Part shown: piece by piece, positions 1 to 64,000 of the stretch
Position numbering within the stretch: position 1 is the stretch's first letter
Layout: every line of letters begins with the position of its first letter
Assembly (NCBI GenBank): GCA_964598125.1
Contig: CAZRAG010000002.1
Location: 373 to 64,372, forward strand
Source of the DNA: an uncultured Pseudomonadales bacterium
Lineage (GTDB): Bacteria > Patescibacteriota > Microgenomatia > UBA1400 > UBA1396
Length of the DNA: 64,000 nt
Direction of reading: 5' to 3'
The notes under the pieces: generated by a model
Told to the model about the DNA's origin: nothing
Databases searched by the model: none
What the model saw: the letters and a program-made list of their open reading frames with translations, nothing else
Made by a program: the position numbers and the translations under genes

Positions 1-148
1 ATGTTCATCAAGAACAGCCTATCAGACGGGAAAGCAGGTGACAAGCACTGATTTACCGGGGATTTTTTCGGCGTAGTGAACTCAATAGATATTGTGTTTA
101 CTTGGGTATTTGACTGCTACGGTTGGCATAGTTGCTGCAAGTAGGTGA

Positions 149-448
149 TTGATTGTGACCGTCCCAGCTACTACAATGATCTCAGCTATGATGAATGCAT
201 CTTCTCCAACGAACACCTCAATTAACACAACTGACTCAGATAACTCGATAGAAGCACCCACGACAATCAGCCGGACTACCCCAATCACCATAACGGCCAG
301 TGAATTGCGAAAAAGTCCCGGCCAATACTTGGACCGCGTATTTTATCGCGGTGAGAGCTTTATTGTGGAGAGGGCAGGAAAGCCGATGGCGGTGATCGGG
401 CCAGTTAAACCGGAAGAAGAACAAGAATTATGCCATGTTTTTGAGTAA
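149..448 (+). CDS. Phd/YefM-like antitoxin domain protein. The C-terminal ~50 aa resemble the Phd/YefM N-domain. The Thr-rich N-terminus and the true start are uncertain, and no cognate toxin lies downstream.
   Basis: Translation '...[39 protein letters not shown]...' matches the Phd/YefM antitoxin pattern (S/T-E-x-R-x-x-x-x-x-L-D-R-V, then 'G...V.R.GKP.AV'). There is no in-frame ATG or GTG near the start of the domain. Confidence 0.35.
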
Positions 449-620
449 TCCTGAGCGACAAACTTCCTACTTGATGATCACGTCTATCATAGGTGAGTGA
501 ATGATCCGAATGACAACCTCCAACTCTTCCCGCAAAAGTTCGTTGATTCAATAATGGTCTCTTCTTCGATTTGGCGACGCCTTCTACGGTTCTAATGGAC
601 CAGGTGGTGATTATTACGAT

Positions 621-1220
621 TCATTGATACAACTCATCAAGGAGGCTCTTCGTTTCCATGTCCCTTTGGGCTTGTGTTTTCTGATCTCTATCCGTCACCG
701 TCTCGAATTCGAGTTCAAGAAACTTATCAACTCCTCCGAATTCTCGAAATAATTCGGCTGCCTCTTGCATTAACTCACTCCAGGAATTGGTATTTAATCC
801 CGTCCCTTGCCTCGGGTACCCCCAAGCCTCATTTTTACGGGAATTTATACCGATAACTCCAAGCCAACCGTGTTGTTCTGTGTCAATAGAAATTGTGTCG
901 GAACCAGGAATCTGCATAAGGGAATAGGTTGCTTTTTCACCAACCAATTCAATCGTCCGCACTTTACCAGTATGTTCCCTAGCTTCTTGACGTAGTTTCT
1001 CCCCACCGCCTTTGCGGGCATAAGTGTCTGCAATCATTTTGTCTACATCAAATCTGCCTTTTTTGTATTGACCCACCAATCCAATTATTCTGCTTTGGAA
1101 CTCACCCAAGCACAAACCTTCTGCAAAGTCCCTCGGTAGCTTTCCTTTCCCAAAAACGGCAATGGCATCGTCAACTATTGACTCGATTTGTCCTTCGATA
1201 GGTTGTTCCTTCTCTGGCAT
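621..1220 (-). CDS. hypothetical protein
   Basis: 199-aa ORF with ordinary amino-acid composition. No recognisable motif. Confidence 0.5.
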   Translation of the reverse strand: MPEKEQPIEGQIESIVDDAIAVFGKGKLPRDFAEGLCLGEFQSRIIGLVGQYKKGRFDVDKMIADTYARKGGGEKLRQEAREHTGKVRTIELVGEKATYSLMQIPGSDTISIDTEQHGWLGVIGINSRKNEAWGYPRQGTGLNTNSWSELMQEAAELFREFGGVDKFLELEFETVTDRDQKTQAQRDMETKSLLDELYQ

Positions 1221-1366
1221 AAGCTCCTTCTGAATATTTACGTCGAATTATATCATCCTGAGCTCGACAACATGGGCGATGAATCGGTAATTGGCACCTA
1301 AGTAACTATCAATGGGATGTTTTGTGGCGAGAACGGCGCTCGGAAGGGGAGTGGTTCTTTTTGCAT

Positions 1367-1624
1367 TTACCGTTGCCGATAGATCTCGTGCGTGCCAATT
1401 GAGCGCAGCACGATATCATCGTCGCTAAATTGAAAGGTGAACCGATATTGAATGTCGATGCGGGCTTCCCAAACTTCTTCGCGGTTGACCATCTTAGGAG
1501 CTCGTAGAGAGGGGTGCTGGGGGTCTTTTACTAAGCGGCGAAGCTGCCGATCAAACTTTTCCCGGACGATTGCAGGTAACTTCTTATACTGCTTGGCAAA
1601 TGGTCGAAGATAGACCACCTTCAT
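1367..1624 (-). CDS. RelE/ParE-family type II toxin (mRNA interferase-like)
   Basis: 85 aa 'MKVVYLRPFAKQYKKLPAIVREKFDRQLRRLVKDP...RIDIQYRFTFQFSDDDIVLRSIGTHEIY' follows the RelE/StbE/ParE pattern (start ...F.K....L.......kl..l...P; end '...yRiiy....d..i.vlrigHR..vY'). Its start overlaps the upstream ORF stop by 4 bp. Confidence 0.7.
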   Translation of the reverse strand: MKVVYLRPFAKQYKKLPAIVREKFDRQLRRLVKDPQHPSLRAPKMVNREEVWEARIDIQYRFTFQFSDDDIVLRSIGTHEIYRQR

Positions 1625-1845
1625 ACATGGGCGTGCAGGTCGGCAATGAGCGCCTCCGCGCTGTCAAATTCACGATACTCGCCCTGCGCCAGATTGAAGA
1701 CCACTTTCAATACTCTTGTGTCTCCACCCGGGACATTAACTGTGTTCTTTCCCCTTCTCATTCTAGGGCTAACGATACCAACGGTGACTAACATTTTTTT
1801 ACTCAAAGGAAAAAGTTGGGCTAGAAAATTCGCCCTCACAGTCAA
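1621..1845 (-). CDS. putative antitoxin partner of the RelE/ParE toxin. The start is uncertain; internal Met codons at 1794 and 1761 are alternatives.
   Basis: Small ORF immediately upstream of the toxin on the same strand. Its stop overlaps the toxin start (ATGA-type 4-bp overlap), the classic type II TA arrangement. C-terminus 'EYREFDSAEALIADLHAHV'. Confidence 0.4.
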   Translation of the reverse strand: MTVRANFLAQLFPLSKKMLVTVGIVSPRMRRGKNTVNVPGGDTRVLKVVFNLAQGEYREFDSAEALIADLHAHV

Positions 1846-2008
1846 CCTAATCGCCTTTCCCTTTGCAGTGTTCGCTTATGCAAGGGGAGACTACTCCACC
1901 TTTGTCTTCATGCTCAGATCGATGGAACTCCTTCTCATTTTGGCGATCCACTTCATCTCGCGAGCTAAATCTGAACAAATACCAATTGTATATAATGATC
2001 CCCAGTGA
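1784..2008 (+). CDS. possible small hydrophobic protein (GTG start) translationally coupled to the downstream glycosyltransferase. Weak call.
   Basis: ORF ending with an ATGA overlap into the GT39 gene. Hydrophobic 'LIAFPFAVFAYA...LLLILAIHFI'. It overlaps the antitoxin ORF on the other strand, so support is low. Confidence 0.2.
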   Translation: MTNIFLLKGKSWARKFALTVNLIAFPFAVFAYARGDYSTFVFMLRSMELLLILAIHFISRAKSEQIPIVYNDPQ

Positions 2009-3402
2009 AACTCTCAGATTGGAACTTCAGCAAACCCACTTTCTTGGTCTTCTTCATTCTTATTATCGGGATGGGGTTACGTCTATGGAACCTTGGCCAA
2101 GTTCCCCCTCGCGGCGAAACCGCCGATGAATACGCCTGGATTTTCCTGGGCAGTTCCCTCATTCAGGAACACCAGCCTATTGCTTGGTCCTATTTCCCCT
2201 ATCCGGAGTACGATCATCGAACCATTCAGGGAATGTACTTTCCCATGGTCTCGCCAGCGATGGATCACCCGCCAGCTTTTAGCCTCATTCCTGGCCTGGT
2301 TCAAACTCTTGGTGGGCAGTCATGGGATAATCCGCTGTCATTCTTTTGGCTACGGCTCCCAATGGTCGGACTTTCTGTCCTTACAATGGTTTTGCTCTAT
2401 CGCTGGTCGCTCTCCTGGATGGACTCGCGGGCGGCTCTCCTCACTTTGGCGCTCTACGCCGTTAGTCCTACAACCGCTCTTGGCAACCGAATGATTCTCG
2501 CAGAAAACCTGATTACCCCGCTTGTTCTCGGACAACTCTTGTTGTTAGACCAACCCTTGCGTTCTCGTTGGGCTCAGTGGGGAGTTCAGATCATCAATTT
2601 CCTACACCCACTCACCAAAATTGCGGCTCTTGTTTTTTCCTTTGTCCATCTGGTTGTTCTAGCCACTGAAAAGCGCTGGCACGAGACACTCACAGTCCTG
2701 GCCAGCGTTCTTTTTGGAATTGCGGTTTTGACCTTCTACGTTTCACTGTTTGACCCTGAACAGTTTCTGCAAATCCAGATGCTTCAGGGCTCATTTCGTC
2801 ATACCACGTTTTTGACGACACTCCTGGCTTTCTTTGGCAAACCCAAGGCCATTGATACGGTGTTCTTTGATGGACTCCTGACCGCTGCTAAATTTGCCTT
2901 TATCGTCCTGGCTTTCAATCTTCCCGCGAAACTGCCGGTAAAGCGGATGTACATTTTTAGTTTGACGTATATGCTCTTTTTGGCAGCTACAGTTGGTGAA
3001 TGGGTACAGTCGCCTGGCACTGGCGGTGGGCATGGCAGTTATGGATGGTACTGGTACCCGCTGTATCCGTTCTTTTTTGCCGCCCTGGGGTACATTTTGT
3101 GGCAAACCATCAGCGCCGGAAAACGCGCCGCATTTCTTATTCTTTCACTCTTTTTGATTCTGCAATTACGGCTTGTTTTTCTTTATTCAGGTTGGATCAC
3201 GCTTGGTCAAGGCGGAATACCTGATCTTGTGGTTTTGACTATTCTTGGCGTTATTGGTGTTCAGGCATTTCTCCCTGAGAAGCTCTGGCAGAAAACAAGT
3301 TGGGCTGTTGTGGCAATCATTCTTCTGGCCAGTGTTGCCAGCATACTCATATTCAATGAGGGGGCGTATTTCCAGGAAGCGACCTATTTCACCGTTATCT
3401 GA
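2005..3402 (+). CDS. GT-C fold membrane glycosyltransferase, family 39 (ArnT/PMT-like)
   Basis: 465 aa, multi-pass. N-terminal 'GLRLWNLGQVPPRGETADEYAWIF' matches the GT39 first-loop 'RL.nL......DE' motif. It has a large hydrophobic core. Confidence 0.75.
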   Translation: MKLSDWNFSKPTFLVFFILIIGMGLRLWNLGQVPPRGETADEYAWIFLGSSLIQEHQPIAWSYFPYPEYDHRTIQGMYFPMVSPAMDHPPAFSLIPGLVQTLGGQSWDNPLSFFWLRLPMVGLSVLTMVLLYRWSLSWMDSRAALLTLALYAVSPTTALGNRMILAENLITPLVLGQLLLLDQPLRSRWAQWGVQIINFLHPLTKIAALVFSFVHLVVLATEKRWHETLTVLASVLFGIAVLTFYVSLFDPEQFLQIQMLQGSFRHTTFLTTLLAFFGKPKAIDTVFFDGLLTAAKFAFIVLAFNLPAKLPVKRMYIFSLTYMLFLAATVGEWVQSPGTGGGHGSYGWYWYPLYPFFFAALGYILWQTISAGKRAAFLILSLFLILQLRLVFLYSGWITLGQGGIPDLVVLTILGVIGVQAFLPEKLWQKTSWAVVAIILLASVASILIFNEGAYFQEATYFTVI

Positions 3403-3475
3403 CCCTGCATCATTTCGCCGTCTTGATCATATTCTGTACTCAAACCTTCAATTTCCCGTAGTACACTAAACCAAC

Positions 3476-3667
3476 ATGCGGCTCAGTCGTCTCTTGGTGC
3501 TATTGCTCCTGGCCATTATCGTCGTGGTGGGCGGTTGGGCGATGTATCGTGAGTTCTTTTCCAGAAAGACGTTCTCCTTGAATCAAAAAGCGCTGGAAGA
3601 AGTTGTGGTTCCTCCTCTTGAACGCTTTGAGCTTGAGCTCCGGACAGTAAGTAAAAAAATTCATTGA
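3476..3667 (+). CDS. small membrane-anchored hypothetical protein
   Basis: 63 aa with an N-terminal TM segment 'LLVLLLLAIIVVVGGWAMY', sitting between two glycosyltransferase genes. Confidence 0.3.
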   Translation: MRLSRLLVLLLLAIIVVVGGWAMYREFFSRKTFSLNQKALEEVVVPPLERFELELRTVSKKIH

Positions 3668-3772
3668 AAAATTGTAAACGTGTTTTATCTCATTTCGAAC
3701 GCTTCTGGCTTTAGCCAGCTCGCCGTAGAGAGAAATGGGATAAAACAAAGTTATTACGCTACAATGCACCTT

Positions 3773-4930
3773 ATGCGCATTGCCATGTATACCGACAGTT
3801 TTTATCCGTTTATCGGAGGGGTCAGCACCGCCATCTTTAACCTGGCTCAAATTTTGGCCCAAAATGGGCACGAGATATTCATTCAAGCTCCGCGCTACCC
3901 CACCGAGGCCAACCTTGATGGTTTGCCCTCAAGCGTCCAGGTCCACTACGTCAACTCGGTCAAGGTCTATATGTATCCAGACTTTCGCATTGGTACCGGT
4001 TTGCCCCTTTCGCTCAAAACCATTCGTGAGTTTAATCCGGACGTTATTCATATTCACACGCCTTTAAGCATTGGCATTGAGGGTACGCTCATCGCTAAGA
4101 CTTTGCGTGTCCCCACGGTGCACACCTTTCATACCTACTTTATGGATGAAGATGCTATCCGCCTTATCGGACTCAACAACAAGCACCTTCTCCCACTTAT
4201 TAAACAAGGTGGCTGGAAATTCAACTCTGCTTTTTGTAATCGGTTCAACACTATTATTGCTCCCTCCGAAGCCGTAGCTAAAGACTTGCGGACCCATGGG
4301 GTAAGTAAACCCGTATTTGTCGCCCCCAATATGCTTGATGTCTCTATTTATAGTCCCAAAAAAGGCCGTAAAAAAAAGCTCAACAAACTCATTTTTGTGG
4401 GTCGACTCAGTATTGAAAAACGCGTTGATCTCACCATCCGAACCCTCGCCAAGCTCCGAGAAAAAGATCCTGACTATGAACTCATTCTGATTGGCGATGG
4501 CCCGGATCGGCATGCTCTGTTTGACCTGAGTGTAGAACTGGGCGTGGCTTCAGCGATTACCTGGTATGGCGCGGTTGAGCATCAAAAACTCATCCACAAT
4601 CATCTTTTCCATGAAGGTGACTTGTTTGTGGTGAGTAGCAAATTTGAAACGCAAGGACTCTCAACCCTGGAAGCTATGGCACATGGCTTACCGGTCGTGG
4701 CGGTAAGTTCTGAAACCAACAAAGAAGTCATCGGCAAAGGTGGCATTGCCGTTCGCGATACCGGTGATCCGGAAAAAACCGTTCAGCTGTTAGCCAAAGC
4801 GGTGGAAAAAATGAACGATCATCCAGAAATCCCTTACCCTCAGCTTGCTTACCAGGAAGCCCTCAAGTACAGTCCAGAATCGTTATTCGACATTTACGAA
4901 ATGGTGTATCAAAAAACGAAAGACGCCTAA
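3773..4930 (+). CDS. glycosyltransferase family 4 (GT-B, Glycos_transf_1)
   Basis: 'MRIAMYTDSFYPFIGGVSTAIFNLAQ' N-terminus typical of GT4. 'FVGRLSIEKRVD' and 'ETQGLSTLEAMAHGLPVVA' match the EX7E motif. A TACAAT hexamer lies 7 nt upstream of this ATG, suggesting a leaderless start. An in-frame ATG further upstream at 3764 falls inside that -10 region, which argues against it. Confidence 0.85.
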   Translation: MRIAMYTDSFYPFIGGVSTAIFNLAQILAQNGHEIFIQAPRYPTEANLDGLPSSVQVHYVNSVKVYMYPDFRIGTGLPLSLKTIREFNPDVIHIHTPLSIGIEGTLIAKTLRVPTVHTFHTYFMDEDAIRLIGLNNKHLLPLIKQGGWKFNSAFCNRFNTIIAPSEAVAKDLRTHGVSKPVFVAPNMLDVSIYSPKKGRKKKLNKLIFVGRLSIEKRVDLTIRTLAKLREKDPDYELILIGDGPDRHALFDLSVELGVASAITWYGAVEHQKLIHNHLFHEGDLFVVSSKFETQGLSTLEAMAHGLPVVAVSSETNKEVIGKGGIAVRDTGDPEKTVQLLAKAVEKMNDHPEIPYPQLAYQEALKYSPESLFDIYEMVYQKTKDA

Positions 4931-4952
4931 ACTTTGCAACAAGAAAGACTTT

Positions 4953-5534
4953 ATGTCTCGATTTCTCATCATCGCCCTTGGCAATCCTGGAGAGGAATAT
5001 CAACTCACCCGCCACAATGCGGGTTGGTTTGCCCTTGACCAGCTGCTGGAAAAATGGAATGACCCGTCTATCCCGCTTGTGTGGAAAAACGAGCGCAAGA
5101 TCCAAAGTTTGATCACCAAAATCCAGTACGCTGGCCACGAAATCATCGCCATCAAACCGCAAACGTTCATGAACCGTTCTGGTGAAGCCGTTAAAGCAGC
5201 GCTGCAATGGTATAACCAATGGGACGCGGAAAACCCAGCAGAAAAGATCCCCAATCTCGTGGTGATTCACGACGATCTCGATATTGAGCTTGGGAAATAT
5301 AAGCTCAAGTTCGGTTCCGGACCTCAAATTCACAATGGTGTGAACAACATCCGCTCCCAGATCCACACCGACCAATTCTGGTACGCCCGACTTGGCATCG
5401 ATGGCCGCCTTGGTGACCGAAGTATACCTGGAGAGGCCTATGTCCTGCAAAAACTTTCGCCACAGGAAAAGGTTATTCTTAAGCAATCAATAGACTTATT
5501 AGCGGATGAACTCTTTTACCTTGTCTTTCCCTAG
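4953..5534 (+). CDS. pth: peptidyl-tRNA hydrolase
   Basis: 'MSRFLIIALGNPGEEYQLTRHNAGWFALD...IKPQTFMNRSGEAV...LVVIHDDLDIELGKYKLKFGSGPQIHNGVNNI' matches the Pth signature (GNPG, TRHN, HDD). The longer ORF extending back to 4845 is a spurious upstream extension. Confidence 0.85.
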   Translation: MSRFLIIALGNPGEEYQLTRHNAGWFALDQLLEKWNDPSIPLVWKNERKIQSLITKIQYAGHEIIAIKPQTFMNRSGEAVKAALQWYNQWDAENPAEKIPNLVVIHDDLDIELGKYKLKFGSGPQIHNGVNNIRSQIHTDQFWYARLGIDGRLGDRSIPGEAYVLQKLSPQEKVILKQSIDLLADELFYLVFP

Positions 5535-5604
5535 CACAGAGGAATGCCATTCTTTCAGGCTCTTTTGCCTTGTCATTCCGAACTATTCCCGCTAGAGTAA
5601 GAAA

Positions 5605-6852
5605 ATGCCATTACGGTTTCTCTTTCAGAATTGGTCACGTTTCTCGTTGATTCCCGCACAGCTTCGTTGGCTCTACGTTACCATGCTCTTTCTCCGGTTA
5701 GGTGAAGCCCTATTGACTGTTGTCGGACCAATTTTCCTTTTTCAATTGGCGCCAAAAGTTCCGTACGTAAATCAAATTTTTCCAGACCAGATTAGAACCG
5801 GCTTTCTTTTTGTAGTTCTCTACTTTCTCGCCGAAAAACTGGCCGTTTTGTTGATTGCGCCTTTGGTTTCCCGACTCGAGGTGTCAAAAAATATTCGTCT
5901 TTCATTAACACTCGGTCAAAGCTTAACCCTGCTGAGCGTGATTCTCTTTACCTTTCTCCCTCATAACCTTTGGCTCTTGCTGCTCTTACCTTTTTTCAAA
6001 GCGCTGAATTTACTCTGGTTTTGGACAAGCTACTACATTATGCTCGCCGTTGAGATGGATCTGGAAAAAGTCGGCCAAGAAATGAGTGCTCTGGAAGTGC
6101 TCAGTAAGCTGGCAACACTTATCGCCCCACTTATCGGCGTCTTATTAGTTCCGGTCATCACCTTCAATGGAGTGTTCTGGATTGGCGCCCTGTTTTACTT
6201 TCTCTCGGTCATTTCCCTCATTCTTTTGCCCACTCTGCGTGTTCGCACAACCTGGAAGTGGTCTGATTTTTGGCAAGTCCTCAAAACATCTGCTGGCAGT
6301 AAACAACTTGTAGGCTTGGGTGGAATGTTTTGGGAAAGCGCTGCTATTCTCTTTTTCTGGCCGCTTTTCTTATACATCTTTTTTCATGAAAACATGATTT
6401 CGGTTGGGTACATATTGACAGGCGCAACCCTTGCCTCCTTTATCTTTATCTATCTGTCTGGCTGGATATTTGATCATCGGCGTCGAGAATCAAAGTGGGA
6501 GATTGGTAGTGGCAGCCTCCTCGCCTTCCTTTGGCTTCTTCGTGGCTTGGCTTTCCAATTTCCGCTGTTTTCAATTGTTACCGAAATGCTTGATAAGGTG
6601 CTAGGTGGTGTGTACTATACCCTCTTTACTTCACTTGTTGTATTGCGCATTCGGGCGAATAATTCCATCATCTACGCATACAATCGCCAGATCGCCTTTG
6701 CTTTGGCTCAGGTGATTGGGAGCGTTAGTCTCATTCTCGTTCTCCTGCTCAATCTCCATCTTTCTTGGATGTTCATCAGCTTCTTTGTTGGAGGAATGCT
6801 CGGCCTGCTCTTTGTCAAAAATCGCCAATTGCGGTATCGTCTTGATACATGA
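5605..6852 (+). CDS. multi-pass membrane protein, possibly an MFS-type transporter
   Basis: 415 aa with ~12 predicted hydrophobic helices. No diagnostic MFS motif was seen. Confidence 0.5.
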   Translation: MPLRFLFQNWSRFSLIPAQLRWLYVTMLFLRLGEALLTVVGPIFLFQLAPKVPYVNQIFPDQIRTGFLFVVLYFLAEKLAVLLIAPLVSRLEVSKNIRLSLTLGQSLTLLSVILFTFLPHNLWLLLLLPFFKALNLLWFWTSYYIMLAVEMDLEKVGQEMSALEVLSKLATLIAPLIGVLLVPVITFNGVFWIGALFYFLSVISLILLPTLRVRTTWKWSDFWQVLKTSAGSKQLVGLGGMFWESAAILFFWPLFLYIFFHENMISVGYILTGATLASFIFIYLSGWIFDHRRRESKWEIGSGSLLAFLWLLRGLAFQFPLFSIVTEMLDKVLGGVYYTLFTSLVVLRIRANNSIIYAYNRQIAFALAQVIGSVSLILVLLLNLHLSWMFISFFVGGMLGLLFVKNRQLRYRLDT

Positions 6853-7181
6853 GCGACTCCATCAAAAGCTTGCTCCAACAGTACCAAGTCAGCAACACCG
6901 GGAAGTATGTTTCTCAGGAATTTCAGGATTACGCTTACCGGCTTGCCATGGATTTAAGCACGGCAGAAGACCGCGAAACCATTGGTATGTGCATGCGTTT
7001 GGTCAAAACCAAGCCACGACACTTACTTGAAACTGCCCAAAATTTTGTCAAAGATGCCAATGCTAAAAAGAAGGTGGCCCTGTTTTTATGGAAACTCAAA
7101 GAATTGGAAAAAGAAAAAAAAGCAAAGGACCAGACGAAAGCTGACAAAAATATCCAACCAAAACTCTTTGAGTCTACTTGA
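6849..7181 (+). CDS. hypothetical protein (Lys/Glu-rich C-terminus)
   Basis: Start overlaps the previous stop (ATGA). 110 aa. Confidence 0.4.
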   Translation: MSDSIKSLLQQYQVSNTGKYVSQEFQDYAYRLAMDLSTAEDRETIGMCMRLVKTKPRHLLETAQNFVKDANAKKKVALFLWKLKELEKEKKAKDQTKADKNIQPKLFEST

Positions 7182-7237
7182 GAAGTACGGTGTTTGTTTG
7201 GGTTGTAGTCCCGCAAAAAAAACTCTACCATAAGCCT

Positions 7238-7807
7238 ATGCGCTCAGTTTCGCGTCTCTTCTGGCTATTATTGATTGTCCTTATGATGGGTGTATCTGCC
7301 GGACGCGTTTTTGCGGCTTCCTACACCGTCACCATTTCTGAGACAAAATTCGTCCCTGCTACCCTGAAAATTAAACCTGGTGACACCATTACCTTTATCA
7401 ACACCACTGACTCGACTCAAAGTGCCAAAACCACTTCTAGTGCTGGCTTTAATACTGGCAATATTGGCCCCAACGCCAGTAAATCCGTTACCGTCAGTAC
7501 AGCGGGAACTTATTCCTATACTTCTGCTTTTAATTCCGCTCTTCAGGGCTCCGTAACTGTTGAAGGGGAAACCACAACCACTTCAACCGCGAGCGCCACG
7601 CCAACGGTTACCACCACCAAAGGGGAGCAGCCTCTTCCCGTTTCCGGAACGGCGGAAGTTCTTATGGCCCTTATTGCTGGCGGACTTGGACTCATTGCTT
7701 TTGGAACCTTTACCGAAAAATACGGCACCATTTCTCTGAGTCGGTCAAAGACTCTCGTTGATATTCCACCAGTTTCAGCACACAATGATTCTGGCGATGA
7801 AGAATAA
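7238..7807 (+). CDS. secreted Thr-rich surface protein with a cupredoxin-like beta domain and no Cu ligands. It carries a C-terminal 'LPVSG' + hydrophobic anchor.
   Basis: Signal peptide 'MRSVSRLFWLLLIVLMMGVSAGRVFAA'. 'YTVTISETKFVPATLKIKPGDTITFINTTDS' is cupredoxin-like but has no Cys/His/Met ligands. The C-terminal 'QPLPVSGTAEVLMALIAGGLGLIAFGTF' resembles a sortase-type sorting signal. Confidence 0.55.
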   Translation: MRSVSRLFWLLLIVLMMGVSAGRVFAASYTVTISETKFVPATLKIKPGDTITFINTTDSTQSAKTTSSAGFNTGNIGPNASKSVTVSTAGTYSYTSAFNSALQGSVTVEGETTTTSTASATPTVTTTKGEQPLPVSGTAEVLMALIAGGLGLIAFGTFTEKYGTISLSRSKTLVDIPPVSAHNDSGDEE

Positions 7808-8351
7808 CTTCAGGGCATCCCTCGCCCACTACTGGCAACTCTTTCCTTGGATTGGTTTTGGCCTTTTGTTTTTGGTCGCCCTTGGCGCAGCTCGAGCATT
7901 CTCCCTGAGTGATCCGCATGACTGGTTTATTCAAACTGTTTTGTTTGTTCTGGGCGGTTGGCTCAGTACACTCATTTTTGTTTTTGAGCCACAGGTCAAC
8001 ACCGGCATAGAACAAATTGGGAGCTGGCTAGCCCATGAGGACACCAGCAATCAGCCGGCTACACCAAGTCCAAGTACTCACTCTTGGCTCCGATCCAGTA
8101 CGATTCTTTTCATTTTGCCTATCCTGGCCGTGTATCTCCTGACATCCTCCCAATCGGCAATTGGTTTTGGCTTTTTATGTGGAATATCACTCGTTTATCT
8201 CATTGATATCTGGAAATTTACCCAAGGAAAATTTCCCGCATTTTTGCAGACATACTTTTATCAGAATCCAACACCATCTACTGTTCGTTCACTTATCTTG
8301 GCGTATGGTGTGTACTTTGGACTGTACTGCCTCGCACTCATCTTGCTATGA
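7785..8351 (+). CDS. hypothetical integral membrane protein
   Basis: Multiple hydrophobic helices. The stop is coupled to the lgt start. Confidence 0.45.
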   Translation: MILAMKNNFRASLAHYWQLFPWIGFGLLFLVALGAARAFSLSDPHDWFIQTVLFVLGGWLSTLIFVFEPQVNTGIEQIGSWLAHEDTSNQPATPSPSTHSWLRSSTILFILPILAVYLLTSSQSAIGFGFLCGISLVYLIDIWKFTQGKFPAFLQTYFYQNPTPSTVRSLILAYGVYFGLYCLALILL

Positions 8352-9139
8352 ATTTTTCCTGGTACGGACTTTTGATTGGCCTGGCTTTTTTAATGTTTTG
8401 GCACCTTTTTGAAAGCGTTCTCCTATCAAAGAAAAAAGTTGCAGCCAACCACATTAACTCGGCTATTATTTTCACCGGTTTGGGTGCACTCCTTGGCGCT
8501 CGAATCTACCACCTAACTACTGATTGGCCGCTGTATCAAGCTGCCCCATGGTGGAAACTCTTCGCCGTCTGGCAAGGTGGCTTAGGAATCTTTGGCGCTC
8601 TCCTTGGTGGAGGCTTAGGACTTTTCCTCTGGAAAAAAACAAGTCGTTTTCCGTTGAGCTGGTCAGAAATCAGTGATGCAGCTGCTTTATCACTTCCCGC
8701 CGCCCAAGCACTTGGTCGTTGGGGAAACTTTTTCAATCAAGAACTCTTTGGTCAGCCAAGCACACTTCCCTGGGCAATTTATATTCGTCCGGAAAACCGA
8801 CCAGAAATCTGGAAACAGTTCTCGACATTCCACCCCTTATTTTTCTATGAAAGTTTTTTTTCCTTCACTCTTCTCGCGTTTTTATGGTTTATCAAAAAAA
8901 GACATTCAAATATTTTTCCTATTGGATCCCGCTTTTTCACCAGTTATTACTTTATTGGCTATGGATCTGTCCGGTTCAGTTTGGAACTACTACGTTATCC
9001 CACGCCGCTCGTGTTTGGACTCACTTCCGGACAATGGAGTTCTTTATTTTTAATCGTTATTGGCCTGCTCGCTTTTCCCCGATATTTTCCCCTACAATGG
9101 AGTAAGCATGTGGAAAAAAATGTCAGCCGCCATCTTTAA
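8348..9139 (+). CDS. lgt: prolipoprotein diacylglyceryl transferase
   Basis: 'GRWGNFFNQELFGQPSTLPWAI' matches the Lgt signature (G-R-x-G-N-F-x-N-x-E-L-x-G). It is multi-pass membrane and 263 aa long. Confidence 0.85.
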   Translation: MNFSWYGLLIGLAFLMFWHLFESVLLSKKKVAANHINSAIIFTGLGALLGARIYHLTTDWPLYQAAPWWKLFAVWQGGLGIFGALLGGGLGLFLWKKTSRFPLSWSEISDAAALSLPAAQALGRWGNFFNQELFGQPSTLPWAIYIRPENRPEIWKQFSTFHPLFFYESFFSFTLLAFLWFIKKRHSNIFPIGSRFFTSYYFIGYGSVRFSLELLRYPTPLVFGLTSGQWSSLFLIVIGLLAFPRYFPLQWSKHVEKNVSRHL

Positions 9140-10091
9140 GCGAGGTCTCACCTTAGCACTTACAGCTGTTCTCTGCCAATTTTTGGCATTTCGTCCAGTG
9201 TATGCCCAAGAAAACTACCCCTTTGACCTCAGTATTTCTCCTAGTGTGGTGGAATTTGCTGTTCGACCGGGAAAATCCGTAACTCAAGCCTTTGAATTGA
9301 AAAATAATGGTTCTGTCCCGCTTAAAGTCACTCCCCAACTTCGAGACTTTCAAGCCGATGGCCTTCATGGCTTAGTTACTATTCTCCCCAGTCTGAGTTT
9401 CCCCTACGGCAAACTTGTTAACTCGGATATTGCTCTAGATCAACCCTTCACTTTGCCGGCAGGCGCAAGTCAACAACTCGTTATCAGCCTGACGATTCCT
9501 GAAAATGCCCGCGAACAAGACTGGTACCTTAGCCTGGTTGCCCGAACCCAACCGGATCTAGCCGATACCGTTTTCTCTCCCAGTTCCAACACAACCACCC
9601 AAGGAACCATTGTTGCACACATGCTTCTGCGTGTAACACAAAATAATCAAGAGCCCTTAGCCTGGAAAATTAATTTAGAGCTCCCAAGATTCATTGATAG
9701 CCTCCAGCGCGTGAAGTTTACTCCTACAGTGAGCAACTTGAGCCGAACCTACGCTATCCCAGATTTGCATGTGACGGTTCTGAATTGGCAAAAACGCATT
9801 GTGTCTGAGCAATCTGGCTTACCAGAGAGAATTCTAGCCCAGGCAGAGCGGAAAATTCCAGCGCAGCAAACGAGAAAGGATGACCCACGCTCCTATGAAG
9901 GAATTCCTTTTTCCCTCAATGAAAAGTTTGCTCTTGGCCCATATACGGTGAGAGCCAGTATTGCCAACAGCACAGGTGGTCCCACGATTGTGGAACAAGA
10001 AGTCTTTGCCTTTCCGTTCTCTATTTTGGCAGCAATCTTGGTACTCGTTGTCTTGATATGGTTCTTACGAATTTTTCAAGGCAAGATGTAG
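9108..10091 (+). CDS. secreted, C-terminally membrane-anchored hypothetical protein
   Basis: Signal peptide 'MWKKMSAAIFKRGLTLALTAVLCQFLAFRPVYAQ'. C-terminal TM 'FSILAAILVLVVLIWFL'. The longer 9060 start lies inside lgt. Confidence 0.55.
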   Translation: MWKKMSAAIFKRGLTLALTAVLCQFLAFRPVYAQENYPFDLSISPSVVEFAVRPGKSVTQAFELKNNGSVPLKVTPQLRDFQADGLHGLVTILPSLSFPYGKLVNSDIALDQPFTLPAGASQQLVISLTIPENAREQDWYLSLVARTQPDLADTVFSPSSNTTTQGTIVAHMLLRVTQNNQEPLAWKINLELPRFIDSLQRVKFTPTVSNLSRTYAIPDLHVTVLNWQKRIVSEQSGLPERILAQAERKIPAQQTRKDDPRSYEGIPFSLNEKFALGPYTVRASIANSTGGPTIVEQEVFAFPFSILAAILVLVVLIWFLRIFQGKM

Positions 10092-10100
10092 AGCGAAGTT

Positions 10101-10195
10101 ACAACAAGGAATATCTTTCCCACTTCTTCTGCCTGGAAGGATATTCCTGGGAATATCCTTCTTGAGGAATTCAATAGGAAAGATATTCCTTGTTG
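10101..10195. repeat. nested palindromic element, family A, copy 1. Outer inverted repeat is 'AACAAGGAATATCTTTCC/GGAAAGATATTCCTTGTT'. Inner palindrome is 'CTGGAAGGATATTCC-TGGG-AATATCCTTC'.
   Basis: Read directly. Near-identical copies sit at 51078-51165 and 63397-63484. Confidence 0.8.
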
Positions 10196-10247
10196 AAGGC
10201 TTCATCGATCTCGTTTGAGAGATTGTTATACTATCTGTAACTTGGCA

Positions 10248-12380
10248 ATGAAGCTCAAAAACAGACGTTTATCAACGTGGATATCCCAGCAGTGGTTTTC
10301 GATGTTTATTTTCTTTATAAGCATCATGAGTACCTTTGCTTTTACAGTGATCACACTCTATCTGGCGAAAATAAAAGAGGAGGCACGGTTTGAAAATTCG
10401 ATTAATCGCACACAACGAACGATCGAAACTCGATTAGATACCTACACCGCGGTTATGCTTGGGGGCGCCGGCCTATTTGTCGCGAGCGATCAAGTAACGG
10501 CCGCCGAATTTCGCGAATACGTAAAACAACTAGAAATTGAAAAGCGATATCCTGGTATTCGCGAATTTGGCTATATTAGCCTTGTTAGTCCAGCAAATCA
10601 GGAAGAGATTCTTGGACAAATTCAACAATTAGTTCCCAACTTTTTCTTTCCTGCTCGGGAAAATTCAGGTACACAAACAGCTATCACTTACGTGGAGCCT
10701 GAGAATTCCAAAAACCTTCAGCGCTTAGGAAAAGATTTATTTACGGAATCCATTTTTCAGGAAGCCATGATTCAGGCCAGAGAAACACGTCGACCAACCT
10801 TAACCGCCAGAGTTGAACTTACTTCGGACAGTGATGACCAAAAACATGCCGGTTTCCTCCTTTTTATTCCTCTATTTCGGACCAATCAGGGAAATACGCA
10901 ATCAGAACTGGTCGGCTATACATATGGAGCATTTCTGGCTGAGGATTTGTTTGGGGGCATTCGGGAGGACCTTCCACATTCTGATATTGATTTCTGGATT
11001 TATGATGGCGTAGTACCGGCACCGGAAAACATTCTTTACAAACACAGTACGGAAGACGATATCACGCTTTCTAAGACGCTGCCACAATATACAACATCTT
11101 CCCCAATCAATATTGCTGGCCGTAACTTTACCGTCCTCTATGTTTCCAACCGTAACTTTAACTACTCGTTAGAAAGAAGCACCTATCCCTATTATCTGGC
11201 CGCAGGCTTGGTGATTAGTTTTTTAGTGTTCGCCCTCAGTCGAGTGCACTCACGATCTGTTATCGAAACCGAACGAGCCCACGCCGAACTACTCTCTTCG
11301 CAGGAGGCTTTGCGCCGAAGCAGTATTCAATATAAAACTCTCGCTGAAAATGCCAGCGACTTAGTTACCGTTATCGACCCGTTAGGAACCATTCTGTATG
11401 CTTCACCCTCGCATGAGGAAATGTTCGGCGTCACTCCAGATGAGCTCATCGGCACCAGTATTTTGCCGTATATTCACCCGGAAGACTTTGAGAGTTTCCA
11501 ATCTAAACTCTCAACGTTGTCAGAAGGAGGGCACGAAACGGCCGTCTACCGAGTTCAACGCCAAAGTGACGGCATGTATGTGAGCTTGGAAGGTGTTGGA
11601 ACCGGTCTGATTGATGAGGATGGCCAGATCACTGGTATTCTCATGATCTCGCGAGATATTACGGCTCGTGAAGAAATGGATAGGCGCAAGGACGAATTTA
11701 TTAGCATTGCCAGCCATGAGTTAAAAACTCCGGTTACGAGTCTTAAAGTGTATACCCAATATCTGGAACAGTATTTTGCTCACAAAAATGACCGTATTTC
11801 GGTTGAGTTACTCGGTAAAATGGATCGACAACTTTTTAAACTTACACGTTTAATTCGTGACTTGCTCGACGTTTCACGAATTGAATCAGGACGACTTGAT
11901 CTTCATATAACTTCTTTTGATATTAAGGTTGTTCTGGCCGAAGTTCTTGAAACACTTTCGCTCTTGCAGGGAAAACACCATATACGGTTAGAAAAAATAA
12001 CAAACACTATTATCGAAGCTGATCGAGATCGCATTGCCCAAATTCTTACGAATATCCTTGCCAATGCTATAAAGTATTCCGCTGAAACTCAGGAAATCAT
12101 TGTCACCCAAAAGAAAACAAAAAAGTCACTCACCATTTGCGTACAGGATTTTGGGCCTGGTATTCCTCGGTCAAAACAGGCCCAAATATTTGATCGATTT
12201 GTCCGAGTTGACGGCCCCAAACAAGAAACATTTGCCGGATTTGGTCTGGGTTTGTATATTGCCCGAGAGATTGTAGAAAAACATCACGGAAAGATTTCCG
12301 TTAAAAGTCAGGTTGGCAAAGGATCAACCTTTTGCTTTACCATACCCTTACAAAGTGCCGTTACAATACATTTATCATGA
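10248..12380 (+). CDS. sensor histidine kinase (TM, CHASE-like periplasmic domain, PAS, HisKA, HATPase)
   Basis: PAS 'LAENASDLVTVIDPLGTILYASPSHEEMFG'. H-box 'FISIASHELKTPVTSL'. ATPase N/G boxes 'ILTNILANAIKYS', 'DFGPGIP' and 'GFGLGLYIAREIVEKHHG'. An alternative TTG start lies at 10215. Confidence 0.85.
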   Translation: MKLKNRRLSTWISQQWFSMFIFFISIMSTFAFTVITLYLAKIKEEARFENSINRTQRTIETRLDTYTAVMLGGAGLFVASDQVTAAEFREYVKQLEIEKRYPGIREFGYISLVSPANQEEILGQIQQLVPNFFFPARENSGTQTAITYVEPENSKNLQRLGKDLFTESIFQEAMIQARETRRPTLTARVELTSDSDDQKHAGFLLFIPLFRTNQGNTQSELVGYTYGAFLAEDLFGGIREDLPHSDIDFWIYDGVVPAPENILYKHSTEDDITLSKTLPQYTTSSPINIAGRNFTVLYVSNRNFNYSLERSTYPYYLAAGLVISFLVFALSRVHSRSVIETERAHAELLSSQEALRRSSIQYKTLAENASDLVTVIDPLGTILYASPSHEEMFGVTPDELIGTSILPYIHPEDFESFQSKLSTLSEGGHETAVYRVQRQSDGMYVSLEGVGTGLIDEDGQITGILMISRDITAREEMDRRKDEFISIASHELKTPVTSLKVYTQYLEQYFAHKNDRISVELLGKMDRQLFKLTRLIRDLLDVSRIESGRLDLHITSFDIKVVLAEVLETLSLLQGKHHIRLEKITNTIIEADRDRIAQILTNILANAIKYSAETQEIIVTQKKTKKSLTICVQDFGPGIPRSKQAQIFDRFVRVDGPKQETFAGFGLGLYIAREIVEKHHGKISVKSQVGKGSTFCFTIPLQSAVTIHLS

Positions 12381-12727
12381 TCCGGCAAGTCTTCATCGCT
12401 GACGATGATGATGCCATTTTAGATGCCTTAGAGCTCATTCTCAGTGCAGATGGCTATCAAGTTACCTGTAGTAATGATGGTCGCGAAATTTTCAAACATC
12501 TTGAGCAGCCTCCTGATATTTTCTTGCTTGATATTTGGATGTCCGGTGTGGACGGAACTGATCTCTGTCTGGCTCTAAAATCTGATGAAGAAACAAAAAA
12601 CATCCCCGTTATTCTGATCTCCGCCCATCAAGATATTGCCCAAATTGCCCAAGAAGCCGGTGCCGATGGATACTTGGTCAAGCCTTTCGAAATTAAGGAA
12701 CTCATAGAGCTTCTCAAAAAATATTAG
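12377..12727 (+). CDS. single-domain response regulator (CheY-like receiver)
   Basis: 'VFIADDDDAILDALELIL...FLLDIWMSGVDGTDLC...PVILISAH...GADGYLVKPF'. Its start overlaps the kinase stop (ATGA). Confidence 0.85.
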   Translation: MIRQVFIADDDDAILDALELILSADGYQVTCSNDGREIFKHLEQPPDIFLLDIWMSGVDGTDLCLALKSDEETKNIPVILISAHQDIAQIAQEAGADGYLVKPFEIKELIELLKKY

Positions 12728-12768
12728 AGAAGGTGACTCCCTGATCTAGAAAGTTCATCCTTGCTCGA

Positions 12769-13107
12769 TCAACCTCTCTCCTCGTCCATTTGGTAGCGAG
12801 CATAAATTTCTTGTAAACGCTCATCAATCACTTTTGGCATGTCTAAATCAAGAGCCATACCTGCCAAAATAACCGTATTAAAAACATCGGCCCATTCTTT
12901 GGCCACGTCATCCGTGTGGTGCTGTTGTTGCTTGTCTGCCCGGTGCAGGTGCAATTCACCATGAACCGCACTATGAAGTTCGCCGAGCTCTTCGGTAATC
13001 TTGCCTAGACGGGCAAGAATTTTGTATTCGTCTTGGAGCTGCGGAAATTTCTGGGCAAAATACTGATCAATTTTGTCGTAGCGTTGCAGGAGCGTTTGAA
13101 AATTCAT
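12769..13107 (-). CDS. MazG-like nucleotide pyrophosphohydrolase domain protein
   Basis: 'LARLGKITEELGELHSAV' plus the EExxE-type motif typical of small MazG/HisE-like NTP pyrophosphatases. 112 aa. Confidence 0.6.
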   Translation of the reverse strand: MNFQTLLQRYDKIDQYFAQKFPQLQDEYKILARLGKITEELGELHSAVHGELHLHRADKQQQHHTDDVAKEWADVFNTVILAGMALDLDMPKVIDERLQEIYARYQMDEERG

Positions 13108-13231
13108 GTCCTCATCTTACGCCTTATCTTGACGTGGAACTCATTGTGTTTGCCTATTCTTAAAACAACAAATATGTTGGCTTAAGAATAGGGGGTGGCG
13201 TGTGAAGCCACCCCCAACGTGTTACTTTTTG

Positions 13232-14173
13232 TTACGGCGCGCTCGTGAGCATACCAATGGTCACGGGTTCGCAGTTGATACCGTACTGCTCAATCTGGCA
13301 ATCATAGACCTCGCGGCCAGGACCGGCCAGGATGAGGTTGTTGCCGCTGATGGTGGACAGGCGCTCGAGCGTCATGGGGTTGTCGTTCAGCTCGAGAAAG
13401 TACGAAATCATCGGGCCGACGTAAATCACGCCCGACTTCAGTTGCCCATCGACAATCCCGGTGATGAGTTTCCAGCGCTGGGTTTCGCGGATAACGCGGT
13501 AGTGCTCCACCGTGGTCTTTACGTTGGAGTTGCCCAGGTCTGAAACTTCAAACCCCGCCTCTTCGAATACTGGCCAGGCAGCAGGCGAGCGACGGGTTTC
13601 CATGAGGATCGCGTTGTAGATCATTACATCGCTCCCCAACATGTATCCCAACTCGTTGCCACGAATGGAGATTGGGTAAAGGTCATCATCCCCCACCAGC
13701 GATGAAATCCGCGTCCCCCGGCTGATCCGGACGTGGTTCCACACCTGGTGGTTACGATCCAGAATCAGGAACGAACCGTCCGAAAACGGCTGTTCCCACA
13801 CGCGGAACGACCCACCAGACGTGTGAATTGGGTAGACGACAGAGCCGAGCGGAGCATCAGCCAAATCTTCGAAAGTGTAGTAGCTGAGCTCGTTGCGCCC
13901 AGCAACCAACACCATTCCGGAAATTGCTGACCAAGCAAAGGCTCCCTCTCCGAGAGCCTGATACACCACTTTCCCGTCCTCGCGGACAAGAACGTGCCAG
14001 TTGGTCTCATCGACGTACTCAACGTACAGAATTCCGTCATATGAGACCTCAACGCGGAAAACCTCCCAGATTTCATCCTGGGCGGTTGCGGACGGAACGG
14101 AGTGTGCGCCGAATGCGCCAAACACCAGGGTGGCCACCATGGCCACCAGGATCAAACGTGCGATTCTCAACAT
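13232..14173 (-). CDS. secreted hypothetical protein encoded in a GC-rich (~60%) islet
   Basis: Signal peptide 'MLRIARLILVAMVATLVFGAFGAHSVPSATAQ'. Base composition is clearly higher in GC than the surroundings. Antisense ORFs here are GC artefacts. Confidence 0.6.
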   Translation of the reverse strand: MLRIARLILVAMVATLVFGAFGAHSVPSATAQDEIWEVFRVEVSYDGILYVEYVDETNWHVLVREDGKVVYQALGEGAFAWSAISGMVLVAGRNELSYYTFEDLADAPLGSVVYPIHTSGGSFRVWEQPFSDGSFLILDRNHQVWNHVRISRGTRISSLVGDDDLYPISIRGNELGYMLGSDVMIYNAILMETRRSPAAWPVFEEAGFEVSDLGNSNVKTTVEHYRVIRETQRWKLITGIVDGQLKSGVIYVGPMISYFLELNDNPMTLERLSTISGNNLILAGPGREVYDCQIEQYGINCEPVTIGMLTSAP

Positions 14174-14253
14174 CACATTCACCTCTTGGCTAAAATAGGG
14201 ATATGCACCGGATGGGTGTGTCCCCATCAAAAGCGGTATTCTGAAAAAGTTCT

Positions 14254-14301
14254 CTCAGGACACACAAAAAAGTCTCACCTGACCCTTTTGTGTGTCCTGA
14301 G
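14254..14301. promoter_or_regulatory. perfect 16-bp stem hairpin 'CTCAGGACACACAAAA...TTTTGTGTGTCCTGAG' in the 5' region of the GC-rich secreted-protein gene
   Basis: Read directly. Neither side has a T-run, so it is not a canonical terminator. Confidence 0.5.
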
Positions 14302-14478
14302 GTATGTGTAACACGTTGTTCAAGAGCTTTGCCTCTACCACTAAGGAAGTTATTTCCTCGAGTAATGACAAAACCAGACTTTCTCGATTAAGACAAGAAA
14401 GCATCTAAATATTATAGGCTAAATAAGCGAAAAATTCAATCTTATAGGATGTAAAGAGCCATTTTTGCAACAATCCTC

Positions 14479-14958
14479 TCACCGCAACAGCACCGCACCC
14501 ACATACGGCCCGGGAACTCTCTCAAGCTGTGGCACGGTTCTTTTCCCATTACTTGGAGCGGTTCCTCGTTCTTGCCTGGTAGCGGTGACCGCCGGCTGGG
14601 TAACCTGGGTAATAAGTGCAACTTTCTTTTCCTGGGAATACCATGATATCGGCGCCATTCGAACGCTATTTATAAGTCTCATCAGGGTTACAGCCGTAAG
14701 CAGCATATTTCTGTCGGCGACAATTGATTCAAACAATCGCATTGTCTCCCTGAGAAATACAGGCCTCAAGTAAGCGATTTGTTCCTGAAATTCCTGTGAT
14801 TCTGGTATTTGGGCATCGATTTCTGCTTTTTTGAGGTGAGACGACAAAATATCAAAAGCTGCCTTCTCTTGAGGAGAGTTGCCAATGCGAGAAAACCGTC
14901 GTGAAATCGAAAGAAAATACTGCAAGGTTTCTGCTTCTTGAGTCGAAACGTTTCTCAT
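14479..14958 (-). CDS. hypothetical protein. The start is set at an internal Met. The longer ORF runs back to 15198 but overlaps the upstream gene.
   Basis: Translation looks protein-like. No motif recognised. Confidence 0.3.
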   Translation of the reverse strand: MRNVSTQEAETLQYFLSISRRFSRIGNSPQEKAAFDILSSHLKKAEIDAQIPESQEFQEQIAYLRPVFLRETMRLFESIVADRNMLLTAVTLMRLINSVRMAPISWYSQEKKVALITQVTQPAVTATRQERGTAPSNGKRTVPQLERVPGPYVGAVLLR

Positions 14959-15049
14959 GGATGCCGCTTCTCTAGGCTTATAAGAAACAGTATACACACC
15001 TGGATGTGAATTCTGTAAGAAATGCTGGCGATTATTGGAGTAACGAGTG

Positions 15050-15457
15050 TTACTCAGCAGATCCAGAAGGACACGGGGCAAACTCACAATTCGGTCCAAC
15101 CCGACCAACCGAGCTACCATCCGGACAAATCTTGGCTTCCATGGTACAGGCCACACCTTCAAATGGCGGGACCACTTCCTCGCCCACAGGAAGATCATCG
15201 ATAATTACGGGTTCTTGGGCGTCAGGAGCTTGCCAAATAGGTCCGTCGTCAACAATCATGGGACAGGTAGCATCATTATTATCAATAACAATTGGACTAG
15301 GAATACTGCGCTGTCCAAGATAAAAACCACCCAAACCAGTGGCGAGCCAAAGAATCACACCACACAACACAACCACCACAGTTCGAGCCAAGTTTGCCGA
15401 TGAGGTGATCATCTTTTTTGGTTGATCGCTTTGAGCAGAAGGTATCATGTGCATCAT
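15050..15457 (-). CDS. membrane-anchored hypothetical protein with a Cys-containing C-terminal domain
   Basis: N-terminal TM 'VVVVLCGVILWLATGLGGFYL'. C-terminal 'CPDGSSVGRVGPNCEFAPCP'. Confidence 0.45.
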   Translation of the reverse strand: MMHMIPSAQSDQPKKMITSSANLARTVVVVLCGVILWLATGLGGFYLGQRSIPSPIVIDNNDATCPMIVDDGPIWQAPDAQEPVIIDDLPVGEEVVPPFEGVACTMEAKICPDGSSVGRVGPNCEFAPCPSGSAE

Positions 15458-15661
15458 TATACAGACTGTCGAGATTCAACTCTGGAAGAGATCGGCTCTG
15501 TCAGCCAGATTGTTACAGTAGTTTCCTTCTGGAGTAGTCTGACTTTCTCTGATCTTGCTATAGTAGATCTGCCGCACTTTTTCGCTGTTGGATAAACAAG
15601 CAGAAGAATAAATCATCAATGCAACACCTCATACCACGCGCAATTCAAATCAGACAACTCT

Positions 15662-17170
15662 ATGAGCAACGAGAGAAATAAAATATCGACACTCTTGAGG
15701 CAAGAATCAGGCGTGCGTAAGAATGTCACGATAGAAAAAATCATTCTATGGGTCGCAATCTTATCTGGCTTTTGGTGGCATCTCCAAGCAGCGTGGCATC
15801 AGCAACTGTTTGGCGATGAAGTTCATAGTCTTTTCTTCTTTGCGAACAACTCCTGGATTTCACTCCTGCAAAGACCCGTTGAGCCCATTCATCCTAATGG
15901 TTATTATCTTTTGCTCAAATTTTTGTACACCCTCACCCCTTCAGTTTTGGCATTACGTTTCTGGATGGTAGGGTCTTTTGTGGCAAGTTGTTGGGTACTC
16001 TCCCGAATCCTCAAACAACTCCGCTTTCCCTCAAACATGAGTTTGGCCATAGTTGCCTTGTGGAGTAGTTCAGCCTACATCTGGCATTTTTCCTTCCAGT
16101 TGCGCATGTATGGTCCGGCCATGACGCTGCTTTTGCTGTCACTACTGACGCTCATGCAAAAAAAATACTGGTGGTCGATGGTGGTGGATTGGCTGCTCCT
16201 TTTTTTGGCCTATGGCTCGATTGTGGGAATTGTGGCCAAATGGTTGGCGTGGTTTTTGTTCCGTGACACGAAGCTGCAAAAAGCACGTAAATTCTGGGTT
16301 GCCAATGATTTTGCGCCAGCGGCCTTGAGCCTTTTGCCCGTTTTCGTGGTTGTTATCCAATTCTGGCAACAACAAGCAGCAATTGATACCTCCTATTTAT
16401 ATTGGGTACATCAACCAGTATTCGCTGACTGGAGTTTGGCCTTTCTTTCCTTTTTTGCTGGGCTTTTTTTGCCTTACTTTGAAGGTTATAGCGCCCTTTC
16501 CCAGCGTTGGATGCAGTTGGGTGCAATCGCCAACTGGGGATTCTTGCTGGCCGTTTTTGGGGGCTTTGCTTTTGCCTATCGCCAGAAAAAAATTATCGTC
16601 CAGTGGTGGAAACAACGTACTACCAATGAACGACTCCTGTTACTCATAAGTCTCATTACCATCACGCTCTACACCACCATTTTTGGCTGGTCACTCTTCA
16701 CTCAAGGTCATATCTTTCATGTTCGCCAGCTCTTCCCGGTCGCCGTGATTGGTTGGCTTTTTATGGCTTGGTTGCTGAACCAAATACACAGGTTTAGGCC
16801 GGTAATAACCTTTGTTTTAGTAACCGGAATCCTTGCTATAAATCAGACAAGCATTATCAAAGATACTTGGGCGGATAACCAGGCGTATCCCCATCACTTT
16901 CAGCCACAACCTGGTACTCCCGTGATTGCCAGCCAGACAGATATTGAACTCATCTACAAGCAATGCCAGACATTTACTTGGAACGACGTGGAAAAAGCCT
17001 GCGCCCAACACCACATTTTTTTGCTGGAAAAGTTTGAGAATACTCAAGCCCTTCCTTCAACTTGGTGGCTCACAACCCGAGCCTATCAAACCTGGCCAGA
17101 AAAAAATCAGTTGATTCACTGTTCGGCTATTTCTCTTGACTTTTGGGAATGCCGACAACAAGAGTTTTAG
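15662..17170 (+). CDS. large multi-pass membrane protein, putative GT-C type glycosyltransferase (PMT/ArnT-like)
   Basis: 502 aa. 'LFGDEVHSLFFF' acidic DE motif after the first helix, as in GT39/GT83. Many hydrophobic segments. Confidence 0.5.
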   Translation: MSNERNKISTLLRQESGVRKNVTIEKIILWVAILSGFWWHLQAAWHQQLFGDEVHSLFFFANNSWISLLQRPVEPIHPNGYYLLLKFLYTLTPSVLALRFWMVGSFVASCWVLSRILKQLRFPSNMSLAIVALWSSSAYIWHFSFQLRMYGPAMTLLLLSLLTLMQKKYWWSMVVDWLLLFLAYGSIVGIVAKWLAWFLFRDTKLQKARKFWVANDFAPAALSLLPVFVVVIQFWQQQAAIDTSYLYWVHQPVFADWSLAFLSFFAGLFLPYFEGYSALSQRWMQLGAIANWGFLLAVFGGFAFAYRQKKIIVQWWKQRTTNERLLLLISLITITLYTTIFGWSLFTQGHIFHVRQLFPVAVIGWLFMAWLLNQIHRFRPVITFVLVTGILAINQTSIIKDTWADNQAYPHHFQPQPGTPVIASQTDIELIYKQCQTFTWNDVEKACAQHHIFLLEKFENTQALPSTWWLTTRAYQTWPEKNQLIHCSAISLDFWECRQQEF

Positions 17171-17931
17171 GAAAATATTTCTTGAACCACCGGATGAAGA
17201 CTCTGATTTGTCGCAATCAGCGAAGTGGTTGCCAAAGTGAGTGGCTGGCCACGAAGATCGGTCACCTGACCGCCAGCCTCTTGCACGATCAAACTCGCCG
17301 CGGCCACATCCCAAATTTTAATGGCGGATTCCACAACAACATCAACCTTCCCTTGCGCAAGCAGATGATACGCCCAAGCATCACCAAACCCGCGATGACC
17401 TCGCGTGGCGTTTTCCAGTTGCAAAAGAGCATCAAGGGCATTTCTTTTTTGGAAACAGGTCAGACTCCCATAACTGAGAAAGGCCTCATTCAAACGATCC
17501 ACAGTAGAAACATGCACGGGTTGGTCATTCAAAAAAGCTCCCTGGCCCTTTTGTGCATACAACAGTTCCTGCATAGCTGGGGCATTGGAAACGCCCACAA
17601 TGACTTCGCCATCTTTCATGAGCGCCAATTGGGTGGCGAAGAGCGGAATCTGCCGAATATAGTTTTTCGTGCCATCGATTGGGTCTATGATCCACAGATA
17701 TTCTGAGTCAGTCGAACTTTGACCACTTTCTTCGCCCAAAATAGCATGATTGGGAAAATACTCAAGCACATGGGAACGAATAATGAGTTCGGCTTCCTGG
17801 TCAGCAATGGTGACGGGTGATTGGTCCGGCTTTAACGTCGCTCGCGTTTGAGGAGTATAGTATTGGTTGATTACGGATTCCGCTGCCTTCACGGCTTCAA
17901 GAGCGACGGTAAGAAATTGCGAGTATGCCAT
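17167..17931 (-). CDS. inositol-monophosphatase family phosphatase (SuhB/HisN-like)
   Basis: 'LWIIDPIDGTKNYI' and 'WDVAAASLIVQEAGGQVTD' match IMPase motifs. 254 aa. Confidence 0.85.
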   Translation of the reverse strand: MAYSQFLTVALEAVKAAESVINQYYTPQTRATLKPDQSPVTIADQEAELIIRSHVLEYFPNHAILGEESGQSSTDSEYLWIIDPIDGTKNYIRQIPLFATQLALMKDGEVIVGVSNAPAMQELLYAQKGQGAFLNDQPVHVSTVDRLNEAFLSYGSLTCFQKRNALDALLQLENATRGHRGFGDAWAYHLLAQGKVDVVVESAIKIWDVAAASLIVQEAGGQVTDLRGQPLTLATTSLIATNQSLHPVVQEIFS

Positions 17932-17969
17932 GAAAGCATTGTAGCAAGAGCAATATGCCAGATTTTTTA

Positions 17970-18344
17970 CTATTGGGCGGGAATGAGATTTTGGTGATCA
18001 TTGGGTAATGATGGCCAACGAACCGTAAGAATAACCGAGTCTTCTTCAATCACGTATTTATGCTCAACTTGAGGTTGAGAAATGTAGTAATCGCCAGGCT
18101 TGAGTACCATTTCTTGCTCGCGAAAAATCATGCGCATCTGCCCTTGAACTACCAAGCTCATGGTGGTGGCGGTGGCGCACACCGACCACTCGTCACGGCG
18201 CTCTCCCTTCTGGTGAATTCCCCACTTCATCTCAACATCCTGGGAAAATCGCAAGGAATCTTTATCCTCAATAAAATGACCGATAAACCAACCACGTTGA
18301 GCGGTTGATTCGTTGTTCACGTTACCAAAATAAACGGATTGCAT
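17970..18344 (-). CDS. cupin-fold protein (probable)
   Basis: 124 aa. Two-motif cupin-like pattern 'WGIHQKGERRDEW...H' and 'LKPGDYYISQPQVEHKYVIEEDSVILTV'. Confidence 0.5.
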   Translation of the reverse strand: MQSVYFGNVNNESTAQRGWFIGHFIEDKDSLRFSQDVEMKWGIHQKGERRDEWSVCATATTMSLVVQGQMRMIFREQEMVLKPGDYYISQPQVEHKYVIEEDSVILTVRWPSLPNDHQNLIPAQ

Positions 18345-18408
18345 AGGTGTACTATAGCAATTGAGAAGTATAAAGAATAAATGCAGGAAGATATTCTAAA
18401 ATTTTTCC

Positions 18409-18600
18409 TTAGGCTTTCCGAAAATATTCATTCCCTTTAGCTATTTCGACGAGTTCAGCGGACCGAACATCAACGCCATGTATGAGGTAATACCATTGCT
18501 GGTAAAAATCTTGCCAACTGATTTTATCTATTTGATATAAAAAATCCTTATAATAAATGTAGTCACCCTCTAAAAATTTTGGCTCAGGTTGGTAAGACAT
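18409..18600 (-). CDS. small hypothetical protein in an AT-rich segment
   Basis: 63-aa ORF, Tyr/Trp-rich. Confidence 0.3.
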   Translation of the reverse strand: MSYQPEPKFLEGDYIYYKDFLYQIDKISWQDFYQQWYYLIHGVDVRSAELVEIAKGNEYFRKA

Positions 18601-18643
18601 ATATTAATATTTTACAAATAATTTGTTCTCAGGGATGCGAAGT

Positions 18644-20503
18644 TTATACTTCACTGTTCAAGAAGCGACTCCCTAATGGTACCTGAGCTAAAGTTGCTTC
18701 AAGTCTCCGGTATGCTTCACCAACTTCCGGATCGTTAAAAGGTGACTCAACCACAAAGTCAAAACTTTCTAACCAATGTTTCTCTACCTCACCTTTGTCG
18801 CCATAAATCATTTGATTGCCCCAAGAATCAACATTGCTACGAAATCGATCATCAAACCCTGGGGTAGCGTAGAGTTTTGTCCGAACACGACACCATCTTT
18901 CATTGGGTTCTTTAACTCCACCATCATCAAAATCACCTAGAGAAATACAGAGAATCTTCCCACGCACCTCGGCTGGTACAACCATTTCAATATATCCATT
19001 TCCCGTAGCGACCTGCACGGTGCTTGCTTCAGGGAAAATAATATTCATAACAAAACCTTCGTCACGCTCATATTCATTAGAATATTGTGGATGAAAGCGA
19101 TAGTACGTAAACATGTGTGGCCGATTGACAACAACTCTTGAGAGTGAATCAACAAAAATAAAGTCTTCTCCTGGTTTTGCTGAATACCTTTTTTGGATCT
19201 GCTCTTGACTCATTATTCTTAAAATCTCGCCAGCTTTAGGACCACCGTCTCGTTCTGTTCTTAAAAGCAATTCAAAAAAATAATCCGCCGGTACAAAGGT
19301 TTCTGAGGGTTTGCAGGTTTCCAAAAGTTGAGGCGAAACTCGTCCGGTTTCCACTAAATCGGTATAACCTTGGCAGGCGGAACACTTAAAAAAGGAGCGC
19401 TGTCCCTCATATCCTCGAATCGCCGCTCCGCAATGAGAGCACTGAATACTCATTCCTTGGCTCAGCTTCTTGTCTAGAAAGTAATTATCATCAATAAGTC
19501 GAGCTTCTTGTTGATCAACCTTGGGGTGGTCACGGAAAGATGCCTCTGGTCCGACGTTGTCAGAACCCGCATCAATAATGGCGTTAATGCGCTGCAATAA
19601 TTGATCTTCTTGCGCGTCTAAGGCTCTAGCCAGATCATAGTATTCTTCTCTTCTGGCGTTACCGTTAAGTTGCCTCTCGGTAGGTGCTTGACGATAAGAA
19701 GAAAAAACCATTTCATCACTTGTTGTTACGTCGGTGTTTTCCTCTGGCCAAGCATGCATCATCTCAGTAAAATCTGACACATTCCGGGGAGCACGCATGA
19801 AACGCTTAATTGAAAGTTGATAATAATACTCATTTTTTTCTTCTTCAGCTGTAAGCTCTCGGCCTGCTCGCTTGGCCTTTTCTCTTCTTGAATATTCGGC
19901 TTCATAATCTCTCTCCCGAACAATGGTTACTAATGAAAAATAGCCACCAGGGTGCGCAAATATACAACCAATTTTGGGACGAGTTCTGCCATAGATTTCT
20001 TCATTCATAAAAAACCACTCTGCATCAGGAATGTTAGTGATTCCATCGATAAGTGATTGACGTAGGCGAACTTTTTCCCGTATGTCTACTGCTTTTGTTT
20101 CAACTTCTGCATCTGATTTTGTGTGTGATGCCGTTAACCAGTAAAAACTTCCCTCAATTACAGAATGAGACAAATGAGACAGATGAATTCTTCGTCGGTT
20201 CAATAAATCAAGAGCAGGATACTTTGCCAACCACTCAGGGTGATTTAGACACTTCTGTAAATGAGTTCGATCAATGAGCATTTGGGTACGCGCCTCATCC
20301 CGAGGCATAAGTTCATAGTGACAACTGGGACAAAGACTACTTTGTCCAGATTCAACAAATCCCAAAATATCGCCGCAGTTTGGACAGGTCATGGCTTGGT
20401 TGGGTAAAACTCCCTCCGCAAAAGGAAGAATGAATTGAATATCTGGTTGGGTACTGGTATCAAGATGAGTACGTTGTTCAGATCTATTGGGTAAACCTGG
20501 CAT
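18644..20503 (-). CDS. hypothetical 619-aa protein with two Cys4 zinc-ribbon motifs
   Basis: 'CPNCGDILGF...CPSCHYEL' and 'CSHCGAAIRGYEGQRSFFKCSACQGY'. AT-rich context. No other family recognised. Confidence 0.6.
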   Translation of the reverse strand: MPGLPNRSEQRTHLDTSTQPDIQFILPFAEGVLPNQAMTCPNCGDILGFVESGQSSLCPSCHYELMPRDEARTQMLIDRTHLQKCLNHPEWLAKYPALDLLNRRRIHLSHLSHSVIEGSFYWLTASHTKSDAEVETKAVDIREKVRLRQSLIDGITNIPDAEWFFMNEEIYGRTRPKIGCIFAHPGGYFSLVTIVRERDYEAEYSRREKAKRAGRELTAEEEKNEYYYQLSIKRFMRAPRNVSDFTEMMHAWPEENTDVTTSDEMVFSSYRQAPTERQLNGNARREEYYDLARALDAQEDQLLQRINAIIDAGSDNVGPEASFRDHPKVDQQEARLIDDNYFLDKKLSQGMSIQCSHCGAAIRGYEGQRSFFKCSACQGYTDLVETGRVSPQLLETCKPSETFVPADYFFELLLRTERDGGPKAGEILRIMSQEQIQKRYSAKPGEDFIFVDSLSRVVVNRPHMFTYYRFHPQYSNEYERDEGFVMNIIFPEASTVQVATGNGYIEMVVPAEVRGKILCISLGDFDDGGVKEPNERWCRVRTKLYATPGFDDRFRSNVDSWGNQMIYGDKGEVEKHWLESFDFVVESPFNDPEVGEAYRRLEATLAQVPLGSRFLNSEV

Positions 20504-20601
20504 ATCTTTATTGTACTGATAAAAACTTTTTTTACTTTATGAGCTATGAATGTACAAATTGCCTTAATGCAAGTCTCTTCTAAAACACTCTCACCCGTCT
20601 T

Positions 20602-21015
20602 TTATTCTTGCTCCGTTGGGGTGAGTTTTATCTTCATGGTTTCAGGATTAATGGAAACTGAAACGACTAAACGCTTGTTCTGTTTTTTGTCTTTCAGAAT
20701 TATGGCGTCGCCATCCTGAAGCTTCATTGCTGAAAAATATTTACTTTCTTTTCCAGAATTTGCTTGCTGATGCGATATTGCAATATCGCCGACCTCATTA
20801 CCAAAAGCGGTCAGTGGCAAAACGATTTGCCATTCCTCAATTTTATCTGGACTCATTGTATCCATTCCCACAGGACTAACGGTAAAAACAAGTCTTCCCT
20901 TTGTGTCATGAAACTCAAAAGTTCCATCACTTTCATGGTTGTCTTTTATCTCTGGTAGATGTTCCTCACTTGGAGGGGATGGCAACGATAATCTATCTAA
21001 TGTATCTGCTGACAT
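20602..21015 (-). CDS. hypothetical protein
   Basis: 137-aa ORF directly downstream (minus sense) of the tRNA-Trp 3'-end repeat copy. Confidence 0.45.
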   Translation of the reverse strand: MSADTLDRLSLPSPPSEEHLPEIKDNHESDGTFEFHDTKGRLVFTVSPVGMDTMSPDKIEEWQIVLPLTAFGNEVGDIAISHQQANSGKESKYFSAMKLQDGDAIILKDKKQNKRLVVSVSINPETMKIKLTPTEQE

Positions 21016-21066
21016 AGTTTCAAGCTTACTATTAAGTTTTTTAAAGAGATAGTAAGAAAAAGTATT

Positions 21067-21085
21067 GCAGGCCTACAAGGACTCG
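21067..21085. repeat. 19-bp direct repeat of the tRNA-Trp 3' end ('GCAGGCCTACAAGGACTCG'), att-like
   Basis: Identical 19-mer at 21221-21239, which is the tRNA 3' end. Confidence 0.75.
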
Positions 21086-21221
21086 CGACTGTGCTCGTTT
21101 CCACTCGCTCCGCATGCACTAGCCAGGCACTCGTTGATACTCGTGCTTGGCGGCGGAACGAAGGCAGCCTTCCATGACCAGTCTCCACAAAAAAATCCCG
21201 TGTGGGGATTTTTTTGGAGAG

Positions 21222-21293
21222 CAGGCCTACAAGGACTCGAACCTTGACGAAGGGTTTTGGAGACCCTCATGCTACCAATTACATCATAGGCCT
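21222..21293 (-). tRNA. tRNA-Trp (anticodon CCA)
   Basis: Manual fold: acceptor AGGCCTA/TAGGCCT, D-stem ATGT/GCAT, anticodon stem AGGGT/ACCCT with loop CTCCAAA, T-arm CAAGG-TTCGAGT-CCTTG. 72 nt, CCA not encoded. A terminator hairpin 'AAATCCCGTGTGGGGATTT' follows. Confidence 0.8.
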
Positions 21294-21529
21294 AGGTAGT
21301 CAGTTGTTTGGGACTTTTGGCAGTCGCCCTGCAGACAATCCAGAAAACAACAATGGTGAGATTGTATCATCCAGACTAAAAACTGTCTCTTCACAGCTTG
21401 GAAATCTGGCTGCCATTTATGGCCCTCACAATAAAAAACAATCAGCTTGAGAAATTCTTCTGGTACAATAGGACTTCATGCGAGCGTGATTTTATGGGCG
21501 TTTTTGCCCAAGGAAATACCTCTCCACGT

Positions 21530-21615
21530 GCCGGCTTACCCAAGTGGCCAACGGGGGCAGACTGTAAATCTGCTGGCGAACGCCTACGTAGGTTCGAATC
21601 CTTCAGCCGGCACCA
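21530..21615 (+). tRNA. tRNA-Tyr (anticodon GTA), long variable arm, CCA encoded
   Basis: Acceptor GCCGGCT/AGCCGGC, anticodon loop 'CTGTAAA', T-loop GGTTCGAATCC, 3' ACCA. 86 nt. Confidence 0.85.
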
Positions 21616-21619
21616 TCAT

Positions 21620-21648
21620 AAAAAACTCCCCACCTGGGGAGTTTTTTT
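21620..21648 (+). terminator. rho-independent terminator after tRNA-Tyr
   Basis: 'AAAAAACTCCCCACCTGGGGAGTTTTTTT' is a stem plus U-run. Confidence 0.7.
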
Positions 21649-21692
21649 AGAAAGTGGTTTGGTGTATGGGAGCATCCTGCTACAATGGCCTT

Positions 21693-23036
21693 ATGCCCAA
21701 TTCCCTCAAGAACAGAGTCACCTCAAAGCTCCTCAAAGAAGACCAAGAGCTCTTGGCCAAAACCCAGGCGCCCATCATCACCCTCTCGGCAAGTTTCCGC
21801 GACGTGGTCGAGGCGGAACACCACATCGACGACTCACTCAATCACCCTGACATTGTGTTATCACGTGCTCATTACTCCATGGCCTATGGTGCAGCCATCG
21901 AGGCCTGGGGTGGCGACGACCCTGATCCAGCCAAGGCTTGGCTCGTCGACCCTACCAACTACGTGCAGGCTGAACAGTGGTCAAGTGTGGCCTTTATGGA
22001 GCGCGTCGGCAAGGTTCTCGCCCGCTACCCGCTTCTCACTTCGGTCAAGCGCAACATCCTTGATCGTCGCGCCCGCAGTAAGCTGCCTATTGAGCAAGCC
22101 ATTACACAACCTCTACTCTCCCTGGTAAAAAATGTTGAGTCACCACTCATCTGCTTCCACATTGAACTGGGGAATATCCTTGCCAGAAATACGAACAAAA
22201 CAATTGTTCAGGCTGTTACCGACCCACACGTGCGCGAACAGTACACCGATTTTGCCGATAAAAAGAATCTCTACTTTGCCGTTTTTGACGAGCCCACCCG
22301 CGAACGCTTTCTAGAAATAGCGGCGCTGCGCGGCAAAACCGTCGATCCTGCCCACGTGGTGGTAACCGGTCCGTTTGTGGATCCACGCGTCTTGGCGGCT
22401 GGCGCGAAAAAATCACCCACCGCCTGGAAAAAACGTCCGCTGCGCATTTTGCTCACCACCGGCGGCTTAGGAACCAACAAACCCGAGCTTGGTGACGCCC
22501 TCGACCAACTCTTGCCACTGCTCGCCAATAAAAAACCAGCCCTCAACATCGAACTCATGTACTACGCCGGCACCAATGAAGATCATGTCGACATGGTGAG
22601 AAATCTCGCCAAGAAGCATGGCGTAACGATTGGACAAACGGCCGATACCCACGCCAAACTCCGTGTCCTGTTTGCCGACGACATCGTGGCTGCCAACGAA
22701 CTTTTGGTTGAACACGGCTTCCCTTGGGCGGATATTGCCTTGGCTAAGCCTTCTGGCGATATGGCCTATGATGCATCTGCCGCCGGCTGTGCCCTGATCT
22801 TGCTGGGCTCCTGGGGAGAGTGGGAAGACAATATTGCCGCCATCTTTACTCGCCTTGGATTGGCCCGACATGCACAACTTGATCAGCTGGTAGAACAATT
22901 GCAATTTATTCAGCAACCGATTTCCGGAAAATTGTCCTGGCTTGAGGAGGCCATGCATAAAGCAAAAGAGTTTGAAAGCCTATTTCCCAACGGCGTAAAG
23001 AATATCTTGAAATTAGCTCGGAAAATCGAGCTATAG
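21693..23036 (+). CDS. hypothetical protein, possibly a GT-B-type glycosyltransferase (MurG/MGD-like C-terminal half). Weak call.
   Basis: 'ILLTTGGLGTNKPELGDALDQLL' and 'ALAKPSGDMAYDASAAGCALILL' loosely resemble the GT28 C-domain. The start ATG lies exactly 6 nt after a TACAAT hexamer, suggesting a leaderless start. Confidence 0.55.
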   Translation: MPNSLKNRVTSKLLKEDQELLAKTQAPIITLSASFRDVVEAEHHIDDSLNHPDIVLSRAHYSMAYGAAIEAWGGDDPDPAKAWLVDPTNYVQAEQWSSVAFMERVGKVLARYPLLTSVKRNILDRRARSKLPIEQAITQPLLSLVKNVESPLICFHIELGNILARNTNKTIVQAVTDPHVREQYTDFADKKNLYFAVFDEPTRERFLEIAALRGKTVDPAHVVVTGPFVDPRVLAAGAKKSPTAWKKRPLRILLTTGGLGTNKPELGDALDQLLPLLANKKPALNIELMYYAGTNEDHVDMVRNLAKKHGVTIGQTADTHAKLRVLFADDIVAANELLVEHGFPWADIALAKPSGDMAYDASAAGCALILLGSWGEWEDNIAAIFTRLGLARHAQLDQLVEQLQFIQQPISGKLSWLEEAMHKAKEFESLFPNGVKNILKLARKIEL

Positions 23037-23080
23037 AAGCCTATAACTCGAAAGTCACACTTTTTTATTCTAGGCTTTTT

Positions 23081-25201
23081 CTAAGGATTCAATTCTCGCC
23101 AACTATACTGTGGCCGCTTCACCGCTTCAGGGGCATTCTTCAAAAAGTCAGGTCGATAGCGGAAATATTCGGTTGGATTAGAGTTGTTTAACCGGCGACG
23201 GGTGACACCGTCATCGTAGTCACGAGCCAACACAAATCCTTGCCAACCAACAAAGGTACCTTCACCTACGAATTTTTTATCACCGCCAGCGGCTTCACCA
23301 CGGCTGGGAGTTTCAATCTGACGGTTAGCCACAAAAACACCTTCGACCACGGCCGTATCAAGAGCCGGATTATCATGGCCTAGTTCTTCATCAAAAATAA
23401 TGTCACCACTGGCCACAATCATCAGAAAACCGCCATCGGCTACTATGGTCCGGGCGTTCACATTCACATTACCGTTCACCACCACCACAATTTTTTGGGT
23501 GTCGGCGACATTCCAGTTGGTTCCAATGGTGAGATCTCCGTTATGGAAGTAGGCTTCGGCCCCCTCGTTGACGGGATTGCCTGTGGGCTTCGTGGCGTTA
23601 CTTGCCGTGGCACCAAAATCACTTTCTGGACTGGCAGGCAGCTTGAGGATTCGCTTGAAGTACGCATAATCCTGGTGACTGGGCGTGTCGTTCAGACGAG
23701 CGAACCAGTTGTGATTATGTTCATCGATTTGATCCGTCTGGATTCCACCTACATAACTGGTGTCAATACCGCCGCCACCGGTGAGTACGTATCCTTCGGT
23801 GGTGGTGCCATTTTGATTGGTGATGAGGTTGGGGTTACACGCCGGCAATGTACAGTATGGTGAAATCAAACTTTGAATCACGGTACCGGTGGTTCCATAC
23901 GCAGCCACTGGTCCACCCTCGGTTTGGAACCAGGGGTCGGTAGCGTCCAGAACATAGAAGTTCACATTCGCACTCGGCGCGTTGATGCCACTAGGGTACA
24001 CACAGCCAACCGGGCAGGAACAGAGCCAGAGGTCGGAGTTTTCGATTTGCAATTGAGCGTTGTTTTGGCCGGTGGTGGTATACGGTAAACGGAGGGAATA
24101 GGAAGTTCCCGAGGCAACCGCACTATCAATGTAGGTTCCAGAATCGTGGCCAGTGATTGTTAAGGCTCCAGTGGTATCTGGCACGGCTGTAGTTGGTCCA
24201 GTACACAATGATCCAGATATTGCGGCAGTGGCATTGGTGTCATAGTAAATATTTCCACTGACGGGAACAGCAACTTCAAAACTGACATAGGCGCTCCAAG
24301 CCGAAGTGTCCGTACCACAACTCGTATTCTGGGCTCTGACTCGAGCAGAATAGTAGCGACTGGTTGGTGCAAAGGAGTAAGAAGTACCTGTTACTGTATA
24401 GCTCTGGACAGGTGAATCAGCGGGGTTTGTTGATGGATGAAGCTCAAGGTTATAACGCTCGGCTTTTCCAGGAGCAGACCACATTATGATAATTTGCCCG
24501 GCAGCATCGGATTGAATCATTTGTCCTGAGGCAGAGGGAATATAGAACACTGGGGTAGATGGCGCCCCATCGTCTGTATTTGAACAGGCACCACTGCAAC
24601 CATCAGATTGACCACAATAGGGAGCGGAACAGCTTGGACTACAAGGAGGAGGGATATATCGACAAGTTCCAGGGTCCCAAGTACAAACACCTTCCGGAGT
24701 GGTGACACATTCACCTGATGGATGGCTTCCAGAGCCAGGTGGGTTTTCATCACAGTTTCCGCAAGAACCACAGCCTCCCCAGCCTGGCTGAACAGTTGGT
24801 TGTGGCTCACCAGGATCACCTGTTGGTTGTGGGGGTGGAGGATATACGGGAGCGCTACAGCCTCCTCCCGTGCGATCACAACCAAAACTAATATGTTGAA
24901 GTTCCTCACAAATAATTGCACAACTATTCACAACTGGTGGATATGACCCCGGTCCACAAAAAGAGCATGGGTAATAACTTTTCTGAACTTCAACACAAGT
25001 CCCTGCTCCTAAAGGTCCACAACGTGATCCTAATGGAGAGCATCTTTCATTTGTGCTTGTACACTGGTTCTGATAGCAAGATACACCACCAGAGCAAGAT
25101 TGAGCAAAAACTTCATTGGATGAAAAGAATAACGACGAGATTGTAACAAATAGTAATAGAAGCGCAAAACAAATACGCATATATCTAATTACTATACACA
25201 A
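23081..25201 (-). CDS. large secreted Cys-rich surface protein (N-terminal Cys-rich region, Pro-rich linker, Ig/FN3-like middle, beta-helix-like C-terminal region)
   Basis: Signal peptide 'MRICFALLLLFVTISSLFFSSNEVFAQ'. Many CxxC-type Cys clusters. 'IVVVVNGNVNVNARTIVADGGFLMIVASGDIIFD' looks like beta-helix repeats. Confidence 0.6.
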   Translation of the reverse strand: MCIVIRYMRICFALLLLFVTISSLFFSSNEVFAQSCSGGVSCYQNQCTSTNERCSPLGSRCGPLGAGTCVEVQKSYYPCSFCGPGSYPPVVNSCAIICEELQHISFGCDRTGGGCSAPVYPPPPQPTGDPGEPQPTVQPGWGGCGSCGNCDENPPGSGSHPSGECVTTPEGVCTWDPGTCRYIPPPCSPSCSAPYCGQSDGCSGACSNTDDGAPSTPVFYIPSASGQMIQSDAAGQIIIMWSAPGKAERYNLELHPSTNPADSPVQSYTVTGTSYSFAPTSRYYSARVRAQNTSCGTDTSAWSAYVSFEVAVPVSGNIYYDTNATAAISGSLCTGPTTAVPDTTGALTITGHDSGTYIDSAVASGTSYSLRLPYTTTGQNNAQLQIENSDLWLCSCPVGCVYPSGINAPSANVNFYVLDATDPWFQTEGGPVAAYGTTGTVIQSLISPYCTLPACNPNLITNQNGTTTEGYVLTGGGGIDTSYVGGIQTDQIDEHNHNWFARLNDTPSHQDYAYFKRILKLPASPESDFGATASNATKPTGNPVNEGAEAYFHNGDLTIGTNWNVADTQKIVVVVNGNVNVNARTIVADGGFLMIVASGDIIFDEELGHDNPALDTAVVEGVFVANRQIETPSRGEAAGGDKKFVGEGTFVGWQGFVLARDYDDGVTRRRLNNSNPTEYFRYRPDFLKNAPEAVKRPQYSWRELNP

Positions 25202-25221
25202 GAGAAGTAAGTAATTGGAAG

Positions 25222-27303
25222 TTAATTATTTACACTGTAATCGCTATAGTCTACAGGAAACTCCATTGGAAACTGCGATTCATTTGCCTCTAAATAACTA
25301 ATATCAGCATCAGTTGTTAGTAGTGACAATCCAGCTCCAGGATTATTTGTTATTGAATTCACTGTTTGCCCCCAAATATCGACCGGTCTCTTCAGATTCT
25401 CATCTGAACTAAAACCATAGGTGATTGCTTGTCCCAGTATGTTCATGACATCACCACCATACATTCCAAATTCGTCGTCAAATACGACATTAAGTTGCAA
25501 TACATTAGTATCAGGGTTATAGTTCCGGTAAACTGCAAATCCATTCTTGTTATAAACTGGCAGAAAACCACTGTGATCTTCCATTTCGCCACTAATCACG
25601 AGTATTTGAGGAGGAGTTGTAAGTGCATCAGGAATTGAATTGTAGTTTTCAAACAGCGCTTGAATTTCAGGTAGTATTACGTTCAAAATTACCTCTCTTG
25701 TACGAGGCGTTTGGACAAGAAAGTAACCATTTATTCCATTTCTTTCTTCTATGAATTCTTGCCTTTCCTCATCCCCACCAGGATTGTAAACTAGCGGTAT
25801 CCCGACAAATCTCCCTTCCTCGTCAATATAACCAAACTGGATGTAATCAGGATTTTGTAAGGCTGCCTCTAATTCAGGAGCAAGCTGCATTTCTAATAAT
25901 GCCTCAGGATTGGTACTGGCAACTTCAAGCCAGTTCGTATTGAGAGCAGTCATAGTATTGCTTTCGGCTGGAGTCTCAACCGCGGCGAGAAACTCAGCCT
26001 CGGTTGTAATAAGCAACATAGAACCGTCTTCTTGAGGGAGGTAGAAAGAAAATGGTCCATTGGGAATTATTTGAACTCGGAACACACCATGACCATTGAT
26101 GACCACCTCTTGAGCAACATCACCATTTAAGTCAGCAGGCTGAATGGTATTTCCTTCTAAATTAGTGATTCCTCTCATTTGAAAAAATAAGGCTAATGCG
26201 TGTTGATTTTCTGCACTAAGAGCAGACCATTGAGCTTCTGCTGGATTAGCAGCATGCTCAAGCATATATTCATCAACAAAAGCAACTTCTAATGGTTTAT
26301 CATCACCGCCTTCCTGCTCAAGACCACCTTGGTCACCGTCAGGTTGTTGCGAGGCATCACCAGAACCGCCATCACCGGTACCAATCCCACCATCACCGCC
26401 ATGAGGATCTCCATCACCATCTGGAGGAATATTGGTTTCAGGATTAACGTTAACATGCATGGCTAAGGCGATACCTTCATCGCCAGGCCCTTGCTGAGGC
26501 ATTCCAATATCAAGAGTACTGGCCTGTCCATCTGGATCATTGTGACGACCTTGCAGTTGAACGGTATACCAAACTTCCTCTTCTGGAAGAGGCACACCAG
26601 AAGAGAATGAGGCTCCAGGCCCAACTGGCCGGACAATGAAGTCACCCTTTTCAAGCAGAGCATCAACTTCTTCCTGAGACATCAGTCGACCATCGGGAGT
26701 GTAAAAAAGCGCTGAGACGACATTCTCACCACGACCAAGATCTTGATCATTCACGTAGGCAACAATTTCCTCTGAGGCAACTTCGGAAGAGGCCGGAACT
26801 TCGGGAAGTTCAGCCGTTCTTTGTGGTTGTTTGGGTACCAGACGCCATTCACCGTCATCTGGAGGCATGAAAGTAACATCATCGAGTACCACTGGTTCAG
26901 ACAATGGAATAACTTGAAAAACGTTCTCTGCCATTAAAGAGTTGAGTCGCGTTCGAGAGACGAGTTCGCCATCCAGATCATAGTAGTTGATCGAGTAGCG
27001 ACCATCACCGAGATCAATTCTTTGAACATAGCCTGCTAATTGGCCAAGTTTTTCCGCATTTCTGGTTGTTTCTGGGGAACCAGCAGGAACAGTATTTCCT
27101 GGATTTCGAAGTTCGGCAAGTTCAGATTGACTTAAGGCTTGCACTTGTCTGCCAACAGGCAAGAGATACTCACGAAATTTCGCAGTATTACTGGCTTCAG
27201 CTTTGCTGCCACCACCAATTCCTAAAGCAGATCGGACCAGTTCGACAAAAATAAAACTAACAGCTCCAACTCTGAGTCCTGTTCTTTCAATTGATCTTGG
27301 CAT
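25222..27303 (-). CDS. large hypothetical protein with an N-terminal membrane anchor and an acidic Gly/Asp-rich segment
   Basis: 693 aa. 'GLRVGAVSFIFVELV' anchor. 'DGDGDPHGGDGGIGTGDGGSGD' low-complexity tract. Forms an operon-like pair with 23081-25201. Confidence 0.6.
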   Translation of the reverse strand: MPRSIERTGLRVGAVSFIFVELVRSALGIGGGSKAEASNTAKFREYLLPVGRQVQALSQSELAELRNPGNTVPAGSPETTRNAEKLGQLAGYVQRIDLGDGRYSINYYDLDGELVSRTRLNSLMAENVFQVIPLSEPVVLDDVTFMPPDDGEWRLVPKQPQRTAELPEVPASSEVASEEIVAYVNDQDLGRGENVVSALFYTPDGRLMSQEEVDALLEKGDFIVRPVGPGASFSSGVPLPEEEVWYTVQLQGRHNDPDGQASTLDIGMPQQGPGDEGIALAMHVNVNPETNIPPDGDGDPHGGDGGIGTGDGGSGDASQQPDGDQGGLEQEGGDDKPLEVAFVDEYMLEHAANPAEAQWSALSAENQHALALFFQMRGITNLEGNTIQPADLNGDVAQEVVINGHGVFRVQIIPNGPFSFYLPQEDGSMLLITTEAEFLAAVETPAESNTMTALNTNWLEVASTNPEALLEMQLAPELEAALQNPDYIQFGYIDEEGRFVGIPLVYNPGGDEERQEFIEERNGINGYFLVQTPRTREVILNVILPEIQALFENYNSIPDALTTPPQILVISGEMEDHSGFLPVYNKNGFAVYRNYNPDTNVLQLNVVFDDEFGMYGGDVMNILGQAITYGFSSDENLKRPVDIWGQTVNSITNNPGAGLSLLTTDADISYLEANESQFPMEFPVDYSDYSVNN

Positions 27304-27570
27304 TATATCCTCTTTCTTTATTTTCTAGGATGATCATTAGGTAAAAAAAGATCGCCATTGCTGTGGCTCTCTGACCTGGCTTAGGTTAGAGGTTGGAGCC
27401 ACCGCTAATAGCGATTTACACATCCTTATCTCGAATTATAGCAAACAACCTATAAATTGATAAGTACTAGGGATAAGTGATAAGTGTAAGAAGCTCGTAA
27501 TAAGCCTTGTTCTGTTATGAGATTACTTAGCAAAATCCCTTCAACATAATTGTTGTACACTTATTCTGTC

Positions 27571-28563
27571 ATGCGTTTACGAATCTTTCTTGTAATTCTT
27601 ACTCTCACAGTTATTGCTGGCTACGTTGGCTGGAAATATTTCCTCAATGGATCCCGAAAGCAAATCTATTCATTAAATGAGACCTCCTTTTTAGCTGAAG
27701 ACGCTGAAAAACGAGTCAACACTGAATATCTCCACCGTACACCCATGCCTATTTCAATTGCCAACCTTGAGGATCCCTTTTTTATTGAACCTTGCTTTTT
27801 TTGGAAAAAAGATTCGTGTTTGCCAAGCTTTGTTGTTGAAGCCTCGACTTTTCGTTTCTCCTCAGGAAAATTTCCAGACGAACAATTGAATCCCTTCCAG
27901 TTGTACGTTGCCATGGGTGATATTGTGGGCAAACCTGACAACATCCGAGCATATTTCGCTCGACAAGCAAAACCAGCCGAAAAATATGTTCAATTTGTCA
28001 AAGATATTCAGGGAAGAAGCCTAGAGAATCAGTTAACGCCTTCTCTAACGTATGCCTACTACGATTACCTCTTTAGCAAAAAGGAAATGCGATCATCTAA
28101 GGACTTCCCAAATCCGTCAGTTGGGATCAATTTGATTAGCCTTGGTATGTATATTTTTGAGAAAAAAGGTATTTCGCAAGCCGAGCCAATTCTCGAAGAG
28201 CCAGAAGATTGGAGCTCTTATGGGAAATCACTTTTGTATGCCACTTGGTGGGGTTTCCTTGATAATAATCTTGTTGAAACTGCTTTTGCTGATAAGGGAA
28301 AATTTGAATCATTCTATCTTCAGCGCTTTAGTAAAAAAAGTGATGCCATAACCTATGTCGTTGCTGTTGAACCTGACTCAATTACCGAAGGAGAGTATTT
28401 TTCTGTTGACACTGATATAACTGGATTAGCTCTTTGTTATCAATCAAAAGCAATGATCTGTCAACTTGAAACAGCTGAGGATCAATCTACTGGTACTGCC
28501 CGTTGCCGACCGGCAACTTTCCTTAATACTTTATGTGGTGATACTTTATTGCCACTGTATTAA
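27571..28563 (+). CDS. membrane-anchored hypothetical protein
   Basis: 'MRLRIFLVILTLTVIAGYVGWKYF' signal anchor. ~330 aa. Confidence 0.5.
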   Translation: MRLRIFLVILTLTVIAGYVGWKYFLNGSRKQIYSLNETSFLAEDAEKRVNTEYLHRTPMPISIANLEDPFFIEPCFFWKKDSCLPSFVVEASTFRFSSGKFPDEQLNPFQLYVAMGDIVGKPDNIRAYFARQAKPAEKYVQFVKDIQGRSLENQLTPSLTYAYYDYLFSKKEMRSSKDFPNPSVGINLISLGMYIFEKKGISQAEPILEEPEDWSSYGKSLLYATWWGFLDNNLVETAFADKGKFESFYLQRFSKKSDAITYVVAVEPDSITEGEYFSVDTDITGLALCYQSKAMICQLETAEDQSTGTARCRPATFLNTLCGDTLLPLY

Positions 28564-28566
28564 GGC

Positions 28567-29685
28567 TCATTCTCCCAGCTCCCCGACCTTGCCGACCAAC
28601 TCCACCAACCGGTTACAGTAGCCCCATTCGTTGTCGTACCAGGTAACGATTTTCACCATGGTGCCATCAATGACTTGGGTCAGATTTAAATCCACCAAAC
28701 TCGACTCGCTGCGACCAATAATGTCATGGGAAACCAAAGGCTCGGTGGTACAGGCCAGAATTCCCTGCCAGCGAGGTTGCTGGGCAGCTGTGGCCAACGC
28801 CGCATTGACTTCATCAACCATCGTGGGCTTTTTCACTATATAGGAAATATCCGAAATGGAGCCGGTCGCCACCGGCACGCGCAAGGCCAGACCATCGAAT
28901 TTGCCTTTCAGTTCTGGAATTACCAGCGTGGCTGCTTTGGCCGCACCGGTTGAAGTGGGCACAATGTTTTGGGCTGCCGCTCGGGCGCGGCGTAGGTCCT
29001 TGTGTGAATTATCGTGCAGATTTTGGTCATCGGTGTAGGCGTGAACCGTAGTCAACATGGCTCGCTCAATCCCGAATGCCTCAAGAATCACCTGAGTTGG
29101 CGGCGCGATACAGTTGGTGGTGCAAGAAGCGTTGGAAATAATCGTTCCCCGGGGGTGATTGTGGAGTTTGGCGCGAATGGCTTCGTTGTCATCAACCCCC
29201 AAAACGGTAGTGGTAATACCTTCATCCTTGCCTGGAGCAGATAAAACCACGTGCTTTACTCCACCTGCAAAGTGGAGAGCGGCTTTGTCAGATTTGGTAA
29301 AAGCGCCAGTGGAATCAATGACAATTTCCGCTTCGTAACGTTGCCAGGGAATGAGGCTGGGGTCGCGCTGCGCCGTAAGCGTAATAATATGGAGTTGACC
29401 GTTGTGATCGGTGACTTCGATGGTGCCAATTTCCGGATACTCGTCGGTGGCTTCCTTGACGCTGCGATAGCGATTTACGCGAAAATCATTCGCCCAGACA
29501 CCATAGTTAGAGTCATATTTCAGCAGATGTGCCCAGTCTTCCACTTCCATGGAACCAGAGGTGTTGATGGCAACGAGTTCCAGATTCGGCAGTTGCCCAG
29601 CAAGATATTTTTTCCACCAAACACGGGTGGCGGTTCGACCGATGCGACCAAATCCGTTAATAGCAAATTTTGTGTGTGAACTCAT
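28567..29685 (-). CDS. gap: glyceraldehyde-3-phosphate dehydrogenase (type I)
   Basis: 'INGFGRIGR' Rossmann motif. 'ASCTTNCIAPP' active-site Cys motif. 'WYDNEWGY' C-terminal motif. Confidence 0.9.
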   Translation of the reverse strand: MSSHTKFAINGFGRIGRTATRVWWKKYLAGQLPNLELVAINTSGSMEVEDWAHLLKYDSNYGVWANDFRVNRYRSVKEATDEYPEIGTIEVTDHNGQLHIITLTAQRDPSLIPWQRYEAEIVIDSTGAFTKSDKAALHFAGGVKHVVLSAPGKDEGITTTVLGVDDNEAIRAKLHNHPRGTIISNASCTTNCIAPPTQVILEAFGIERAMLTTVHAYTDDQNLHDNSHKDLRRARAAAQNIVPTSTGAAKAATLVIPELKGKFDGLALRVPVATGSISDISYIVKKPTMVDEVNAALATAAQQPRWQGILACTTEPLVSHDIIGRSESSLVDLNLTQVIDGTMVKIVTWYDNEWGYCNRLVELVGKVGELGE

Positions 29686-29888
29686 CTTTCCAGTGTAGCA
29701 AGTTGGCGCAGAATGAGAAACATTGGCGAATTGGTGTGGCAGCCTTATTTACATATTATAGGCTCAAAAGTGGTATAATATCCTCTGGCGAAAAGATGTT
29801 TCTGTTTTTCCGTTGCGGAAGAATAGAGTGACTTTAACGCCAAGATCGTGAAAATGTATCCTGGCCTCATGGAGGGGGCCCCATAATC

Positions 29889-30677
29889 ATGCAGAAAATG
29901 CGTTTTACCTCACTCGTTTTGCTTGTTCTCTTCGTGGTCGCGCTGGTCTTTGCAGATCTGCCGACTGTCGCCAACGCCCAAGAGGGCGACACCTGTGCCG
30001 ACGGCTTGACCTCGCAACTGCGGGTCGGTATGAGTGGTCGCGTGACGTTCACGGACGGGACGCCCACCAACCTGCGCAAACAGCCCACCAGCCCAGTTAT
30101 TGTGGTCGCCATGCCCGAAGGCCATGAGTTCACCGTTATTGGTGGCCCCACCTGCGACAATAATTTGTATTGGTGGCAGCTCGAAACCGAGGATGGCCTT
30201 ACGGGCTGGGCCGCTGAAGGACGCGACGAGATCTACTGGATCGAGCCGCTTCCCGCCGCTGGCAACTTGCCTGGTCGCGAAAATGCCACCGCGACACCTC
30301 AGATCCCCGTTGTCGTTACTCCGCAAAACCCGCCGTACACCGGCACCATCCGGTTCACCCGGATGGTTCAGGCAAGCTGTACCATCGAGCTGCTGAGCAC
30401 CTGGGCGTGGACTGAGAATGATCTCGCCACCTTCCAAGCGGCAGCTAGCGAACCGGCGGAGCAGATCCTTGAGGCGGTATTCACCGCCCTGGTCGAAGCA
30501 GCCGACGAGGGCCAGTCCCTGCCCTCGCGCCTGGTCATTCGCGACATGCAGGATAAGGACACGGGACAATTCGTGACCGACGTCACCTGGGGAGCTGGCA
30601 ATAACGAGATGGTCATCGAAACCCTCCTCAGCCCCCGTGCCATCGAACTGTGCGAGGCCTTCGAAAGCCTCGACTAG
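29889..30677 (+). CDS. secreted protein with a bacterial SH3-like domain, encoded in a GC-rich (~65%) islet
   Basis: Signal peptide 'MQKMRFTSLVLLVLFVVALVFADLPTVANAQ'. 'NLRKQPTSPVIVVAMPEGHEFTVIGG...WWQLETEDGLTGWAAEG' is SH3b-like. GGAGG Shine-Dalgarno sequence upstream. The antisense 273-aa ORF is a GC artefact. Confidence 0.6.
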   Translation: MQKMRFTSLVLLVLFVVALVFADLPTVANAQEGDTCADGLTSQLRVGMSGRVTFTDGTPTNLRKQPTSPVIVVAMPEGHEFTVIGGPTCDNNLYWWQLETEDGLTGWAAEGRDEIYWIEPLPAAGNLPGRENATATPQIPVVVTPQNPPYTGTIRFTRMVQASCTIELLSTWAWTENDLATFQAAASEPAEQILEAVFTALVEAADEGQSLPSRLVIRDMQDKDTGQFVTDVTWGAGNNEMVIETLLSPRAIELCEAFESLD

Positions 30678-30757
30678 CATCTTCATCTTCACGCAAAAAA
30701 AGCTCCCAGGGCTAAACACCCTGGGAGCCAAACATTCATCTAAAAAAAATTCAGCGG

Positions 30758-31777
30758 TTACGCTACAAATTCCAGTAACTTATCCCAATCGAACGATTTT
30801 TGACTTTCTTCAATCGCCTGCTGACCTGGCAAGTTACCACTCACTAAATACTCCATCACCGCTCCACCACCGGTAGAAACGTGATTAAAGTTCTTGTGCT
30901 CAAAGCCAAGCAAATCAATCGCGGCTTCGGTATCACCACCACAAATGTAACTAAACACTTTCGTCTTGGCTAAGGAGTTGGCAATGTACTCAGTACCAGC
31001 CTGGTGATCGGTATCTTCATACTTCCCAACCGGGCCATTCCAAACAACGGTTTCAGACGCCTTAATGAAGCGATCAAACTGCTCCATACTTTCATGGTTA
31101 ATATCCAGGCCATCAGCAGTCAGTTCAGCCACAATAGCTTTACGATTTTTCTTTTCAAGCTCCTCTTTGCGACCATCGGCCAATTTGCCACCAACCAAAA
31201 AGACATTGAAATGATCGAATAATTTATCAAGATATTCGAGCTTATCTTCCTTCGCGCCACCTAAAATAAGGGTAAGGGGCCGCTTAGGGACATACACAAT
31301 CTGGCGCAGAACCTTGATTTCTTTTTCGAACTGCCGGCCCATGACGGTCGGAAGCAAAGTTGGTAGGGTAACCACCGAAGCGTGTTCGCGGTGTGCCGTG
31401 GCAAAAGCGTCATTCACATACACATCAAATCCCTTGGCCAACTGCTTGGCAAAGGTTTTGGAGTTTTCTTCCTCACCAGCGTCAAAACGCAGATTTTCAC
31501 CAAAGGTAACTTTGTCATGAAATTTTTCTTCAATGCGGGAGAGAACCAGATCGTTGATTGGTTTGAGATCGAGCTTCTTAACTTTTTTCCCATCAGGACG
31601 ACCGCGGTGTCCAATCACATGTACCTTGGCGGCACCCTTTTTCAGAATGTATTGCAGAGTGGGAACGCCATAGTCTAACCGAGTGGTGTCGAAACCATCT
31701 TGGTTTTCGGGTAAATCGAGATCGAGTCTGAGGAGAACTTTTTTATCGCGCAGGTCAAGGGACTTGAGATAATACAT
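30758..31777 (-). CDS. pgk: phosphoglycerate kinase
   Basis: 'LDLRDKKVLLRLDLDLP...', 'VNDAFATAHR', 'ILGGAKEDKL' and 'GGGA' motifs. ~340 aa. Confidence 0.9.
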   Translation of the reverse strand: MYYLKSLDLRDKKVLLRLDLDLPENQDGFDTTRLDYGVPTLQYILKKGAAKVHVIGHRGRPDGKKVKKLDLKPINDLVLSRIEEKFHDKVTFGENLRFDAGEEENSKTFAKQLAKGFDVYVNDAFATAHREHASVVTLPTLLPTVMGRQFEKEIKVLRQIVYVPKRPLTLILGGAKEDKLEYLDKLFDHFNVFLVGGKLADGRKEELEKKNRKAIVAELTADGLDINHESMEQFDRFIKASETVVWNGPVGKYEDTDHQAGTEYIANSLAKTKVFSYICGGDTEAAIDLLGFEHKNFNHVSTGGGAVMEYLVSGNLPGQQAIEESQKSFDWDKLLEFVA

Positions 31778-31811
31778 GCCGGTATTATACCGGATAAGCA
31801 AAAAATGTGGG

Positions 31812-31908
31812 TTTGTAAGAAATGTGTGACTTACAAATGAATATTTTAGGGAAAAGACGAGTGTATCGTTCTATTTTAGAGTTTGTAAGAAATGTCACAC
31901 ATTTCTTA
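31812..31908. promoter_or_regulatory. two 'GTTTGTAAGAAATGTG' palindromic boxes in the divergent pgk/pyrH intergenic region. The second is the perfect palindrome 'GTAAGAAATGT-CAC-ACATTTCTTAC'. Possible operator sites.
   Basis: Read directly. Repeated 11-bp arms with a 3-nt spacer. Direct repeats 'TTCTTACTTTT' follow. Confidence 0.4.
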
Positions 31909-32058
31909 CTTTTTCTTACTTTTTCGAACTTTTTGCTTTACAATACCAATAACCTTCAATCTGCTTGAAGATTTTTGTGGCAACAAAAACAGCAATGGCC
32001 ATTAAAGAGAAGTCGCGATCATAAATAATCAAAACTTCTCACCCAAAGAAAGGACAGC

Positions 32059-32802
32059 ATGTCTAAAAACGCCGGATACCAACGAGTCATGATCAAGGTA
32101 GGAGGCGAATCGCTCATGGGCGACCGTGAGTACGGCATCTCTAACGAAGCAGCTGTCGAAGTGGCCAAGAAAATACAAGAAGTACACGACCTGGGAATCC
32201 AGGTCGCTGTTGTAGTGGGGGGTGGAAATATCTTCCGCGGCCTCTCCGCCAGCCGCTCCGGTTTTGACCGCGCCACCGCTGACTACATGGGCATGCTGGC
32301 TACCGTCATGAACGGTCTGGCCTTGCAAGATGCCCTCAGCCAAATCAATGTCCCCACTCGCGTGCAGTCCGCTCTCACCATGCCGGAAGTTGCCGAACCT
32401 TTCATTCGTAATAAAGCCCTCCGCCACCTCGAAAAAGGCCGCGTAGTTATCCTCACCGCCGGCACCGGCAACCCGTACGTCACCACCGACACCGGCGCCA
32501 CCCTCCACGCCTTGGAGCTCCACTGCCAGGTTGTCATGAAGGCTACCAAGGTCGACGGCATCTACAACAAAGATCCTATGAAATTCCCGGACGCCAAACG
32601 CTACAAAACCGTGACCTATCGCGACGCCATCACCATGCCAGAAATTCAGGTTATGGATACCGCTGGACTTTCCATGAGTATGGAAAACAACATGCCTATT
32701 CAGATTTTCAAACTTTTCGAGGGCGACAATCTCATTCGCGCTTGCCAAGGCGAAGACGTGGGTACACTTGTAGCCAACAACGTTGAAACTGTGCTGGAAT
32801 AA
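32059..32802 (+). CDS. pyrH: uridylate (UMP) kinase
   Basis: 'VMIKVGGESL', 'VAVVVGGGNIFRG', 'ATVMNGLALQDAL', 'VVILTAGTGNPYVTTDTGA' and 'KATKVDGIYNKDP' are UMP kinase motifs. Confidence 0.9.
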   Translation: MSKNAGYQRVMIKVGGESLMGDREYGISNEAAVEVAKKIQEVHDLGIQVAVVVGGGNIFRGLSASRSGFDRATADYMGMLATVMNGLALQDALSQINVPTRVQSALTMPEVAEPFIRNKALRHLEKGRVVILTAGTGNPYVTTDTGATLHALELHCQVVMKATKVDGIYNKDPMKFPDAKRYKTVTYRDAITMPEIQVMDTAGLSMSMENNMPIQIFKLFEGDNLIRACQGEDVGTLVANNVETVLE

Positions 32803-32911
32803 GGTGTCCCCTTACTCAAGTGTCTCAACTTGAGCTTGATCAACCTCTCACCCACTACCTTCAATAAATCCCTATAATGGAAATGGTCGTAGCAAGTAAT
32901 ATCTGATTATC

Positions 32912-34219
32912 ATGAAAAGCAATCTGCCAACAAAGGTCATTTCCATTATTGTGAATCTGCTTTTGTTGATTGTGCTGCCTTTGGTCGTCCTTTTTGGCCC
33001 CGTTCAGAGCGTTTCTGCCGATACTATCTATAACCAATGCCGAACCCTCGATAAATCGCGCTGCCCTACGGATCAATTCGACCACAATCATTGTTTGGAC
33101 TTGGTGTCGCAGTATTATGCGGAGATCGGTCAACAAGTTATCCAGGACCCCGAGACCGACAACTGGACCGAAAACAATTGCACCGTCACTGTTTCTGGCT
33201 GTTTTGTACCTATTCCCAACCACAATCACTCTAACGGTAGCCCCTTGGGAGTGTGTGTTGCTCCGGTTGATGAGGAACCAGCGGAGGTCGTGAATTGCGA
33301 TAACGTCCGCTCCACGAGCTACCGCGACCAATGTCCTTCAAGTACGTACACACTGTGCTTTGATACCAATAATCACCCACTGCCCCGATCCGTGGCTGAT
33401 GTTGATTGTCGAATTAATCCACCTGGTCCAGATGAATTGTTCTTTTTTTATAATCAAGAATCTTTCGATCAGCAGGCAGGTTTAGCTACCGCTGATTGTA
33501 GTGTTGGTCAGCCCCTTTCTGAGGAATATCCTGATATTTGTGGTGACGACCGTCCAATTTCCTGCATAGCTGCGGGACGCTATCGCTGTTGTGCCACGCA
33601 AGATGATTGTGATGACATTGGCGGAACAAAACAGGAATGTATGGCTATCCCAGAAGTTAGTGCCAATCTGAATGACTGTGAAAATAACACGAGCCGCCCA
33701 AGTCTCTGTACAACCCAAAACACGGACGGTTCCAAGAATTACTTCTGTTGCTCGTCTGACGATGCTTGTGAGGAAGAAAAAGATGGCACCCCAACCGAAC
33801 CGCTTGTCCAAAAGGAAGAAGACCCGGAAAAAGGTTCCGACTACAACTACTGCAAGCAAGTCCCCTCAGACCAACGCGATGAATGCCAGGCTTGCATGGG
33901 TGCTTGGAGCTCAAGTGAAAAAAAGTATGCCAATGAAGGAAAGAAAATCTATACTGCCGTGGGTTGTGTTCGAGTTGAAGGCGAAGAACTCGCCGCCGAT
34001 TTGATTAAACTTTTGCTGGGTATTGGTGGTGGTGTGGCTCTTCTTTCCATGTTGGCGGCAGCCTTTAAGTTCACTATTAGTAAAGGCGATTCCGGAAAAA
34101 TTAAAGAGGCCAAAGAGCTCATGACGGCCGCTGTGTCTGGCTTGCTGTTTCTCATTTTTTCGGTGATTATCTTGCAATTTATTGGCGTGGAAATTTTGCA
34201 GATTCCGGGACTCGGATAA
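32912..34219 (+). CDS. secreted Cys-rich protein with a C-terminal double-helix hydrophobic hairpin (VirB2/TrbC-pilin-like topology)
   Basis: Signal peptide. About 40 Cys in the extracellular part. C-terminal 'LLGIGGGVALLSMLAAAFKF...KIKEAKELMTAAVSGLLFLIFSVIILQFIG'. Confidence 0.6.
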   Translation: MKSNLPTKVISIIVNLLLLIVLPLVVLFGPVQSVSADTIYNQCRTLDKSRCPTDQFDHNHCLDLVSQYYAEIGQQVIQDPETDNWTENNCTVTVSGCFVPIPNHNHSNGSPLGVCVAPVDEEPAEVVNCDNVRSTSYRDQCPSSTYTLCFDTNNHPLPRSVADVDCRINPPGPDELFFFYNQESFDQQAGLATADCSVGQPLSEEYPDICGDDRPISCIAAGRYRCCATQDDCDDIGGTKQECMAIPEVSANLNDCENNTSRPSLCTTQNTDGSKNYFCCSSDDACEEEKDGTPTEPLVQKEEDPEKGSDYNYCKQVPSDQRDECQACMGAWSSSEKKYANEGKKIYTAVGCVRVEGEELAADLIKLLLGIGGGVALLSMLAAAFKFTISKGDSGKIKEAKELMTAAVSGLLFLIFSVIILQFIGVEILQIPGLG

Positions 34220-34413
34220 CAGAAATATCTTTTGGGAAAGACCGGCTGTCGTTATTACCTTGGGCTAAAGATTCTTCTCTCTCCAGCCTGCGCAATTCTC
34301 CTCAAAATACCTTGTTACTCATACATTGCTTCGTCGAATTGAGCTCTCTCCCAAAGAGTATTTCTGCTATTACTCACCATAAAAATTACCTGGGAGTTCG
34401 ATATACTGACTGA

Positions 34414-37400
34414 GTGGGAGTTACCAAGCTCAAATCAGTTTCCATGCGGTCTCGTAAACGGAGATCGCTTTCTTTTGCCATTCGGCTCCCAAAGCTCCCT
34501 CAATTACTCTTACTCACAGGCCGCAAACGCTCCCGCTGGCCACTCTTAGTGGGTCTCCTCTTCTTGTTGATCGCCCTGCCCACCGCGTTTTATTTAAATT
34601 CGCGAACGCCTGAAGTCGAGGCCGCCTGGTGGAACGCGGGGTGGACGTATCGGAGGGCGATACCAATTACCAATAGTGGAAGCGAACAGACTAATTACCA
34701 AGTTGCCCTTTCTTTAGACACTCAATCTCTTGTGAGTGAAGGAAAACTCCAAGCTGATTGCGATGACATTCGCGTCACAGATGTGAATGGAAAAATCCTT
34801 CCACATTGGGTTGCAAATTGTGGAACATCATCAAGTTTAGTCTGGACAAGGATGCCACAAGTTCCCGTTTCTGGTGCCACAGCCTACATTTATTATGGAA
34901 ACGCCACAGTTGAAAGCGGCAAAACACCAATTGGCACTGAGAGCTTCCCCGCCCTCAATTGTCGAGCCATCATGGATGCTGGGGATGATTCTGGCACAAC
35001 AGCGTACTGGATAGATCCTAATAATGCCGATTTTACCGATAAATTTCAAGCTTATTGCGACATGACAAGTGATGGTGGTGGTTGGACGCTCATTGGAAAA
35101 GGTCGTGAAGGCTGGAACTGGAACAATAATGGACAAGGCACTCTTACCGACCTCGCCCAGAATCCAAACACAGCGAGTGTTGCTTTCATGCCAGCAGCCA
35201 CTATTGATCAAATTATTGGTAAAAATGTCAATTCTCTTACCGATGGGGTCCGTGTCTACCGATTCGGAGTCAACCAAGACTGGCGTTTTTCCTATCCCAC
35301 AATGACTACTTGGGATTGGGTAATGGACACAAGCAAAACGGCTACGGTGATATCTCGCTCACCCAGTTGCAGTGGTTCTACGTCTGGTAATACTCGTGAC
35401 GCCTACTGGTGTGGCGGAGGTAATGATTGCGATCGCATTTTCACTTGGGACTGGGCAAGTCATGCCTACATCAAAGGTTGGAGTGCCGGGTCCTCCTGTA
35501 GCTGCACGGCCTATGGCAGTGATGGCTGGTGCAATGCTACCGAAGGTCATGTTATTTTGCGAACCCAGGTTTGGGTCAAGGAACCCCCAGCAAACAGAAA
35601 TGGGATCTCCGCCACCTCTCCACAAGCGGAAGAAACCACCCCTGGCCCCATCGCCTACTGGAAGTTTGACGAAGGCAGCGGTACACAGGCAAAGGACAGC
35701 AGTAGCAATCAAAAACATGGCACCCTAAATACACCACCTGATTGGAAACCAGAAGAAGAATGTATCAGTGGTAAGTGTTTGTACTATGACGGCACTAACT
35801 ACGATTCCGTGAATATTGCTGATAGCGGCACGAATGATCCGCTTGATATGGGAACTAGAAGTTTTAGTATTTCATTTTGGGAAAAACCTCTTGACTATAC
35901 GTATCCCAAATCATTTTTCCCCATTAAAGATGGTAATGCACCCTATACTGACGGTGCTGGCCACGAAGGATGGTCTATTGCCGACAACTATATTGCCAAT
36001 GGCGTAAACTTCAACCTCAATGACGGCACAAATCGTATTAGTGCAACCCTCGCTTTTAATTCTGAAAATTCAACGGCTCATTTAAAAAACAAGTGGACTC
36101 ATATGACGTATGTCTTTGATCGCACAAATAACGTAGCATCCGTATATATAAATGGAGTAAAGCAGACAGCCGAAGTAGACATTTCCTCTGTAACTGGTTC
36201 AATCTCCAACTCTTCCTCGCTCACTATTGGCTACGGAACAGGCTGGAAATTTCATGGATACCTTGATGAATTTAAAATTTACCCTTTTGTTGTCACTCCC
36301 GAACAGGTGCAGCAAGACTATAACCATGGTTACTCCACCATCATTGGTCAACAAGACCAAGGTGCCCTTTCCGACGGTCTGGTTGGTTACTGGAAAATGG
36401 ATGAAGCCAGCTGGAACGGCACCAGCGGCGAAGTCATTGATAGCAGTGGGAATGGATACCATGGCACCAGTGCGAATGCCCTCTCCACGAGTGTGGGCAA
36501 ATTTAGCAAAAGTGGAAGCTTTGATGGTGTTGATGACCGCATTGATCTCCCAAACTCGATTGGTTACTCAACCCAAGTTTCCAGTTTTTCCTGGTTTAAA
36601 TCAGATGGAAATTCGCCAGGCTCACATCACATCATTTTTGGTGGTCCGGAACTTGAACTTACCGTGAGCAACGGTGGTGTGCTCAGAACGGGAGTAACGA
36701 CCAGTAGTGGTCGAACCTATTTTGATGGTGGATCAGGACTCACCGATGGCAATTGGCATCATATTGGTTTTACCTTTGATGGCTCTACCATGGTCATGTA
36801 CGTTGATGGTCGAGTTGTTAACACCCGCAATAATATTACGGGGACACTTACTTCATCCTTTTCCTATCGTCGTATTGGCCAATTCGGGAATAATACTGGC
36901 TATTTTGCCAATGGCTACATCGATGAAGTCCGTGTCTACAATCGTGCCTTAGCGACTGACGAAGTCACCAAACTCTACCAGTATGCCCCTGGTCCCGTTG
37001 GGTACTGGAAAATGGATGAGGGAAGCGGAACCACCATTGCAGATATGAGCGGGAATGGCAACACGGGTACTTTTGTAAACTCTCCCGTCTGGACCAATGG
37101 GCAATATGGACCAGCCCTCAGCTTTACCGGATCGGACTACGTAACCATCCCCTTTTCCTCAACAATCGCTAATAACTACACCGTAAGTGGTTGGATCAAT
37201 TTTACACAAAGACCAAGCGGCACAGACCCCAACCGAGCAGGAGGGATCATTGGTGGAACAGCATCACCTAACGGAACAATCGAATTCATCGCTACGTACG
37301 CCGTAAGCGGTGAAACATCCAAAATCGGTTTGGGAAGAATGTCAGATTTCTCAACTTTAGTGAGCACCGATTCATTTCCTATGAATCAATGGACGTATGT

Positions 37401-39633
37401 GACCGCTACGGTCGATGCGAATAACCAAATTACTTACTATATTAATGGCCGCAACGCTGGAACGGTTGATGGCTCTGGTCATAACCTCAATATCACGAAT
37501 CCGATAATTATTGGCGACAATGCTTGGCGAGATTTTATTGGTCAACTTGACGAGATCAAAATTTACAACTATGTTCGAACCCCTCAACAAATCGTCCAAG
37601 ACATGAATGCTGGACACCCGGCTGGTGGCAGCCCGGTAGGCAGTCAGCTTGCTTACTGGAAGTTTGATGAGGGTGGCGGGCAGACAACGGGTGATACCGT
37701 TGGTAACTATCCCGCCACACTTGGTGCCACAACTACAGCAAGCACGGACGATCCTACCTGGAAGTCGGGTTCCGAATGCAAATTTAATGGCTGTTTGAGC
37801 TTTGATGGTGGTGATCACCTAAAATTAGGAACCGTTGTTGATGGCTCAAATTCGCATACGTTTACCATGTGGGTCAAAAGCTCGGCCGCTATTAGTGGAG
37901 AGAAATTTTTATTCGATATTAATCCAGTGAGAACCGTCATTGGCTGGCATCGAACTGGTGGAAAGATTGCCTACTACGATGTAAGTGGCTGGCACGACTC
38001 AACGCTTGATCCGCCAAATGATGGCCAGTGGCACCACCTGGCATATGTTTTAGATGGAACCACCAACAAAGGGGCCATTTATATTGACGGTAAGCTTCGC
38101 CAAGAAAACATTGCCTATAATCCCACCACATTCAATGGACCAGCCGCCATTGGAGCTCGTTACGATGCCACGGCCTACTGGTTCACTGGCTACTTGGATG
38201 AATTTAAGATCTACTCCTCTCCCCTCACTGCTGAACAAATTCTCATTGATATGAACCAAAACCAGGCTATGAACTACGGTGCCGGTGGCGACAGTGAGGC
38301 CGCTATTATGACTGATGGTGCTGGCAATCCTCCCGTTGGCGAATGGAAGCTCGACGAAGGCACCGGCACCGTGGCCAAAGATACCAGCGGCAACGGCAAA
38401 GACGGCACCCATAACGGCGGTGGCTGGGGCATTGGCAAGTTTGGCAACGCGGCAGATTTTGATGGGAACGACCTTATTAGTGTTCCCAATATGACTGGAT
38501 TAGGAAACACCAGTTTTACTTTGCAGGGATGGATAAATGTCAGAAGTCAGCCAACAGTTTACTCTTCTATGGTCATCTCTTCCTCTGGTGGCTTTGTTCT
38601 TTACATCAACCAAAGTACACCCTATCCAAGAGCTCAGATGTATAACGGAACAAGTTGGATTGGTATAGCTTGCAATACCTTTACCACAAACTTTAACGAA
38701 TGGAATCATTTAGCACTTGCCTATGACGAATCAACCACTTCCATGACCTTGTACTACAACGGCCAAAAGTGTTCCGGACCGACAACGGTTACCGGTGGAT
38801 TTAATGACAGCTACACCACAACCTTTCAAATTGGAGCCTACACAGGATCATATCTGCATGACGGCTTGGTCGATGATGTGAAAGTCTACAACTACGCCCG
38901 CACGCCCGGACAAATTGCCTATGACTACAATCGCGGCAAGCCTGTGGCCCACTGGAAGTTTGATGAGTGTGAAGGCGGAACCATCCACGACAGTAGTGAA
39001 AATGGTAATCATGGAACTTGGAGTGGGGCTGGCGGAGGGACACAAACGAGTGTGGGTACGTGCTCAACCAGTGGTACAGCCTGGGGAAATGGCGTGAGTG
39101 GGAAATATGGAGCAAGTTTGAATTTTGACGGGACGGATGATTATGTGGATGTAAATACAAATCTCAGTACTATCCCCTACACAATTTCTGGTTGGATTAA
39201 ATATTCCGGATCACTCACAACGCCAGGGTTCGTTTCCTTTACCGATTCAAATGGCCGACGACGAGATGTCTACATTTATAACAATAATATGCTTCGCATC
39301 TTTACCTATGATGGATCAAATGCCAGATATTACGTGAGTCCCACGATCAAGTCTTTCAATGATAATCAGTGGCACCATATTGTTGGAACTTTTGATGGAA
39401 CAACTCCTTATGTATACGCCGATGGCATTCGCTATTCAGTATCGACTCCTGTTTCGGCAGGTACATATCCGACTGGAAAAATCAGAATTGGCGCACTCAA
39501 TATCTCTCCTATGACTTCCCAATATTATTTCTCGGGCCAAATCGATGACGTCCAGATCTACAACTATGCCCTTTCAGCCGACCAAGTCAAGCAACTCACC
39601 AACGAAGGTTTTGCCACCCGGTTTGGGGAATAG
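34414..39633 (+). CDS. giant surface protein 1 (1739 aa): basic N-region with signal anchor, DUF2341-like 'WWNAGWTYRR' module, then multiple LamG/concanavalin-A-like domains
   Basis: GTG start 6 nt after a TATACT hexamer. Recurrent LamG_3-type domain endings 'LDE(F/V)KIY...', 'DEVRVYNRALATDEV' and 'YNYARTPGQIAYDYNRG'. Paralogous to the next three genes. Confidence 0.85.
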   Translation: MGVTKLKSVSMRSRKRRSLSFAIRLPKLPQLLLLTGRKRSRWPLLVGLLFLLIALPTAFYLNSRTPEVEAAWWNAGWTYRRAIPITNSGSEQTNYQVALSLDTQSLVSEGKLQADCDDIRVTDVNGKILPHWVANCGTSSSLVWTRMPQVPVSGATAYIYYGNATVESGKTPIGTESFPALNCRAIMDAGDDSGTTAYWIDPNNADFTDKFQAYCDMTSDGGGWTLIGKGREGWNWNNNGQGTLTDLAQNPNTASVAFMPAATIDQIIGKNVNSLTDGVRVYRFGVNQDWRFSYPTMTTWDWVMDTSKTATVISRSPSCSGSTSGNTRDAYWCGGGNDCDRIFTWDWASHAYIKGWSAGSSCSCTAYGSDGWCNATEGHVILRTQVWVKEPPANRNGISATSPQAEETTPGPIAYWKFDEGSGTQAKDSSSNQKHGTLNTPPDWKPEEECISGKCLYYDGTNYDSVNIADSGTNDPLDMGTRSFSISFWEKPLDYTYPKSFFPIKDGNAPYTDGAGHEGWSIADNYIANGVNFNLNDGTNRISATLAFNSENSTAHLKNKWTHMTYVFDRTNNVASVYINGVKQTAEVDISSVTGSISNSSSLTIGYGTGWKFHGYLDEFKIYPFVVTPEQVQQDYNHGYSTIIGQQDQGALSDGLVGYWKMDEASWNGTSGEVIDSSGNGYHGTSANALSTSVGKFSKSGSFDGVDDRIDLPNSIGYSTQVSSFSWFKSDGNSPGSHHIIFGGPELELTVSNGGVLRTGVTTSSGRTYFDGGSGLTDGNWHHIGFTFDGSTMVMYVDGRVVNTRNNITGTLTSSFSYRRIGQFGNNTGYFANGYIDEVRVYNRALATDEVTKLYQYAPGPVGYWKMDEGSGTTIADMSGNGNTGTFVNSPVWTNGQYGPALSFTGSDYVTIPFSSTIANNYTVSGWINFTQRPSGTDPNRAGGIIGGTASPNGTIEFIATYAVSGETSKIGLGRMSDFSTLVSTDSFPMNQWTYVTATVDANNQITYYINGRNAGTVDGSGHNLNITNPIIIGDNAWRDFIGQLDEIKIYNYVRTPQQIVQDMNAGHPAGGSPVGSQLAYWKFDEGGGQTTGDTVGNYPATLGATTTASTDDPTWKSGSECKFNGCLSFDGGDHLKLGTVVDGSNSHTFTMWVKSSAAISGEKFLFDINPVRTVIGWHRTGGKIAYYDVSGWHDSTLDPPNDGQWHHLAYVLDGTTNKGAIYIDGKLRQENIAYNPTTFNGPAAIGARYDATAYWFTGYLDEFKIYSSPLTAEQILIDMNQNQAMNYGAGGDSEAAIMTDGAGNPPVGEWKLDEGTGTVAKDTSGNGKDGTHNGGGWGIGKFGNAADFDGNDLISVPNMTGLGNTSFTLQGWINVRSQPTVYSSMVISSSGGFVLYINQSTPYPRAQMYNGTSWIGIACNTFTTNFNEWNHLALAYDESTTSMTLYYNGQKCSGPTTVTGGFNDSYTTTFQIGAYTGSYLHDGLVDDVKVYNYARTPGQIAYDYNRGKPVAHWKFDECEGGTIHDSSENGNHGTWSGAGGGTQTSVGTCSTSGTAWGNGVSGKYGASLNFDGTDDYVDVNTNLSTIPYTISGWIKYSGSLTTPGFVSFTDSNGRRRDVYIYNNNMLRIFTYDGSNARYYVSPTIKSFNDNQWHHIVGTFDGTTPYVYADGIRYSVSTPVSAGTYPTGKIRIGALNISPMTSQYYFSGQIDDVQIYNYALSADQVKQLTNEGFATRFGE

Positions 39634-39665
39634 GGAGAGAGGTTAATCAGGGGAGGATTGAATTC

Positions 39666-39733
39666 CTTGAGTAAGGAGTATCCTTGCTCAAGCCAACTCA
39701 ACTTCACTTGAGCAAGGATACTCCTTCTTTTTT
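39666..39733 (+). terminator. family-B palindromic element copy (20-bp stem 'AAGGAGTATCCTTGCTCAAG...CTTGAGCAAGGATACTCCTT' followed by CTTTTTTCG). Acts as a rho-independent terminator after giant gene 1.
   Basis: Read directly. Related copies at 45133-45186, 57565-57623 and 60700-60763. Confidence 0.75.
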
Positions 39734-39748
39734 CGCTACAATGGCTAA

Positions 39749-42700
39749 GTGGGTGTGCGCAAAATCCGATCAGTATCCGCTAAGCGATCCAGAATAGGGT
39801 CTTTTCCCCGTCATTTTTTTTCTTTCCCCAAGCTCTCTTTTACCAATAAACGCTCCCGCTGGCCGCTCCTTATTGCTCTGCTTATTATTCTCGGAGCCAT
39901 TCCGGCCGCCATTTTTCTCAATTCCCGAGCCAAACCGGTAGCCGCCACTTGGTGGAACGCCAGCTGGCAGTATCGGCAGCGGGTGGATATTACCAACGCC
40001 AATGCCTCGGCTCTCACCGATTTTCAGATCAGTTTCAACCTGGACACGGAAACTCTCATAACCGCTGGGAAATTGCAATCAAACTGTTTGGATCTTCGCG
40101 TAACGGATAATCAGGGACAGGAAATTCCATTTTGGATCGAAGAAAATAATCCCGGATGCAACAATGCGGCCACAAAAATCTGGGTCAAAGTTCCCCAAGT
40201 TCCCACTTCTGGAAGCACCATTTATGTTTACTACGGGAATGCAACGGCAACAGCCGCGGTAAATAATGATGGCAACAAAGTTTTTGAGTTTTTCGATGAT
40301 TTTAACGGCAGCGCACTTAATGCAGCCAAGTGGCAAGACTGGTTCACCACCGCTTCCACCAACACCTACACGCAATCGGCTGGTGTACTGCAAATCACCA
40401 CGAGTGGTTGCAACAACGGTCTGCGAACAAAAAATCTTAACCAATCCGACGTACGGATTCGCACGCGCATGATTGGTCAAAGTGATGCTGGTTTGCTGGC
40501 TCGCGTCACTGATAACGACCATCTCTATCTCATGCGAACCGATATCGGAACCGCCGCCACCGACTACTACCTTCGCAACAGCAGTTGGACCAGTCTTGGT
40601 GGAATTTTCACTGATTTTGGAGACTGGAGTGTTTTTCGCATTGTTGAATTCAGGGTCGTTGGCACAGCCCTTTCTTCTACCGTTGACGAACAAACTATGA
40701 ATAGCATCACCAACACCACTTTTACTTCTGGTGGCATTGGCTTGCGCAAATGTGGTGGAAACCCAAGTTTTGACTGGATCGTGGTCGCGAAGCCCGCTTC
40801 ATCGGAACCGACCTCAACCCTCGCCACCGAAGAAACCACTCCCGGCCCCGTGGTAGAACTCAAGTTTGACGAAGGCGGCGGTTCGCAGGCCAAAGACAGC
40901 AGTGGCTTTAAAAATCATGCCAGTGTCCCCAGTTCAACGCAGTGGAAATCCGACGATGAATGTATTTCGGGCAAATGTCTTTTCTTTGATTCCACCGATG
41001 ACCGAATCATCATGTCCAATAATCAAACACTGAACAACACGAAACAACTCGGTTTTAGTTTCTGGTGGAAACCAATGGGGTATCACACAAATTACGCCTA
41101 TCAAATTCTGCGCAAGTTTAGCGGAACCAGTGATGCTAACCTGGCACTCTACTATTTTGGTGACTACAACGGCACATATCCTGAAAACAAAGGTCGCACT
41201 ATGGTTTATGGAACTGCCGGAGGGGCTTGGAAAGGTATCTCCAATCCCTACACCTTTTCCGAGGCAGAACTGGGACAATGGCACCACATTGCGTTTTCCT
41301 ACGATTCTGTTTTGGGTGGTCAACTGTATGTTGATAGCAAACCCGTTGGCGGGCGAACTGGTTCAGGAGAACTGTCAGTTAATACCTATGATCTGATTCT
41401 TGGCTCCGGTTCTATGGCCCAGTACTATGACGATTTTCGCTTCTACCCCTACGCCATCACCCAAGAACAAGTCCTGAAAGACTTCAATCGCGGTTCGGCC
41501 GTGATGATTGGTGCGCAGGAACAAGGAGCGCTCACCAATGGCCAAGTTGGCTACTGGAAGATGGATGAGACTACCGGCACAACGGTTGCTGATTCATCAG
41601 GATTTGGCAACCATGGCACGCTGCTTGGTGCACAAGAAACCGGTACAGCCGAAGCGGCCAGCACCACCACAACTGTCGTTGATACCGCAAGCACCGCCCT
41701 TTCAACCGTGAATGATGCCTACAACGGACAGTATTTGGTAATAACCGGAGGTTCTTGCGGCATAAGCACCAATACTTTTGGGACCATCACCGACTACGAT
41801 GGCACCACCAAAACCCTCACTGTTAGTCCGGCCTTAAGTGCGCAAGTCGATGGCTGTACTTACCAAATCCGCCACCAAAATGCGGGTAAATTCGGCAACG
41901 GCCTAGGCTTTGACAGTAAAGATGACCGAGTCCAAATTGGCAGCTCCACCCAGTTTGATTTGAGTAGCGGTGACTTTGCTCTGGCCTCCTGGATCCGTCA
42001 AACTGGCACCCAAGATTTGCGAAAAATTTTCTTTAAGGGCAACCCTTTTTGTGATGCCTGTGAAGCTGGATATTTTCTGGGCGTTCATGCGGGCAGTCCC
42101 CGTTTCTCTGTCGATTTGAGCAGCAACACCGGTGACATCAAATCGGTCTACAACAACAGTATCTTAGTGAATGATGGCCAGTGGCACCACATTCTGGGAC
42201 AACGAAAGGGCGACATGCTTGAACTTTGGGTGGATGGCTTGCAAGTGGCCACCCTGGCATTACCAACTGGAGCTACTATCAACTACGGCGCGGCATCAAA
42301 TCTGATTATTTCCGATGCTTCCTATGCATTTGATGGTTCTCTGGATGAAGCGCGTATTTTTTCGCGCTCTTTTTCTGCTGATGAAATTGGTAATTTATAC
42401 CGCTATGCTCCCGGACCTACCGCGCACTACAAATTGGACGAGGGTTCAGGCACGACAACCATTACTGATTCCTCCGGCAATAATAATTCTGGCACCATGA
42501 CCGGCTTCGCCGCCAGCTCCTGGGTTCCTGGAAAATTTGGTAAAGCACTCACGTTCTCTCGCAGCACCAGCACACGCATCGATCTGGGCACGCTCTTTAC
42601 CAATGTTTCTACGGGTTTTTCTGGTTCCGTCTGGATAAAACGCAGTGGCACCGCCTACAACAACGACCCTTTGGGAAATAAAATCTACACGGGGAACAAT

Positions 42701-45133
42701 GGTGGTTGGCGAGTCCTTGGCCTTGATACCAATGTATTCTCCTTTGTTGCTTCGACCGGACAGGTCAACTTTGGCACCATTGGTACTGACTGGACGCATC
42801 TGGCTTGGAGTTATGATCCCGTCACCGGTGTTTTAACCACATACGTGAACGGGAAAAAAGCAAATTCCGGTAGTGTCAGTTTTCTCCCCACAACCAACAA
42901 TCTTTTTATGGGCATGGGGTATGGCAGCACCTCCCAAAACTTTATCGGTATTCTTGATGATGTTCGTCTCTATAACTACGCTCGCACCTCGCAGCAAATT
43001 GTGCAGGACATGAATGCCGGCCACCCAACGGGTGGTAGTCCGGTTGGCAGTCAAACGGCGTACTTCCCCTATGACGAAGGCAGCGGCAATACGGCTCACG
43101 AAAAAGTCTCCCCTGTCTATGACGGCACCCTCATGTGTGGTGGCACGAGCTGCACTAACCCCACCTGGAAATCGGATGGTCGGGTGAATTCGGCCATTTA
43201 CTTTAGCGCCGACACCGGAATGCAGGGTGACTACGTCCGCTCCGCACCCATCAATATGGGGACAACTCTTGGTGACAAGCTTACGGCAAGCATGTGGATC
43301 AAACCCGTTGCCACTGAAGACAACTATGGCTGGATCATTCGCAATGGTCATAGTACTGACGAAAACTATTCGGTGAAGTTAACAAACTATTCTGCTGGAA
43401 AATGGCGGGTGGGTGCGGAGTACTACGACACCACTTTTCGTAACATTGCTGGCGCTCAAAATGTGGTTCCCCAAGATACTTGGAGCCATTTGGCTGTGGT
43501 CTTTTCCAACGGTGAATACATAAAAATTTATCTGAATGGCCAGTTCATTGAACAAGTTGCCTGGAGCGGCAGCCCATCCGTCGCGGCGAACACAAACTTT
43601 TATGTTGGCGGTCACGTTGGCACTATTAACCAGTTTTTTGGCGGCTACATTGACGAGGTAAAAATCTATAATTCTGAATTGACTGCGGACCAAATCAAGC
43701 TGGATTACAACTTAGGTGTTTCTTCTAGTTACGGTGGTTCAAGTGTTGACGAGGCCAGCAGTTTGAACGACGGTGCCGGGTCCGCACCGGTGGCCGAGTA
43801 TCATTTTGAAGAAATGACCGGGGCGCAAGCTAAAGACACCAGTGGCAATAATCATAACGGTACCATCACGGGAGCCCAGTGGGAGCCAGCCGGAAAAGAA
43901 GGCGCGGCCCTGCGATTTGATGGAAGTGATTATGTTGACGTGGGTAACGTGGGTGATGAAGCCACAAACTTTACGGTGTCGGCATGGATTAATCCATCAC
44001 TCATGGCCAACCAGGAAATATCGGTCATTACCAAAAGGAATGCTACCACTGCCGGCTGGGCATTAGGAATAAACGCTAACGGAACTACGCCTCTAGTCAT
44101 TTGGCGGACATTCAATGGCGGTGGGCAGTATTCCATCTCAGGGACTCGACAATTAGCTATTAATAACTGGTACTACATTACGGTTGTTCATCAGGATGGT
44201 ACAGCATCTTTGTACGTGAATGGTGTGTTTGATCGCTCAGCCAGTATTACGAATCCAGCTACTGACACCACCGCCTTGAGAATTGGTTATTTGAATGGTG
44301 GTGCAGTAAGTTATCAAGGAAAAATCGATGAAGTAAAAATCTACGACTACGCCCGTACTCCTGCCCAAATCGCTTACGACTATAATCGCGGCGGACCAGT
44401 CGCTCATTACAAACTTGATGAGTGTCAGGGTAGCACCACCTACGACACCAGTGGCGGTAATAATGGAACACTCATTGTTGGTGCAACAGGGGCGCAGACT
44501 TCCGTCGGCACCTGTAATTCCAGTGGTACAGCCTGGGGAAATGGCGCCACCGGCAAGTTTGAATCAAGTCTGAATTTTGATGGCACGGATGATTACATTG
44601 ATACCGTTGCTTCCTCGACTTTACTTCCAGGGGATACTTCTTTTTCTCTTGGTGGATGGTTTAAAACATCAACCCTCTACTCAACAGCTGATAACAATAT
44701 AGGAGGCCGAATTGTGAGCTTGTACCGGAGCGTTGATGGGGCCGGCTTCTCCTCCAAAGTTGGCCTTGGGTTTTATGGGGATAACACCGATACTCTTATG
44801 GTTTTTTCTAATGGGGCCAGTGGATCAACCTCTTTGCGAAAAACCAACAGTGGTTTTAATGACAATCAGTGGCACCATCTCTTCACCACCTATGACAGCA
44901 CAACCAACATACTTAAGCTTTTTTATGATAGCGTGGAAGTGGGTTCGCAAAATGCCAGTACTATCTATTCCTCTGAGTCCGAGCAAATGAAAATTGGAAC
45001 ATTTGGCGGGACGAGTACAACGGGAACCTTTAATGGCCAAATCGACGACGTTCGCGTATACAACTATGCCCTCTCCTCAACGCAAGTCAAACAGGTGATG
45101 AACGAGGGAATGGCGATTAAGTTTAATAACTAA
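39749..45133 (+). CDS. giant surface protein 2 (1794 aa), DUF2341-like + multi-LamG paralog
   Basis: 'WWNASWQYRQRVDITN' DUF2341-like signature, then multiple LamG repeats. GTG start 6 nt after TACAAT. Shares conserved modules with the other three (e.g. 'ARTSQQIVQDMNAGHPTGGSPVGSQ' and 'YDYARTPAQIAYDYNRGGPVAHYKLDECQG'). Confidence 0.85.
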   Translation: MGVRKIRSVSAKRSRIGSFPRHFFSFPKLSFTNKRSRWPLLIALLIILGAIPAAIFLNSRAKPVAATWWNASWQYRQRVDITNANASALTDFQISFNLDTETLITAGKLQSNCLDLRVTDNQGQEIPFWIEENNPGCNNAATKIWVKVPQVPTSGSTIYVYYGNATATAAVNNDGNKVFEFFDDFNGSALNAAKWQDWFTTASTNTYTQSAGVLQITTSGCNNGLRTKNLNQSDVRIRTRMIGQSDAGLLARVTDNDHLYLMRTDIGTAATDYYLRNSSWTSLGGIFTDFGDWSVFRIVEFRVVGTALSSTVDEQTMNSITNTTFTSGGIGLRKCGGNPSFDWIVVAKPASSEPTSTLATEETTPGPVVELKFDEGGGSQAKDSSGFKNHASVPSSTQWKSDDECISGKCLFFDSTDDRIIMSNNQTLNNTKQLGFSFWWKPMGYHTNYAYQILRKFSGTSDANLALYYFGDYNGTYPENKGRTMVYGTAGGAWKGISNPYTFSEAELGQWHHIAFSYDSVLGGQLYVDSKPVGGRTGSGELSVNTYDLILGSGSMAQYYDDFRFYPYAITQEQVLKDFNRGSAVMIGAQEQGALTNGQVGYWKMDETTGTTVADSSGFGNHGTLLGAQETGTAEAASTTTTVVDTASTALSTVNDAYNGQYLVITGGSCGISTNTFGTITDYDGTTKTLTVSPALSAQVDGCTYQIRHQNAGKFGNGLGFDSKDDRVQIGSSTQFDLSSGDFALASWIRQTGTQDLRKIFFKGNPFCDACEAGYFLGVHAGSPRFSVDLSSNTGDIKSVYNNSILVNDGQWHHILGQRKGDMLELWVDGLQVATLALPTGATINYGAASNLIISDASYAFDGSLDEARIFSRSFSADEIGNLYRYAPGPTAHYKLDEGSGTTTITDSSGNNNSGTMTGFAASSWVPGKFGKALTFSRSTSTRIDLGTLFTNVSTGFSGSVWIKRSGTAYNNDPLGNKIYTGNNGGWRVLGLDTNVFSFVASTGQVNFGTIGTDWTHLAWSYDPVTGVLTTYVNGKKANSGSVSFLPTTNNLFMGMGYGSTSQNFIGILDDVRLYNYARTSQQIVQDMNAGHPTGGSPVGSQTAYFPYDEGSGNTAHEKVSPVYDGTLMCGGTSCTNPTWKSDGRVNSAIYFSADTGMQGDYVRSAPINMGTTLGDKLTASMWIKPVATEDNYGWIIRNGHSTDENYSVKLTNYSAGKWRVGAEYYDTTFRNIAGAQNVVPQDTWSHLAVVFSNGEYIKIYLNGQFIEQVAWSGSPSVAANTNFYVGGHVGTINQFFGGYIDEVKIYNSELTADQIKLDYNLGVSSSYGGSSVDEASSLNDGAGSAPVAEYHFEEMTGAQAKDTSGNNHNGTITGAQWEPAGKEGAALRFDGSDYVDVGNVGDEATNFTVSAWINPSLMANQEISVITKRNATTAGWALGINANGTTPLVIWRTFNGGGQYSISGTRQLAINNWYYITVVHQDGTASLYVNGVFDRSASITNPATDTTALRIGYLNGGAVSYQGKIDEVKIYDYARTPAQIAYDYNRGGPVAHYKLDECQGSTTYDTSGGNNGTLIVGATGAQTSVGTCNSSGTAWGNGATGKFESSLNFDGTDDYIDTVASSTLLPGDTSFSLGGWFKTSTLYSTADNNIGGRIVSLYRSVDGAGFSSKVGLGFYGDNTDTLMVFSNGASGSTSLRKTNSGFNDNQWHHLFTTYDSTTNILKLFYDSVEVGSQNASTIYSSESEQMKIGTFGGTSTTGTFNGQIDDVRVYNYALSSTQVKQVMNEGMAIKFNN

Positions 45134-45186
45134 AAGGAGTCTCCCTGATCGAGTGCCTTTGGGTTCTCTTGATCAGGGAGACTCCC
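45133..45186. repeat. family-B palindromic element copy ('GGAGTCTCCCTGATCGAG...CTTGATCAGGGAGACTCC'), followed at 45205 by a degenerate 'TGATAAACCTCTCTCC' flank motif
   Basis: Read directly. Confidence 0.7.
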
Positions 45187-45719
45187 TATCCAAGCAACCT
45201 CTTTCTTGCCTGATAAACCTCTCTCCCTGGTTAGAATCTTGTCAGTTTTTGGTTGTATGTTACTTCTGTGACGTCAAGGTCGTTCATTATTCTTTCAAAG
45301 GTCCATGTTGTTTTTGAAACATTTCAAAACGCCCTTCTTCATCCATCAGTAGCAAAAGTACTCGGTGAAAAAATCATTGAACTGGGAAATCTTCTCCTTA
45401 TAGGTTTAGTCGTTACCGAAATCCTCCAAATAAACATTCGAGCTACGCCTATTAGTATGGGATTCATCGGATTTTTACTATGCTACACTTTGGGTGTGCT
45501 CATTCTGAGAAATGGAAAGGAGACACCATGACACTCTTTGGCGAATCACTCAATTTCTACATCATTTTTGGTGGGCTTTATTTGTTTCTTGGAGTCATGT
45601 TTCTCTTGGTTCTCACAGGCAAGAAAAAGAAAAAATAACTTCTTTTCTCACAGCACACTTTCACTTTTGAGTTTTCCTTCTCTGTAGTCCGTCCCACATA
45701 ATTCCACTACAATGACTAG

Positions 45720-48700
45720 GTGGGAGTTACCAAAGTTCGATCAGTGTCTGCCAGGCGAGCAATACCAAAAATTGGCTGGCCTTTTAGCAGATTTTCATTT
45801 CGACTGCCAACGCTCACTTTTACAAAAAAGCGTTCTCGTTGGCCCCTCCTTGTCGCCCTTCTTTTTCTCCTCATTGCCCTTCCTACCGCGTTCTATCTCA
45901 ACTCCCGCACTCCAAAAGTCGAAGCTGCCTGGTGGAATCCTGGGTGGGCGTACCGTCAGCGAATTGCCATTACCAATAGTAACGGGAGCGACTTAACCGA
46001 TTTTCAAGTCAGCTTTACCCTTGATACTGCTGCTCTCATTACCAACGGCAAACTGCAAAATGATTGTGATGATCTGCGAATCACCGATCATCTTGGAAAA
46101 GAACTCCCGTTTTGGATTGAAGAAAATAATCCTGGCTGTAACAACTCCGCTACCAAGATTTGGACCAAGGTACCAAATATCCCCACCAGTGGCGCCGCTC
46201 TGTACGTGTACTACGGCAATATCTCCGCTACAAATAACGAAAAAGGAAATGAGGTTTTTCCTTTTTTTGATGGTTTTAATTCTGCTGCCCTAAACACACA
46301 AATTTGGGGGAACACCGGAACTTATAATTTTGCTTCAGGTGCAATCACCGTAACAGCTGGCGCGGTGTACTCAAAGTCAACCATCTTGTCGACCAACCAA
46401 AACTACGTGTATGAAATGCGCAGTAAATGGGCGGCTGGTGGCAGTCAGTGGGCGGGACTCGATATTGCGAGTACTCAAAGCGTCTTAAGTAGCAACAGCG
46501 GCGCCAGTGCCTTGACTTTCTTCATGACGCTCAACGGCACACCAACTTTGGGAGCATACGTTTCGTCAGGTGTCTCTGGCTATAACGTGACCGGTGGGAC
46601 ATCACAATTTACCACCACTCCTAATACTTACGAAGTCATTGGCTACACGCACACACCAACTACGTTAAGTTTTTATCGAAATCAAACCCTTACCAATTCG
46701 TATTCCGACACTGCCAACTTTGCCCCGTATGTATGGCTGGGCTATTTTATGGGAGCGGGTTCGGGTTCGCAGGACATTATGGACATGACGGTTGACTGGG
46801 TCCGTGTCCGCAAGTATGCCGCTACCTCTCCCGCCACCACTTTAGCGACGGAAGAAAGTACCCCTGGCCCAGTCGCTCACTGGAAATTCGACGAGGGTGG
46901 TGGCAGCGCCATCAAAGATAGTAGTGGCAATAATCGAACTGGCACCCTTTCCAACGCCACTTGGTCAACAGGTGATTGTGTAAGCGAAAACTGTCTCCAA
47001 TTCAACGGGACCAATGGTTATGCCGATACCGGTTATGACTACAGCATGGAATACAACTCCAGCACAAGTTTTTCGGTATGGATCAGACCGTCAACCATCA
47101 ACACCGGCGGAAAAGTCAAAACGATTTTGGGCAAAGTGAGTTATGAATACATTCTCTCGCAACTTGATGACACAATTATGTTCCGCCAATGGACTGATTC
47201 TGGCAACGACACAATTGCGATCCAAACACCGAGTATTTTGGAAGCAAATCAGTGGTATCAAATCACCCTTGTGTATGATGGGACCGCTCACACTACCAAT
47301 CTGTATGTGAATGGTACTCTGCAAGCGAGTGGCGCCAACTTGCAACCGTCGTTTGTGAACCGAACCGAGACATTGAAAATAGGCTATGGGTATGGTTGGA
47401 ACGTTTCACCCACACCCTATTTTTCCGGAAAAATTGATGAGGTAAAAATTTTTCCCTATGCTCTTACCGCTGCTCAAATTAAAAAAGAGTTGAACTTTGG
47501 ATCAGCCGTAACCGTGGGCTTTGAAAACCAAGGGAGTCTGGGCGAGGGTTTAGTGGCTTATTGGCCCATGAACGAAACTACTGGCACGACCATCGCCGAT
47601 TATTCTGGCAACAATGCCACGGTGACACTCACCAACGCCCAAGAGACCGGCACCAGTGAAGCGGCCGGCACCACTACTCTTGTAGTCGACGCGGATAACG
47701 CAACCATTTCCAACTATGACGATGCCTATAACGGCATGGTTATGGAGGTTACCGGAGGAGCGGGTTGTGGGATAGGATCTGGTTCAAGCAATCGGATTCG
47801 CTTTATCACTGATTATGTTGGTGCAACAAAGACCTTTACCGTGGGCAGCGCCTTTCCCGCCGAAACCGATAACTGTACTTTTCAAGTTTTGCATCAAAGT
47901 CGTGGGAAATTTGGAGGTGGAGTCTACCTTGATGGTGTGAATCATGAAGGTGGCAACGACACTATGGAACTCACGGATATTCGTTTTGATTCCGATGATC
48001 CTTGGTCTTACTCGGTTTGGCATAGAATTCCCGCTGGCTCAACGGTTAACTGGAATAGTTTTTTTGGTGGACCCCAAAGTGGTTATGGTGGCTACTGGCA
48101 GTACCATGGCGGTGGCAATCTCATGTGGTATCAAGATTACTACGAGAGTACGGTGTATGGAATCAACGATAGCGTCGTGAATTTTGGAGATGAATTGCCC
48201 TACGACAAATGGTTCATGCTAACGCTCACCTATACGCCCACTGATACCTTGCACGGTACGGCAAAAATTTATGTCGACAGTGAGCTCGTGCATTCAAGAA
48301 GTGTCACGCTCAGTGCTCGTACCACCTACTTTACCGTGGACAAACTTGCGGGGGCAGGTGGGCGATCTTTTGAAGGCCATATGGATGAGGCCCGTTTATA
48401 TAACCGTGTACTGGCCGACAGCGAAATTGTTAATCTCTACCGCTGGGCACCAAAACCAAAAGCCTACTATCCCCTTGATGAGGGTACCGGGACAACCACG
48501 ATCGACAAAGGCGGTGGCACCAGTGTCACTGCGAGTAGCACCACCTGGACCGCTGGCAAATATGGCCAGGCACTGCATTTTAATGGCACAAGCTCAACAG
48601 TGGACATTCCGAATATTTCCCACCCCTATGCGTTTACCAAAATGGCTTGGGTCAAAATTCACGCCGCTGACTGTGTTAACGAGAGTCGTTGTTCTATCTT

Positions 48701-51065
48701 GGCGCCCTATTTTGAAATTGTCAGCAATGGTCAGTTGCAAATGTATTCGTATCAGCTGAACCCGAATGGCTGGCATTCCAGTACAGTGAATCCAGGTGAT
48801 AATGTTTGGACACACGTAGCCGTTTCCTATGATGGCGTGTATCTGCGATTGTTTGTAAACGGAAAGCAGACAAAAGAAGTTGCCGCTTCTCAGCTTCGTT
48901 ACTTTGACGACACGACCCACCTTGGATCTCTTTCGAATATTCGGTGGTTTGCCGGTGATATTGATGAGGTGAAGGTGTACGACTACGCCCGTACCACCCA
49001 ACAAATTGTCCAGGACATGAATGCAGGTCATCCGGTTGGTGGCAGTCCAGTGGGGAGTCAGTTGGCGTACTGGAAGCTAGATGAAGCGAATGGAACAACG
49101 GTACATGACAGCGTTTCCAGTAATGTGGGTACCATTGCCAGTCCTATTTGGTCAAACAGCTGCAAAACAAATAGCTGTCTGCAGTTTGACGCTACGGATC
49201 GATCAGTCACCGGAAACTTAGCAAGTTCAGTGGCAAATCAATCTTTTACTATCACTGGTTGGATTTTTCAGGATAGCGACGCCCCGTCCGCAAACAGTTG
49301 GTTCTCTTTAGGCGGTGGTGGGACAAACAGCTGGATCCACCTGCGCATGTATTCCAACGGTACCATGCGTTTTGGTTTTTACTCTAATGACTTGGATTCT
49401 CCTTCTGGTGTTTTTACGCGCAATGTTTGGCATCATGTGGCGTATACCTATGATGCGGCGAGTAAAGTTCGTGGTATCTGGCTTGATGGAAAACAAGTGG
49501 CGAGTGCCGTTTCAACCTCAGATTTTTTGGGTTCGGCTGCTTATACCATTGGTAAATTTGCTAGCGAATACTGGAAAGGAAAAGTGGATGAAGTCAAAAT
49601 GTACTCCTCTGCCCTTACCGCCGAACAAATCGCCATTGATATGAATGGCGGCGCCTCTACCAATTATGGGACGGGAAGTAATGAGGCGGCCTCTCTGAAT
49701 GATGGTGCTGGTGACGCGCCCATCTTGGAATATAACTTTGATGAAATGACGGGAACAACCGCCAAAGATACCAGCGGTCAAAATGGCAACGGGACAATTA
49801 ATGGTGCCACTTGGAATGCCACCGGCAAGAGTGGCAGTGCCCTGGAATTCGATGGCAGCTCGGGTTACGTGGATTTGTATAGTTCGAGTTTTGCAAATGC
49901 TTTCAACACGGCTGAAGGAACGGTTCATGCATGGGTAAAAGTGAGAGATAGTTCTGTCTGGTCCGACAGCACCCTTCGAAGAATTTTTCTCATCCGTACA
50001 GATATTAACAATTACGTCTCCGTATACAAGTTAGCGGATAATCAACTTTCTGGAATCTACAGAGCTAATGGCGTAAGTGAATCGGTGAGTTTTACTCAAA
50101 CTCCAACTGACTTTTTCTTGGTAACTATTACTTGGAGTAAATCCGATGACGAGGTGAGGGTGTATTTCAACGGAAAACAACAGGGATCCACCCAAACCGG
50201 TTTAGATACCTGGGTTGGAAGCCTCAGTACGAATATGTGTTTGCTTGGTTCCAATAGTATGCCGTCGGCTACGTATGTGTGGAATGGCCTTATCGACCAA
50301 GTTCGAATCTATGATTACGCCCGCACTCCCGCTCAGATCTCTTACGATTACAATCGTGGGGCACCAGTGGCCCAGTACAAGTTTGATGAGTGCCAGGGGG
50401 CAACGGTTTACGACACCAGTGGCAACAACTTGCATGGAACTTGGAGTGGCAGCAGCGGGACGCAAACTTCGGTGGGTACTTGTACCACCAGTGGTTCGGC
50501 TTGGGGAAATGGCGCCAGTGGAAAGTATTCAAGTAGTCTCAACTTTGATGGCTCAGACGACATGATTACCGTTCCCCACCCAACTGGTGGCCAACTCGAC
50601 TTTGGCAGTACATCCAGCTTTAGCATGGCTGCTTGGGTAAAAACAAGCGACACCACCGGAACATACCACACCATTTTAGAAAAGGGTGGATACTCCACAA
50701 CCAGCCGCTTTACCTTGTTTACCTATGGTGACGGAAAAGCTCGCGTCTATATTGCCGATGGCACGACAAGTCGGAATATCCAAAGCAATAGCACCGTCAA
50801 TGACGGCCAATGGCACCATATTGTGGGACAGATAAATCGTGAGGACTCCACCATTCAAATTTTCATTGACGGAAAACTTGATCAAACTGCCCCCCTGAAT
50901 TTGTCTGGATCAGTAACGAGTACCAACGTTTTACGAATTGGTGGACCTGGACCTTTTTCATTCAACGGACAAATAGATGATGTCCAAATTTTTAACTACG
51001 CTTTGTCTGCCGACCAAATTGCCAAGGTGTACAACCAGGGCTCGTCGATCCGGTTTGGGAACTAA
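45720..51065 (+). CDS. giant surface protein 3 (1781 aa), DUF2341-like + multi-LamG paralog
   Basis: 'WWNPGWAYRQRIAITN' DUF2341-like signature, then LamG repeats. GTG start 6 nt after TACAAT. Shares the conserved C-terminal module 'YDYARTPAQISYDYNRGAPVAQYKFDECQG...SGSAWGNGASGK'. Confidence 0.85.
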   Translation: MGVTKVRSVSARRAIPKIGWPFSRFSFRLPTLTFTKKRSRWPLLVALLFLLIALPTAFYLNSRTPKVEAAWWNPGWAYRQRIAITNSNGSDLTDFQVSFTLDTAALITNGKLQNDCDDLRITDHLGKELPFWIEENNPGCNNSATKIWTKVPNIPTSGAALYVYYGNISATNNEKGNEVFPFFDGFNSAALNTQIWGNTGTYNFASGAITVTAGAVYSKSTILSTNQNYVYEMRSKWAAGGSQWAGLDIASTQSVLSSNSGASALTFFMTLNGTPTLGAYVSSGVSGYNVTGGTSQFTTTPNTYEVIGYTHTPTTLSFYRNQTLTNSYSDTANFAPYVWLGYFMGAGSGSQDIMDMTVDWVRVRKYAATSPATTLATEESTPGPVAHWKFDEGGGSAIKDSSGNNRTGTLSNATWSTGDCVSENCLQFNGTNGYADTGYDYSMEYNSSTSFSVWIRPSTINTGGKVKTILGKVSYEYILSQLDDTIMFRQWTDSGNDTIAIQTPSILEANQWYQITLVYDGTAHTTNLYVNGTLQASGANLQPSFVNRTETLKIGYGYGWNVSPTPYFSGKIDEVKIFPYALTAAQIKKELNFGSAVTVGFENQGSLGEGLVAYWPMNETTGTTIADYSGNNATVTLTNAQETGTSEAAGTTTLVVDADNATISNYDDAYNGMVMEVTGGAGCGIGSGSSNRIRFITDYVGATKTFTVGSAFPAETDNCTFQVLHQSRGKFGGGVYLDGVNHEGGNDTMELTDIRFDSDDPWSYSVWHRIPAGSTVNWNSFFGGPQSGYGGYWQYHGGGNLMWYQDYYESTVYGINDSVVNFGDELPYDKWFMLTLTYTPTDTLHGTAKIYVDSELVHSRSVTLSARTTYFTVDKLAGAGGRSFEGHMDEARLYNRVLADSEIVNLYRWAPKPKAYYPLDEGTGTTTIDKGGGTSVTASSTTWTAGKYGQALHFNGTSSTVDIPNISHPYAFTKMAWVKIHAADCVNESRCSILAPYFEIVSNGQLQMYSYQLNPNGWHSSTVNPGDNVWTHVAVSYDGVYLRLFVNGKQTKEVAASQLRYFDDTTHLGSLSNIRWFAGDIDEVKVYDYARTTQQIVQDMNAGHPVGGSPVGSQLAYWKLDEANGTTVHDSVSSNVGTIASPIWSNSCKTNSCLQFDATDRSVTGNLASSVANQSFTITGWIFQDSDAPSANSWFSLGGGGTNSWIHLRMYSNGTMRFGFYSNDLDSPSGVFTRNVWHHVAYTYDAASKVRGIWLDGKQVASAVSTSDFLGSAAYTIGKFASEYWKGKVDEVKMYSSALTAEQIAIDMNGGASTNYGTGSNEAASLNDGAGDAPILEYNFDEMTGTTAKDTSGQNGNGTINGATWNATGKSGSALEFDGSSGYVDLYSSSFANAFNTAEGTVHAWVKVRDSSVWSDSTLRRIFLIRTDINNYVSVYKLADNQLSGIYRANGVSESVSFTQTPTDFFLVTITWSKSDDEVRVYFNGKQQGSTQTGLDTWVGSLSTNMCLLGSNSMPSATYVWNGLIDQVRIYDYARTPAQISYDYNRGAPVAQYKFDECQGATVYDTSGNNLHGTWSGSSGTQTSVGTCTTSGSAWGNGASGKYSSSLNFDGSDDMITVPHPTGGQLDFGSTSSFSMAAWVKTSDTTGTYHTILEKGGYSTTSRFTLFTYGDGKARVYIADGTTSRNIQSNSTVNDGQWHHIVGQINREDSTIQIFIDGKLDQTAPLNLSGSVTSTNVLRIGGPGPFSFNGQIDDVQIFNYALSADQIAKVYNQGSSIRFGN

Positions 51066-51077
51066 AAAGACAAGCAT

Positions 51078-51165
51078 TCAGGAATATCTTCGCACACACT
51101 TTAGCCTGGAAGGATATTCCTAGGAATATCCTTCCAGAGGAAAACATTGGTAAAGATATTCCTTG
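51078..51165. repeat. nested palindromic element, family A, copy 2, lying between giant genes 3 and 4
   Basis: 'TCAGGAATATCTTC...CCTGGAAGGATATTCCTAGGAATATCCTTCCAGAGG...GTAAAGATATTCCTTG'. Confidence 0.8.
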
Positions 51166-51204
51166 CACGTAGTCCACGTATGGCAATTCCTTTACAATGA
51201 ATGG

Positions 51205-54200
51205 GTGGGAGTTACCAAGTTACAATCAGTCTCGGTGCGCCGCCGGCAAAGCAGGCGGCGAGGGTTTCGGGCATTCCGACTTGCTGGTTTTCGATTTCCC
51301 AAAGTCCCCTTTTCGTTACCCCATTTGCTAACCAACAAACAACTCCTTAACCCACGCCGTTCTCGTTGGCCGCTCCTTTTGGGCATTTTGTTTTTACTGA
51401 TTGGCATTCCGACAGCATTTTGGCTCAACTCCCAAACAGAGGAGGTTGCCGCCTGGTGGAACCCTGGCTGGATGTACCGCCAACGTGTCGATATCACCAA
51501 TGGCAGCGGCAGTAATTTAACTGATTTTCAAATTGGCTTTACTCTCGACACCGCTGCACTCATCACTGCTAGCAAACTACAAAATGATTGTGATGACCTA
51601 CGAATTACTGACCATCAGGGGACTGAACTCCCGTACTGGATTGAAGAAAATAGTCCTGGTTGTAATAATGCTGCAACTAAAATTTGGGTGAAGTTACCTT
51701 CAATTCCAACAAGTGGTGGATCATTCTTTCTGTACTACGGAAATGCTCAGGCTATAAAGTCGGCAGACCAAAATGGAAACAAGGTTTTTGTCTTTTTTGA
51801 TGATTTTTCAGCCACTTCCATCGACGCCTCAAAATGGACACAAGGAACAATCGCCGCCACCTCTGGAACAAATTTTTCTATTTCATCAGGCAAGCTGATT
51901 GGCGGAAATACGAACCGCTACATTCAATCGGTCAACACCTTTACAGGTGATTACATAGCCGAGACTAGGGTTTATGAAACAACCGCTGCCAATAATGGGT
52001 TTACCAGCATCGGCTTTTATGCTTCTTCGAGTAACACCATTAGCATCCTTAACCATAGCGGAACATTTTATGTACGAAACGACTCCGCTTGGCCAAGTTA
52101 TGGAAGCTACACAAAAGATCAATGGGAACACGACAAAATTAAAGTCGTTGGAACAACGGCCACACTCTGGAAAGTTGGAGAATCGTCGGGTTCGCTCACA
52201 GGATCCCCAACAAATAGCGGAATTAGTGGCGAGTACTTTCGAATTGGTCCTCGTGGTGATGATGGCGCATACAATCAAAATTATTCTGCCTCTTGGGACT
52301 GGGTGTATGTGCGCAAAGCCGTCACAACCGAACCTTCAACCTCACTCCAATCCGAAGAAACCACCCCGGGACCCGCCGCCTACTGGAAGCTCGATGAGGG
52401 AAGTGGAAGCACCATCAAAGATTCGGTCAACAATAACACCGGTACCATCAATGGCGCCGAGTGGAAACCGGAAACTGAGTGCGTTTCCGGAAAATGTCTC
52501 TACTTTGATGGCACAACTGACTTTGTTTCGGTGGCCAATAACAAAACGCTTAACCCCACTGAACAACTCTCTGTTTCCTTGTGGGTGAAAAATCAGCGAG
52601 CCACTGGCAAACATACCTTTTTACTCAAAAAGGCCAATGGGGTTGGCGGCTATGGCTTTTATTTAACAACCACGGACACTCTCAGTTTTTTTGTGTACTA
52701 CTTTTCGGGTAGTCCTAACTATCAATTTTGCGAAATTCCTGCTTATACCCTTCCCAAAGATCAGTGGACCCATCTCACTGGCCAGTTCAAGACCAATGAT
52801 TTCCTTAAAATTTTTGTAAATGGCGTAGAAAAAGTAAGTTGTGTCCCCAGTCAGAGCACCAATCTTGGCGTTGATACCAGCACTTTAAATTTGGGATACC
52901 AAGGGTGGTGGGGAGCAGACAATGCTTACTTTAAAGGATATCTCGATGAAATAAAAATCTTCCCCTACGCCCGTACTCAGGAACAAATTCTGCAGGACTA
53001 CAACCTTGGTTCAGCAGTGGCAATTGGTCAGCAACAGCAGTCGTACATGAGTGAAGGCTTAGTGGGCTACTGGAAAATGGATGAAGCCAGTGGCACCACG
53101 GTAGCCGATGCCTCCGGCAATGGACGAACCGGCACCCTCACCAACGCCCAAGAAACTGGCACCGGCGAAGCGGCTGGAACAAACACAACGCTGGTAGATG
53201 CTGACAATACGGCACTATCCGCCGACGACGATACCTATAACGAAATGATTCTGGAGGTTACTGGTGGCGTTGGCTGCGGTATTGCTATCGGGCAAAAAAG
53301 GTTCATCTCTGACTATACCGGATCCACCAAGACTCTCACTGTTTCCTCTGCCTTTACGGCCGAAACCGATAGTTGTACTTTTTTGATTGACCATCATGGC
53401 ACCGGCAAGTTTGGTTCTGGATTGGCTTGTTCCGGAAAATCTTCTGGAGCAAATAGCGGTGATTTTGTGAGTGTTTCTCTTCCCAGCATGAATGAAGTAA
53501 GTGCCTTTACCTGGTATAAATTTCACCCACGAGGAACTGGCTCAAACACCATTATGCGCATGCAAAATGATGACATTGGAATAACCATCAATCCAAGCGG
53601 CCCGTCGCGTTTCCACATTGACTCATATGCCACGCTCTTTTCCTACATCGATATTCCCAATTCAGCTGATGGAAATTGGCATTACATTGGCCTCACCTAT
53701 GACGGCACCACTATGACGGCTTACTTTGATGGCCAAGCCATTGGCACGAAAACAGGAAGCTACAGCATCGCCGCTGGAACCATGAATATTGGTGATCGTA
53801 GCGACGGCTATGGAGAACATTTCAATGGCTGGATTGACGAAACGCGCGTCTACAACCGCGCCCTCAAACCAGACGAAATAGCCAGCCTCTACCGGTTTGC
53901 ACCAGGTCCAGTGGGTTACTGGAAAATGGATGATGGCAGTGGGAGCACCGCTACCGACAGTTCCGGCAATGGCAACAATGCCGCCCTCGACGGTTCGACC
54001 TATTGGCGTGATGGAAAGTTTGGAGGATCTCTCCTCAATAGTTTTTCAAGTGGGTCGGATGGAGTTATCACCCAGACCGCAATCTTAAATCCTCTCGCTC
54101 CAAATCTGACTGTTGAAGCCTGGTTCAAGGTGAACGCCTACAACGCTACCCACTGGCAAACCATTGTTGAAGGCAGTGGAAGTCTCAATGCAGGTACAGG

Positions 54201-56556
54201 CTATTACCTTGGCTTCCCACCAGCATCAAGTACTAACCTTTACTGGCGGGTGGGTAATGGTACCGTCTTCGACGCGGACATCAACTACGCGAATCACGGA
54301 ATTCAAGTTGGCGATTGGGTCCATGTCGCCGGAACTCTCGGGCCAACGACTGCCAAAATGTATGTTAACGGAAAACTTGTCAAGACGGATCCCCACACCA
54401 TTTTCAATATCGGATATGGCGTCTATCCCATTACCATTGGCAGTCTCTCCTATGCAACAGGCGCCCACACTCTTGACGGTTTGATCGATGAAGTCCGCAT
54501 TTACAACTACGAACGAACGGCTCAGCAAATCGTTGAAGACATGAATGCTGGCCACCCCGCAGGCGGAAGTCCCGTGGGAAGTCAACTCAGCTATTGGCCT
54601 TTTGATGAGCAAAATGGAACAGTTGCTCACGATCGTACCCAGACACAAAATCTCACCGTTACAAGCGCGAGCTGGAAATCTCAATCAGACTGCAAGGTGA
54701 ATGGCTGTTTGGACTTTGACAACGGCGTAGCTGGCAGTACCGCTTATTTCGATGACACGACCGCCAGTATTTATGATCTCACGAACGATTTTACATTTGG
54801 CGCCTGGGTGTATCGAACAGGCACACCAGAATCCCAAGCCAGAATTATTAGCAAAGGAGACCGATATCTTTTATACACAACCAATACCAATATTGTGCAG
54901 TGTCACATGCAGGGGCTTACGCCGACAGCTCTATCTGCAACATCTGCTCTGCCACTCAACTCATGGACTCATGTACTGTGTACGTACAAAGACAATGTCC
55001 GCAAACTCTACATTGATGGTGTCCTCAATGCACAAGACGCTCCCACCGGAACCATGACTCCTGATGATCTTGACCTGGTCATTGGTAACTTTAGTACACC
55101 AGGTGATAGTTATCGTTTCCGGGGAAAGATTGACGAAGTAAAGCTCTATTCTTCTGCTCTCACAGCGGAACAGGTTAAACTCGAAGTGAATCAAGGCTCT
55201 TCGGTGGCTTATGGAGGAACAACAAGTGAAGCCTCCGATTTAAGTGATGGAGCAGGCAATCCGCCGGTCTTGGAATGGAAATTTGACGATAAAACCGGCA
55301 CCTCGGTTACCGACACCAGCGGTAATGGCAATAACGGCAGCATTGTTTCGACACCGAGCTGGAAGTCGAGCAGTTCGTGCAACGAAGGATCTTGTCTCGA
55401 ATTTACCTCAAATTCCCAGTATGTTACGGCTGCCGACCCTGGCACCAGTGTTCTCGATATTACCGGACCAGTAACTCTGGAGGCTTGGGTATGGTGGGAT
55501 CAGTTCAAGGATTACGGTGTTGTTGCCAATAAAGGAAGCGGAGGCACAGCCGCAACATTCAACTATGGTATCTGGTCATATTCAACATCGATAAACTGTT
55601 TTATCGGCAATGGTACAGCAACCAATAGCTTGGGATATAACGCTGCCCTTGTTAGTACTAATGCTTGGCACCATCTTGTGTGTGTCGCTGATGGAACAAA
55701 TCTTTCCATGTATATTGATGGCAAACGAGTAACTCAAGTGGGCCAAACAGTCACTCCCGCCGCTAACAATGCAGCCTTTATTGTGGGAGAAAATGGTCGA
55801 TCAGTTGATGGGAAAATCGATACTGTTAAAGTCTACAACTACGCCCGTACTCCCGCCCAAATCGCCTATGATTACAACCGCGGTACACCTATCGCCCACT
55901 GGAAACTCGATGAGTGCCAAGGCACCACTCTCAACGATAGCAGTGGCAACAACTATTCCGGAACCTGGAGCGGCAGTGGCGGCACGCAAACCTCAGCCGG
56001 CACCTGCACCACCGCCAGCACCGCTTGGGGAAATGGTGAGTCAGGAAAGTTTAATGGGAGCCTTAATTTTGATGGTACAGATGACAGGATTTCGATTCCA
56101 GGTGCCACAAATATCACGGTAGGAAATGATATTACCGTTTCGGCCTGGGTAAAAACCACAGCTTACTCTCAAGAACCATTTGTCAGCAATCGGTCTGGGG
56201 CTGGTGGCCGAATGTACTTTGGTTTGGGTTTGGGGAAAGCCTTTTTATATTACAGTGGTGCATCTCCAGCAGGAGTCAACGGGACAGCTCGCATTGACGA
56301 CAACGTTTGGCATCACGTAGTTTATGTCCGTTCAGGCACAACCACTACGCTCTATGTAGATGGAAAACAGGATGCCACAGCCACTCAGACTGGTGTTGGT
56401 GCATATGCCGACACCATGTATGTTGCTCATGATGTAGCCAATAATGAATATTATCCTGGACAAATTGACGACATCCAAATCTTTAACTACGCCCTTTCGG
56501 CTGATCAAATCGCCAAACTCTATAATGGCAGTTCGGCTGTTCGTTTTGATGATTAA
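51205..56556 (+). CDS. giant surface protein 4 (~1783 aa from the GTG start), DUF2341-like + multi-LamG paralog
   Basis: 'WWNPGWMYRQRVDITN' DUF2341-like signature, then LamG repeats. The conserved GTGGGAGTTACCAAG start lies 6 nt after TACAAT, and the ORF-track ATG at 51163 is upstream of that promoter. C-terminal module 'YNYARTPAQIAYDYNRGTPIAHWKLDECQG'. Confidence 0.85.
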   Translation: MGVTKLQSVSVRRRQSRRRGFRAFRLAGFRFPKVPFSLPHLLTNKQLLNPRRSRWPLLLGILFLLIGIPTAFWLNSQTEEVAAWWNPGWMYRQRVDITNGSGSNLTDFQIGFTLDTAALITASKLQNDCDDLRITDHQGTELPYWIEENSPGCNNAATKIWVKLPSIPTSGGSFFLYYGNAQAIKSADQNGNKVFVFFDDFSATSIDASKWTQGTIAATSGTNFSISSGKLIGGNTNRYIQSVNTFTGDYIAETRVYETTAANNGFTSIGFYASSSNTISILNHSGTFYVRNDSAWPSYGSYTKDQWEHDKIKVVGTTATLWKVGESSGSLTGSPTNSGISGEYFRIGPRGDDGAYNQNYSASWDWVYVRKAVTTEPSTSLQSEETTPGPAAYWKLDEGSGSTIKDSVNNNTGTINGAEWKPETECVSGKCLYFDGTTDFVSVANNKTLNPTEQLSVSLWVKNQRATGKHTFLLKKANGVGGYGFYLTTTDTLSFFVYYFSGSPNYQFCEIPAYTLPKDQWTHLTGQFKTNDFLKIFVNGVEKVSCVPSQSTNLGVDTSTLNLGYQGWWGADNAYFKGYLDEIKIFPYARTQEQILQDYNLGSAVAIGQQQQSYMSEGLVGYWKMDEASGTTVADASGNGRTGTLTNAQETGTGEAAGTNTTLVDADNTALSADDDTYNEMILEVTGGVGCGIAIGQKRFISDYTGSTKTLTVSSAFTAETDSCTFLIDHHGTGKFGSGLACSGKSSGANSGDFVSVSLPSMNEVSAFTWYKFHPRGTGSNTIMRMQNDDIGITINPSGPSRFHIDSYATLFSYIDIPNSADGNWHYIGLTYDGTTMTAYFDGQAIGTKTGSYSIAAGTMNIGDRSDGYGEHFNGWIDETRVYNRALKPDEIASLYRFAPGPVGYWKMDDGSGSTATDSSGNGNNAALDGSTYWRDGKFGGSLLNSFSSGSDGVITQTAILNPLAPNLTVEAWFKVNAYNATHWQTIVEGSGSLNAGTGYYLGFPPASSTNLYWRVGNGTVFDADINYANHGIQVGDWVHVAGTLGPTTAKMYVNGKLVKTDPHTIFNIGYGVYPITIGSLSYATGAHTLDGLIDEVRIYNYERTAQQIVEDMNAGHPAGGSPVGSQLSYWPFDEQNGTVAHDRTQTQNLTVTSASWKSQSDCKVNGCLDFDNGVAGSTAYFDDTTASIYDLTNDFTFGAWVYRTGTPESQARIISKGDRYLLYTTNTNIVQCHMQGLTPTALSATSALPLNSWTHVLCTYKDNVRKLYIDGVLNAQDAPTGTMTPDDLDLVIGNFSTPGDSYRFRGKIDEVKLYSSALTAEQVKLEVNQGSSVAYGGTTSEASDLSDGAGNPPVLEWKFDDKTGTSVTDTSGNGNNGSIVSTPSWKSSSSCNEGSCLEFTSNSQYVTAADPGTSVLDITGPVTLEAWVWWDQFKDYGVVANKGSGGTAATFNYGIWSYSTSINCFIGNGTATNSLGYNAALVSTNAWHHLVCVADGTNLSMYIDGKRVTQVGQTVTPAANNAAFIVGENGRSVDGKIDTVKVYNYARTPAQIAYDYNRGTPIAHWKLDECQGTTLNDSSGNNYSGTWSGSGGTQTSAGTCTTASTAWGNGESGKFNGSLNFDGTDDRISIPGATNITVGNDITVSAWVKTTAYSQEPFVSNRSGAGGRMYFGLGLGKAFLYYSGASPAGVNGTARIDDNVWHHVVYVRSGTTTTLYVDGKQDATATQTGVGAYADTMYVAHDVANNEYYPGQIDDIQIFNYALSADQIAKLYNGSSAVRFDD

Positions 56557-56626
56557 TGACTCTTATTTCTTGATAGAAATGGCGCTTTTCTCTCGCTAAA
56601 AGTAATTGTGATAAACTACCTTTTTA

Positions 56627-56854
56627 ATGACCCATCGAACAAATTCCCATGAGGGAAACAAACCCCTGTTAAAAGATTCCAGCTTCTGGACCCAAGTTGT
56701 TTTGCCCCTCCTTATGGCTGCGGCCGCTGGAATAGGCATTGGTAAAATCGCCGATGATGCTGGTCGGAGGTGGGAACAGGAAATGCAGTCTCGTAATGAG
56801 GCTGTTAGTTCTCCCGCTGATGTTCAGCCACCAAGCTCGGTTGATATGCGATGA
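56627..56854 (+). CDS. possible small membrane protein. Weak call.
   Basis: 75-aa ORF with a hydrophobic 'VVLPLLMAAAAGIGIG' stretch. Confidence 0.25.
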   Translation: MTHRTNSHEGNKPLLKDSSFWTQVVLPLLMAAAAGIGIGKIADDAGRRWEQEMQSRNEAVSSPADVQPPSSVDMR

Positions 56855-56930
56855 GCTCACTCTCGTAGTGGAATAATTTCATTGCATTAAACTCTCAAGG
56901 CTTTCGCCTTCGTAAGAAAGAAGAGGATTT

Positions 56931-56951
56931 TTTGTGGACCCAAGGAGATTC
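56931..56951. repeat. 21-bp direct repeat of the tRNA-Ala 3' end plus trailer ('TTTGTGGACCCAAGGAGATTC'), att-like
   Basis: Identical copy at 57164-57184, overlapping the tRNA-Ala 3' end. Confidence 0.75.
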
Positions 56952-57167
56952 AGAGCTTGCTCGCTCATTTCAGCATAACTTCGTTACTGGCTGATTCGCT
57001 GCGCTTCCTCAGATAGTTGAGCGTAATGCGCCTCGCGGTATCAGTTTCTCTTTCGAATACCCGCTCGTGTGCATTACTTTGCTCAAGTATCGAACTCGCC
57101 TACGGCTGAATTCACCTCCAGCGGGATTCACAAACAAAAAATCCGCCCATGGCGGATATTTCGTTTG

Positions 57168-57240
57168 TGGACCCAAGGAGATTCGAACTCCTGACCTCTT
57201 CATTGCAAATGAAGCGCTCTACCAACTGAGCCATGGGCCC
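57168..57240 (-). tRNA. tRNA-Ala (anticodon TGC)
   Basis: Acceptor GGGCCCA with a G3:U70 pair, anticodon loop 'TTTGCAA', T-loop GGTTCGAATCC. 73 nt, CCA not encoded. The terminator hairpin 'ATCCGCCATGGGCGGAT' + T-run follows on the minus strand. Confidence 0.85.
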
Positions 57241-57377
57241 AACCACCGAGTTGTTCTTTTAGATATTTTCTCTTTTTGACAAAATCTAAAACAATTTTCT
57301 TCTCCATCAAAGTTTTTACTTTACAACGAATCTCAAGGCTTTAGCCTTCGTGAGGTGTAAGGGGAAAACTTTGATTG

Positions 57378-57451
57378 TGAGAGTACCTGGACTCGAACCA
57401 GGGACCTCTGTCTTATCAGGACAGCGCTCTAACCAACTGAGCTATACTCTC
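57378..57451 (-). tRNA. tRNA-Ile (anticodon GAT)
   Basis: Acceptor GAGAGTA/TACTCTC, anticodon loop 'CTGATAA', T-arm CCTGG-TTCGAGT-CCAGG. 74 nt. Confidence 0.85.
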
Positions 57452-57564
57452 GTTTTTCACCAGACCAGTGATAACAATCACCTCTGATAAAAGGCGATAC
57501 AGCGTATTGTAACAAAAGTTTTCTAAAATGGGAGAGAGGTTGATCGGGAAAGGAAAAACAACTC

Positions 57565-57623
57565 AGAGTAAGGAGTCTCCTTGATCGAGAGTGCCTCTCG
57601 GCCCTCGATCAAGGAGACTCCCT
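57565..57623. repeat. family-B palindromic element copy ('GAGTAAGGAGTCTCCTTGATCGAG-loop-CTCGATCAAGGAGACTCC')
   Basis: Read directly. 17-bp perfect stem. Confidence 0.75.
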
Positions 57624-57665
57624 CTTGATTCGCCCAGACTTTTTCTGCCATTATGGTGAAAGCCT

Positions 57666-59411
57666 ATGCGACTGCGTTTTGCGTTGTTATTAGCGGTTTT
57701 TTCTATTTTCTCCACCTTGAGCCTCATTTTTACTCAATCCGCCCAAGCAGGCGAATGTACCAATCAGGGTCTTCTGTGTTCCTGTGACTCAGGTGGTGCT
57801 TCCTGTAGTGGTGGAGCCTGGATCGTTTCCTTCGATTGTGATGGCCGGGTAAATGAGTGTCGCAGTAATGAAGGCAGTGCTACTTCAACTGGTGGTCTTG
57901 GTTGTGGCCGTTCTCGCCAAATTGATGTTTTCGATCGCAAATGCCGTTTAGATAATGGTGGTTGGGATAATTCCTGTGTTCTGCTTGGTCACGCTGTTTG
58001 GTATGCCGGTGATTGTCCCGTCCAAACTCCTCCGCCGGCCAATACACCTACTCCTCAACCTAGCCCCACTCCTCAATGTAAAGCTTCCACCCCACTTTTC
58101 CGTCTTCCTGGTGAAACAACTTGGCTTAACCAAAAACAATTAGCCAAGAAAACGCTCTATCCCAAAGATAAAATTTTCTTTAAATGTGTCGATGCCAAAG
58201 GCGCCGGTATCACCACCTACAACACCAAAAGTGTCGTTCTGCCAGATAAAAAAGTTCGCAACCTTCCACCACAAGATCAGGTTGTTTCCGAAACCACGCT
58301 TGATCAAATTGGCAACTACGTTTTCCGCTGTCGAACAACCAAAACCAATTATTGGTGTCCTAGTAACGCCACCGTAACTGTCAAGAAACAACCTGTCACC
58401 GTTTGTGGCGGCAACTGTAGTGCCCGCGGGAACCTCTGTCCCACCGGGAATGTCTGCAACGCTACAACTGGGAAGTGTGAACTTCAAACGTGTTATGCCA
58501 ATCCAAATCTTTGTAAAACCAATAAATGTGAAACACTTCCGCGCGTAAATTGTGGTGAAAGCTGCGGACCAAACACCGGTCTTTGCCGAGCCAACAACAC
58601 CTGTCAAAACGGAAAGTGTGTCCTTGATCTTTGTCTCAATTCAACCAATAACTGTTCCACCGACCGCTGTAGCATCTTGCCCGTGGCTCAGTGTGGTGAA
58701 GCCTGTGGCCCAGATACAGCCGTTTGTCCGCTGTATCAAGGCTGTAGCGATGATGGTAAATGTGCCCGCCAAACTTGTCTTGACAATCCCAGTCGTTGTC
58801 AGACTGATATGTGTGAGGTCATTCCTCTCACCTTGCAGTGTTTGAATATTCAGCCAAACTTCACGGATTTTGCTCTGGGTGGCAACTACGCCTTTACCTG
58901 TGAAGAAGTCGCCAATGCTCAAAAGTATGAATTCCAGGCTCTTTATACCACCAAGAAGGAAGGTCGTGATGATGTCGAGGTCACTGATCTTGAGGCGGCT
59001 AGCGTTGGCGGAAACGTCTCTAAAAACTTTGGGGTCACCAAAGTGGGCCGTTACATATTCCAGTGTCGACCCTGTATGGAAAACGGCGTATGTACAGAAT
59101 GGGGAGATTCAACACCTATTGTGGTGAGTTCGCCAGAACCTACTCCACCACTCAACGAAACCATCGCTGACCCGGCATCAAGCAATAATGCTTATGTAGC
59201 CCCAGAATGTAAGCTTTCAGGATGTAACAATACGATTTGTCAAGGTAAAGATGATGAACAGATGTTCACCACGTGTGACATGAAACCCGAATACGCCTGT
59301 TATGCTCAGGAGGGTCGCTGTGAGATTCAAGAGGATACTAGTGAATGTGGCTGGACTTCATCCGACGAACTCACCCAGTGTATTGAAGATGCGAGGGCAT
59401 CAGAAGAATAA
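57666..59411 (+). CDS. secreted Cys-rich protein with repeated ~45-aa Cys modules
   Basis: Signal peptide 'MRLRFALLLAVFSIFSTLSLIFTQSAQA'. Modules read like 'C(G)xxCGPNTGLCRANNTCQNGKCVLDLCLNSTNNC' and repeat three or more times. Pro/Thr linker. Confidence 0.65.
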   Translation: MRLRFALLLAVFSIFSTLSLIFTQSAQAGECTNQGLLCSCDSGGASCSGGAWIVSFDCDGRVNECRSNEGSATSTGGLGCGRSRQIDVFDRKCRLDNGGWDNSCVLLGHAVWYAGDCPVQTPPPANTPTPQPSPTPQCKASTPLFRLPGETTWLNQKQLAKKTLYPKDKIFFKCVDAKGAGITTYNTKSVVLPDKKVRNLPPQDQVVSETTLDQIGNYVFRCRTTKTNYWCPSNATVTVKKQPVTVCGGNCSARGNLCPTGNVCNATTGKCELQTCYANPNLCKTNKCETLPRVNCGESCGPNTGLCRANNTCQNGKCVLDLCLNSTNNCSTDRCSILPVAQCGEACGPDTAVCPLYQGCSDDGKCARQTCLDNPSRCQTDMCEVIPLTLQCLNIQPNFTDFALGGNYAFTCEEVANAQKYEFQALYTTKKEGRDDVEVTDLEAASVGGNVSKNFGVTKVGRYIFQCRPCMENGVCTEWGDSTPIVVSSPEPTPPLNETIADPASSNNAYVAPECKLSGCNNTICQGKDDEQMFTTCDMKPEYACYAQEGRCEIQEDTSECGWTSSDELTQCIEDARASEE

Positions 59412-59413
59412 GT

Positions 59414-60694
59414 ATGGAAAATCTCGATCTCCCATCAGCCTACCTTACATCTGCACCACAAGCGGAGTCTCAGCCGATTCCGGATGTACCCACTCCACCT
59501 GTTACAGCCACCACTGGTCCCAATCAACCACAAAAAGATGACTTTAAAACTCTGATCAAAAAATATAAGGTTGTTGTTGCTTTTGTTGGTATTCTTTTGT
59601 TCGCCATTTTGGCCCTCGTCACCATTTGGTTCATTCGCCGTGCTCAACAACCACTTGCACCTACCGCGCCTGTATCAGTGCCAAAAGCGGGCGAGGTCTG
59701 TACCATTGAATACGTTATCGACGAAGTCTGTACCGATCTGGAACAAGTCGACACCGAAGAGAACAACAAGATTCAATTTCGTTGTCTCGCTCCCGAAGGA
59801 ACTGATCAATACATTTTTGAAGCACGCTACTCAGATGACGGTGAATTTGAAGAAATCGCCAAATCGAGTGAGGCTCTTTCTCCGCTCATTACTCAGAATG
59901 AAGATGATTATGTGGAAGTTCGTTGTATCCCTTGTGCTGGTGAATACTGTGCTTCAGCCGAAAATATTGCCAATGCTTGCACCTACACGTACGTACCCCC
60001 CAGCCCCAGTCCTTCACCGAGTCCATCTCCAACGCCTGAACCGGCCCAGTGTGATGAAGAATGTTCTGCGGACAGTGAATGTACAGGCGGTCTAACCTGT
60101 ATTGGCGGTATGTGTCGCGAAGCCGAATGTTCAGATGAAACCGACTGTATTTGTGACGAGAAGAAAGAAGTCGGCTTCTATGTAGAAAAATACCATGACC
60201 TTGACGGTGATGGCTCTCGCGATAGCGATGAGGACGGTCTCGACTGGGAGTTTGAGTGGGATCTGAATCATGATGACGACTGGCGTGAATATATTACTTA
60301 CGAGTCACGCGATGGTCGCGGTGGCAACATTAGTAACTTAAAAGGTGATGATATTGTCCGTGTTCGTGAAAAGTCCAAATCTGGTTGGGTGGCCACCTCT
60401 GGAACCGAAAAATCGATTACCGTGAAAGATGGTGAGCTAACCGCGGTCCGCTTTGGCAACCGCCAGCCCCCTGCTTCGCCTCAAGCAAAAGCCTCTCCAC
60501 GGGCTCAAGTCCCTGAAGAACCAGAAGAGCCAGCTGCACCAGCTCCACAGCAGCCAGCGCAAAAACCAGAACCCACACCTGAACCAACTTTGCCTCAAGC
60601 TGGCTCAACGACCCAAACCGTGGTACTCACGGGGTTTGGTGCCATCATTCTCCTGCTGGGTGTCCGCCGAATCTTTACCGGCACCTGGTTGTAA
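59414..60694 (+). CDS. membrane/surface protein with an N-terminal TM, Cys-rich and acidic domains, and a C-terminal 'LPQAG' + hydrophobic + 'RR' sorting-signal-like tail
   Basis: 'VVVAFVGILLFAILALVTIWFIRR' N-terminal anchor. C-terminal 'LPQAGSTTQTVVLTGFGAIILLLGVRRIFTGTWL' has the architecture of a sortase substrate. Confidence 0.65.
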   Translation: MENLDLPSAYLTSAPQAESQPIPDVPTPPVTATTGPNQPQKDDFKTLIKKYKVVVAFVGILLFAILALVTIWFIRRAQQPLAPTAPVSVPKAGEVCTIEYVIDEVCTDLEQVDTEENNKIQFRCLAPEGTDQYIFEARYSDDGEFEEIAKSSEALSPLITQNEDDYVEVRCIPCAGEYCASAENIANACTYTYVPPSPSPSPSPSPTPEPAQCDEECSADSECTGGLTCIGGMCREAECSDETDCICDEKKEVGFYVEKYHDLDGDGSRDSDEDGLDWEFEWDLNHDDDWREYITYESRDGRGGNISNLKGDDIVRVREKSKSGWVATSGTEKSITVKDGELTAVRFGNRQPPASPQAKASPRAQVPEEPEEPAAPAPQQPAQKPEPTPEPTLPQAGSTTQTVVLTGFGAIILLLGVRRIFTGTWL

Positions 60695-60699
60695 AAAAA

Positions 60700-60763
60700 G
60701 GAAGGAGTCTCCTTGATCGAGGGTGCTTGAAGACACTTGATCAAGGAGACTCCTTACTCAGAG
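60700..60763. repeat. family-B palindromic element copy ('AAGGAGTCTCCTTGATCGAG-loop-TGATCAAGGAGACTCCTTACTCAGAGG'), followed at 60778-60794 by the flank motif 'CTGATCAACCTCTCTCC'
   Basis: Read directly. Confidence 0.75.
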
Positions 60764-60809
60764 GATCTTTCCCTCACCTGATCAACCTCTCTCCCGCTAC
60801 AATATACCC

Positions 60810-61337
60810 ATGGACAAATCTCAGGCTCACCAATTACTCGAACAATACGTCAAGCAACCATCTCTGCAACGACATTGCGAAATGGTCGCCCAAGCCATGG
60901 AGGCGTATGCTCGAGAACTCAACCAAAATCAGCAGGAATGGTACCTTGCTGGTCTCCTACATGACCTGGATTGGGAAATGTATCCAGATGAACACCCAAA
61001 TAAAGCCATCAATGATATTTTGCCTGCACATGGACTTGGCCAGGAAGTGATTGAAGCCATCAAAGCTCATGCGCCTGACAGAACGGGGAAACAACCATCT
61101 GCCCTCATAGAAAAATATCTTTTTGCCTGTGACGAAATTTGTGGGTTTCTTGATGCCGTGGCCAAGGTCCGACCGGATGGTTTTACCGATCTAGCTTGGT
61201 CATCTGTCAAGAAAAAACTCAAAAATAGAAGTTTTGCCGCCAATGTTTCGCGAGAAGATATCGAAAAGGGCGCAGAACTCATCGCGCGACCGCTCAATGA
61301 ACACACTGAGTTTTTGGTTCGAGTCTTTTCCGAGTAG
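60810..61337 (+). CDS. HD-domain phosphohydrolase family protein
   Basis: 'HCEMVAQAME...LAGLLHDLDW' is the H...HD motif. 175 aa. The ATG lies 6 nt after TACAAT, suggesting a leaderless start. Confidence 0.65.
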   Translation: MDKSQAHQLLEQYVKQPSLQRHCEMVAQAMEAYARELNQNQQEWYLAGLLHDLDWEMYPDEHPNKAINDILPAHGLGQEVIEAIKAHAPDRTGKQPSALIEKYLFACDEICGFLDAVAKVRPDGFTDLAWSSVKKKLKNRSFAANVSREDIEKGAELIARPLNEHTEFLVRVFSE

Positions 61338-61408
61338 TTTGTGGTTACAAACACCATTTTTTCAAATCTGATCTCTTGACTATTGCCTTTTAACACCTGC
61401 ATACTTGT

Positions 61409-63331
61409 ATGAGCACATATAAGGATCTCACTATGCAAGAATCGTCAAAAACACCAACAATTCAAGATTTTTTGACTTCTTCTCCACCATCAGCCACGCC
61501 AACCGCTTCTCAAGAATACTCTGCACCAAAAAAATTACGCCGTCGTTTTCCTTGGCTTAAGATTGCTCTGGCTGGTGTTTTGGGTCTTCTCCTTGTAGTG
61601 GGAACTGGCACCATTGTGTATCTCACTCAGCAAGAACAAGATTCGCGTAGCCGAGCCAGCGCTGGACAATATCCAGAGATGGTGGTTGCCACAACAAGTA
61701 GGGGGCCAGGCCATTTTGACTTTATTTTTGATGGCAGCACGATGCCCATAGGCACAACTATTTCATCCGTAGACATCAAGCTGGCGGTTTATCCAGAAAG
61801 AATGAGCACGCCAACTCCTCCCTTACAAGGTCAAGGTGAGGCCTATCCTGCCGGAAGCGTCCAAGGCGTCTCAACAGAATCACAAGAACTTATTGCCCAG
61901 AATGGTGATTTTCCAACTGTTTGGGGAGAGGTCACACCGGTTTCCTCCCCGAGCATTTACCCCCGACCTCCAGAAACACCTTCCCCCTCAATCTATCCAA
62001 AACCCACTTCAACCTCATATCCAAAATATTCTCCCACTCCCTATCCGACACCAACTCCAGTGAACCAGATTTGTTATCCAGAAAAACCAACCTGTCCAAG
62101 TGGTTACACCTGTGTTCCTAACACAACTCCTGGCGTAAAAGTTTGTGACGAGCAAGGAAACTGTATCTATGGCGATCCTGCTCCTGGATACTGCTTGCCA
62201 ACGGCAGCAAAAACTCCAATCCCCACACCATATCCCCCAACCAATCCGCCATCTCCTACCCCTCCGGCCCAAGAAACACTGATTTATGACAATCGAAAGG
62301 GTGTGCAGGTGTACATCCGAAACCAATATCTCTCAACTCTCCAGCTTGCCTCGAGCGATGTTCAAGAAACACCAGATGGATCGGTCACGTTTATTGCTTC
62401 CGTTAAAGTTGCCGGCTCTGCACTGAGCGACCCCAAGTTCTTCCAGGGAAAACAAATTCTCGGAAGAATTGAATATAGACCAACATATGGAGGTGAGTAT
62501 GGTGGTGGCTCAGGCGTCCCTACAGCGAAAATCCTTTCTCAAAGTATCAGAGGATATCGTCCTGGTTCAGCCGTAGTAGAGGAACTCTACGAGCCAAATC
62601 TGCCAAAGCCCACCCCACCAGGAAAGACCCCAACACCAGATACCATTATCCCTTGTGGCGAAAATGGAAGCTGCCCGGCAGGATATTCTTGTATTACTCC
62701 AGTTCCACCGCCAACCAATTGTGTTCCTAAACCGGGAGTGGTTTGTCCCCAGCCAGTGCCAGCAATGCCTCGTTGTGTGAAGAATCCTGAACCAACAGCG
62801 AAACCAGCCTATGATCTGAAGAAGTGTTGGTCATCGGTAATCGTTAAAGGCACGAGTGTATTAACTCGATACTACTGGCCAAATGGTTGCCGCGGCATTG
62901 TGAGCTCTGGGCAAATTTGTAAAAAAGGCCAGGTTTCGTTGACCAAAACAGAAATTGCTCAGTACAAAGCCTGGATAAAGGCTGGCAAACCCGCCTTGGA
63001 GGCTTGCGGTATTATCTTGAATACACCCAAGCCATCACCGGTGATAAATACACCGAAGCCATCGCCAGTACTCAAAACACCATGGCCCTCTCCTTCGTTG
63101 AAGCCAACGGGCACCCCAACGCCTCGGCCATCACCGATCGTTAAGTCACCATGGCCAAGTAGCACGCCGTATGCCAGCTTTAAACCGTCACCGTACCCAA
63201 CGGCTCAACCAACGGTTTACCCAACCACGCAACCGACGATTCGGCCAACGGTAAGACCAACTCCAGTCTTAACGCCCAAGCCGACTCCAATTCCAGTGTG
63301 GAGAAGAATCATCCCTTGGCTAGGACGATGA
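61409..63331 (+). CDS. Pro/Thr-rich membrane-anchored surface protein
   Basis: 'KKLRRRFPWLKIALAGVLGLLLVVGTG' signal anchor. Long PxP/TPxP tracts such as 'PTPYPTPTPVNQ' and 'KPSPVINTPKPSPVLKTPWPSPSLKPTGTPTPRPSP'. Several Cys pairs. Confidence 0.6.
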   Translation: MSTYKDLTMQESSKTPTIQDFLTSSPPSATPTASQEYSAPKKLRRRFPWLKIALAGVLGLLLVVGTGTIVYLTQQEQDSRSRASAGQYPEMVVATTSRGPGHFDFIFDGSTMPIGTTISSVDIKLAVYPERMSTPTPPLQGQGEAYPAGSVQGVSTESQELIAQNGDFPTVWGEVTPVSSPSIYPRPPETPSPSIYPKPTSTSYPKYSPTPYPTPTPVNQICYPEKPTCPSGYTCVPNTTPGVKVCDEQGNCIYGDPAPGYCLPTAAKTPIPTPYPPTNPPSPTPPAQETLIYDNRKGVQVYIRNQYLSTLQLASSDVQETPDGSVTFIASVKVAGSALSDPKFFQGKQILGRIEYRPTYGGEYGGGSGVPTAKILSQSIRGYRPGSAVVEELYEPNLPKPTPPGKTPTPDTIIPCGENGSCPAGYSCITPVPPPTNCVPKPGVVCPQPVPAMPRCVKNPEPTAKPAYDLKKCWSSVIVKGTSVLTRYYWPNGCRGIVSSGQICKKGQVSLTKTEIAQYKAWIKAGKPALEACGIILNTPKPSPVINTPKPSPVLKTPWPSPSLKPTGTPTPRPSPIVKSPWPSSTPYASFKPSPYPTAQPTVYPTTQPTIRPTVRPTPVLTPKPTPIPVWRRIIPWLGR

Positions 63332-63346
63332 TATTGCAATGAGAAA

Positions 63347-63383
63347 CAAAAAAAGGGCATCGCAAGATGCCCTTTTTGTTTTG
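63347..63383. terminator. bidirectional rho-independent terminator ('AAAAAAAGGGCATCGCAAGATGCCCTTTTTGTTTTG')
   Basis: Stem-loop flanked by an A-run and a T-run. Confidence 0.7.
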
Positions 63384-63396
63384 TAGGAACCCTTCA

Positions 63397-63484
63397 CAAG
63401 GAATATCTTTTCATTTGTTTTTGCCTGGAAGGATATTCCTAGGAATATCCTTCCAGAGGAAAGGTCGGACAAAGATATTCCTTC
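63397..63484. repeat. nested palindromic element, family A, copy 3
   Basis: 'CAAGGAATATCTTT...CCTGGAAGGATATTCCTAGGAATATCCTTCCAGAGG...AAAGATATTCCTTC'. Confidence 0.8.
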
Positions 63485-63513
63485 ATCTTTATCCTCATTC
63501 ACTCTGAATCCAC

Positions 63514-63545
63514 AAAAAAAGGCGACCCTTTCGGATCGCCTTTTT
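63514..63545. terminator. terminator-like hairpin flanked by A7/T5, probably terminating the minus-strand 16S transcript
   Basis: 'AAAAAAAGGCGACCCTTTCGGATCGCCTTTTT'. Confidence 0.55.
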
Positions 63546-63698
63546 CCATTATTCAAGTAAAGAAGAAAACAGTCTTTTCTAGACACCACACCAACTGACA
63601 GGATGGCCCGGGCATGAGATCCACGGGACTTGGAGTTTTTGCTGATATTACTATCAAGCGAGGAGTGAGGGCGTGAGACCTCAACCTCCGACTCCTTA

Positions 63699-64000
63699 GA
63701 AAGGAGGTAATCCATCCGCACCTTCCAGTACGGATACCTTGTTACGACTTAGTCCTCATCGCCGACCTCACCGTAACGGAGCCTATCCTACTAATGTAAG
63801 TTAAGGTCACCCGCTTCGGGCGCTGCCGACTTTGCTGGCTTGACGGGCAGTGTGTACAAGAAGCGAGAACGTATTCACCGCAGCGTGCTGATCTGCGATT
63901 ACTACCGATTCCGACTTCATGAGGGCAAATTGCAGCCCTCAATCTGAACTGAGGAGCCGTTTATTAGGATTGGCTCAGGGTTACCCCATCGCGACCCGTT
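63699..64000 (-). rRNA. rrs: 16S rRNA, 3' ~300 nt (gene continues beyond the window end)
   Basis: Minus strand reads '...GAAGTCGGAATCGGTAGTAATCGCAGATCAG...CTTGTACACACTGCCCGTCA...AAGTCGTAACAAGGTATCCGTACTGGAAGGTGCGGATGGATTACCTCCTTTCT'. These are universal 16S 3'-domain blocks including the anti-SD CCTCC. Confidence 0.9.

Follow-up and report, generated by a model that had tools for sequence, protein, structure and literature searches.

Cis-mobilizable elements (CIMEs) are what remains of integrative elements that have no integrase but are still flanked by att sites, and they offer landing sites for accretion, as in the ICE/CIME elements of Streptococcus thermophilus. Those described are kilobases long and carry genes. 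Folded single-strand recombination sites are represented by the attC sites of integrons and by the attP(+) hairpin of the CTX phage, which is used by XerCD. Site-specific insertion into a tRNA gene leaves fragments such as a direct copy of the gene from the T loop to the 3' end, and Islander counts 1836 islands in its 'T-stem region' class of tDNA att sites (PMC4383910). Tycheposons integrate in tandem at tRNAs of another streamlined genome, that of Prochlorococcus, and partial tRNAs are scattered in the islands (bioRxiv 10.1101/2020.12.28.424599). At the locus described here, in a Woesebacteria-like Patescibacteria bacterium, a displaced tRNA-Trp fragment belongs to a compact conserved module, and modules of this kind accompany one in four of the sampled tRNA genes of such ultra-small bacteria, in which gene gain and loss are poorly understood.

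The locus is part of a 64,000-nt stretch of DNA, from metagenome SRR6488407, that was analysed as a whole (the window). The tRNA-Trp(CCA) gene is at positions 21221–21293 on the minus strand as determined by ARAGORN and has no encoded CCA; Rfam RF00005 matches it with 60.7 bits at 21222–21293. Sequence GCAGGCCTACAAGGACTCG is present in exactly two copies in the window, both on the minus strand in the same orientation. The proximal copy (21221–21239) is the final 18 nt of the tRNA plus 1 nt, i.e., the 3' part of the T loop, the 3' strands of the T-stem and acceptor stem, the discriminator and one additional nt. The distal copy (21067–21085) is the displaced 3' end. The block of identity runs from inside the T loop to the end of the tRNA plus 1 nt, and what precedes this block in the T arm, its 5' half, is missing from the distal copy, which therefore corresponds to no more than one half of a normal attB. 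The exact search and the tRNA call bear out the repeat described in an earlier note. The pair is non-random, with 0 expected from 100 shuffles, and favors an insertion. The copied block starts in the T loop directly after the universal GGTTC(G) of the tRNA, as it does in every other module found, and this fits the 'T-stem region' att class. There are no further copies of the 19-mer in the window, including the region to the left, when up to three mismatches are allowed. A search left of 21 kb for a third att copy by mismatch search, repeat families and a 22-nt tRNA-end probe was also negative; the best other matches to the probe (15057 and 8027) are 14/22, no better than chance.

The repeat pair encloses only 135 bp, and the interval is gene-less. 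It begins, in the direction of the tRNA, with a bidirectional intrinsic terminator (A7, GC stem, T7) at positions 21183–21221. This was detected as inverted repeat I10 and by MFE folds, and alignment shows that it is kept in two related loci, L009 and L010. The terminator of tRNA-Trp is thus supplied by the module, a further point for an insertion. It accounts for about 39 of the 135 nt. The earlier note saw only a terminator hairpin between the copies; this is incorrect, as the other 96 nt hold a complementary segment and a core that are both conserved in relatives. The 12-nt segment GGTCATGGAAGG (21168–21179, minus strand) is complementary to the distal copy when G.U pairs and a bulge are included, as determined by RNAalifold and pair counts. 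It is followed by a poorly conserved, indel-rich hairpin part of the spacer (21123–21167, minus strand; 51–72% identity with indels). The last part, adjacent to the distal copy, is a conserved 37-nt core, TAGTGCATGCGGAGCGAGTGGAAACGAGCACAGTCG (21086–21122, minus strand), with CGAG motifs in the same orientation. Five CGAG motifs fall within 120 nt, a density found nowhere else in the window. Same-orientation CGAG motifs spaced by about 10 and 26 nt occur more often than by chance (reached in 2 of 5000 shuffles) and their positions are conserved, which also favors an insertion. At the level of sequence, the spacing resembles that of phased protein-binding sites.

Several other origins of the spacer were considered and rejected. 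It is not a small ORF: there is no conserved ORF in the core or spacer on either strand in the three genomes, and the best plus-strand frame has no start in the window or L010. It is not a degenerate duplicate of tRNA-Trp, since Smith-Waterman comparison with the first 54 nt of the tRNA is no better than with shuffles in the three genomes. A tandem duplication or a MITE with target-site duplication does not fit either; the repeat is confined to the 19-mer and no terminal inverted repeats were seen at either end of the 135 bp. The Rfam 15 covariance models have no match in the spacer at E values up to 10, the tRNA itself being the sole match, and no other copy of the Trp spacer is present in 421 kb of sequence compared.

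The best explanation for the 135-bp unit, put forward tentatively and with a little less than an even chance of being right, is a minimal att-flanked insertion module. The 19-mer pair would then represent the regenerated 3' end of tRNA-Trp and its displaced copy, a junction of the kind made by site-specific insertion into a tRNA T loop. The inserted unit would be a complete gene-less module that reads, in the tRNA direction, bidirectional terminator, 12-nt complementary segment, variable hairpin, 37-nt CGAG-rich core and displaced copy, with the terminator now putatively ending the tRNA-Trp transcript. Modules of this type may be minimal elements, similar to cis-mobilizable elements, that consist of attL, arms and attR and do not encode an integrase. 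They could have been left behind, or propagated in trans, by tRNA-targeting recombinases of these Patescibacteria. Within the site, the core and complementary segment would serve for recombinase binding or for folding. The repeat, the anatomy, the conservation, the recurrence at tRNAs, the hypervariability of the locus and the absence of mobility genes are directly observed; a recombinase origin is inferred, as would be any continuing activity. Classical att arms need no core-complementary segment, and the module has one; this speaks against an insertion.

The likeness to tDNA islands defined by Islander consists of an intact tRNA whose 3' part, from within the T loop to its terminus, is repeated downstream in direct orientation, an insert that brings a new terminator, and a locus that is a hot spot of variable genes. 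The differences are that the module interval is 135 bp (109–216 nt elsewhere) with no integrase and no gene, that the module has a fragment-complementary segment, and that its conservation extends over genomes whose neutral sites are saturated. In terms of the Islander definition (PMC4383910), the tRNA and a direct fragment on its 3' side are present, but there is no integrase in the interval and no kilobase-scale island. The module is similar to CIMEs in being flanked by attL- and attR-like copies, without a recombinase, at the edge of variable DNA. Unlike them, it is 135 bp and gene-less, and scans of viral contigs turned up no cognate autonomous element whose ends match it.

The same terminator, spacer and copy are found in L009 and L010, which are related metagenomic genomes. 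The core is 86–89% identical between these (L010, L009) and the window, as compared with 40–51% at third codon positions. Similarity of L010 to the window breaks off precisely at the initial nucleotide of the distal copy (window 21067, L010 340), and L009 has a 13-nt copy after the same core; both findings favor an insertion. Beyond the copy the DNA is unrelated in all three genomes. The earlier note held that its island reading would fail if relatives shared the duplication together with conserved housekeeping synteny. The duplication is indeed shared, by L009 and L010, but synteny does not extend beyond the copy. In L010 and L021, the stop codon of a convergent gene coincides with the distal copy or is no more than a few bases away (judged by eye on the L010 sequence and by called-gene coordinates in L021). 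Insertion of the module at the end of a tRNA adjoining such a gene would produce this arrangement. The same tRNA, with no module behind it, is present in L003 and L007, whose flanks are too diverged for alignment with the window. Contigs of the Ga0265297 sample and the SRR140699xx runs all break inside tRNA-Trp.

The core and copy are under purifying selection. Because L009 and L010 keep the terminator, spacer and copy well above neutral sites, the duplication is not a fresh scar. Conservation of the core far above neutral sites in three host lineages is likewise not explained by a passive scar, and this counts against the insertion reading. It also counts against another proposal, that the module is a non-functional by-product of mutation in which part of the adjacent tRNA end was copied, first in inverted and then in direct orientation, by template switching or snap-back synthesis at the terminator, a perfect palindrome. 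The complementary segment does start a few bases past the palindromic terminator in every module, and it could extend the terminator hairpin by pairing with the real tRNA end. Yet a mutational origin leaves unexplained the 70–180 nt of unrelated spacer, the constant T-loop start of the copied block, and the retention of the copy and of a core 86–89% conserved where neutral sites are near saturation. This origin is considered very improbable.

The architecture is not limited to tRNA-Trp. The order of tRNA, terminator, complementary segment, spacer and copy of the tRNA 3' end is also present at tRNA-Ala in the window and at tRNA-Gln and tRNA-Tyr elsewhere. In a survey of 28 distinct tRNAs from the sampled Patescibacteria loci, which scored copies of at least 12 nt within 300 nt, seven have a downstream direct copy; inverted copies and upstream copies were not found (0 each). 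This one-sided distribution is counted for an insertion. The tRNA-Ala module of the window extends over positions 56934–57240 on the minus strand, terminator and spacer included. It consists of the tRNA-Ala gene (57167–57240), a complementary segment at about 57113–57132 and an 18-nt copy of the tRNA-Ala 3' end (56934–56951), all on the minus strand. The relative L002 does not have this module, which also favors an insertion. A single element family as the source of all modules is not supported, as spacers of different tRNAs have no significant similarity, and this counts against the insertion reading. The 10-mer CGAGCGGGTA is common to the Ala module of the window and the Tyr module of L009 and is suggestive only.

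In four independent modules (Trp, Ala, Gln and Tyr) the best pairing partner of the copy is directly after the terminator. This is among the points for a second reading, that the tRNA strand of the module either encodes a small structured RNA or serves as a cis-acting RNA element. The closing helix, GGUCAUGGAAGG with CCUUGUAGGCC, would reproduce the coaxial acceptor/T-stem helix of the neighboring tRNA, using the tRNA's own 3' strand, with an insert of 70–180 nt in place of the T loop. Such an RNA may be a mimic of the tRNA top half that acts as a decoy or substrate for tRNA-binding enzymes, or a three-way switch, since the complementary segment has an alternative partner in the real 3' end of the tRNA, on the other side of the terminator. 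Pairing in the long-range helix is retained in all three genomes (window, L010 and L009), with 93% of cells paired as compared with 30–60% for slid partners. It displays two compensatory pairs (GC to UA and UA to CG), and its invariant U.G and G.U pairs would be mismatches on the opposite strand. For this pairing, the six module-bearing tRNAs occupy ranks 1, 2, 4, 5, 7 and 8 of 28; three of the six are the related tRNA-Trp genes. Conservation of the core and copy without a conserved ORF on either strand is consistent with an RNA as well. The invariant G.U pairs, functional on the tRNA strand only, together with the two compensatory changes, hint at single-strand folding and so count against the insertion reading.

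The RNA reading is nevertheless unlikely, with clearly less chance of being correct than an insertion module. The rest of the module is separated from the tRNA by a strong intrinsic terminator and has no evident promoter; transcription of the module would therefore need read-through. The covariation observed for the 10-pair helix comes from three sequences only and is reached in 47 of 500 shuffle controls, and the pairing energies are individually non-significant after correction (p = 0.08–0.27). In the core the predicted pairs are all invariant and no structure is supported, and the module matches no Rfam family. Downstream genes are on the same strand in only three of six cases, which means that a leader function would not be general. 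Comparison with the tRNA-like domain of tmRNA, viral tRNA-like structures and mascRNA shows one common property, a predicted closing helix that reproduces the 3' strand of the tRNA acceptor and T-stem. It differs from these RNAs in that the module, predicted from sequence alone, has no T loop, CCA or Rfam match, and in the tRNA-Ala module the mimicry stops short of the last acceptor pairs.

Folded DNA sites such as attC and attP(+) offer another comparison. Like them, the module is predicted to form an imperfect inverted repeat with a bulge and a mismatch, around a loop that varies in both length and sequence; one arm has the sequence of a chromosomal target, and compensatory change would keep the pairing. 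It is unlike them in having no R-box or dif-like motifs (no GTTRRRY or dif-like box was seen by eye at the module ends or in the 37-nt core) and no integron integrase nearby. Its target is a tRNA end, and its integrated geometry leaves the terminator as the sole 'cargo'. A broader proposal, of about the same low likelihood as the RNA reading, is that these modules form an undescribed class of small functional modules behind Patescibacteria tRNA genes, which may be termed tRNA 3'-end echo hairpins. In each, a copy of the tRNA T-stem/acceptor 3' strand would pair with a post-terminator segment around the 70–180-nt insert. They could be structured RNAs, as tRNA top-half mimics or sensors, or folded single-strand recombination sites that seed hypervariable loci. 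The universal GGTTCG would be the fixed recognition motif and the next 16–19 nt the tRNA-specific part. As recombination sites, they would explain how hypervariable loci are seeded beside tRNAs in genomes with almost no mobile-element genes; as RNAs, they would represent a new tRNA-mimicking family.

No full-length element with the same ends was found in two scans of viral contigs, which gave chance or unrelated matches and count against the insertion reading. Four viral contigs match 20–22 nt of the spacer core, but the match is inside a coding stretch (AERAEAS), and these were rejected as phage attP sites. Three contigs match the tRNA-Trp end by chance or as a jumbo-phage tRNA-Gln. A parallel in genome setting, which favors an insertion, is to the Prochlorococcus islands, where a streamlined genome also has hypervariable islands on the tRNA side with partial tRNA footprints and newer elements push older ones inward (bioRxiv 10.1101/2020.12.28.424599). 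Tycheposons carry tyrosine recombinases and cargo. Genes of that kind were not found here, and the partial copy is only 135 nt from the tRNA.

The distal copy would be the inner border of a hypervariable accessory locus. By tblastx synteny with L002, L003 and L009, a hypervariable tract extends over positions 13130–21066, between conserved response-regulator and PRA-PH-like genes and the tRNA-Trp module. The stretch from the histidine-kinase and response-regulator genes to tRNA-Trp differs in L002, L003, L009 and the window, which supports an insertion. An inositol monophosphatase gene (17167–17931) is the sole gene of the tract in common with L009. There is no integrase or recombinase ORF between 12.4 and 21.2 kb, a point against the insertion reading. 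The AT-rich segment of the earlier note (18350–21066) was confirmed, with 40.1% GC as compared with 47.1% for the window; no equal-sized sliding window is lower. It has the three ORFs noted before, all on the minus strand: 63 aa (18409–18600), 619 aa (18644–20503) and 137 aa (20602–21015). The 619-aa and 137-aa ORFs have a GC3 of 0.33. Two other genes of the window (25222–27303 and 27550–28563) are equally low in GC. The 63-aa and 137-aa ORFs belong to no family and have no homologs in the libraries searched; an exact cluster look-up gave nothing for these small ORFs, and the 137-aa ORF has no homolog in any locus compared. The AT-rich genes are missing from the closest relatives at the tRNA-Trp locus. 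So is the adjacent cupin-like gene of 124 aa (17970–18344, minus strand), which has ordinary GC and scores 27.1 bits against Pfam Cupin_2 (cut-off 27.2).

The earlier note interpreted the 2.7-kb segment as a decayed or miniature integrative island that entered via tRNA-Trp, e.g., by accretion at the distal copy with later loss of the far att copy and integrase. Its GC content is the lowest of any 2.7-kb stretch of the window, the libraries searched gave no homolog for two of its ORFs, and the remaining ORF is part of a ten-cluster family. It begins 52 nt past the distal copy, where similarity to relatives ends, and the locus is hypervariable. A member of the 619-aa family, P0002, is 1.5 kb from a serine recombinase and a tyrosine integrase beside tRNA-Ser. 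The AT-rich segment is outside the repeat pair, however, and by att logic an element is what is between the copies. There is no third copy and no integrase remnant, the distal copy is half of an attB, L002 and L003 have variable content at the locus without any repeat, and the window has other genes that are equally AT-rich. In L019 the family gene is 5' of tRNA-Ser, off the integrase-bearing side. An island of this kind is improbable, less so than a mutational by-product and more so than an RNA. The 40% GC segment is lineage-specific accessory DNA, one filling of a hypervariable locus that is not framed by the repeats. The proposed attL/attR signature holds for the fragment type and for the variable accessory locus, but it encloses 135 gene-less bp and not the AT-rich genes. 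Displaced tRNA fragments are usually read as island borders, which would here mis-assign 2.7 kb of genes.

The 619-aa protein has two C4 zinc ribbons, CPNCG..CPSC (C40/C43/C60/C63) and CSHCG..CSAC (C355/C358/C374/C377). The absence of a recognizable family, already noted, is upheld by Pfam, NCBIfam, PHROGs and PADLOC, which give sub-threshold zinc-ribbon matches only. The best is Pfam DZR with 19.1 bits (cut-off 27.3). A PDB sequence search finds generic zinc ribbons only. A TnpB/Cas12-type nuclease was considered because the module has the look of a 'scaffold plus 16–19-nt target copy'; it was rejected, as the zinc ribbon alone matches weakly (E 0.06–0.9) and the structure model matches no PDB entry, with or without a RuvC fold, at E < 0.25. 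There is little support for the protein as cargo of a former element: six of seven family contexts are among ordinary chromosomal genes with no mobility genes nearby, and the seven have no conserved neighbors. In four of the seven contexts a tRNA gene is within 1.5 kb. Foldseek with the structure model gives no PDB match at E < 0.25 and none in PDB plus BFVD at E < 0.08. The model has a confidently predicted fold (pLDDT 76), and the family comprises ten 50%-identity clusters among 1.84 billion representatives. The protein defines a very rare family whose predicted fold matches no known fold or family.

The tRNA-Trp(CCA) gene is located at positions 21221/21222–21293 on the minus strand, as determined by ARAGORN and Rfam. 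The 19-mer GCAGGCCTACAAGGACTCG, which reads CGAGTCCTTGTAGGCCTGC in the tRNA direction, occurs exactly twice in the window (positions 21067–21085 and 21221–21239), where none is expected by chance. A search of the window for further copies, as the earlier note had proposed, gave none at up to 3 mismatches. The repeat runs from the final T-loop bases along the 3' strands of the T and acceptor stems to the discriminator and takes in one base more, and the exact pair bears out the duplicated tRNA 3' end described in that note. The accompanying statement that only a terminator hairpin lies between the copies is wrong; of the 135 nt there, the terminator (positions 21183–21221) accounts for just some 39. 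Two very different tRNA-Trp sequences (AGGCCTATG... and AGGGGTGTCGG...) are found at this same locus beside a 460-aa gene, one type in L002, L011, L017 and L018, the other in the window, L003, L009 and L010. This suggests, from the sequences, that the tRNA-Trp gene itself may have been replaced in one clade.

Loci for comparison were drawn from genome and metagenome scans. The conserved 460-aa gene adjoins tRNA-Tyr, and its relatives are present only in Patescibacteria (Microgenomates/Woesebacteria-type) genomes. The aa identity of this gene to the window copy is 86% in L009, 75% in L010, 68% in L002 and 59% in L003 and L007. Identity of the window to L009, L010 or L006 is just 40–51% at third codon positions, and 58% in the intergenic region between tRNA-Trp and tRNA-Tyr; neutral sites are therefore near saturation.

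Positions 21067–21298 show 81% identity to positions 340–582 of L010 by blastn, and the alignment goes no further than the distal copy, ending precisely on its first base. L009 has the terminator too, together with a core of 37 nt; there a 57-nt insertion is followed by a copy of the tRNA end that is exact over 13 nt, GAGTCCTTGTAGG. In L009 and L010 the core (positions 21086–21122) is 86–89% identical to the window, the distal copy about 78%, and the indel-rich 5' part of the spacer 51–72%. Given this conservation, a purely mutational origin of the arrangement is unlikely. An A in the acceptor strand is replaced by G in the L010 tRNA, and the distal copy of L010 has this G as well, a match of little weight, with coincidence estimated at about 5–10% and three changes in the copy. 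The motif CGAG is present five times in 120 nt in a single orientation, with spacings of 10, 26, 10 and 12 nt. This clustering was equalled in 2 of 5000 shuffles, is the sole one of its kind in the 64 kb, and its motif positions are kept in L009 and L010. Neither strand of the spacer has a conserved ORF, an Rfam search of it gave no match, and a degenerate tRNA was ruled out. The L010 spacer core and four related phage contigs of IMG/VR (L012–L015) have about 22 nt in common, GCGGAGCGAGCGGAAGCGAGCG, which in the contigs fall within a coding stretch (..LAERAEASVAS..); this possible phage link was judged to be chance.

Secondary structure modeling of three sequences with RNAalifold predicts that GGTCATGGAAGG (positions 21168–21179), directly past the terminator, pairs with CCTTGTAGGCC of the distal copy (positions 21070–21080). 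Paired cells make up 93% of the helix, compared with 30–60% when the partners are slid. There are compensatory changes at two helix pairs, GC to UA in L009 and UA to CG in L010, and two or three G.U pairs that would be mismatches if read on the other strand. In a shuffle control, a weak one with three sequences only, the observed value was reached in 47 of 500. On the tRNA strand, a structured RNA or an element working as a single strand is the main rival to an inserted element; it would be in keeping with this helix, and we hold it to be the less probable explanation.

The same layout is present at other tRNAs. In a scan of all 28 distinct tRNAs in the Patescibacteria sequence covered, seven were followed within 300 nt by a direct, exact repeat of 12 nt or more of their 3' end, and the same 28 gave no inverted copies downstream and no direct copies upstream. 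The copies are 19 nt (window), 16 nt (L010) and 13 nt (L009) for tRNA-Trp, 18 nt for tRNA-Gln in L021, 16 nt for tRNA-Tyr in L028, and 12 nt, with further degenerate copies, for tRNA-Tyr in L009. The seventh is tRNA-Ala(TGC) in the window (positions 56934–57240), with a terminator, a copy-pairing segment, a spacer of about 215 nt and an exact 18-nt copy at 56934–56951; relative L002 is without it. Each case has the order tRNA, strong intrinsic terminator, copy-pairing segment, 70–180 nt and copy, and the copy begins in the T loop. The best partner of the copy is at spacer positions 33–37 in four independent modules. Pairing energies are individually non-significant (p = 0.08–0.27, corrected for the choice of the best of many windows). 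The six tRNAs with modules, of which the related tRNA-Trp genes make up three, hold ranks 1, 2, 4, 5, 7 and 8 among the 28. Spacers of different tRNAs have no significant sequence in common. Downstream of tRNA-Tyr in L009 (positions 9755–10000), a stretch of 250 nt contains three partial 3'-end copies, and CGGGTA stands before two of these. This region and the window tRNA-Ala module (about 57058–57067) share the 10-mer CGAGCGGGTA.

An insert is bounded by a regenerated tDNA on one side and its displaced fragment on the other (PMC4383910); by this rule the insert is the 135-bp module and not the AT-rich segment, which is outside the repeat pair. Site-specific insertion into the T loop would account for several observations: the block begins there and lies downstream in direct orientation, the module brings a terminator, homology ends at the copy, and a convergent gene has its stop codon at or a few bases from the copy in L010 and L021. 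The consistent small size, complementary segment, conserved core and recurrence at other tRNAs argue against a passive scar. Together these features favour, tentatively, the reading that the modules are minimal, gene-less, att-flanked elements kept or spread by tRNA-targeting recombinases. Such a recombinase would insert the module into the T loop, regenerating the tRNA 3' end, supplying a terminator and leaving the displaced copy downstream. This mechanism is inferred, and the number of tRNAs sampled (28) is small. That tRNA fragments can be displaced and that variable loci lie close to tRNA genes is well established (PMC4383910; bioRxiv 10.1101/2020.12.28.424599). A limited literature search found no account of a conserved 135–215-bp gene-less module with an internal fragment partner that recurs, as here, at about a quarter of the sampled tRNAs in Patescibacteria.

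The AT-rich character noted for positions 18350–21066 is confirmed: GC is 40.1% against 47.1% for the window, below every equal-sized sliding window, and its two long ORFs have a GC3 of 0.33 (z about -1.7). Equally low GC3 is found in genes at 25222–27303 and 27550–28563. By tblastx, L002 is colinear with the window from 4.6 to 12.4 kb and then has about 0.5 kb to tRNA-Trp, L009 shares 10.9–13.1 kb and the inositol monophosphatase gene but has other genes over 5.7 kb ahead of tRNA-Trp, and L003 has 8 kb of still different genes. The whole tract between about 13.1 kb and the distal copy is thus variable; 13.2–17.2 kb and 17.97–21.07 kb are found only in the window. Entry of the AT-rich segment through the distal copy is unsupported and improbable, in that no recombinase domain was found among the ORFs tested and L002 and L003, without any repeat, are just as variable. 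A 59% relative has contigs from four independent assemblies (L027–L030, position 1), and all of them stop in tRNA-Trp just before the T arm, which matches strain divergence or a repeat starting there and proves nothing. A 332-aa ORF in the window-only part (positions 13232–14230, minus strand) is opposite in composition to the AT-rich segment (56% GC, GC3 0.70, z +2.8); its N-terminus seems to include a hydrophobic stretch, and it matches no Pfam family.

The 619-aa protein of the AT-rich segment has the two C4 zinc ribbons previously noted (CPNCG..CPSC and CSHCG..CSAC). When 5.8 billion clusters were searched by word index, the only match was the protein itself; exhaustive phmmer against 1.84 billion representatives gave nine relatives (22–37% identity, E 1e-99 to 3e-5). 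All four second-ribbon cysteines are nearly invariant in the family alignment, D382 is invariant, and the first ribbon is found in full-length members. An AlphaFold model made with this alignment (pLDDT 76, pTM 0.77) had no Foldseek match in PDB (best E 0.25) or BFVD (best E 0.08). No library searched assigned a family, in agreement with the earlier note. That the ribbons bind nucleic acid is no more than a guess. No neighbour is conserved across the seven genomic contexts. A tRNA gene is within 1.5 kb in four of them (L021, L019 and L023 among the loci), one being the module-bearing tRNA-Gln, a weak association; in L021 (positions 9665–11926) the family gene begins 138 nt from that tRNA. The 619-aa protein is encoded by an accessory gene, not a core gene; recombinase genes are within 2 kb in only one of the seven contexts.

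Neither of two adjoining large minus-strand ORFs of 706 and 693 aa (positions 23081–27303) has a Pfam family. The 706-aa one is rich in cysteine and proline, with a homolog adjoining the 460-aa gene in L006; the GC3 of the 693-aa one, 0.31, is at the low level of the AT-rich segment. Four giant ORFs in tandem, paralogs of one another (positions 34414–56556, plus strand; 1739, 1794, 1781 and 1797 aa), are probably surface proteins; the first and last, the two scanned with Pfam, each have six Laminin_G_3 (concanavalin-A-like lectin) repeats and DUF2341. The 16S rRNA 3' end (positions 63700–64000, minus strand) is 6.2 kb from tRNA-Ile and tRNA-Ala (region 57167–64000), and no 23S rRNA follows tRNA-Ala within the window. 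The gap has four plus-strand ORFs of 581, 426, 175 (HD domain) and 640 aa; in L002 it is only 1.4 kb and also has an HD-domain gene.

Follow-up and report, generated by a model that had tools for sequence, protein, structure and literature searches.

What do four giant, repetitive proteins encoded head to tail do for an ultra-small Patescibacteria (CPR) bacterium, and by what route have they become so different from one another? Host recognition and attachment by CPR/Patescibacteria are little understood beyond a few cultured Saccharibacteria, and LamG-type giants are usually listed as “possible adhesins,” with no deeper analysis. Indeed, LamG proteins of CPR and DPANN are commonly proposed as adhesins in the literature. 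We addressed the question in a 64-kb stretch of DNA (the window), for which an earlier note had described four such genes as a diversifying family of cell-surface adhesins or lectins. The explanation that we consider probable is that these genes encode exported, modular lectin-type proteins for attachment, diversified by the replacement of cores and by the gain and loss of genes.

Four open reading frames (P1 to P4) are present head to tail on the + strand where the earlier note had placed them (Table 1). For P4, whose reading frame opens with a TTG at 51163, the conserved GTG at 51205 is the most likely start codon. The four paralogs are homologous, as had been claimed, with pairwise identities of 35 to 40%; they share at most 16 to 27 nt of exact nucleotide identity and are therefore old copies rather than an assembly artifact. 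Assembly chimerism was rejected, since the independent assemblies L001/L002 and L006-8 show the same arrangements. P3 and P4 are identical to the database proteins P0001 and P0003, respectively; P0003 occurs in NCBI as well as Logan assemblies. Members of the family are common in CPR/Patescibacteria, where they are annotated as “DUF2341 domain-containing protein” and are uncharacterized. The window proteins belong to the DUF2341/LamG giants of Patescibacteria (for example, hypothetical proteins of Candidatus Moranbacteria RBG_13_45_13 and Candidatus Collierbacteria RIFOXYB1_FULL_49_13) and show no essential difference from them, sharing a length of ~1650 to 1820 aa, a signal-type N terminus, a DUF2341 with the motif WWNxxWxYR, a variable D2, and a string of Laminin_G_3 domains. 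A CPR-like (Patescibacteria-type) organism is supported: the nearest named PGK relatives are from the “Patescibacteria group” (44 to 47%) and Woesebacteria (41%). A scan of genome contigs with P3 returned two distant partial loci and nothing else.

Table 1. Features of the giant-gene array and its surroundings (window positions)
Feature	Position	Strand	Description
Upstream gene	32912..34219	+	Signal peptide, Cys-rich region, C-terminal T4SS-pilin-like two-helix segment (sub-threshold in Pfam); C terminus alone conserved in L019
TATACT -10-like box, P1	34402..34407	+	6 nt 5' of GTG; stop codon immediately precedes GTG
P1	34414..39633	+	1739 aa; signal-type N terminus (aa 1-70), DUF2341 (~aa 71-180), fibrinogen-like GGGWT D2 (~aa 175-405), six Laminin_G_3 (aa 412-1728)
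P1-specific D2	34936..35628	+	Fibrinogen-related YCDMTSDGGGW domain, Cys/Trp-rich; replaces the ConA-like D2 of P2-P4
Terminator-like element after P1	39673..39733	+	20-bp perfect inverted repeat and T-run; abuts P2 promoter
TACAAT -10-like box, P2	39737..39742	+	6 nt 5' of GTG
P2	39749..45133	+	1794 aa; signal-type N terminus, DUF2341, ConA-like D2, six Laminin_G_3 (aa 367-1783)
Palindromic terminator-like element after P2	45134..45187	.	Repeat family; other copies at 57570-57623 and 60702-60755
Small membrane ORF	45253..45531	+	Within array; 92 aa, two hydrophobic helices; 80% identity in L001
36-aa ORF	45528..45638	+	One TM helix and KKKKK tail; 93% identity in L001
TACAAT -10-like box, P3	45708..45713	+	6 nt 5' of GTG
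P3	45720..51065	+	1781 aa; signal-type N terminus, DUF2341, ConA-like D2, six Laminin_G_3 (aa 384-1770)
P3 DUF2341 and D2	45918..46844	+	DUF2341, small 7-strand beta-sandwich; D2, GH16/ConA-like jelly roll
LamG-2 insertion, ~95 aa	47625..47909	+	Near LamG-2 start; in P2, P3, P4, and relatives
Terminator-like perfect palindrome after P3	51105..51138	+	Seen directly in the sequence
TACAAT -10-like box, P4	51193..51198	+	6 nt 5' of GTG; same layout at the L001 P4 ortholog
P4	51205..56556	+	1783 aa; signal-type N terminus, DUF2341, ConA-like D2, six Laminin_G_3 (aa 390-1772)
75-aa single-TM ORF after P4	56627..56854	+	Kept in L001 (72%) and L005 (48%)
tRNA-Ala and tRNA-Ile	57167..57451	-	Right edge of the array slot, conserved at every related locus
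Two variable surface-protein genes	57666..60694	+	581-aa Cys-rich secreted protein; 426-aa protein (59414-60694) with C-terminal LPQAG, hydrophobic tail, and RR; both genes missing in relatives L013 and L020

The profile searches proposed in the earlier note found DUF2341 and Laminin_G_3 above the gathering score in all four proteins. DUF2341 (PF10102) scored 45.4, 82.2, 71.5, and 83.3 bits (cutoff 23.4), and the scores for Laminin_G_3 (PF13385) were 387 to 466 bits over six stretches per protein; the gathering-score match and the beta-jelly-roll fold together place these domains in the Laminin_G_3/ConA-like lectin-glucanase superfamily. Both domain assignments are therefore borne out, and every motif quoted in the note is found in the proteins. 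However, its count of seven to nine LamG domains was wrong, as there are exactly six per protein, plus a single ConA-like domain (D2) in P2 to P4, a jelly roll devoid of the GH16 catalytic motif. The domain that takes the place of D2 in P1 matched Fibrinogen_C (PF00147; 26 to 31 bits, cutoff 22) and COLFI (34 bits) in Pfam, the NCBIfam model GGGWT_bact (NF040941; 51 bits, cutoff 30), and the PDB sequences of tenascin, fibrinogen, angiopoietin, and intelectin (E ~3e-4). P1 thus shares the hallmark YCDMTSDGGGW segment with the fibrinogen-related lectins (ficolin, tachylectin, intelectin; GGGWT_bact), but differs from ficolin-type lectins in that its domain sits inside a LamG-repeat giant and that the alignment to solved FReDs covers only ~55 N-terminal residues, the remainder being Cys/Trp-rich. 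The ~95-aa insertion in LamG-2, which is missing from P1, matched no family in Pfam.

Each giant gene appears to be equipped with its own leaderless-type promoter of the form TACAAT-N6-GTG (TATACT in P1). These promoters were revealed by aligning the upstream regions, having been missed by a scan with the sigma-70 consensus. Terminator-like elements follow P1, P2, and P3.

All four N termini consist of a long basic tail followed by a hydrophobic segment (h-region) of ~20 aa, which the earlier note had read as a signal-anchor helix. The hydrophobic, Sec-type nature of this segment stands, but a role as membrane anchor is questionable, given the conserved AxA that, throughout the family, lies just ahead of the WWN of the mature domain. 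Among 59 family members, an alanine occupies position -2 from the first tryptophan in 58 (the putative -1 of the cleavage site) and A, V, or T occupies position -4 in 45, with the end of the h-region a median of 9 residues upstream. At the level of motifs only, the proteins have the n-, h-, and c-regions and the small -1/-3 residues of a Sec signal peptide, which suggests a cleavable signal peptide rather than a signal anchor. At the other end, the four proteins stop inside the last LamG domain (…RFGE, …KFNN, …RFGN, and …RFDD), with neither an LPXTG motif nor a C-terminal TM segment in any of them, so that anchoring by sortase was rejected. Since no recognizable anchor is left after the predicted cleavage, the giant proteins could be released; we infer that they would be exported, cleaved, and retained at the surface.

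The array had further been assigned to a cell-surface island of ~30 kb. The flanking genes do mostly encode secreted or anchored proteins, but the series is broken by a pair of tRNA genes and by one gene for a cytoplasmic HD-domain protein. The variable island is bounded by a conserved amino-acid-kinase gene on one side and by tRNA-Ala/tRNA-Ile/16S on the other. When metagenome contigs were scanned with the flanking 581-aa protein, only the already-known contig was returned. The comparison of copy number among relatives, also proposed in the earlier note, showed that the array is not static, with 4, at least 3, 2, 1, or 0 copies. L001 has an extra paralog located between its two giant genes, L006-8 have two giant genes, and a single one is found on a 1.41-Mb contig. 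No giant gene is present at the array locus in L020 or L013, the latter keeping an 85-codon 3' remnant of a giant gene that ends in '...AKVYNQGSSIRFG'. Loci L005 and L019 were assigned to one genome solely by their shared sample.

How, then, do the proteins themselves vary? Among the four paralogs, identity rises and falls periodically, from 50 to 70% at the junctions to 12 to 20% in the cores, in agreement with the conserved linkers and variable cores described previously. Across the syntenic arrays of related metagenomic genomes, in turn, module identity is bimodal, at either 67 to 92% or ~20 to 35%. P3 and its syntenic L001 ortholog, for instance, are conserved in DUF2341 (69%), L1 (79%), L2 (79%), and L3 (67%), whereas D2 (31%), L4 (28%), L5 (32%), and L6 (35%) are replaced, with junction identities of 73 to 86%. 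Similarly, P4 and P0004 are 75 to 86% identical from DUF2341 through L2 but just 27 to 31% identical in L3 to L5; likeness to L_B is confined to L6 in P4 (70%) and is found in L3 in P0004. Counts of sites at which only two of these three proteins (P4, P0004, and L_B) agree were 352/30/18 for the N-terminal portion, 7/6/66 for L3, and 11/58/6 for L6 (three-taxon test, chi2 541, p ~1e-115). Domains conserved in one genome pair are replaced in another, which makes the pattern reticulate. Sharp breakpoints are located within the conserved framework of the LamG domains, following the FDGxDD strand and preceding GxIDEVxIYN, and indels are spread throughout the replaced cores. One core was found at position 2 in one protein and at position 6 in another: the L2 core of P1 and the core of the last domain in P0029 have 62% identity, while the position-specific frameworks around them differ.

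The shared segments have ~72 to 75% nucleotide identity, equal to that of the flanking genes. For most replaced cores no donor was found, the best matches reaching 55 to 70% for some and less than 40% for others. The search with P4 L3-L5 listed only proteins of up to 1118 aa and did not return P4 itself, so that the lack of close core relatives is weak evidence. Exchange among the copies present in this genome is unlikely, because the exact identity between the framework segments of the four paralogs is limited to the 16 to 27 nt given above. Taken together, the alignments indicate that the variation consists in whole LamG cores being replaced between conserved framework segments, in addition to gene gain and loss.

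These data bear on the earlier view of a diversifying family, in which hypervariable cores would arise by point mutation under a high dN/dS. Diversification is indeed strong, but the low dN of the retained modules speaks against that route. Synonymous sites are saturated (pS 0.63 to 0.78), which makes dN/dS not calculable; dN alone was therefore compared, and it is 0.13 to 0.16 for the retained modules versus 0.20 to 0.21 for the flanking secreted protein. The retained modules are under purifying selection. It is thus extremely improbable that the cores arose by hypermutation in situ, as with a diversity-generating retroelement, or by strong positive selection. While such an origin would fit the finding that position-matched cores are nearly as diverged (38%) as domains from different positions (31%), it is at odds with the bimodal identity, the sharp breakpoints with indels throughout the replaced cores, the reticulation across genome pairs, and the slow evolution of the retained modules. 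A diversity-generating retroelement itself was ruled out, as there is no reverse transcriptase among the scanned window ORFs, no pair of template and variable repeats, and no repeat above ~83% identity in or near the array.

Other explanations concern what the proteins do. They might be structural or shielding proteins of the envelope, similar to an S-layer, whose variability reflects pressure from phages or predators exploiting them as receptors rather than a need of the bacterium itself to bind a host. Large beta-sandwich repeat proteins of an abundant type with Sec signals would suit such a role, escape of a receptor from recognition would also yield presence/absence and module replacement, and DUF2341 and LamG_3 occur on viral contigs as well, and also in phage virion or tail proteins. 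Nevertheless, we consider this unlikely: searches of Pfam and NCBIfam revealed neither S-layer homology nor a cell-wall-binding domain, the array is missing at the locus in close relatives and hence is not an essential envelope component there, and the ConA/GH16-like and fibrinogen-like lectin-type folds point to ligand binding. It is appreciably harder to see the giants as part of a type IV pilus-like filament, in an accessory role or at its tip, even though pili are a means of attachment of CPR cells and DUF2341 has been predicted to belong to type IV pili-like systems. Comparable proteins are the tip protein TafC of haloarchaeal Tat-fimbriae, which shares a Laminin_G_3-type domain, and the MJ1470-type DUF2341 proteins of archaeal type IV pilus loci, which share DUF2341, each being proposed as a distal adhesive module (PMC11821415, PMC4858521). 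The NCBIfam model of TafC, a protein modeled at the fimbrial tip, does match the LamG domains, but membership in TafC (NF052521) was ruled out: the scores of 140 to 171 bits fall short of the 410-bit cutoff, only profile positions ~149 to 363 (the LamG part) are covered, and the twin-arginine motif required in that family is absent from all four proteins. Unlike TafC and the MJ1470/PilY1-like tip adhesins, moreover, the giants lack a donor-strand or pilin-like domain at the N terminus as well as a prepilin (class III) signal or G/FTLIE-type motif, and they have no nearby pilus genes, none of the 42 scanned ORFs of the window being a pilus assembly gene; a pilus context was rejected on these grounds. 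A profile derived from DUF2341 retrieved 11,164 representative proteins at E<=1e-10, and thousands of giant proteins contain the domain as an internal repeat, with up to 21 copies per protein; it is therefore a generic module and not a signature of docking to pili. Finally, the “glucanase” side of the ConA-like superfamily raises the idea of secreted enzymes that degrade or scavenge polysaccharides. This is very improbable: the GH16 catalytic ExDxxE is found neither in D2 nor elsewhere in any of the four proteins, ruling out GH16 catalysis; sequence identity to GH16 enzymes is 12 to 18%; no glycoside hydrolase family was matched in Pfam; and P1 has a fibrinogen-like lectin domain in place of D2.

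In the literature searched, we found no description of such a four-gene tandem array or of cassette-type module replacement. Phage tail fibers and tail spikes are mosaic receptor-binding proteins that are exchanged module by module, and, like the array proteins, they have conserved joints around exchangeable binding modules. The array genes differ from them in being cellular, in carrying Sec signals, and in lying among housekeeping genes; viral matches to the LamG_3 and DUF2341 modules were all below 40% identity, and no common cassettes were found. Anaplasma Msp2, Borrelia VlsE, Mycoplasma genitalium MgpB/MgPar, and Neisseria pilE/pilS are cassette-based systems of surface variation, in which, as in the array, a conserved framework surrounds a replaced variable core and copies are clustered. 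In contrast to these systems, however, all four copies of the array are full length and promoter bearing, with no silent cassettes within the 64 kb; the framework flanks are only 60 to 80% identical instead of nearly identical; and core replacement is documented between genomes only, not within a clone.

The attachment reading that we favor can be put together as follows. Each of the four genes would be expressed from its own promoter and end at its own hairpin, giving an exported protein of ~190 kDa whose Sec-type N terminus is probably cut at the conserved AxA, so that the mature protein would begin with WWNxxWxYR. It would then consist of eight beta-sandwich modules, namely, DUF2341, the variable D2, and six Laminin_G_3 domains, and these modules would most likely serve in attachment or recognition, through multivalent binding to glycans or glycoconjugates carried by other cells or particles. 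In line with the general view of LamG proteins in CPR, lectin-like adhesion or attachment to a host is plausible for the giant proteins. Recombination, rather than point mutation, would swap whole LamG cores of ~130 to 170 aa, with breakpoints in the conserved framework strands and in the linkers that join the modules. The donor cores may come from a large, mostly unsampled pool and may shift between repeat positions, while whole genes would also be gained and lost within the variable island. The selective driver might be host range or pressure from phages or predators.

It is tempting to speculate, though we regard this wider view as tentative and somewhat doubtful, that the DUF2341/LamG giants form a combinatorial recognition system of CPR episymbionts, with cores swapped between genes, positions, and lineages. 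Framework strands and linkers would then act as universal joints, and the cores and the D2 head as cassettes shared across the population. If this was the case, the set of cores that a cell carries would determine the hosts or particles to which it can attach, much as module exchange does in phage tail fibers. The locus shows that such giants occur in tandem sets, that modules of the binding type are replaced whole at defined joints while retained ones are conserved, and that the whole set can be lost. Single LamG cores and D2 heads thereby become concrete candidates for specificity determinants, and the locus between the amino-acid kinase and tRNA-Ala/Ile may serve as a marker for the evolution of host range in metagenomes.

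The four giant open reading frames of the array, all on the forward strand, were confirmed at 1,739, 1,794, 1,781 and 1,797 amino acids (products P1 to P4), and every motif quoted for them in the earlier note, which had put the fourth at 1,783 to 1,797 residues, was found. All four share the start 'GTG GGA GTT ACC AAr' (VGVTK...), a stretch in which substitutions fall mostly on third codon positions, and in P1 to P3 a stop codon stands immediately 5' of the conserved GTG. For these reasons, P4 likely begins at the GTG at 51205 and comprises 1,783 amino acids, which is also the length of the database protein P0003. The paralogs are 35 to 40% identical, with a periodic profile in which domain junctions reach 50 to 70% and domain cores 12 to 20%. 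Since even the conserved stretches are only 60 to 80% identical at the DNA level, with longest exact matches of 16 to 27 nt, P1 to P4 are old duplicates that were never homogenised, and cross-assembly of paralogs cannot account for them.

Each protein contains, according to Pfam, DUF2341 and six Laminin_G_3 stretches, and motif mapping gave the order as an N-terminal DUF2341, a variable second domain (D2) and exactly six LamG domains (L1 to L6), rather than the seven to nine initially proposed. The D2 of P1 differs from that of the other paralogs in carrying a fibrinogen-type 'YCDMTSDGGGW' segment; it matches Fibrinogen_C and COLFI in Pfam, GGGWT_bact in NCBIfam (51 bits; cutoff, 30), and tenascin, fibrinogen, angiopoietin and intelectin sequences in the PDB. 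An insertion of approximately 95 amino acids in L2 of P2 to P4 had no family match. The domain folds are of carbohydrate-binding-module types (ConA/GH16-like without catalytic residues, fibrinogen-like, and LamG).

The main finding of our analysis concerns how this giant family varies. We compared the window with syntenic arrays recovered from related metagenomic genomes. L001 and L002, the ENA and JGI assemblies of one contig, contain orthologs of P3 (L_A) and P4 (L_B), the C terminus of one of P2, the small membrane ORFs found in the window, tRNA-Ala/Ile and the flanking Cys-rich protein (70% identity). L005 has orthologs of P3 (its C-terminal 936 amino acids) and of P4 (P0004), again with this flank at 70% identity; in L019, from the same sample, PGK and the amino-acid kinase are 93% and 92% identical to those of the window. 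Identity between orthologs is bimodal by module. Between P3 and L_A it is 69% in DUF2341, 31% in D2, 79% in L1 and L2, 67% in L3, and 28, 32 and 35% in L4 to L6, with junctions at 73 to 86%. P4 and P0004 share 86% in DUF2341, 82% in D2, 77% in L1 and 75% in L2, followed by 29, 27, 31 and 47% in L3 to L6, whereas P4 and L_B share 21 to 36% from DUF2341 through L5 and 70% in L6. The L001 fragment of the P2 ortholog, which covers L5 and L6, is 92% and 35% identical to P2 in these modules.

A three-taxon test on P4, P0004 and L_B counted the sites at which just two of the three agree. From DUF2341 to L2, 352 sites group P4 with P0004, 30 P4 with L_B and 18 P0004 with L_B; the corresponding counts are 7, 6 and 66 in L3, where P0004 and L_B are approximately 80% identical, and 11, 58 and 6 in L6. 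These groupings are incompatible among segments (χ2 = 541; P about 1e-115). In the alignments, identity switches abruptly at points within the conserved framework of the LamG domains, following the 'FDGxDD' strand and preceding 'GxIDEVxIYN', and many indels separate the replaced cores. Cores from the window also recur in otherwise unrelated family members: L6 of P3 in P0010 (70% identity), L1 of P1 in P0022 (67%), L5 of P1 in P0013 and P0014 (65%), D2 of P2 in P0009 (65%), and the L2 core of P1 in the last domain of P0029 (62%), there between L6-type flanks. Donors of most replaced cores had no match in the databases searched. Shared segments are approximately 72 to 75% identical in nucleotides, the same divergence as that of the flanking genes, and their dN (0.13 to 0.16) is below that of the neighboring secreted protein (0.20 to 0.21); because synonymous sites are saturated, no dN/dS is given. 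The LamG cores, which the earlier note had regarded as hypervariable, thus are not gradually hypervariable: they stay conserved for as long as they are kept, and are exchanged as a whole through recombination at the joints.

Copy number varies as well. Each genome examined has a different content in the slot bounded by the amino-acid-kinase gene and tRNA-Ala/Ile, with four giant genes in the window, three or more in L001, two or more in L005, and none in L020 (kinase, 318-aa protein, tRNAs, HD gene) or L013, whose PGK and kinase are 83% and 88% identical to those of the window. A 3' remnant of 85 codons persists in L013, with stop codons interrupting it upstream; its end ('...GQLDDVQIYNYALSSEQVAKVYNQGSSIRFG') is the giant-gene C terminus, so the array has been deleted there. 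The surface proteins of 581 and 426 amino acids encoded on the right-hand side of the tRNAs are likewise absent from L013 and L020, so that the cell-surface island proposed earlier is real and is a hotspot of gene turnover. In a more distant relative, two giant genes adjoin the GAPDH and PGK genes, and a 1.41-Mb contig holds a single copy next to a Peptidase_S74 protein. Toxin-antitoxin pairs directly follow the array in L001 (Gp49/HTH) and L006 (PIN/MazE); both are absent in the window.

P1 to P4 begin with a basic tail of 36 to 58 amino acids (conserved MGVTKxxSVS start), followed by a hydrophobic segment of about 20 residues, about nine residues ending in AxA, and 'WWNxxWxYR'. Two positions ahead of the first Trp, 58 of 59 family members have Ala, and four positions ahead of it, 45 of the 59 have A, V or T. 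As this pattern is that of a signal peptidase I site, we take the N-terminal helix to be a putative signal peptide, cleavable and of the long Gram-positive type, and not the signal anchor previously suggested. The tail, starting MGVTK(L/V/I)xSVS, is unusually long in P1 to P4 and L_B; n-regions are short in more distant members. A motif check of P1 to P4 found no LPXTG, C-terminal TM segment, prepilin motif or Tat motif. A TAyAmT box lies exactly 6 nt 5' of each GTG, with no Shine-Dalgarno sequence before these starts, and the layout 'cTACAAT-N6-start' is shared by the P4 ortholog of another genome and, within the window, by the genes for IMPase, GAPDH and HD. Its recurrence in the window suggests that leaderless mRNAs, GTG-initiated ones included, are common in this organism. 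Because each giant gene has its own box and strong hairpins follow P1, P2 and P3, the four are probably transcribed independently, as leaderless mRNAs.

Features of the window and of related loci
Feature	Position	Remark
P1 to P4 genes	34414-39633, 39749-45133, 45720-51065, 51205-56556 (+)	
Pre-helix tails, P1 to P4	34414-34540, 39749-39850, 45720-45830, 51205-51360	
Small membrane ORF, 92 aa	45253-45531	inside array; 2 TM; 80% identical in L001
Small membrane ORF, 36 aa	45528-45638	inside array; one TM, KKKKK tail; 93% identical in L001
Small membrane ORF, 75 aa	56627-56854	after array; 1 TM; 72% identical in L001
Palindromic repeat	45134-45187, 57570-57623, 60702-60755	half copy, 12730-12746
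IMPase, GAPDH, HD	17931 (-), 29685 (-), 60810 (+)	'cTACAAT'-like box 6 nt before start; no Shine-Dalgarno
426-aa protein	59414-60694	
Split rRNA operon	57167-57451, 63700-64000 (-)	
Large ORFs upstream of array	13232-14230, 15662-17170, 18644-20503, 23081-27303, 27550-28563	332-706 aa; no Pfam match
One of these large ORFs	25222-27303	only 30% identical to 697-aa protein at syntenic L006 position
Gp49/HTH pair	L001 13087-13750	
PIN/MazE pair	L006 20311-20972	
442-aa viral-contig protein	L022 1330-2658	IMGVR_UViG_3300035698_025530

The small membrane ORFs, which are more conserved across related arrays than the giant proteins and have an additional 84-aa paralog between the two giant genes of L001, may act together with the giants or tether them. 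The palindromic repeat (AAGGAGTCTCCyTGATCGAG...CTTGATCArGGAGACTCCyT; 7 arm matches versus 0.1 expected) sits 3' of genes, like a shared terminator, and in two copies 'CCTGATnAACCTCTCTCCC' and then a -10-like box come next. In the 426-aa protein, a TM segment at the N terminus is accompanied by a sortase-type sorting signal at the C terminus (LPQAG, hydrophobic stretch, RR); the window ORFs that were scanned included no sortase gene. On the reverse strand, the 16S 3' end, tRNA-Ile and tRNA-Ala follow one another in the order typical of rrn operons, but the operon is split: 6.2 kb of forward-strand protein genes (581 aa, 426 aa, HD, 640 aa) separate 16S from tRNA-Ile, and no 23S follows tRNA-Ala in the window. 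The HD gene also lies between the tRNAs and 16S in L013 and L020, and L013 has a LAGLIDADG ORF near the 16S end.

Full-length relatives of 1,650 to 1,820 amino acids with the same architecture are present across many Patescibacteria, under the label 'DUF2341 domain-containing protein' if they have a name (Moranbacteria, Collierbacteria, Levyibacteria, Shapirobacteria, Roizmanbacteria, WWE3). Together with the named relatives of the window PGK, confined to 'Patescibacteria group' (44 to 47%) and Woesebacteria (41%), and the weak T4SS-pilin-like C terminus of the gene upstream of the array, this distribution points to a CPR/Patescibacteria source. All seven giant proteins examined are singletons at 90% clustering of approximately 15 billion proteins. 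The DUF2341 module is by itself very widespread: a search with its profile recovers 11,164 representative proteins (E ≤ 1e-10). Repeats of it are frequent, with up to 21 copies in proteins of up to approximately 7,800 amino acids. Viral-classified contigs (L022, L033, L035, L067) encode short proteins of signal, DUF2341 and D2, or DUF2341 alone; that of L022, with only signal, DUF2341 and D2, is 36% identical to P3 residues 22 to 403. LamG_3 matches also occur in phage virion/tail proteins, e.g., of Synechococcus phage S-PM2, and all viral DUF2341/LamG_3 matches are below 40% identity.

In the searched literature, DUF2341 figures as a predicted part of type IV pilus-like systems, and LamG/concanavalin proteins of CPR/DPANN are presumed, without experiments, to be attachment factors; in outline, both the family and the adhesive role presumed for it are already known. 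No description was found there of a four-gene array of giant DUF2341/LamG proteins, a swappable D2 head (including the fibrinogen-like version), probable signal-peptide cleavage in this family, or the cassette-like replacement of LamG cores at conserved joints together with transfer between positions and loss of the whole array. That P1 to P4 are pilus-associated tip proteins or enzymes, or that they vary by DGR-type hypermutation, is in each case contradicted by specific test results on the four proteins and the 42 scanned window ORFs. A further rival, less likely than the reading favored here, is that they form an envelope or shield under pressure from phages. Eight carbohydrate-binding-type folds in series on a putative exported protein would allow multivalent glycan recognition, and the mode of variation would fit selection on binding specificity or on being recognised. 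Given that both the fold types, eight in a row, and this mode of variation fit it, we favor a putative role of P1 to P4 in attachment or recognition.

Follow-up and report, generated by a model that had tools for sequence, protein, structure and literature searches.

A -10-type box six nucleotides from the start codon suggests leaderless, GTG-initiated mRNAs for four giant surface-protein genes of an uncultured patescibacterium

Results and discussion

Four giant genes and their surroundings

The window, which is the whole 64,000-nucleotide stretch of DNA analysed, carries four giant genes in tandem on the + strand, encoding surface proteins that each have a DUF2341 and six LamG domains. Giant gene 1 (34414..39633) encodes 1739 amino acids with an N-terminal TM anchor, DUF2341 and six Laminin_G_3 domains. 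It is followed by giant gene 2 (39749..45133, 1794 amino acids), giant gene 3 (45720..51065, 1781 amino acids) and giant gene 4 (51205..56556, 1783 amino acids counted from the GTG). An in-frame stop codon directly abuts the GTG of giant genes 1, 2 and 3 (TGA, TAA and TAG, respectively). The giant gene 4 frame is open back to TTG 51163, and both homology and the gene caller put its start at 51205.

The arrangement TAyAmT-N6-GTG precedes all four genes which, being paralogues, do not count as four independent observations. On the + strand the hexamers and spacers are TATACT (34402-34407) and gactga for giant gene 1, TACAAT (39737-39742, within cgcTACAATg) and ggctaa for giant gene 2, TACAAT (45708-45713) and gactag for giant gene 3, and TACAAT (51193-51198) and gaatgg for giant gene 4, with GTG at 34414, 39749, 45720 and 51205. 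An earlier sequence-only reading had described a GTG exactly 6 nt past a -10 hexamer at each giant gene; every one of its strings was found in the window, although the ranges it quoted start 3 nt ahead of the hexamer. Relative to the G of GTG the hexamer occupies -12 to -7, which is the canonical distance between a -10 element and the transcription start, and no Shine-Dalgarno (SD) sequence lies between hexamer and GTG. A weak -35-like TAGTCC, separated from the -10 by 17 bp, is present at giant gene 3 (45685..45690, +) and at giant gene 4 (51170..51175, +), and the same sequence occurs at the same spacing in L072, a homologue from a relative. The -35 region is poor, with TAGTCC at three of six giant-family promoters and no recognisable element at the remaining ones, and a generic promoter scan did not flag the giant-gene -10 sites.

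Strong hairpins separate the giant genes. A 20-bp hairpin followed by CTTTTTTC (39673..39734, +) resembles an intrinsic terminator and runs to 3 nt short of the giant gene 2 -10; the spacer between giant genes 1 and 2 has a MFE of -50 kcal/mol (z = -6.5). An 18-bp hairpin without a T-tract lies 3' of giant gene 2 (45136..45185, +; z = -6.65) and a 15-bp hairpin lies 3' of giant gene 3 (51106..51137, +; z = -6.3), so that among the inter-giant hairpins only the first has a T-tract. A further hairpin, at 34446-34468 in giant gene 1, carries a T-run. The 586-nt spacer ahead of giant gene 3 contains a conserved 36-amino-acid membrane mini-ORF (45528..45638, +) with a canonical SD (AAAGGAGA); SD-led and leaderless-type initiation would therefore stand side by side within the giant locus.

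The same geometry across the window

Starts were assigned by a motif-blind rule, taking the first start codon of every ORF of ≥ 100 amino acids (longest ORF, n = 39 window genes). TANNNT was found exactly 6 nt before the start (gap 6) in 10 of the 39 (expected 0.45, P = 2e-11) and the stricter TA[CT]A[AC]T in seven (P = 4e-16), forming a sharp spike, with 0 to 3 genes at each of the remaining gaps between 0 and 20. The excess persisted when the giant paralogues were counted once (P = 9e-9). Conversely, 11 of the 77 strict hexamers on both strands have the start of an ORF (≥ 100 amino acids) at gap 6. With curated starts, the geometry was present at 14 of 37 window genes.

Three further genes with TACAAT-N6/7-ATG had been pointed out from the sequence, and all three were recovered: a GT4 glycosyltransferase gene (cgcTACAAT-N7-ATG, 3760..3775, +; hexamer 3760-3765, ATG 3773), for which the gap is 7, the gene starting at 21693 (TGcTACAAT-N6-ATG, 21678..21695, +) and an HD-domain gene (cgcTACAAT-N6-ATG, 60798..60812, +; ATG 60810), both with gap 6. 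Three was an undercount, however, since eight more gap-6 starts were found. On the + strand these belong to genes for a MFS transporter (cgcTAGAGT-N6-ATG, 5593..5607; ATG 5605) and a cupredoxin-like protein (TACCAT-N6-ATG, 7226..7240; ATG 7238). On the - strand they are at ATG 13107 (TAAGAT-N6-ATG, 13105..13119) and at the genes for inositol monophosphatase (TGcTACAAT-N6-ATG, 17929..17946; ATG 17931), a cupin (TGcTATAGT-N6-ATG, 18342..18359; ATG 18344), a 619-amino-acid hypothetical protein (TACAAT-N6-ATG, 20501..20515; ATG 20503), GAPDH (TGcTACACT-N6-ATG, 29683..29700; ATG 29685) and PGK (TATAAT-N6-ATG, 31775..31789; ATG 31777).

The consensus of the 14 gap-6 sites is Y at -15, G at -14, C at -13, TAcAAT and R at -6. 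Positions that played no part in selection are biased too: G at -14 (9/14, P = 0.0014), C at -13 (9/14), C at -10 (9/14), A at -9 (12/14), A at -8 (10/14) and a purine at -6 (14/14). Four sites (17931, 18344, 21693 and 29685) have a full TGn extended -10. As a sequence pattern, this consensus fits a sigma-70-type, partly extended -10 element. Gap-6 genes start with ATG or GTG and never with TTG, in the window as in relatives, which would follow from a requirement for a purine at +1 and for RTG as the 5'-terminal codon. Strong boxes were confined to genes with an intergenic spacer, whereas overlapping or operon-internal genes had either no box or a SD; this distribution favours a promoter over a ribosome-binding site of the non-SD kind.

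Gap-6 genes coexist with SD-led genes. The 29889 gene, earlier described as having a normal SD, is indeed preceded by GGAGGG, which is kept in a relative, and SD-led genes retained their SD in the comparison with a relative. The 3' part of the 16S rRNA (63700..64000, -) ends ...GGATTACCTCCTTTCT, with the anti-SD intact.

Conservation in relatives

In a relative with approximately 80% identity, two giant homologues (L071 and L072) have TACAAT-gactca-GTG and TACAAT-gagaac-GTG, respectively. Similarity between the upstream regions of the four giant paralogues begins only at about -14 and continues into the ORF. Across the six homologues, at approximately 50% amino-acid identity, hexamer, gap and GTG are all intact, and sequence upstream of about -14 has diverged past recognition. 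L001 has TGcTATTAT-ttaagg-GTG.

Orthologues of PGK and GAPDH (L069) keep the -10 and the 6-nt gap between diverged flanks, in GAPDH despite a 3-codon N-terminal indel; the gap is 6 to 8 for PGK in more distant relatives. In four relatives with 65 to 72% PGK identity, TANNNT precedes 19 of 64 independently called starts at gap 6 (P = 1.5e-21); GTG accounts for three of the 19 and TTG for none. GTG at gap 6 also occurs at the L069 PDZ gene, at 2544 in L077 and at 2358 and 14346 in L078. Named PGK hits were to Cand. Cerribacteria and 'Patescibacteria group', and giant-gene homologues are mostly in CPR MAGs.

Start codons of the giant genes

In six homologous 5' ends, five, two and eight of nine sites are variable at codon positions 1, 2 and 3, respectively, of codons 2 to 10, bearing out the claim that wobble variation supports the giant frame from this GTG. 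Replacements are conservative (L/I/V, K/R/Q and S/T), and one V codon appears as GTT, GTA, GTG, GTC and also ATA. The competing 'WELP' frame is not conserved, as had been stated, its ORFs being 47 (no ATG), 18, 94, 44, 5 and 5 amino acids long. No upstream in-frame start codon exists in giant genes 2 and 3 or in L072, so there the conserved decapeptide could be made from the GTG alone. Before the TM helix, the only start codons are GTG 39749 and GTG 39755 in giant gene 2, and the sole downstream one in giant gene 3 is GTG 45744. The collection's gene caller placed the starts of giant genes 2 to 4 at the GTG and that of giant gene 1 at ATG 34444, which conflicts with the amino-acid-level conservation of codons 1 to 10.

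In predicted MFE folds the 5' GUGGGAG is paired with C-rich codons downstream, a pairing that, if real, would hinder leaderless initiation.

Leaderless initiation and its alternatives

Geometry, motif, conservation, start codons and operon position agree with the earlier proposal of leaderless, GTG-initiated mRNAs. We consider it probable (roughly 80%), judging from sequence, that each giant gene is a transcription unit of its own, with a sigma-70-type promoter that is dominated by its TAcAAT -10, has a weak -35 or none, always has a purine at -6 and frequently carries G at -14 and C at -13. With the hexamer at -12 to -7, RNA polymerase should start at the G of GTG, or within a nucleotide or two of it. 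The mRNA would have neither 5' UTR nor SD, and ribosomes, presumably 70S particles with fMet-tRNA, would begin translation right at the 5'-terminal GUG, a mode established for leaderless mRNAs in other organisms. The product would begin MGV(T/R)K..SVS. We infer both where the 5' end lies and how the ribosome is recruited, and efficient use of a leaderless GUG in the CPR lineage is an assumption. Giant genes may have a leader of 1 to 3 nt or extra upstream promoters (the 586-nt spacer ahead of giant gene 3 being one candidate site), and may also receive read-through from upstream genes. Roughly one gene in three, if not more, would have the leaderless architecture in this fragment of the genome and in related Patescibacteria, other genes probably relying on conventional SD pairing with the intact anti-SD.

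It is unlikely that the mRNAs instead have SD-less leaders, made from upstream promoters or by read-through from the preceding giant gene, with the GTG found independently of SD (S1 or standby binding, 70S scanning) and TACAAT acting as an A/U-rich translational element. The weak -35 elements, the room for another promoter before giant gene 3, the T-tract on only the first inter-giant hairpin and the start-proximal non-SD initiation motifs of other phyla (group B, PMC6028130) would all suit such leaders. However, a TAnnnT preceded by G at -14 and C at -13, in some cases as a full TGn, is a promoter-type consensus rather than simply A/U-rich, and it keeps to the canonical -10-to-+1 distance with single-nucleotide precision. 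Its absence from overlapping and operon-internal genes, the exclusion of TTG from gap-6 starts and the T-tract hairpin immediately 5' of the giant gene 2 box also speak against leaders. Very unlikely, too, is translation from a downstream start such as ATG 34444, the conserved stretch of about 30 nt past the GTG being a 5' UTR or regulatory RNA. Besides the gene caller's choice and the T-run hairpin in giant gene 1, this draws on the 5' GUGGGAGU, which can pair with a conserved GYUCNCGY 110 to 150 nt downstream in all six homologues. Yet compensatory changes are absent from that long-range helix, its consensus energy reaches only -3.8 kcal/mol, and the probability of its arising by chance is about 0.3; the conserved 5' segment has no Rfam match. 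The codon-position pattern of substitutions and the GTGs called for giant genes 2 to 4 oppose a downstream start, as does the dearth of later start codons, with none between 39755 and the TM helix in giant gene 2 and only GTG 45744 in giant gene 3.

The stops abutting three of the four giant GTGs could suggest that a short upstream ORF ends there and its ribosomes reinitiate, but this is scarcely credible. The in-frame stretches before giant genes 2 and 3 (26 and 6 codons) contain no ATG, GTG or TTG, and the triplet in the place of the stop is tgg in giant gene 4, tca in L071 and aac in L072. The stops can be attributed to conservation of T at -3 with purines after it, since only one of the four TRR triplets is not a stop. 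Coincidence, or a functionless hexamer inherited by tandem duplicates from a common ancestor, is effectively refuted: hexamer and gap survive in six homologues whose sequence upstream of about -14 has diverged, and ten unrelated window genes and the 19 starts in relatives have the same geometry.

Comparison with known systems

The leaderless reading would place a known bacterial architecture in a new lineage, Patescibacteria/CPR; we found no published report of a leaderless signature in this uncultivated lineage. Leaderless genes of bacteria have a Pribnow box 6 to 8 nt from the start, and the GeneMarkS-2 'group C' comprises Actinobacteria and Deinococcus-Thermus (PMC6028130). As in the window, group C has TANNNT at this distance before operon-first genes, approximately 25 to 50% of transcripts of the leaderless type, coexisting SD-led genes and a weakly conserved -35 (PMC6028130). 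Apart from lineage, the present case differs in its more specific consensus (yGCTAcAATr) and in GC content, which is 47% for this genome (32 to 39% in related low-GC loci), whereas a high GC content is reported for nearly all code-11 genomes of group C (10.1101/2022.07.25.500264). The A/T-rich motifs of Bacteroidota 'group B' are also close 5' of SD-less starts, but they precede all genes, including operon-internal ones (PMC6028130); here boxes are missing from overlapping and internal genes, the consensus is that of a promoter, and there are both SD-led genes and an intact 16S anti-SD.

Mycobacteria can start leaderless translation at a 5'-terminal GTG; as here, ATG or GTG but not TTG is used and the geometry is kept between orthologues (Shell et al. 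2015, PMC4633059). Many mycobacterial GTG leaderless mRNAs encode short regulatory ORFs (PMC8459731), whereas here a conserved GTG would head surface proteins of approximately 1,780 amino acids. In Caulobacter crescentus and E. coli, leaderless mRNAs likewise lack a 5' UTR and have a start-proximal -10 box (PMC8459731). In contrast to the invariant GTG of the six giant-family genes, 5'-terminal GUG is a poor leaderless start in both species (PMC8459731, PMC4633059), which have a strong preference for AUG: codons other than AUG start only 4.4% of the leaderless mRNAs in Caulobacter, and GUG has < 10% activity in E. coli (PMC8459731). The four TGcTAnnnT sites, the enrichment of G at -14 and an apparently dispensable -35 recall extended -10 (TGn) sigma-70 promoters, but most sites here have CGC rather than TGC at -15 to -13.

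A -10 hexamer precedes each giant gene by six nucleotides

The four giant genes are tandem plus-strand ORFs of 1,739 to 1,794 codons, each starting at a GTG that is separated from a -10 hexamer by exactly 6 nt (gap 6). Giant gene 1 (34414-39633, +) has TATACT at 34402-34407, the spacer gactga and GTG at 34414, while gene 2 (39749-45133, +) has TACAAT at 39737-39742, ggctaa and GTG at 39749. TACAAT is also found ahead of gene 3 (45720-51065, +; hexamer 45708-45713, spacer gactag, GTG 45720) and gene 4 (51205-56556, +; hexamer 51193-51198, spacer gaatgg, GTG 51205). These strings, from which the sequence-only reading had argued that the giant genes give leaderless, GTG-initiated mRNAs, are present as it claimed; the ranges it quoted start 3 nt 5' of the hexamers.

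All four proteins have the features of DUF2341/LamG giant surface proteins: an N-terminal basic segment with a TM helix (visible in the protein alignment) that would serve as anchor, DUF2341 (Pfam, E = 1e-11 to 2e-23) and repeated Laminin_G_3 (six stretches each, E = 1e-117 to 4e-141). Homologues of the giant N-terminus come mostly from CPR MAGs (Dojkabacteria/WS6, Shapiro-, Woese-, Roizman- and Komeilibacteria). Comparison of the giant N-terminus with the protein collection gave a single match, whose own N-terminus is different.

It is probable (about 0.8), as read from the DNA alone, that the giant genes are leaderless and GTG-initiated. A -10-dominated promoter (yGCTAcAATr) would be recognised by the housekeeping sigma factor, RNA polymerase would start 7 nt 3' of the hexamer, on a purine that is also the start codon's first base, and the 5'-triphosphate GUG or AUG mRNA would be translated without a leader. 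The position of the 5' end and the mode of ribosome recruitment would be those of established systems: in group C genomes (the leaderless type of GeneMarkS-2) a Pribnow box lies 6-8 nt from starts (PMC6028130), in mycobacteria a 5'-terminal ATG or GTG is necessary and sufficient (PMC4633059), and leaderless mRNAs use 70S initiation (reviewed in PMC8459731 and PMC9031893).

Gap 6 is over-represented across the window

Naive starts were taken as the first ATG, GTG or TTG of each non-overlapping ORF of ≥ 100 aa, and the motif was not consulted. TANNNT was found at gap 6 in 10/39 naive window starts (expected 0.45, P = 2e-11) and the strict form TA[CT]A[AC]T in 7/39 (P = 4e-16). Other gaps between 0 and 20 each had 0 to 3 occurrences, revealing a sharp localisation at gap 6, and the excess was retained when the giants were collapsed to one (P = 9e-9).

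With curated starts, 14 of 37 window genes have a gap-6 box: those at 5605, 7238, 13107 (-), 17931 (-), 18344 (-), 20503 (-), 21693, 29685 (-; GAPDH), 31777 (-; PGK) and 60810, in addition to the four giants. Their start codons are ATG or GTG, never TTG, and the 6-nt spacers contain no SD sequence. At positions outside the selection criterion (counted from the start codon), the gap-6 sites share C or T at -15 (13/14), G at -14 (9/14, P = 0.0014), C at -13 (9/14), C at -10 (9/14), A at -9 (12/14), A at -8 (10/14) and a purine at -6 (14/14). A complete extended -10 (TGcTAnnnT) is present at 4/14; the giant promoters carry CG, CA or CT at the TG position (-15/-14) of this known promoter type. When the regions upstream of the four giants are aligned, likeness begins only at about -14 and everything farther 5' is diverged.

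TAGTCC lies exactly 17 bp 5' of the -10 at giant genes 3 and 4 and at L072, a giant-gene homologue in a relative. As only three of its six positions match TTGACA, it would be a weak -35 at most, and no -35-like hexamer was seen at the remaining promoters. A generic sigma-70 scan left the gap-6 sites unflagged because it requires a -35 match of ≥ 4/6; shuffled sequence yielded more promoter-like sites than the real one.

Boxes at gaps 7-9 precede the genes at 3773, 2005, 57666, 12377, 27571 and 32912. Spacings of 8-9 nt from the -10 form a second, weaker mode (12377, 27571, 32912, 9108 and 10242 (+), as well as the PGK starts of two more distant relatives, L077 and L078). One example is gtTACAAT-N9-ATG within the 3' end of a histidine-kinase gene, ahead of a response regulator. 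Internal promoters or very short leaders may explain the 8-9 nt mode. With a leader of 1-3 nt, the 5' end would look the same as a truly leaderless one, and these modes suggest that very short leaders may occur too.

The giant genes have a coding pattern from just after the GTG

An in-frame stop (TGA, TAA and TAG) abuts the GTG in giant genes 1-3, and no ATG, GTG or TTG lies in frame upstream of giant genes 2 and 3 and L072. Before the TM helix of giant gene 2 there are no start codons besides 39749 and 39755. The giant proteins start MGV(T/R)K(L/I/V)(K/R/Q)SVS, with poor conservation and indels beyond codon 10. Across codons 2-10 of six sequences (the four giant genes and the homologues L071 and L072), 5, 2 and 8 of 9 sites vary at codon positions 1, 2 and 3, respectively; Val-9, for example, is aligned as GTT, GTA, GTG, GTC and ATA. 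This is a coding pattern in the GTG frame, as the sequence-only reading had proposed from third-position wobble at the giant 5' ends. Its view that the alternative 'WELP' frame, from the ATG in TACAATG, is not conserved is also borne out: that ATG is missing in gene 1 and elsewhere opens ORFs of only 18, 94, 44, 5 and 5 codons, and the frame was rejected.

Genes 2-4 were independently given the same GTG starts by the gene caller of the public collection, which set gene 1 at ATG 34444. Conservation of the N-terminal codons argues that this gene 1 call, compared with 34414, is 10 codons too short. Together, the codon pattern from codon 2, the upstream in-frame stops and the restriction of gap-6 starts to ATG and GTG give indirect support to initiation at a 5'-terminal RTG.

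GTG is kept at gap 6 in 6/6 members of the giant family, with six different spacers. Such invariance is notable: a single transition would produce ATG, third positions nearby have turned over, and the other gap-6 genes of the window all start with ATG. Speculatively, weaker translation may be what is selected, since in Caulobacter and Haloferax, and to a slight extent in M. smegmatis, leaderless mRNAs that begin with GUG are translated less well (PMC8459731). Equally speculative, a preference for G as the initiating nucleotide could be responsible.

Transcription units and Shine-Dalgarno-led genes

In the window, gap-6 boxes occur only where the intergenic spacer is ≥ 38 nt, and strong boxes are missing at the overlapping genes 6849, 7785, 8348 and 59414 and at operon-internal genes (a small sample in both cases). 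The motif is therefore distinct from the Bacteroidota-type non-SD ribosome-binding site (group B of GeneMarkS-2), a candidate that was rejected because of this distribution and because SD-led genes are conserved between relatives.

SD-led genes in the window start at 1220, 14173, 27303, 29889, 32059 and 45528, and the 16S rRNA 3' end (...CCTCCTTTCT) retains CCTCC (anti-SD). The last of these genes, a mini-ORF of 36 aa (45528-45638, +) that fell outside the listing of ORFs ≥ 150 aa, sits within the 586 nt that separate giant genes 2 and 3 and is conserved in L072 (1416-1526). Its hydrophobic product, MTLFGESLNFYII[FY]GGLYLFLGVMF[LF]LVLT[GA]KKKKK, ends in KKKKK, and the ORF is preceded by a canonical SD, AAAGGAGA. 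Given the retained CCTCC and the textbook SD of this mini-ORF, the organism appears to run both SD-led and leaderless-type initiation.

Each inter-giant spacer has a very stable hairpin just past the stop codon (stems of 20, 18 and 15 bp; z -6.3 to -6.6). The hairpin after giant gene 1 (39673-39726, +), the only one with a T-tract, continues into CTTTTTTC and stops 3 nt 5' of the gene 2 TACAAT, so that, barring read-through, there is no space for a separate promoter and leader. Those after gene 2 (45136-45185, +; 18-bp stem) and gene 3 (51106-51137, +; 15-bp stem) have no T-tract, and the latter is nested in a second, outer inverted repeat (51079-51165). The three hairpins have common palindromic cores of the GGAGTATCC / GGAATATCC type; they may be duplicated terminators, or protein-binding palindromes as well. 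A generic terminator scan missed them because of its loop limit.

The arrangement is conserved in relatives

A relative at approximately 80% nucleotide identity was found in JGI Ga0265297 and ENA (loci L069-L072), and run SRR6488407 contains 4.5 kb identical to the contig. In the relative's PGK gene ggTATAAT-N6-ATG is retained around an altered spacer (accggc compared with acgcgc), and its GAPDH gene keeps TTGcTACACT-N6-ATG despite a 3-codon N-terminal indel. Its PDZ gene has TATACT-accctc-GTG and its giant homologues TACAAT-gactca-GTG and TACAAT-gagaac-GTG. The SDs of SD-led genes are also kept (AGAGGA, AAAGGA and GGAGGG).

In four more distant relatives (L077-L080; PGK identity 65-72%), TANNNT was at gap 6 in 19/64 starts as set by the collection's own gene caller (P = 1.5e-21), three of them GTG, and at gap 8 in 9/64; approximately 20 have an SD. 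In low-GC CPR loci a gap-6 box was found at 24/115 naive starts (expected 3.1, P = 7e-15). Locus L001, from a complete 'Saccharibacteria'-labelled MAG, has tTGcTATTAT-ttaagg-GTG, and in many Dojkabacteria homologues ATG comes N6-8 after cTGcTATCAT or TATTAT. Named homologues of PGK are from Candidatus Cerribacteria (49% identity) and 'Patescibacteria group' (44%). Together with the CPR MAGs that carry homologues of the giant N-terminus, these names point to a Patescibacteria/CPR bacterium, probably close to the Microgenomates.

RNA structure and alternative explanations

Across the whole window Rfam matched nothing besides the 16S fragment and four tRNAs, with no match at the giant 5' ends, where single-sequence folds gave z of +1.2 to -2.6. 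RNAalifold returned one long-range helix, in which the 5' GUGGGAGU (34414-34421) can pair in 6/6 homologues with GYUCNCGY 110-150 nt downstream (about 34525-34545 in gene 1), which codes for the conserved RSR of the KRSRWPLL motif. At -3.8 kcal/mol, with a chance expectation of about 0.3, and with no compensatory changes in the six homologues, the pairing probably just follows from conservation of the coding sequence, and a structured 5' element was judged unsupported. GC-rich hairpins right after codon 10 in gene 1 (34446-34468, +; then TTTCTTTTG) and gene 4 (51233-51262, +) have no conserved counterpart in genes 2 and 3.

Directly observed are the geometry of the box and start, how far it exceeds chance, that it is conserved, and that the N-termini are coding. 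Four alternatives to leaderless initiation are unlikely even when taken jointly. If the giants were made from leadered mRNAs lacking an SD, the box would be part of a translation signal; however, it is missing at internal and overlapping genes, and the bases shared by gap-6 sites are of promoter type. A true start farther downstream, behind a regulatory 5' element, would agree with the gene caller's choice for gene 1 and with the long-range helix, but codons 2-10 have a coding pattern and the helix is uncompensated.

Stop-start (termination-reinitiation) coupling is suggested by the stops abutting three of the GTGs, and was rejected because genes 2 and 3 and L072 have no upstream in-frame start from which a ribosome could arrive and 3/6 homologues lack the adjacent stop. 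Coincidence or shared ancestry might suffice for four tandem homologues, but not for the gap-6 boxes of the naive window starts and of the called starts in relatives.

Relationship to known systems and significance

The architecture is of the established bacterial leaderless type and not a new kind of system. As in group C genomes, a -10 (TANNNT) 6-8 nt upstream is sharply localised, here as a spike at gap 6; the spacer has no SD while SD genes and an anti-SD exist elsewhere in the genome; and the motif is limited to first genes of transcription units, in a small sample. What is new is the lineage, a consensus more specific than TANNNT and a conserved GTG heading very large structural genes. 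Group C genomes with code 11 are stated to be almost all high-GC (MetaGeneMark-2 preprint, 10.1101/2022.07.25.500264), whereas the genomes here have 32-49% GC. CPR bacteria have reduced ribosomes and a short bS1 (PMC9297842), and a link between these and leaderless initiation is plausible. No study addressing leaderless genes in Candidate Phyla Radiation, Patescibacteria, Saccharibacteria or TM7x was found in the open-access literature.

A broader reading, to which we give somewhat less than an even chance, is that this Patescibacteria/CPR branch (Microgenomates/Dojkabacteria relatives with mid- to low-GC, the standard code, reduced ribosomes and shortened bS1) relies throughout on leaderless initiation as a major mode of gene expression, and that a 5'-terminal GUG is fully competent and selectively kept at the giant family. 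If so, giant-protein expression would possibly be tied to the GTP rather than the ATP initiating-nucleotide pool, CPR would be a further leaderless-rich lineage alongside Actinobacteria, Deinococcus-Thermus and archaea, and the gene starts annotated in CPR MAGs would have to be revisited systematically. Addition of a deep-branching, reduced-ribosome lineage would bear on whether leaderless initiation is ancestral or tied to simplified ribosomes. CPR would also be a second bacterial group, beside mycobacteria, in which a 5'-terminal GUG appears functional.

In practice, both the annotation of start codons and the design of promoters for CPR bacteria would be affected. CPR/Patescibacteria are known almost solely from MAGs, with starts set by SD-tuned gene callers, and automated starts are mis-set at leaderless-type genes: giant gene 1 was called 10 codons too short and the relative's PGK gene 46 codons too long (L069, called at 1493 compared with 1631, ignoring ggTATAAT-N6-ATG). 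A yGCTAcAATr-N6-RTG rule would correct N-termini, and hence signal-peptide and anchor predictions, of huge surface proteins, which in CPR bacteria are thought to mediate episymbiosis. It would also be a source of usable promoters for the emerging genetics of CPR bacteria.

Other features of the window

The 16S 3' end (63700-64000, -) is 6.2 kb from tRNA-Ile(GAT) (57377-57451, -) and tRNA-Ala(TGC) (57167-57240, -), with four opposite-strand protein genes between and no 23S rRNA after; the rRNA genes thus appear to be unlinked or split. Just 5' of the giant genes, 32912-34219 (+) encodes a 435-aa protein with a weak C-terminal match to T4SS_pilin (PF18895, E = 1e-4, below cut-off), a family typical of CPR bacteria.
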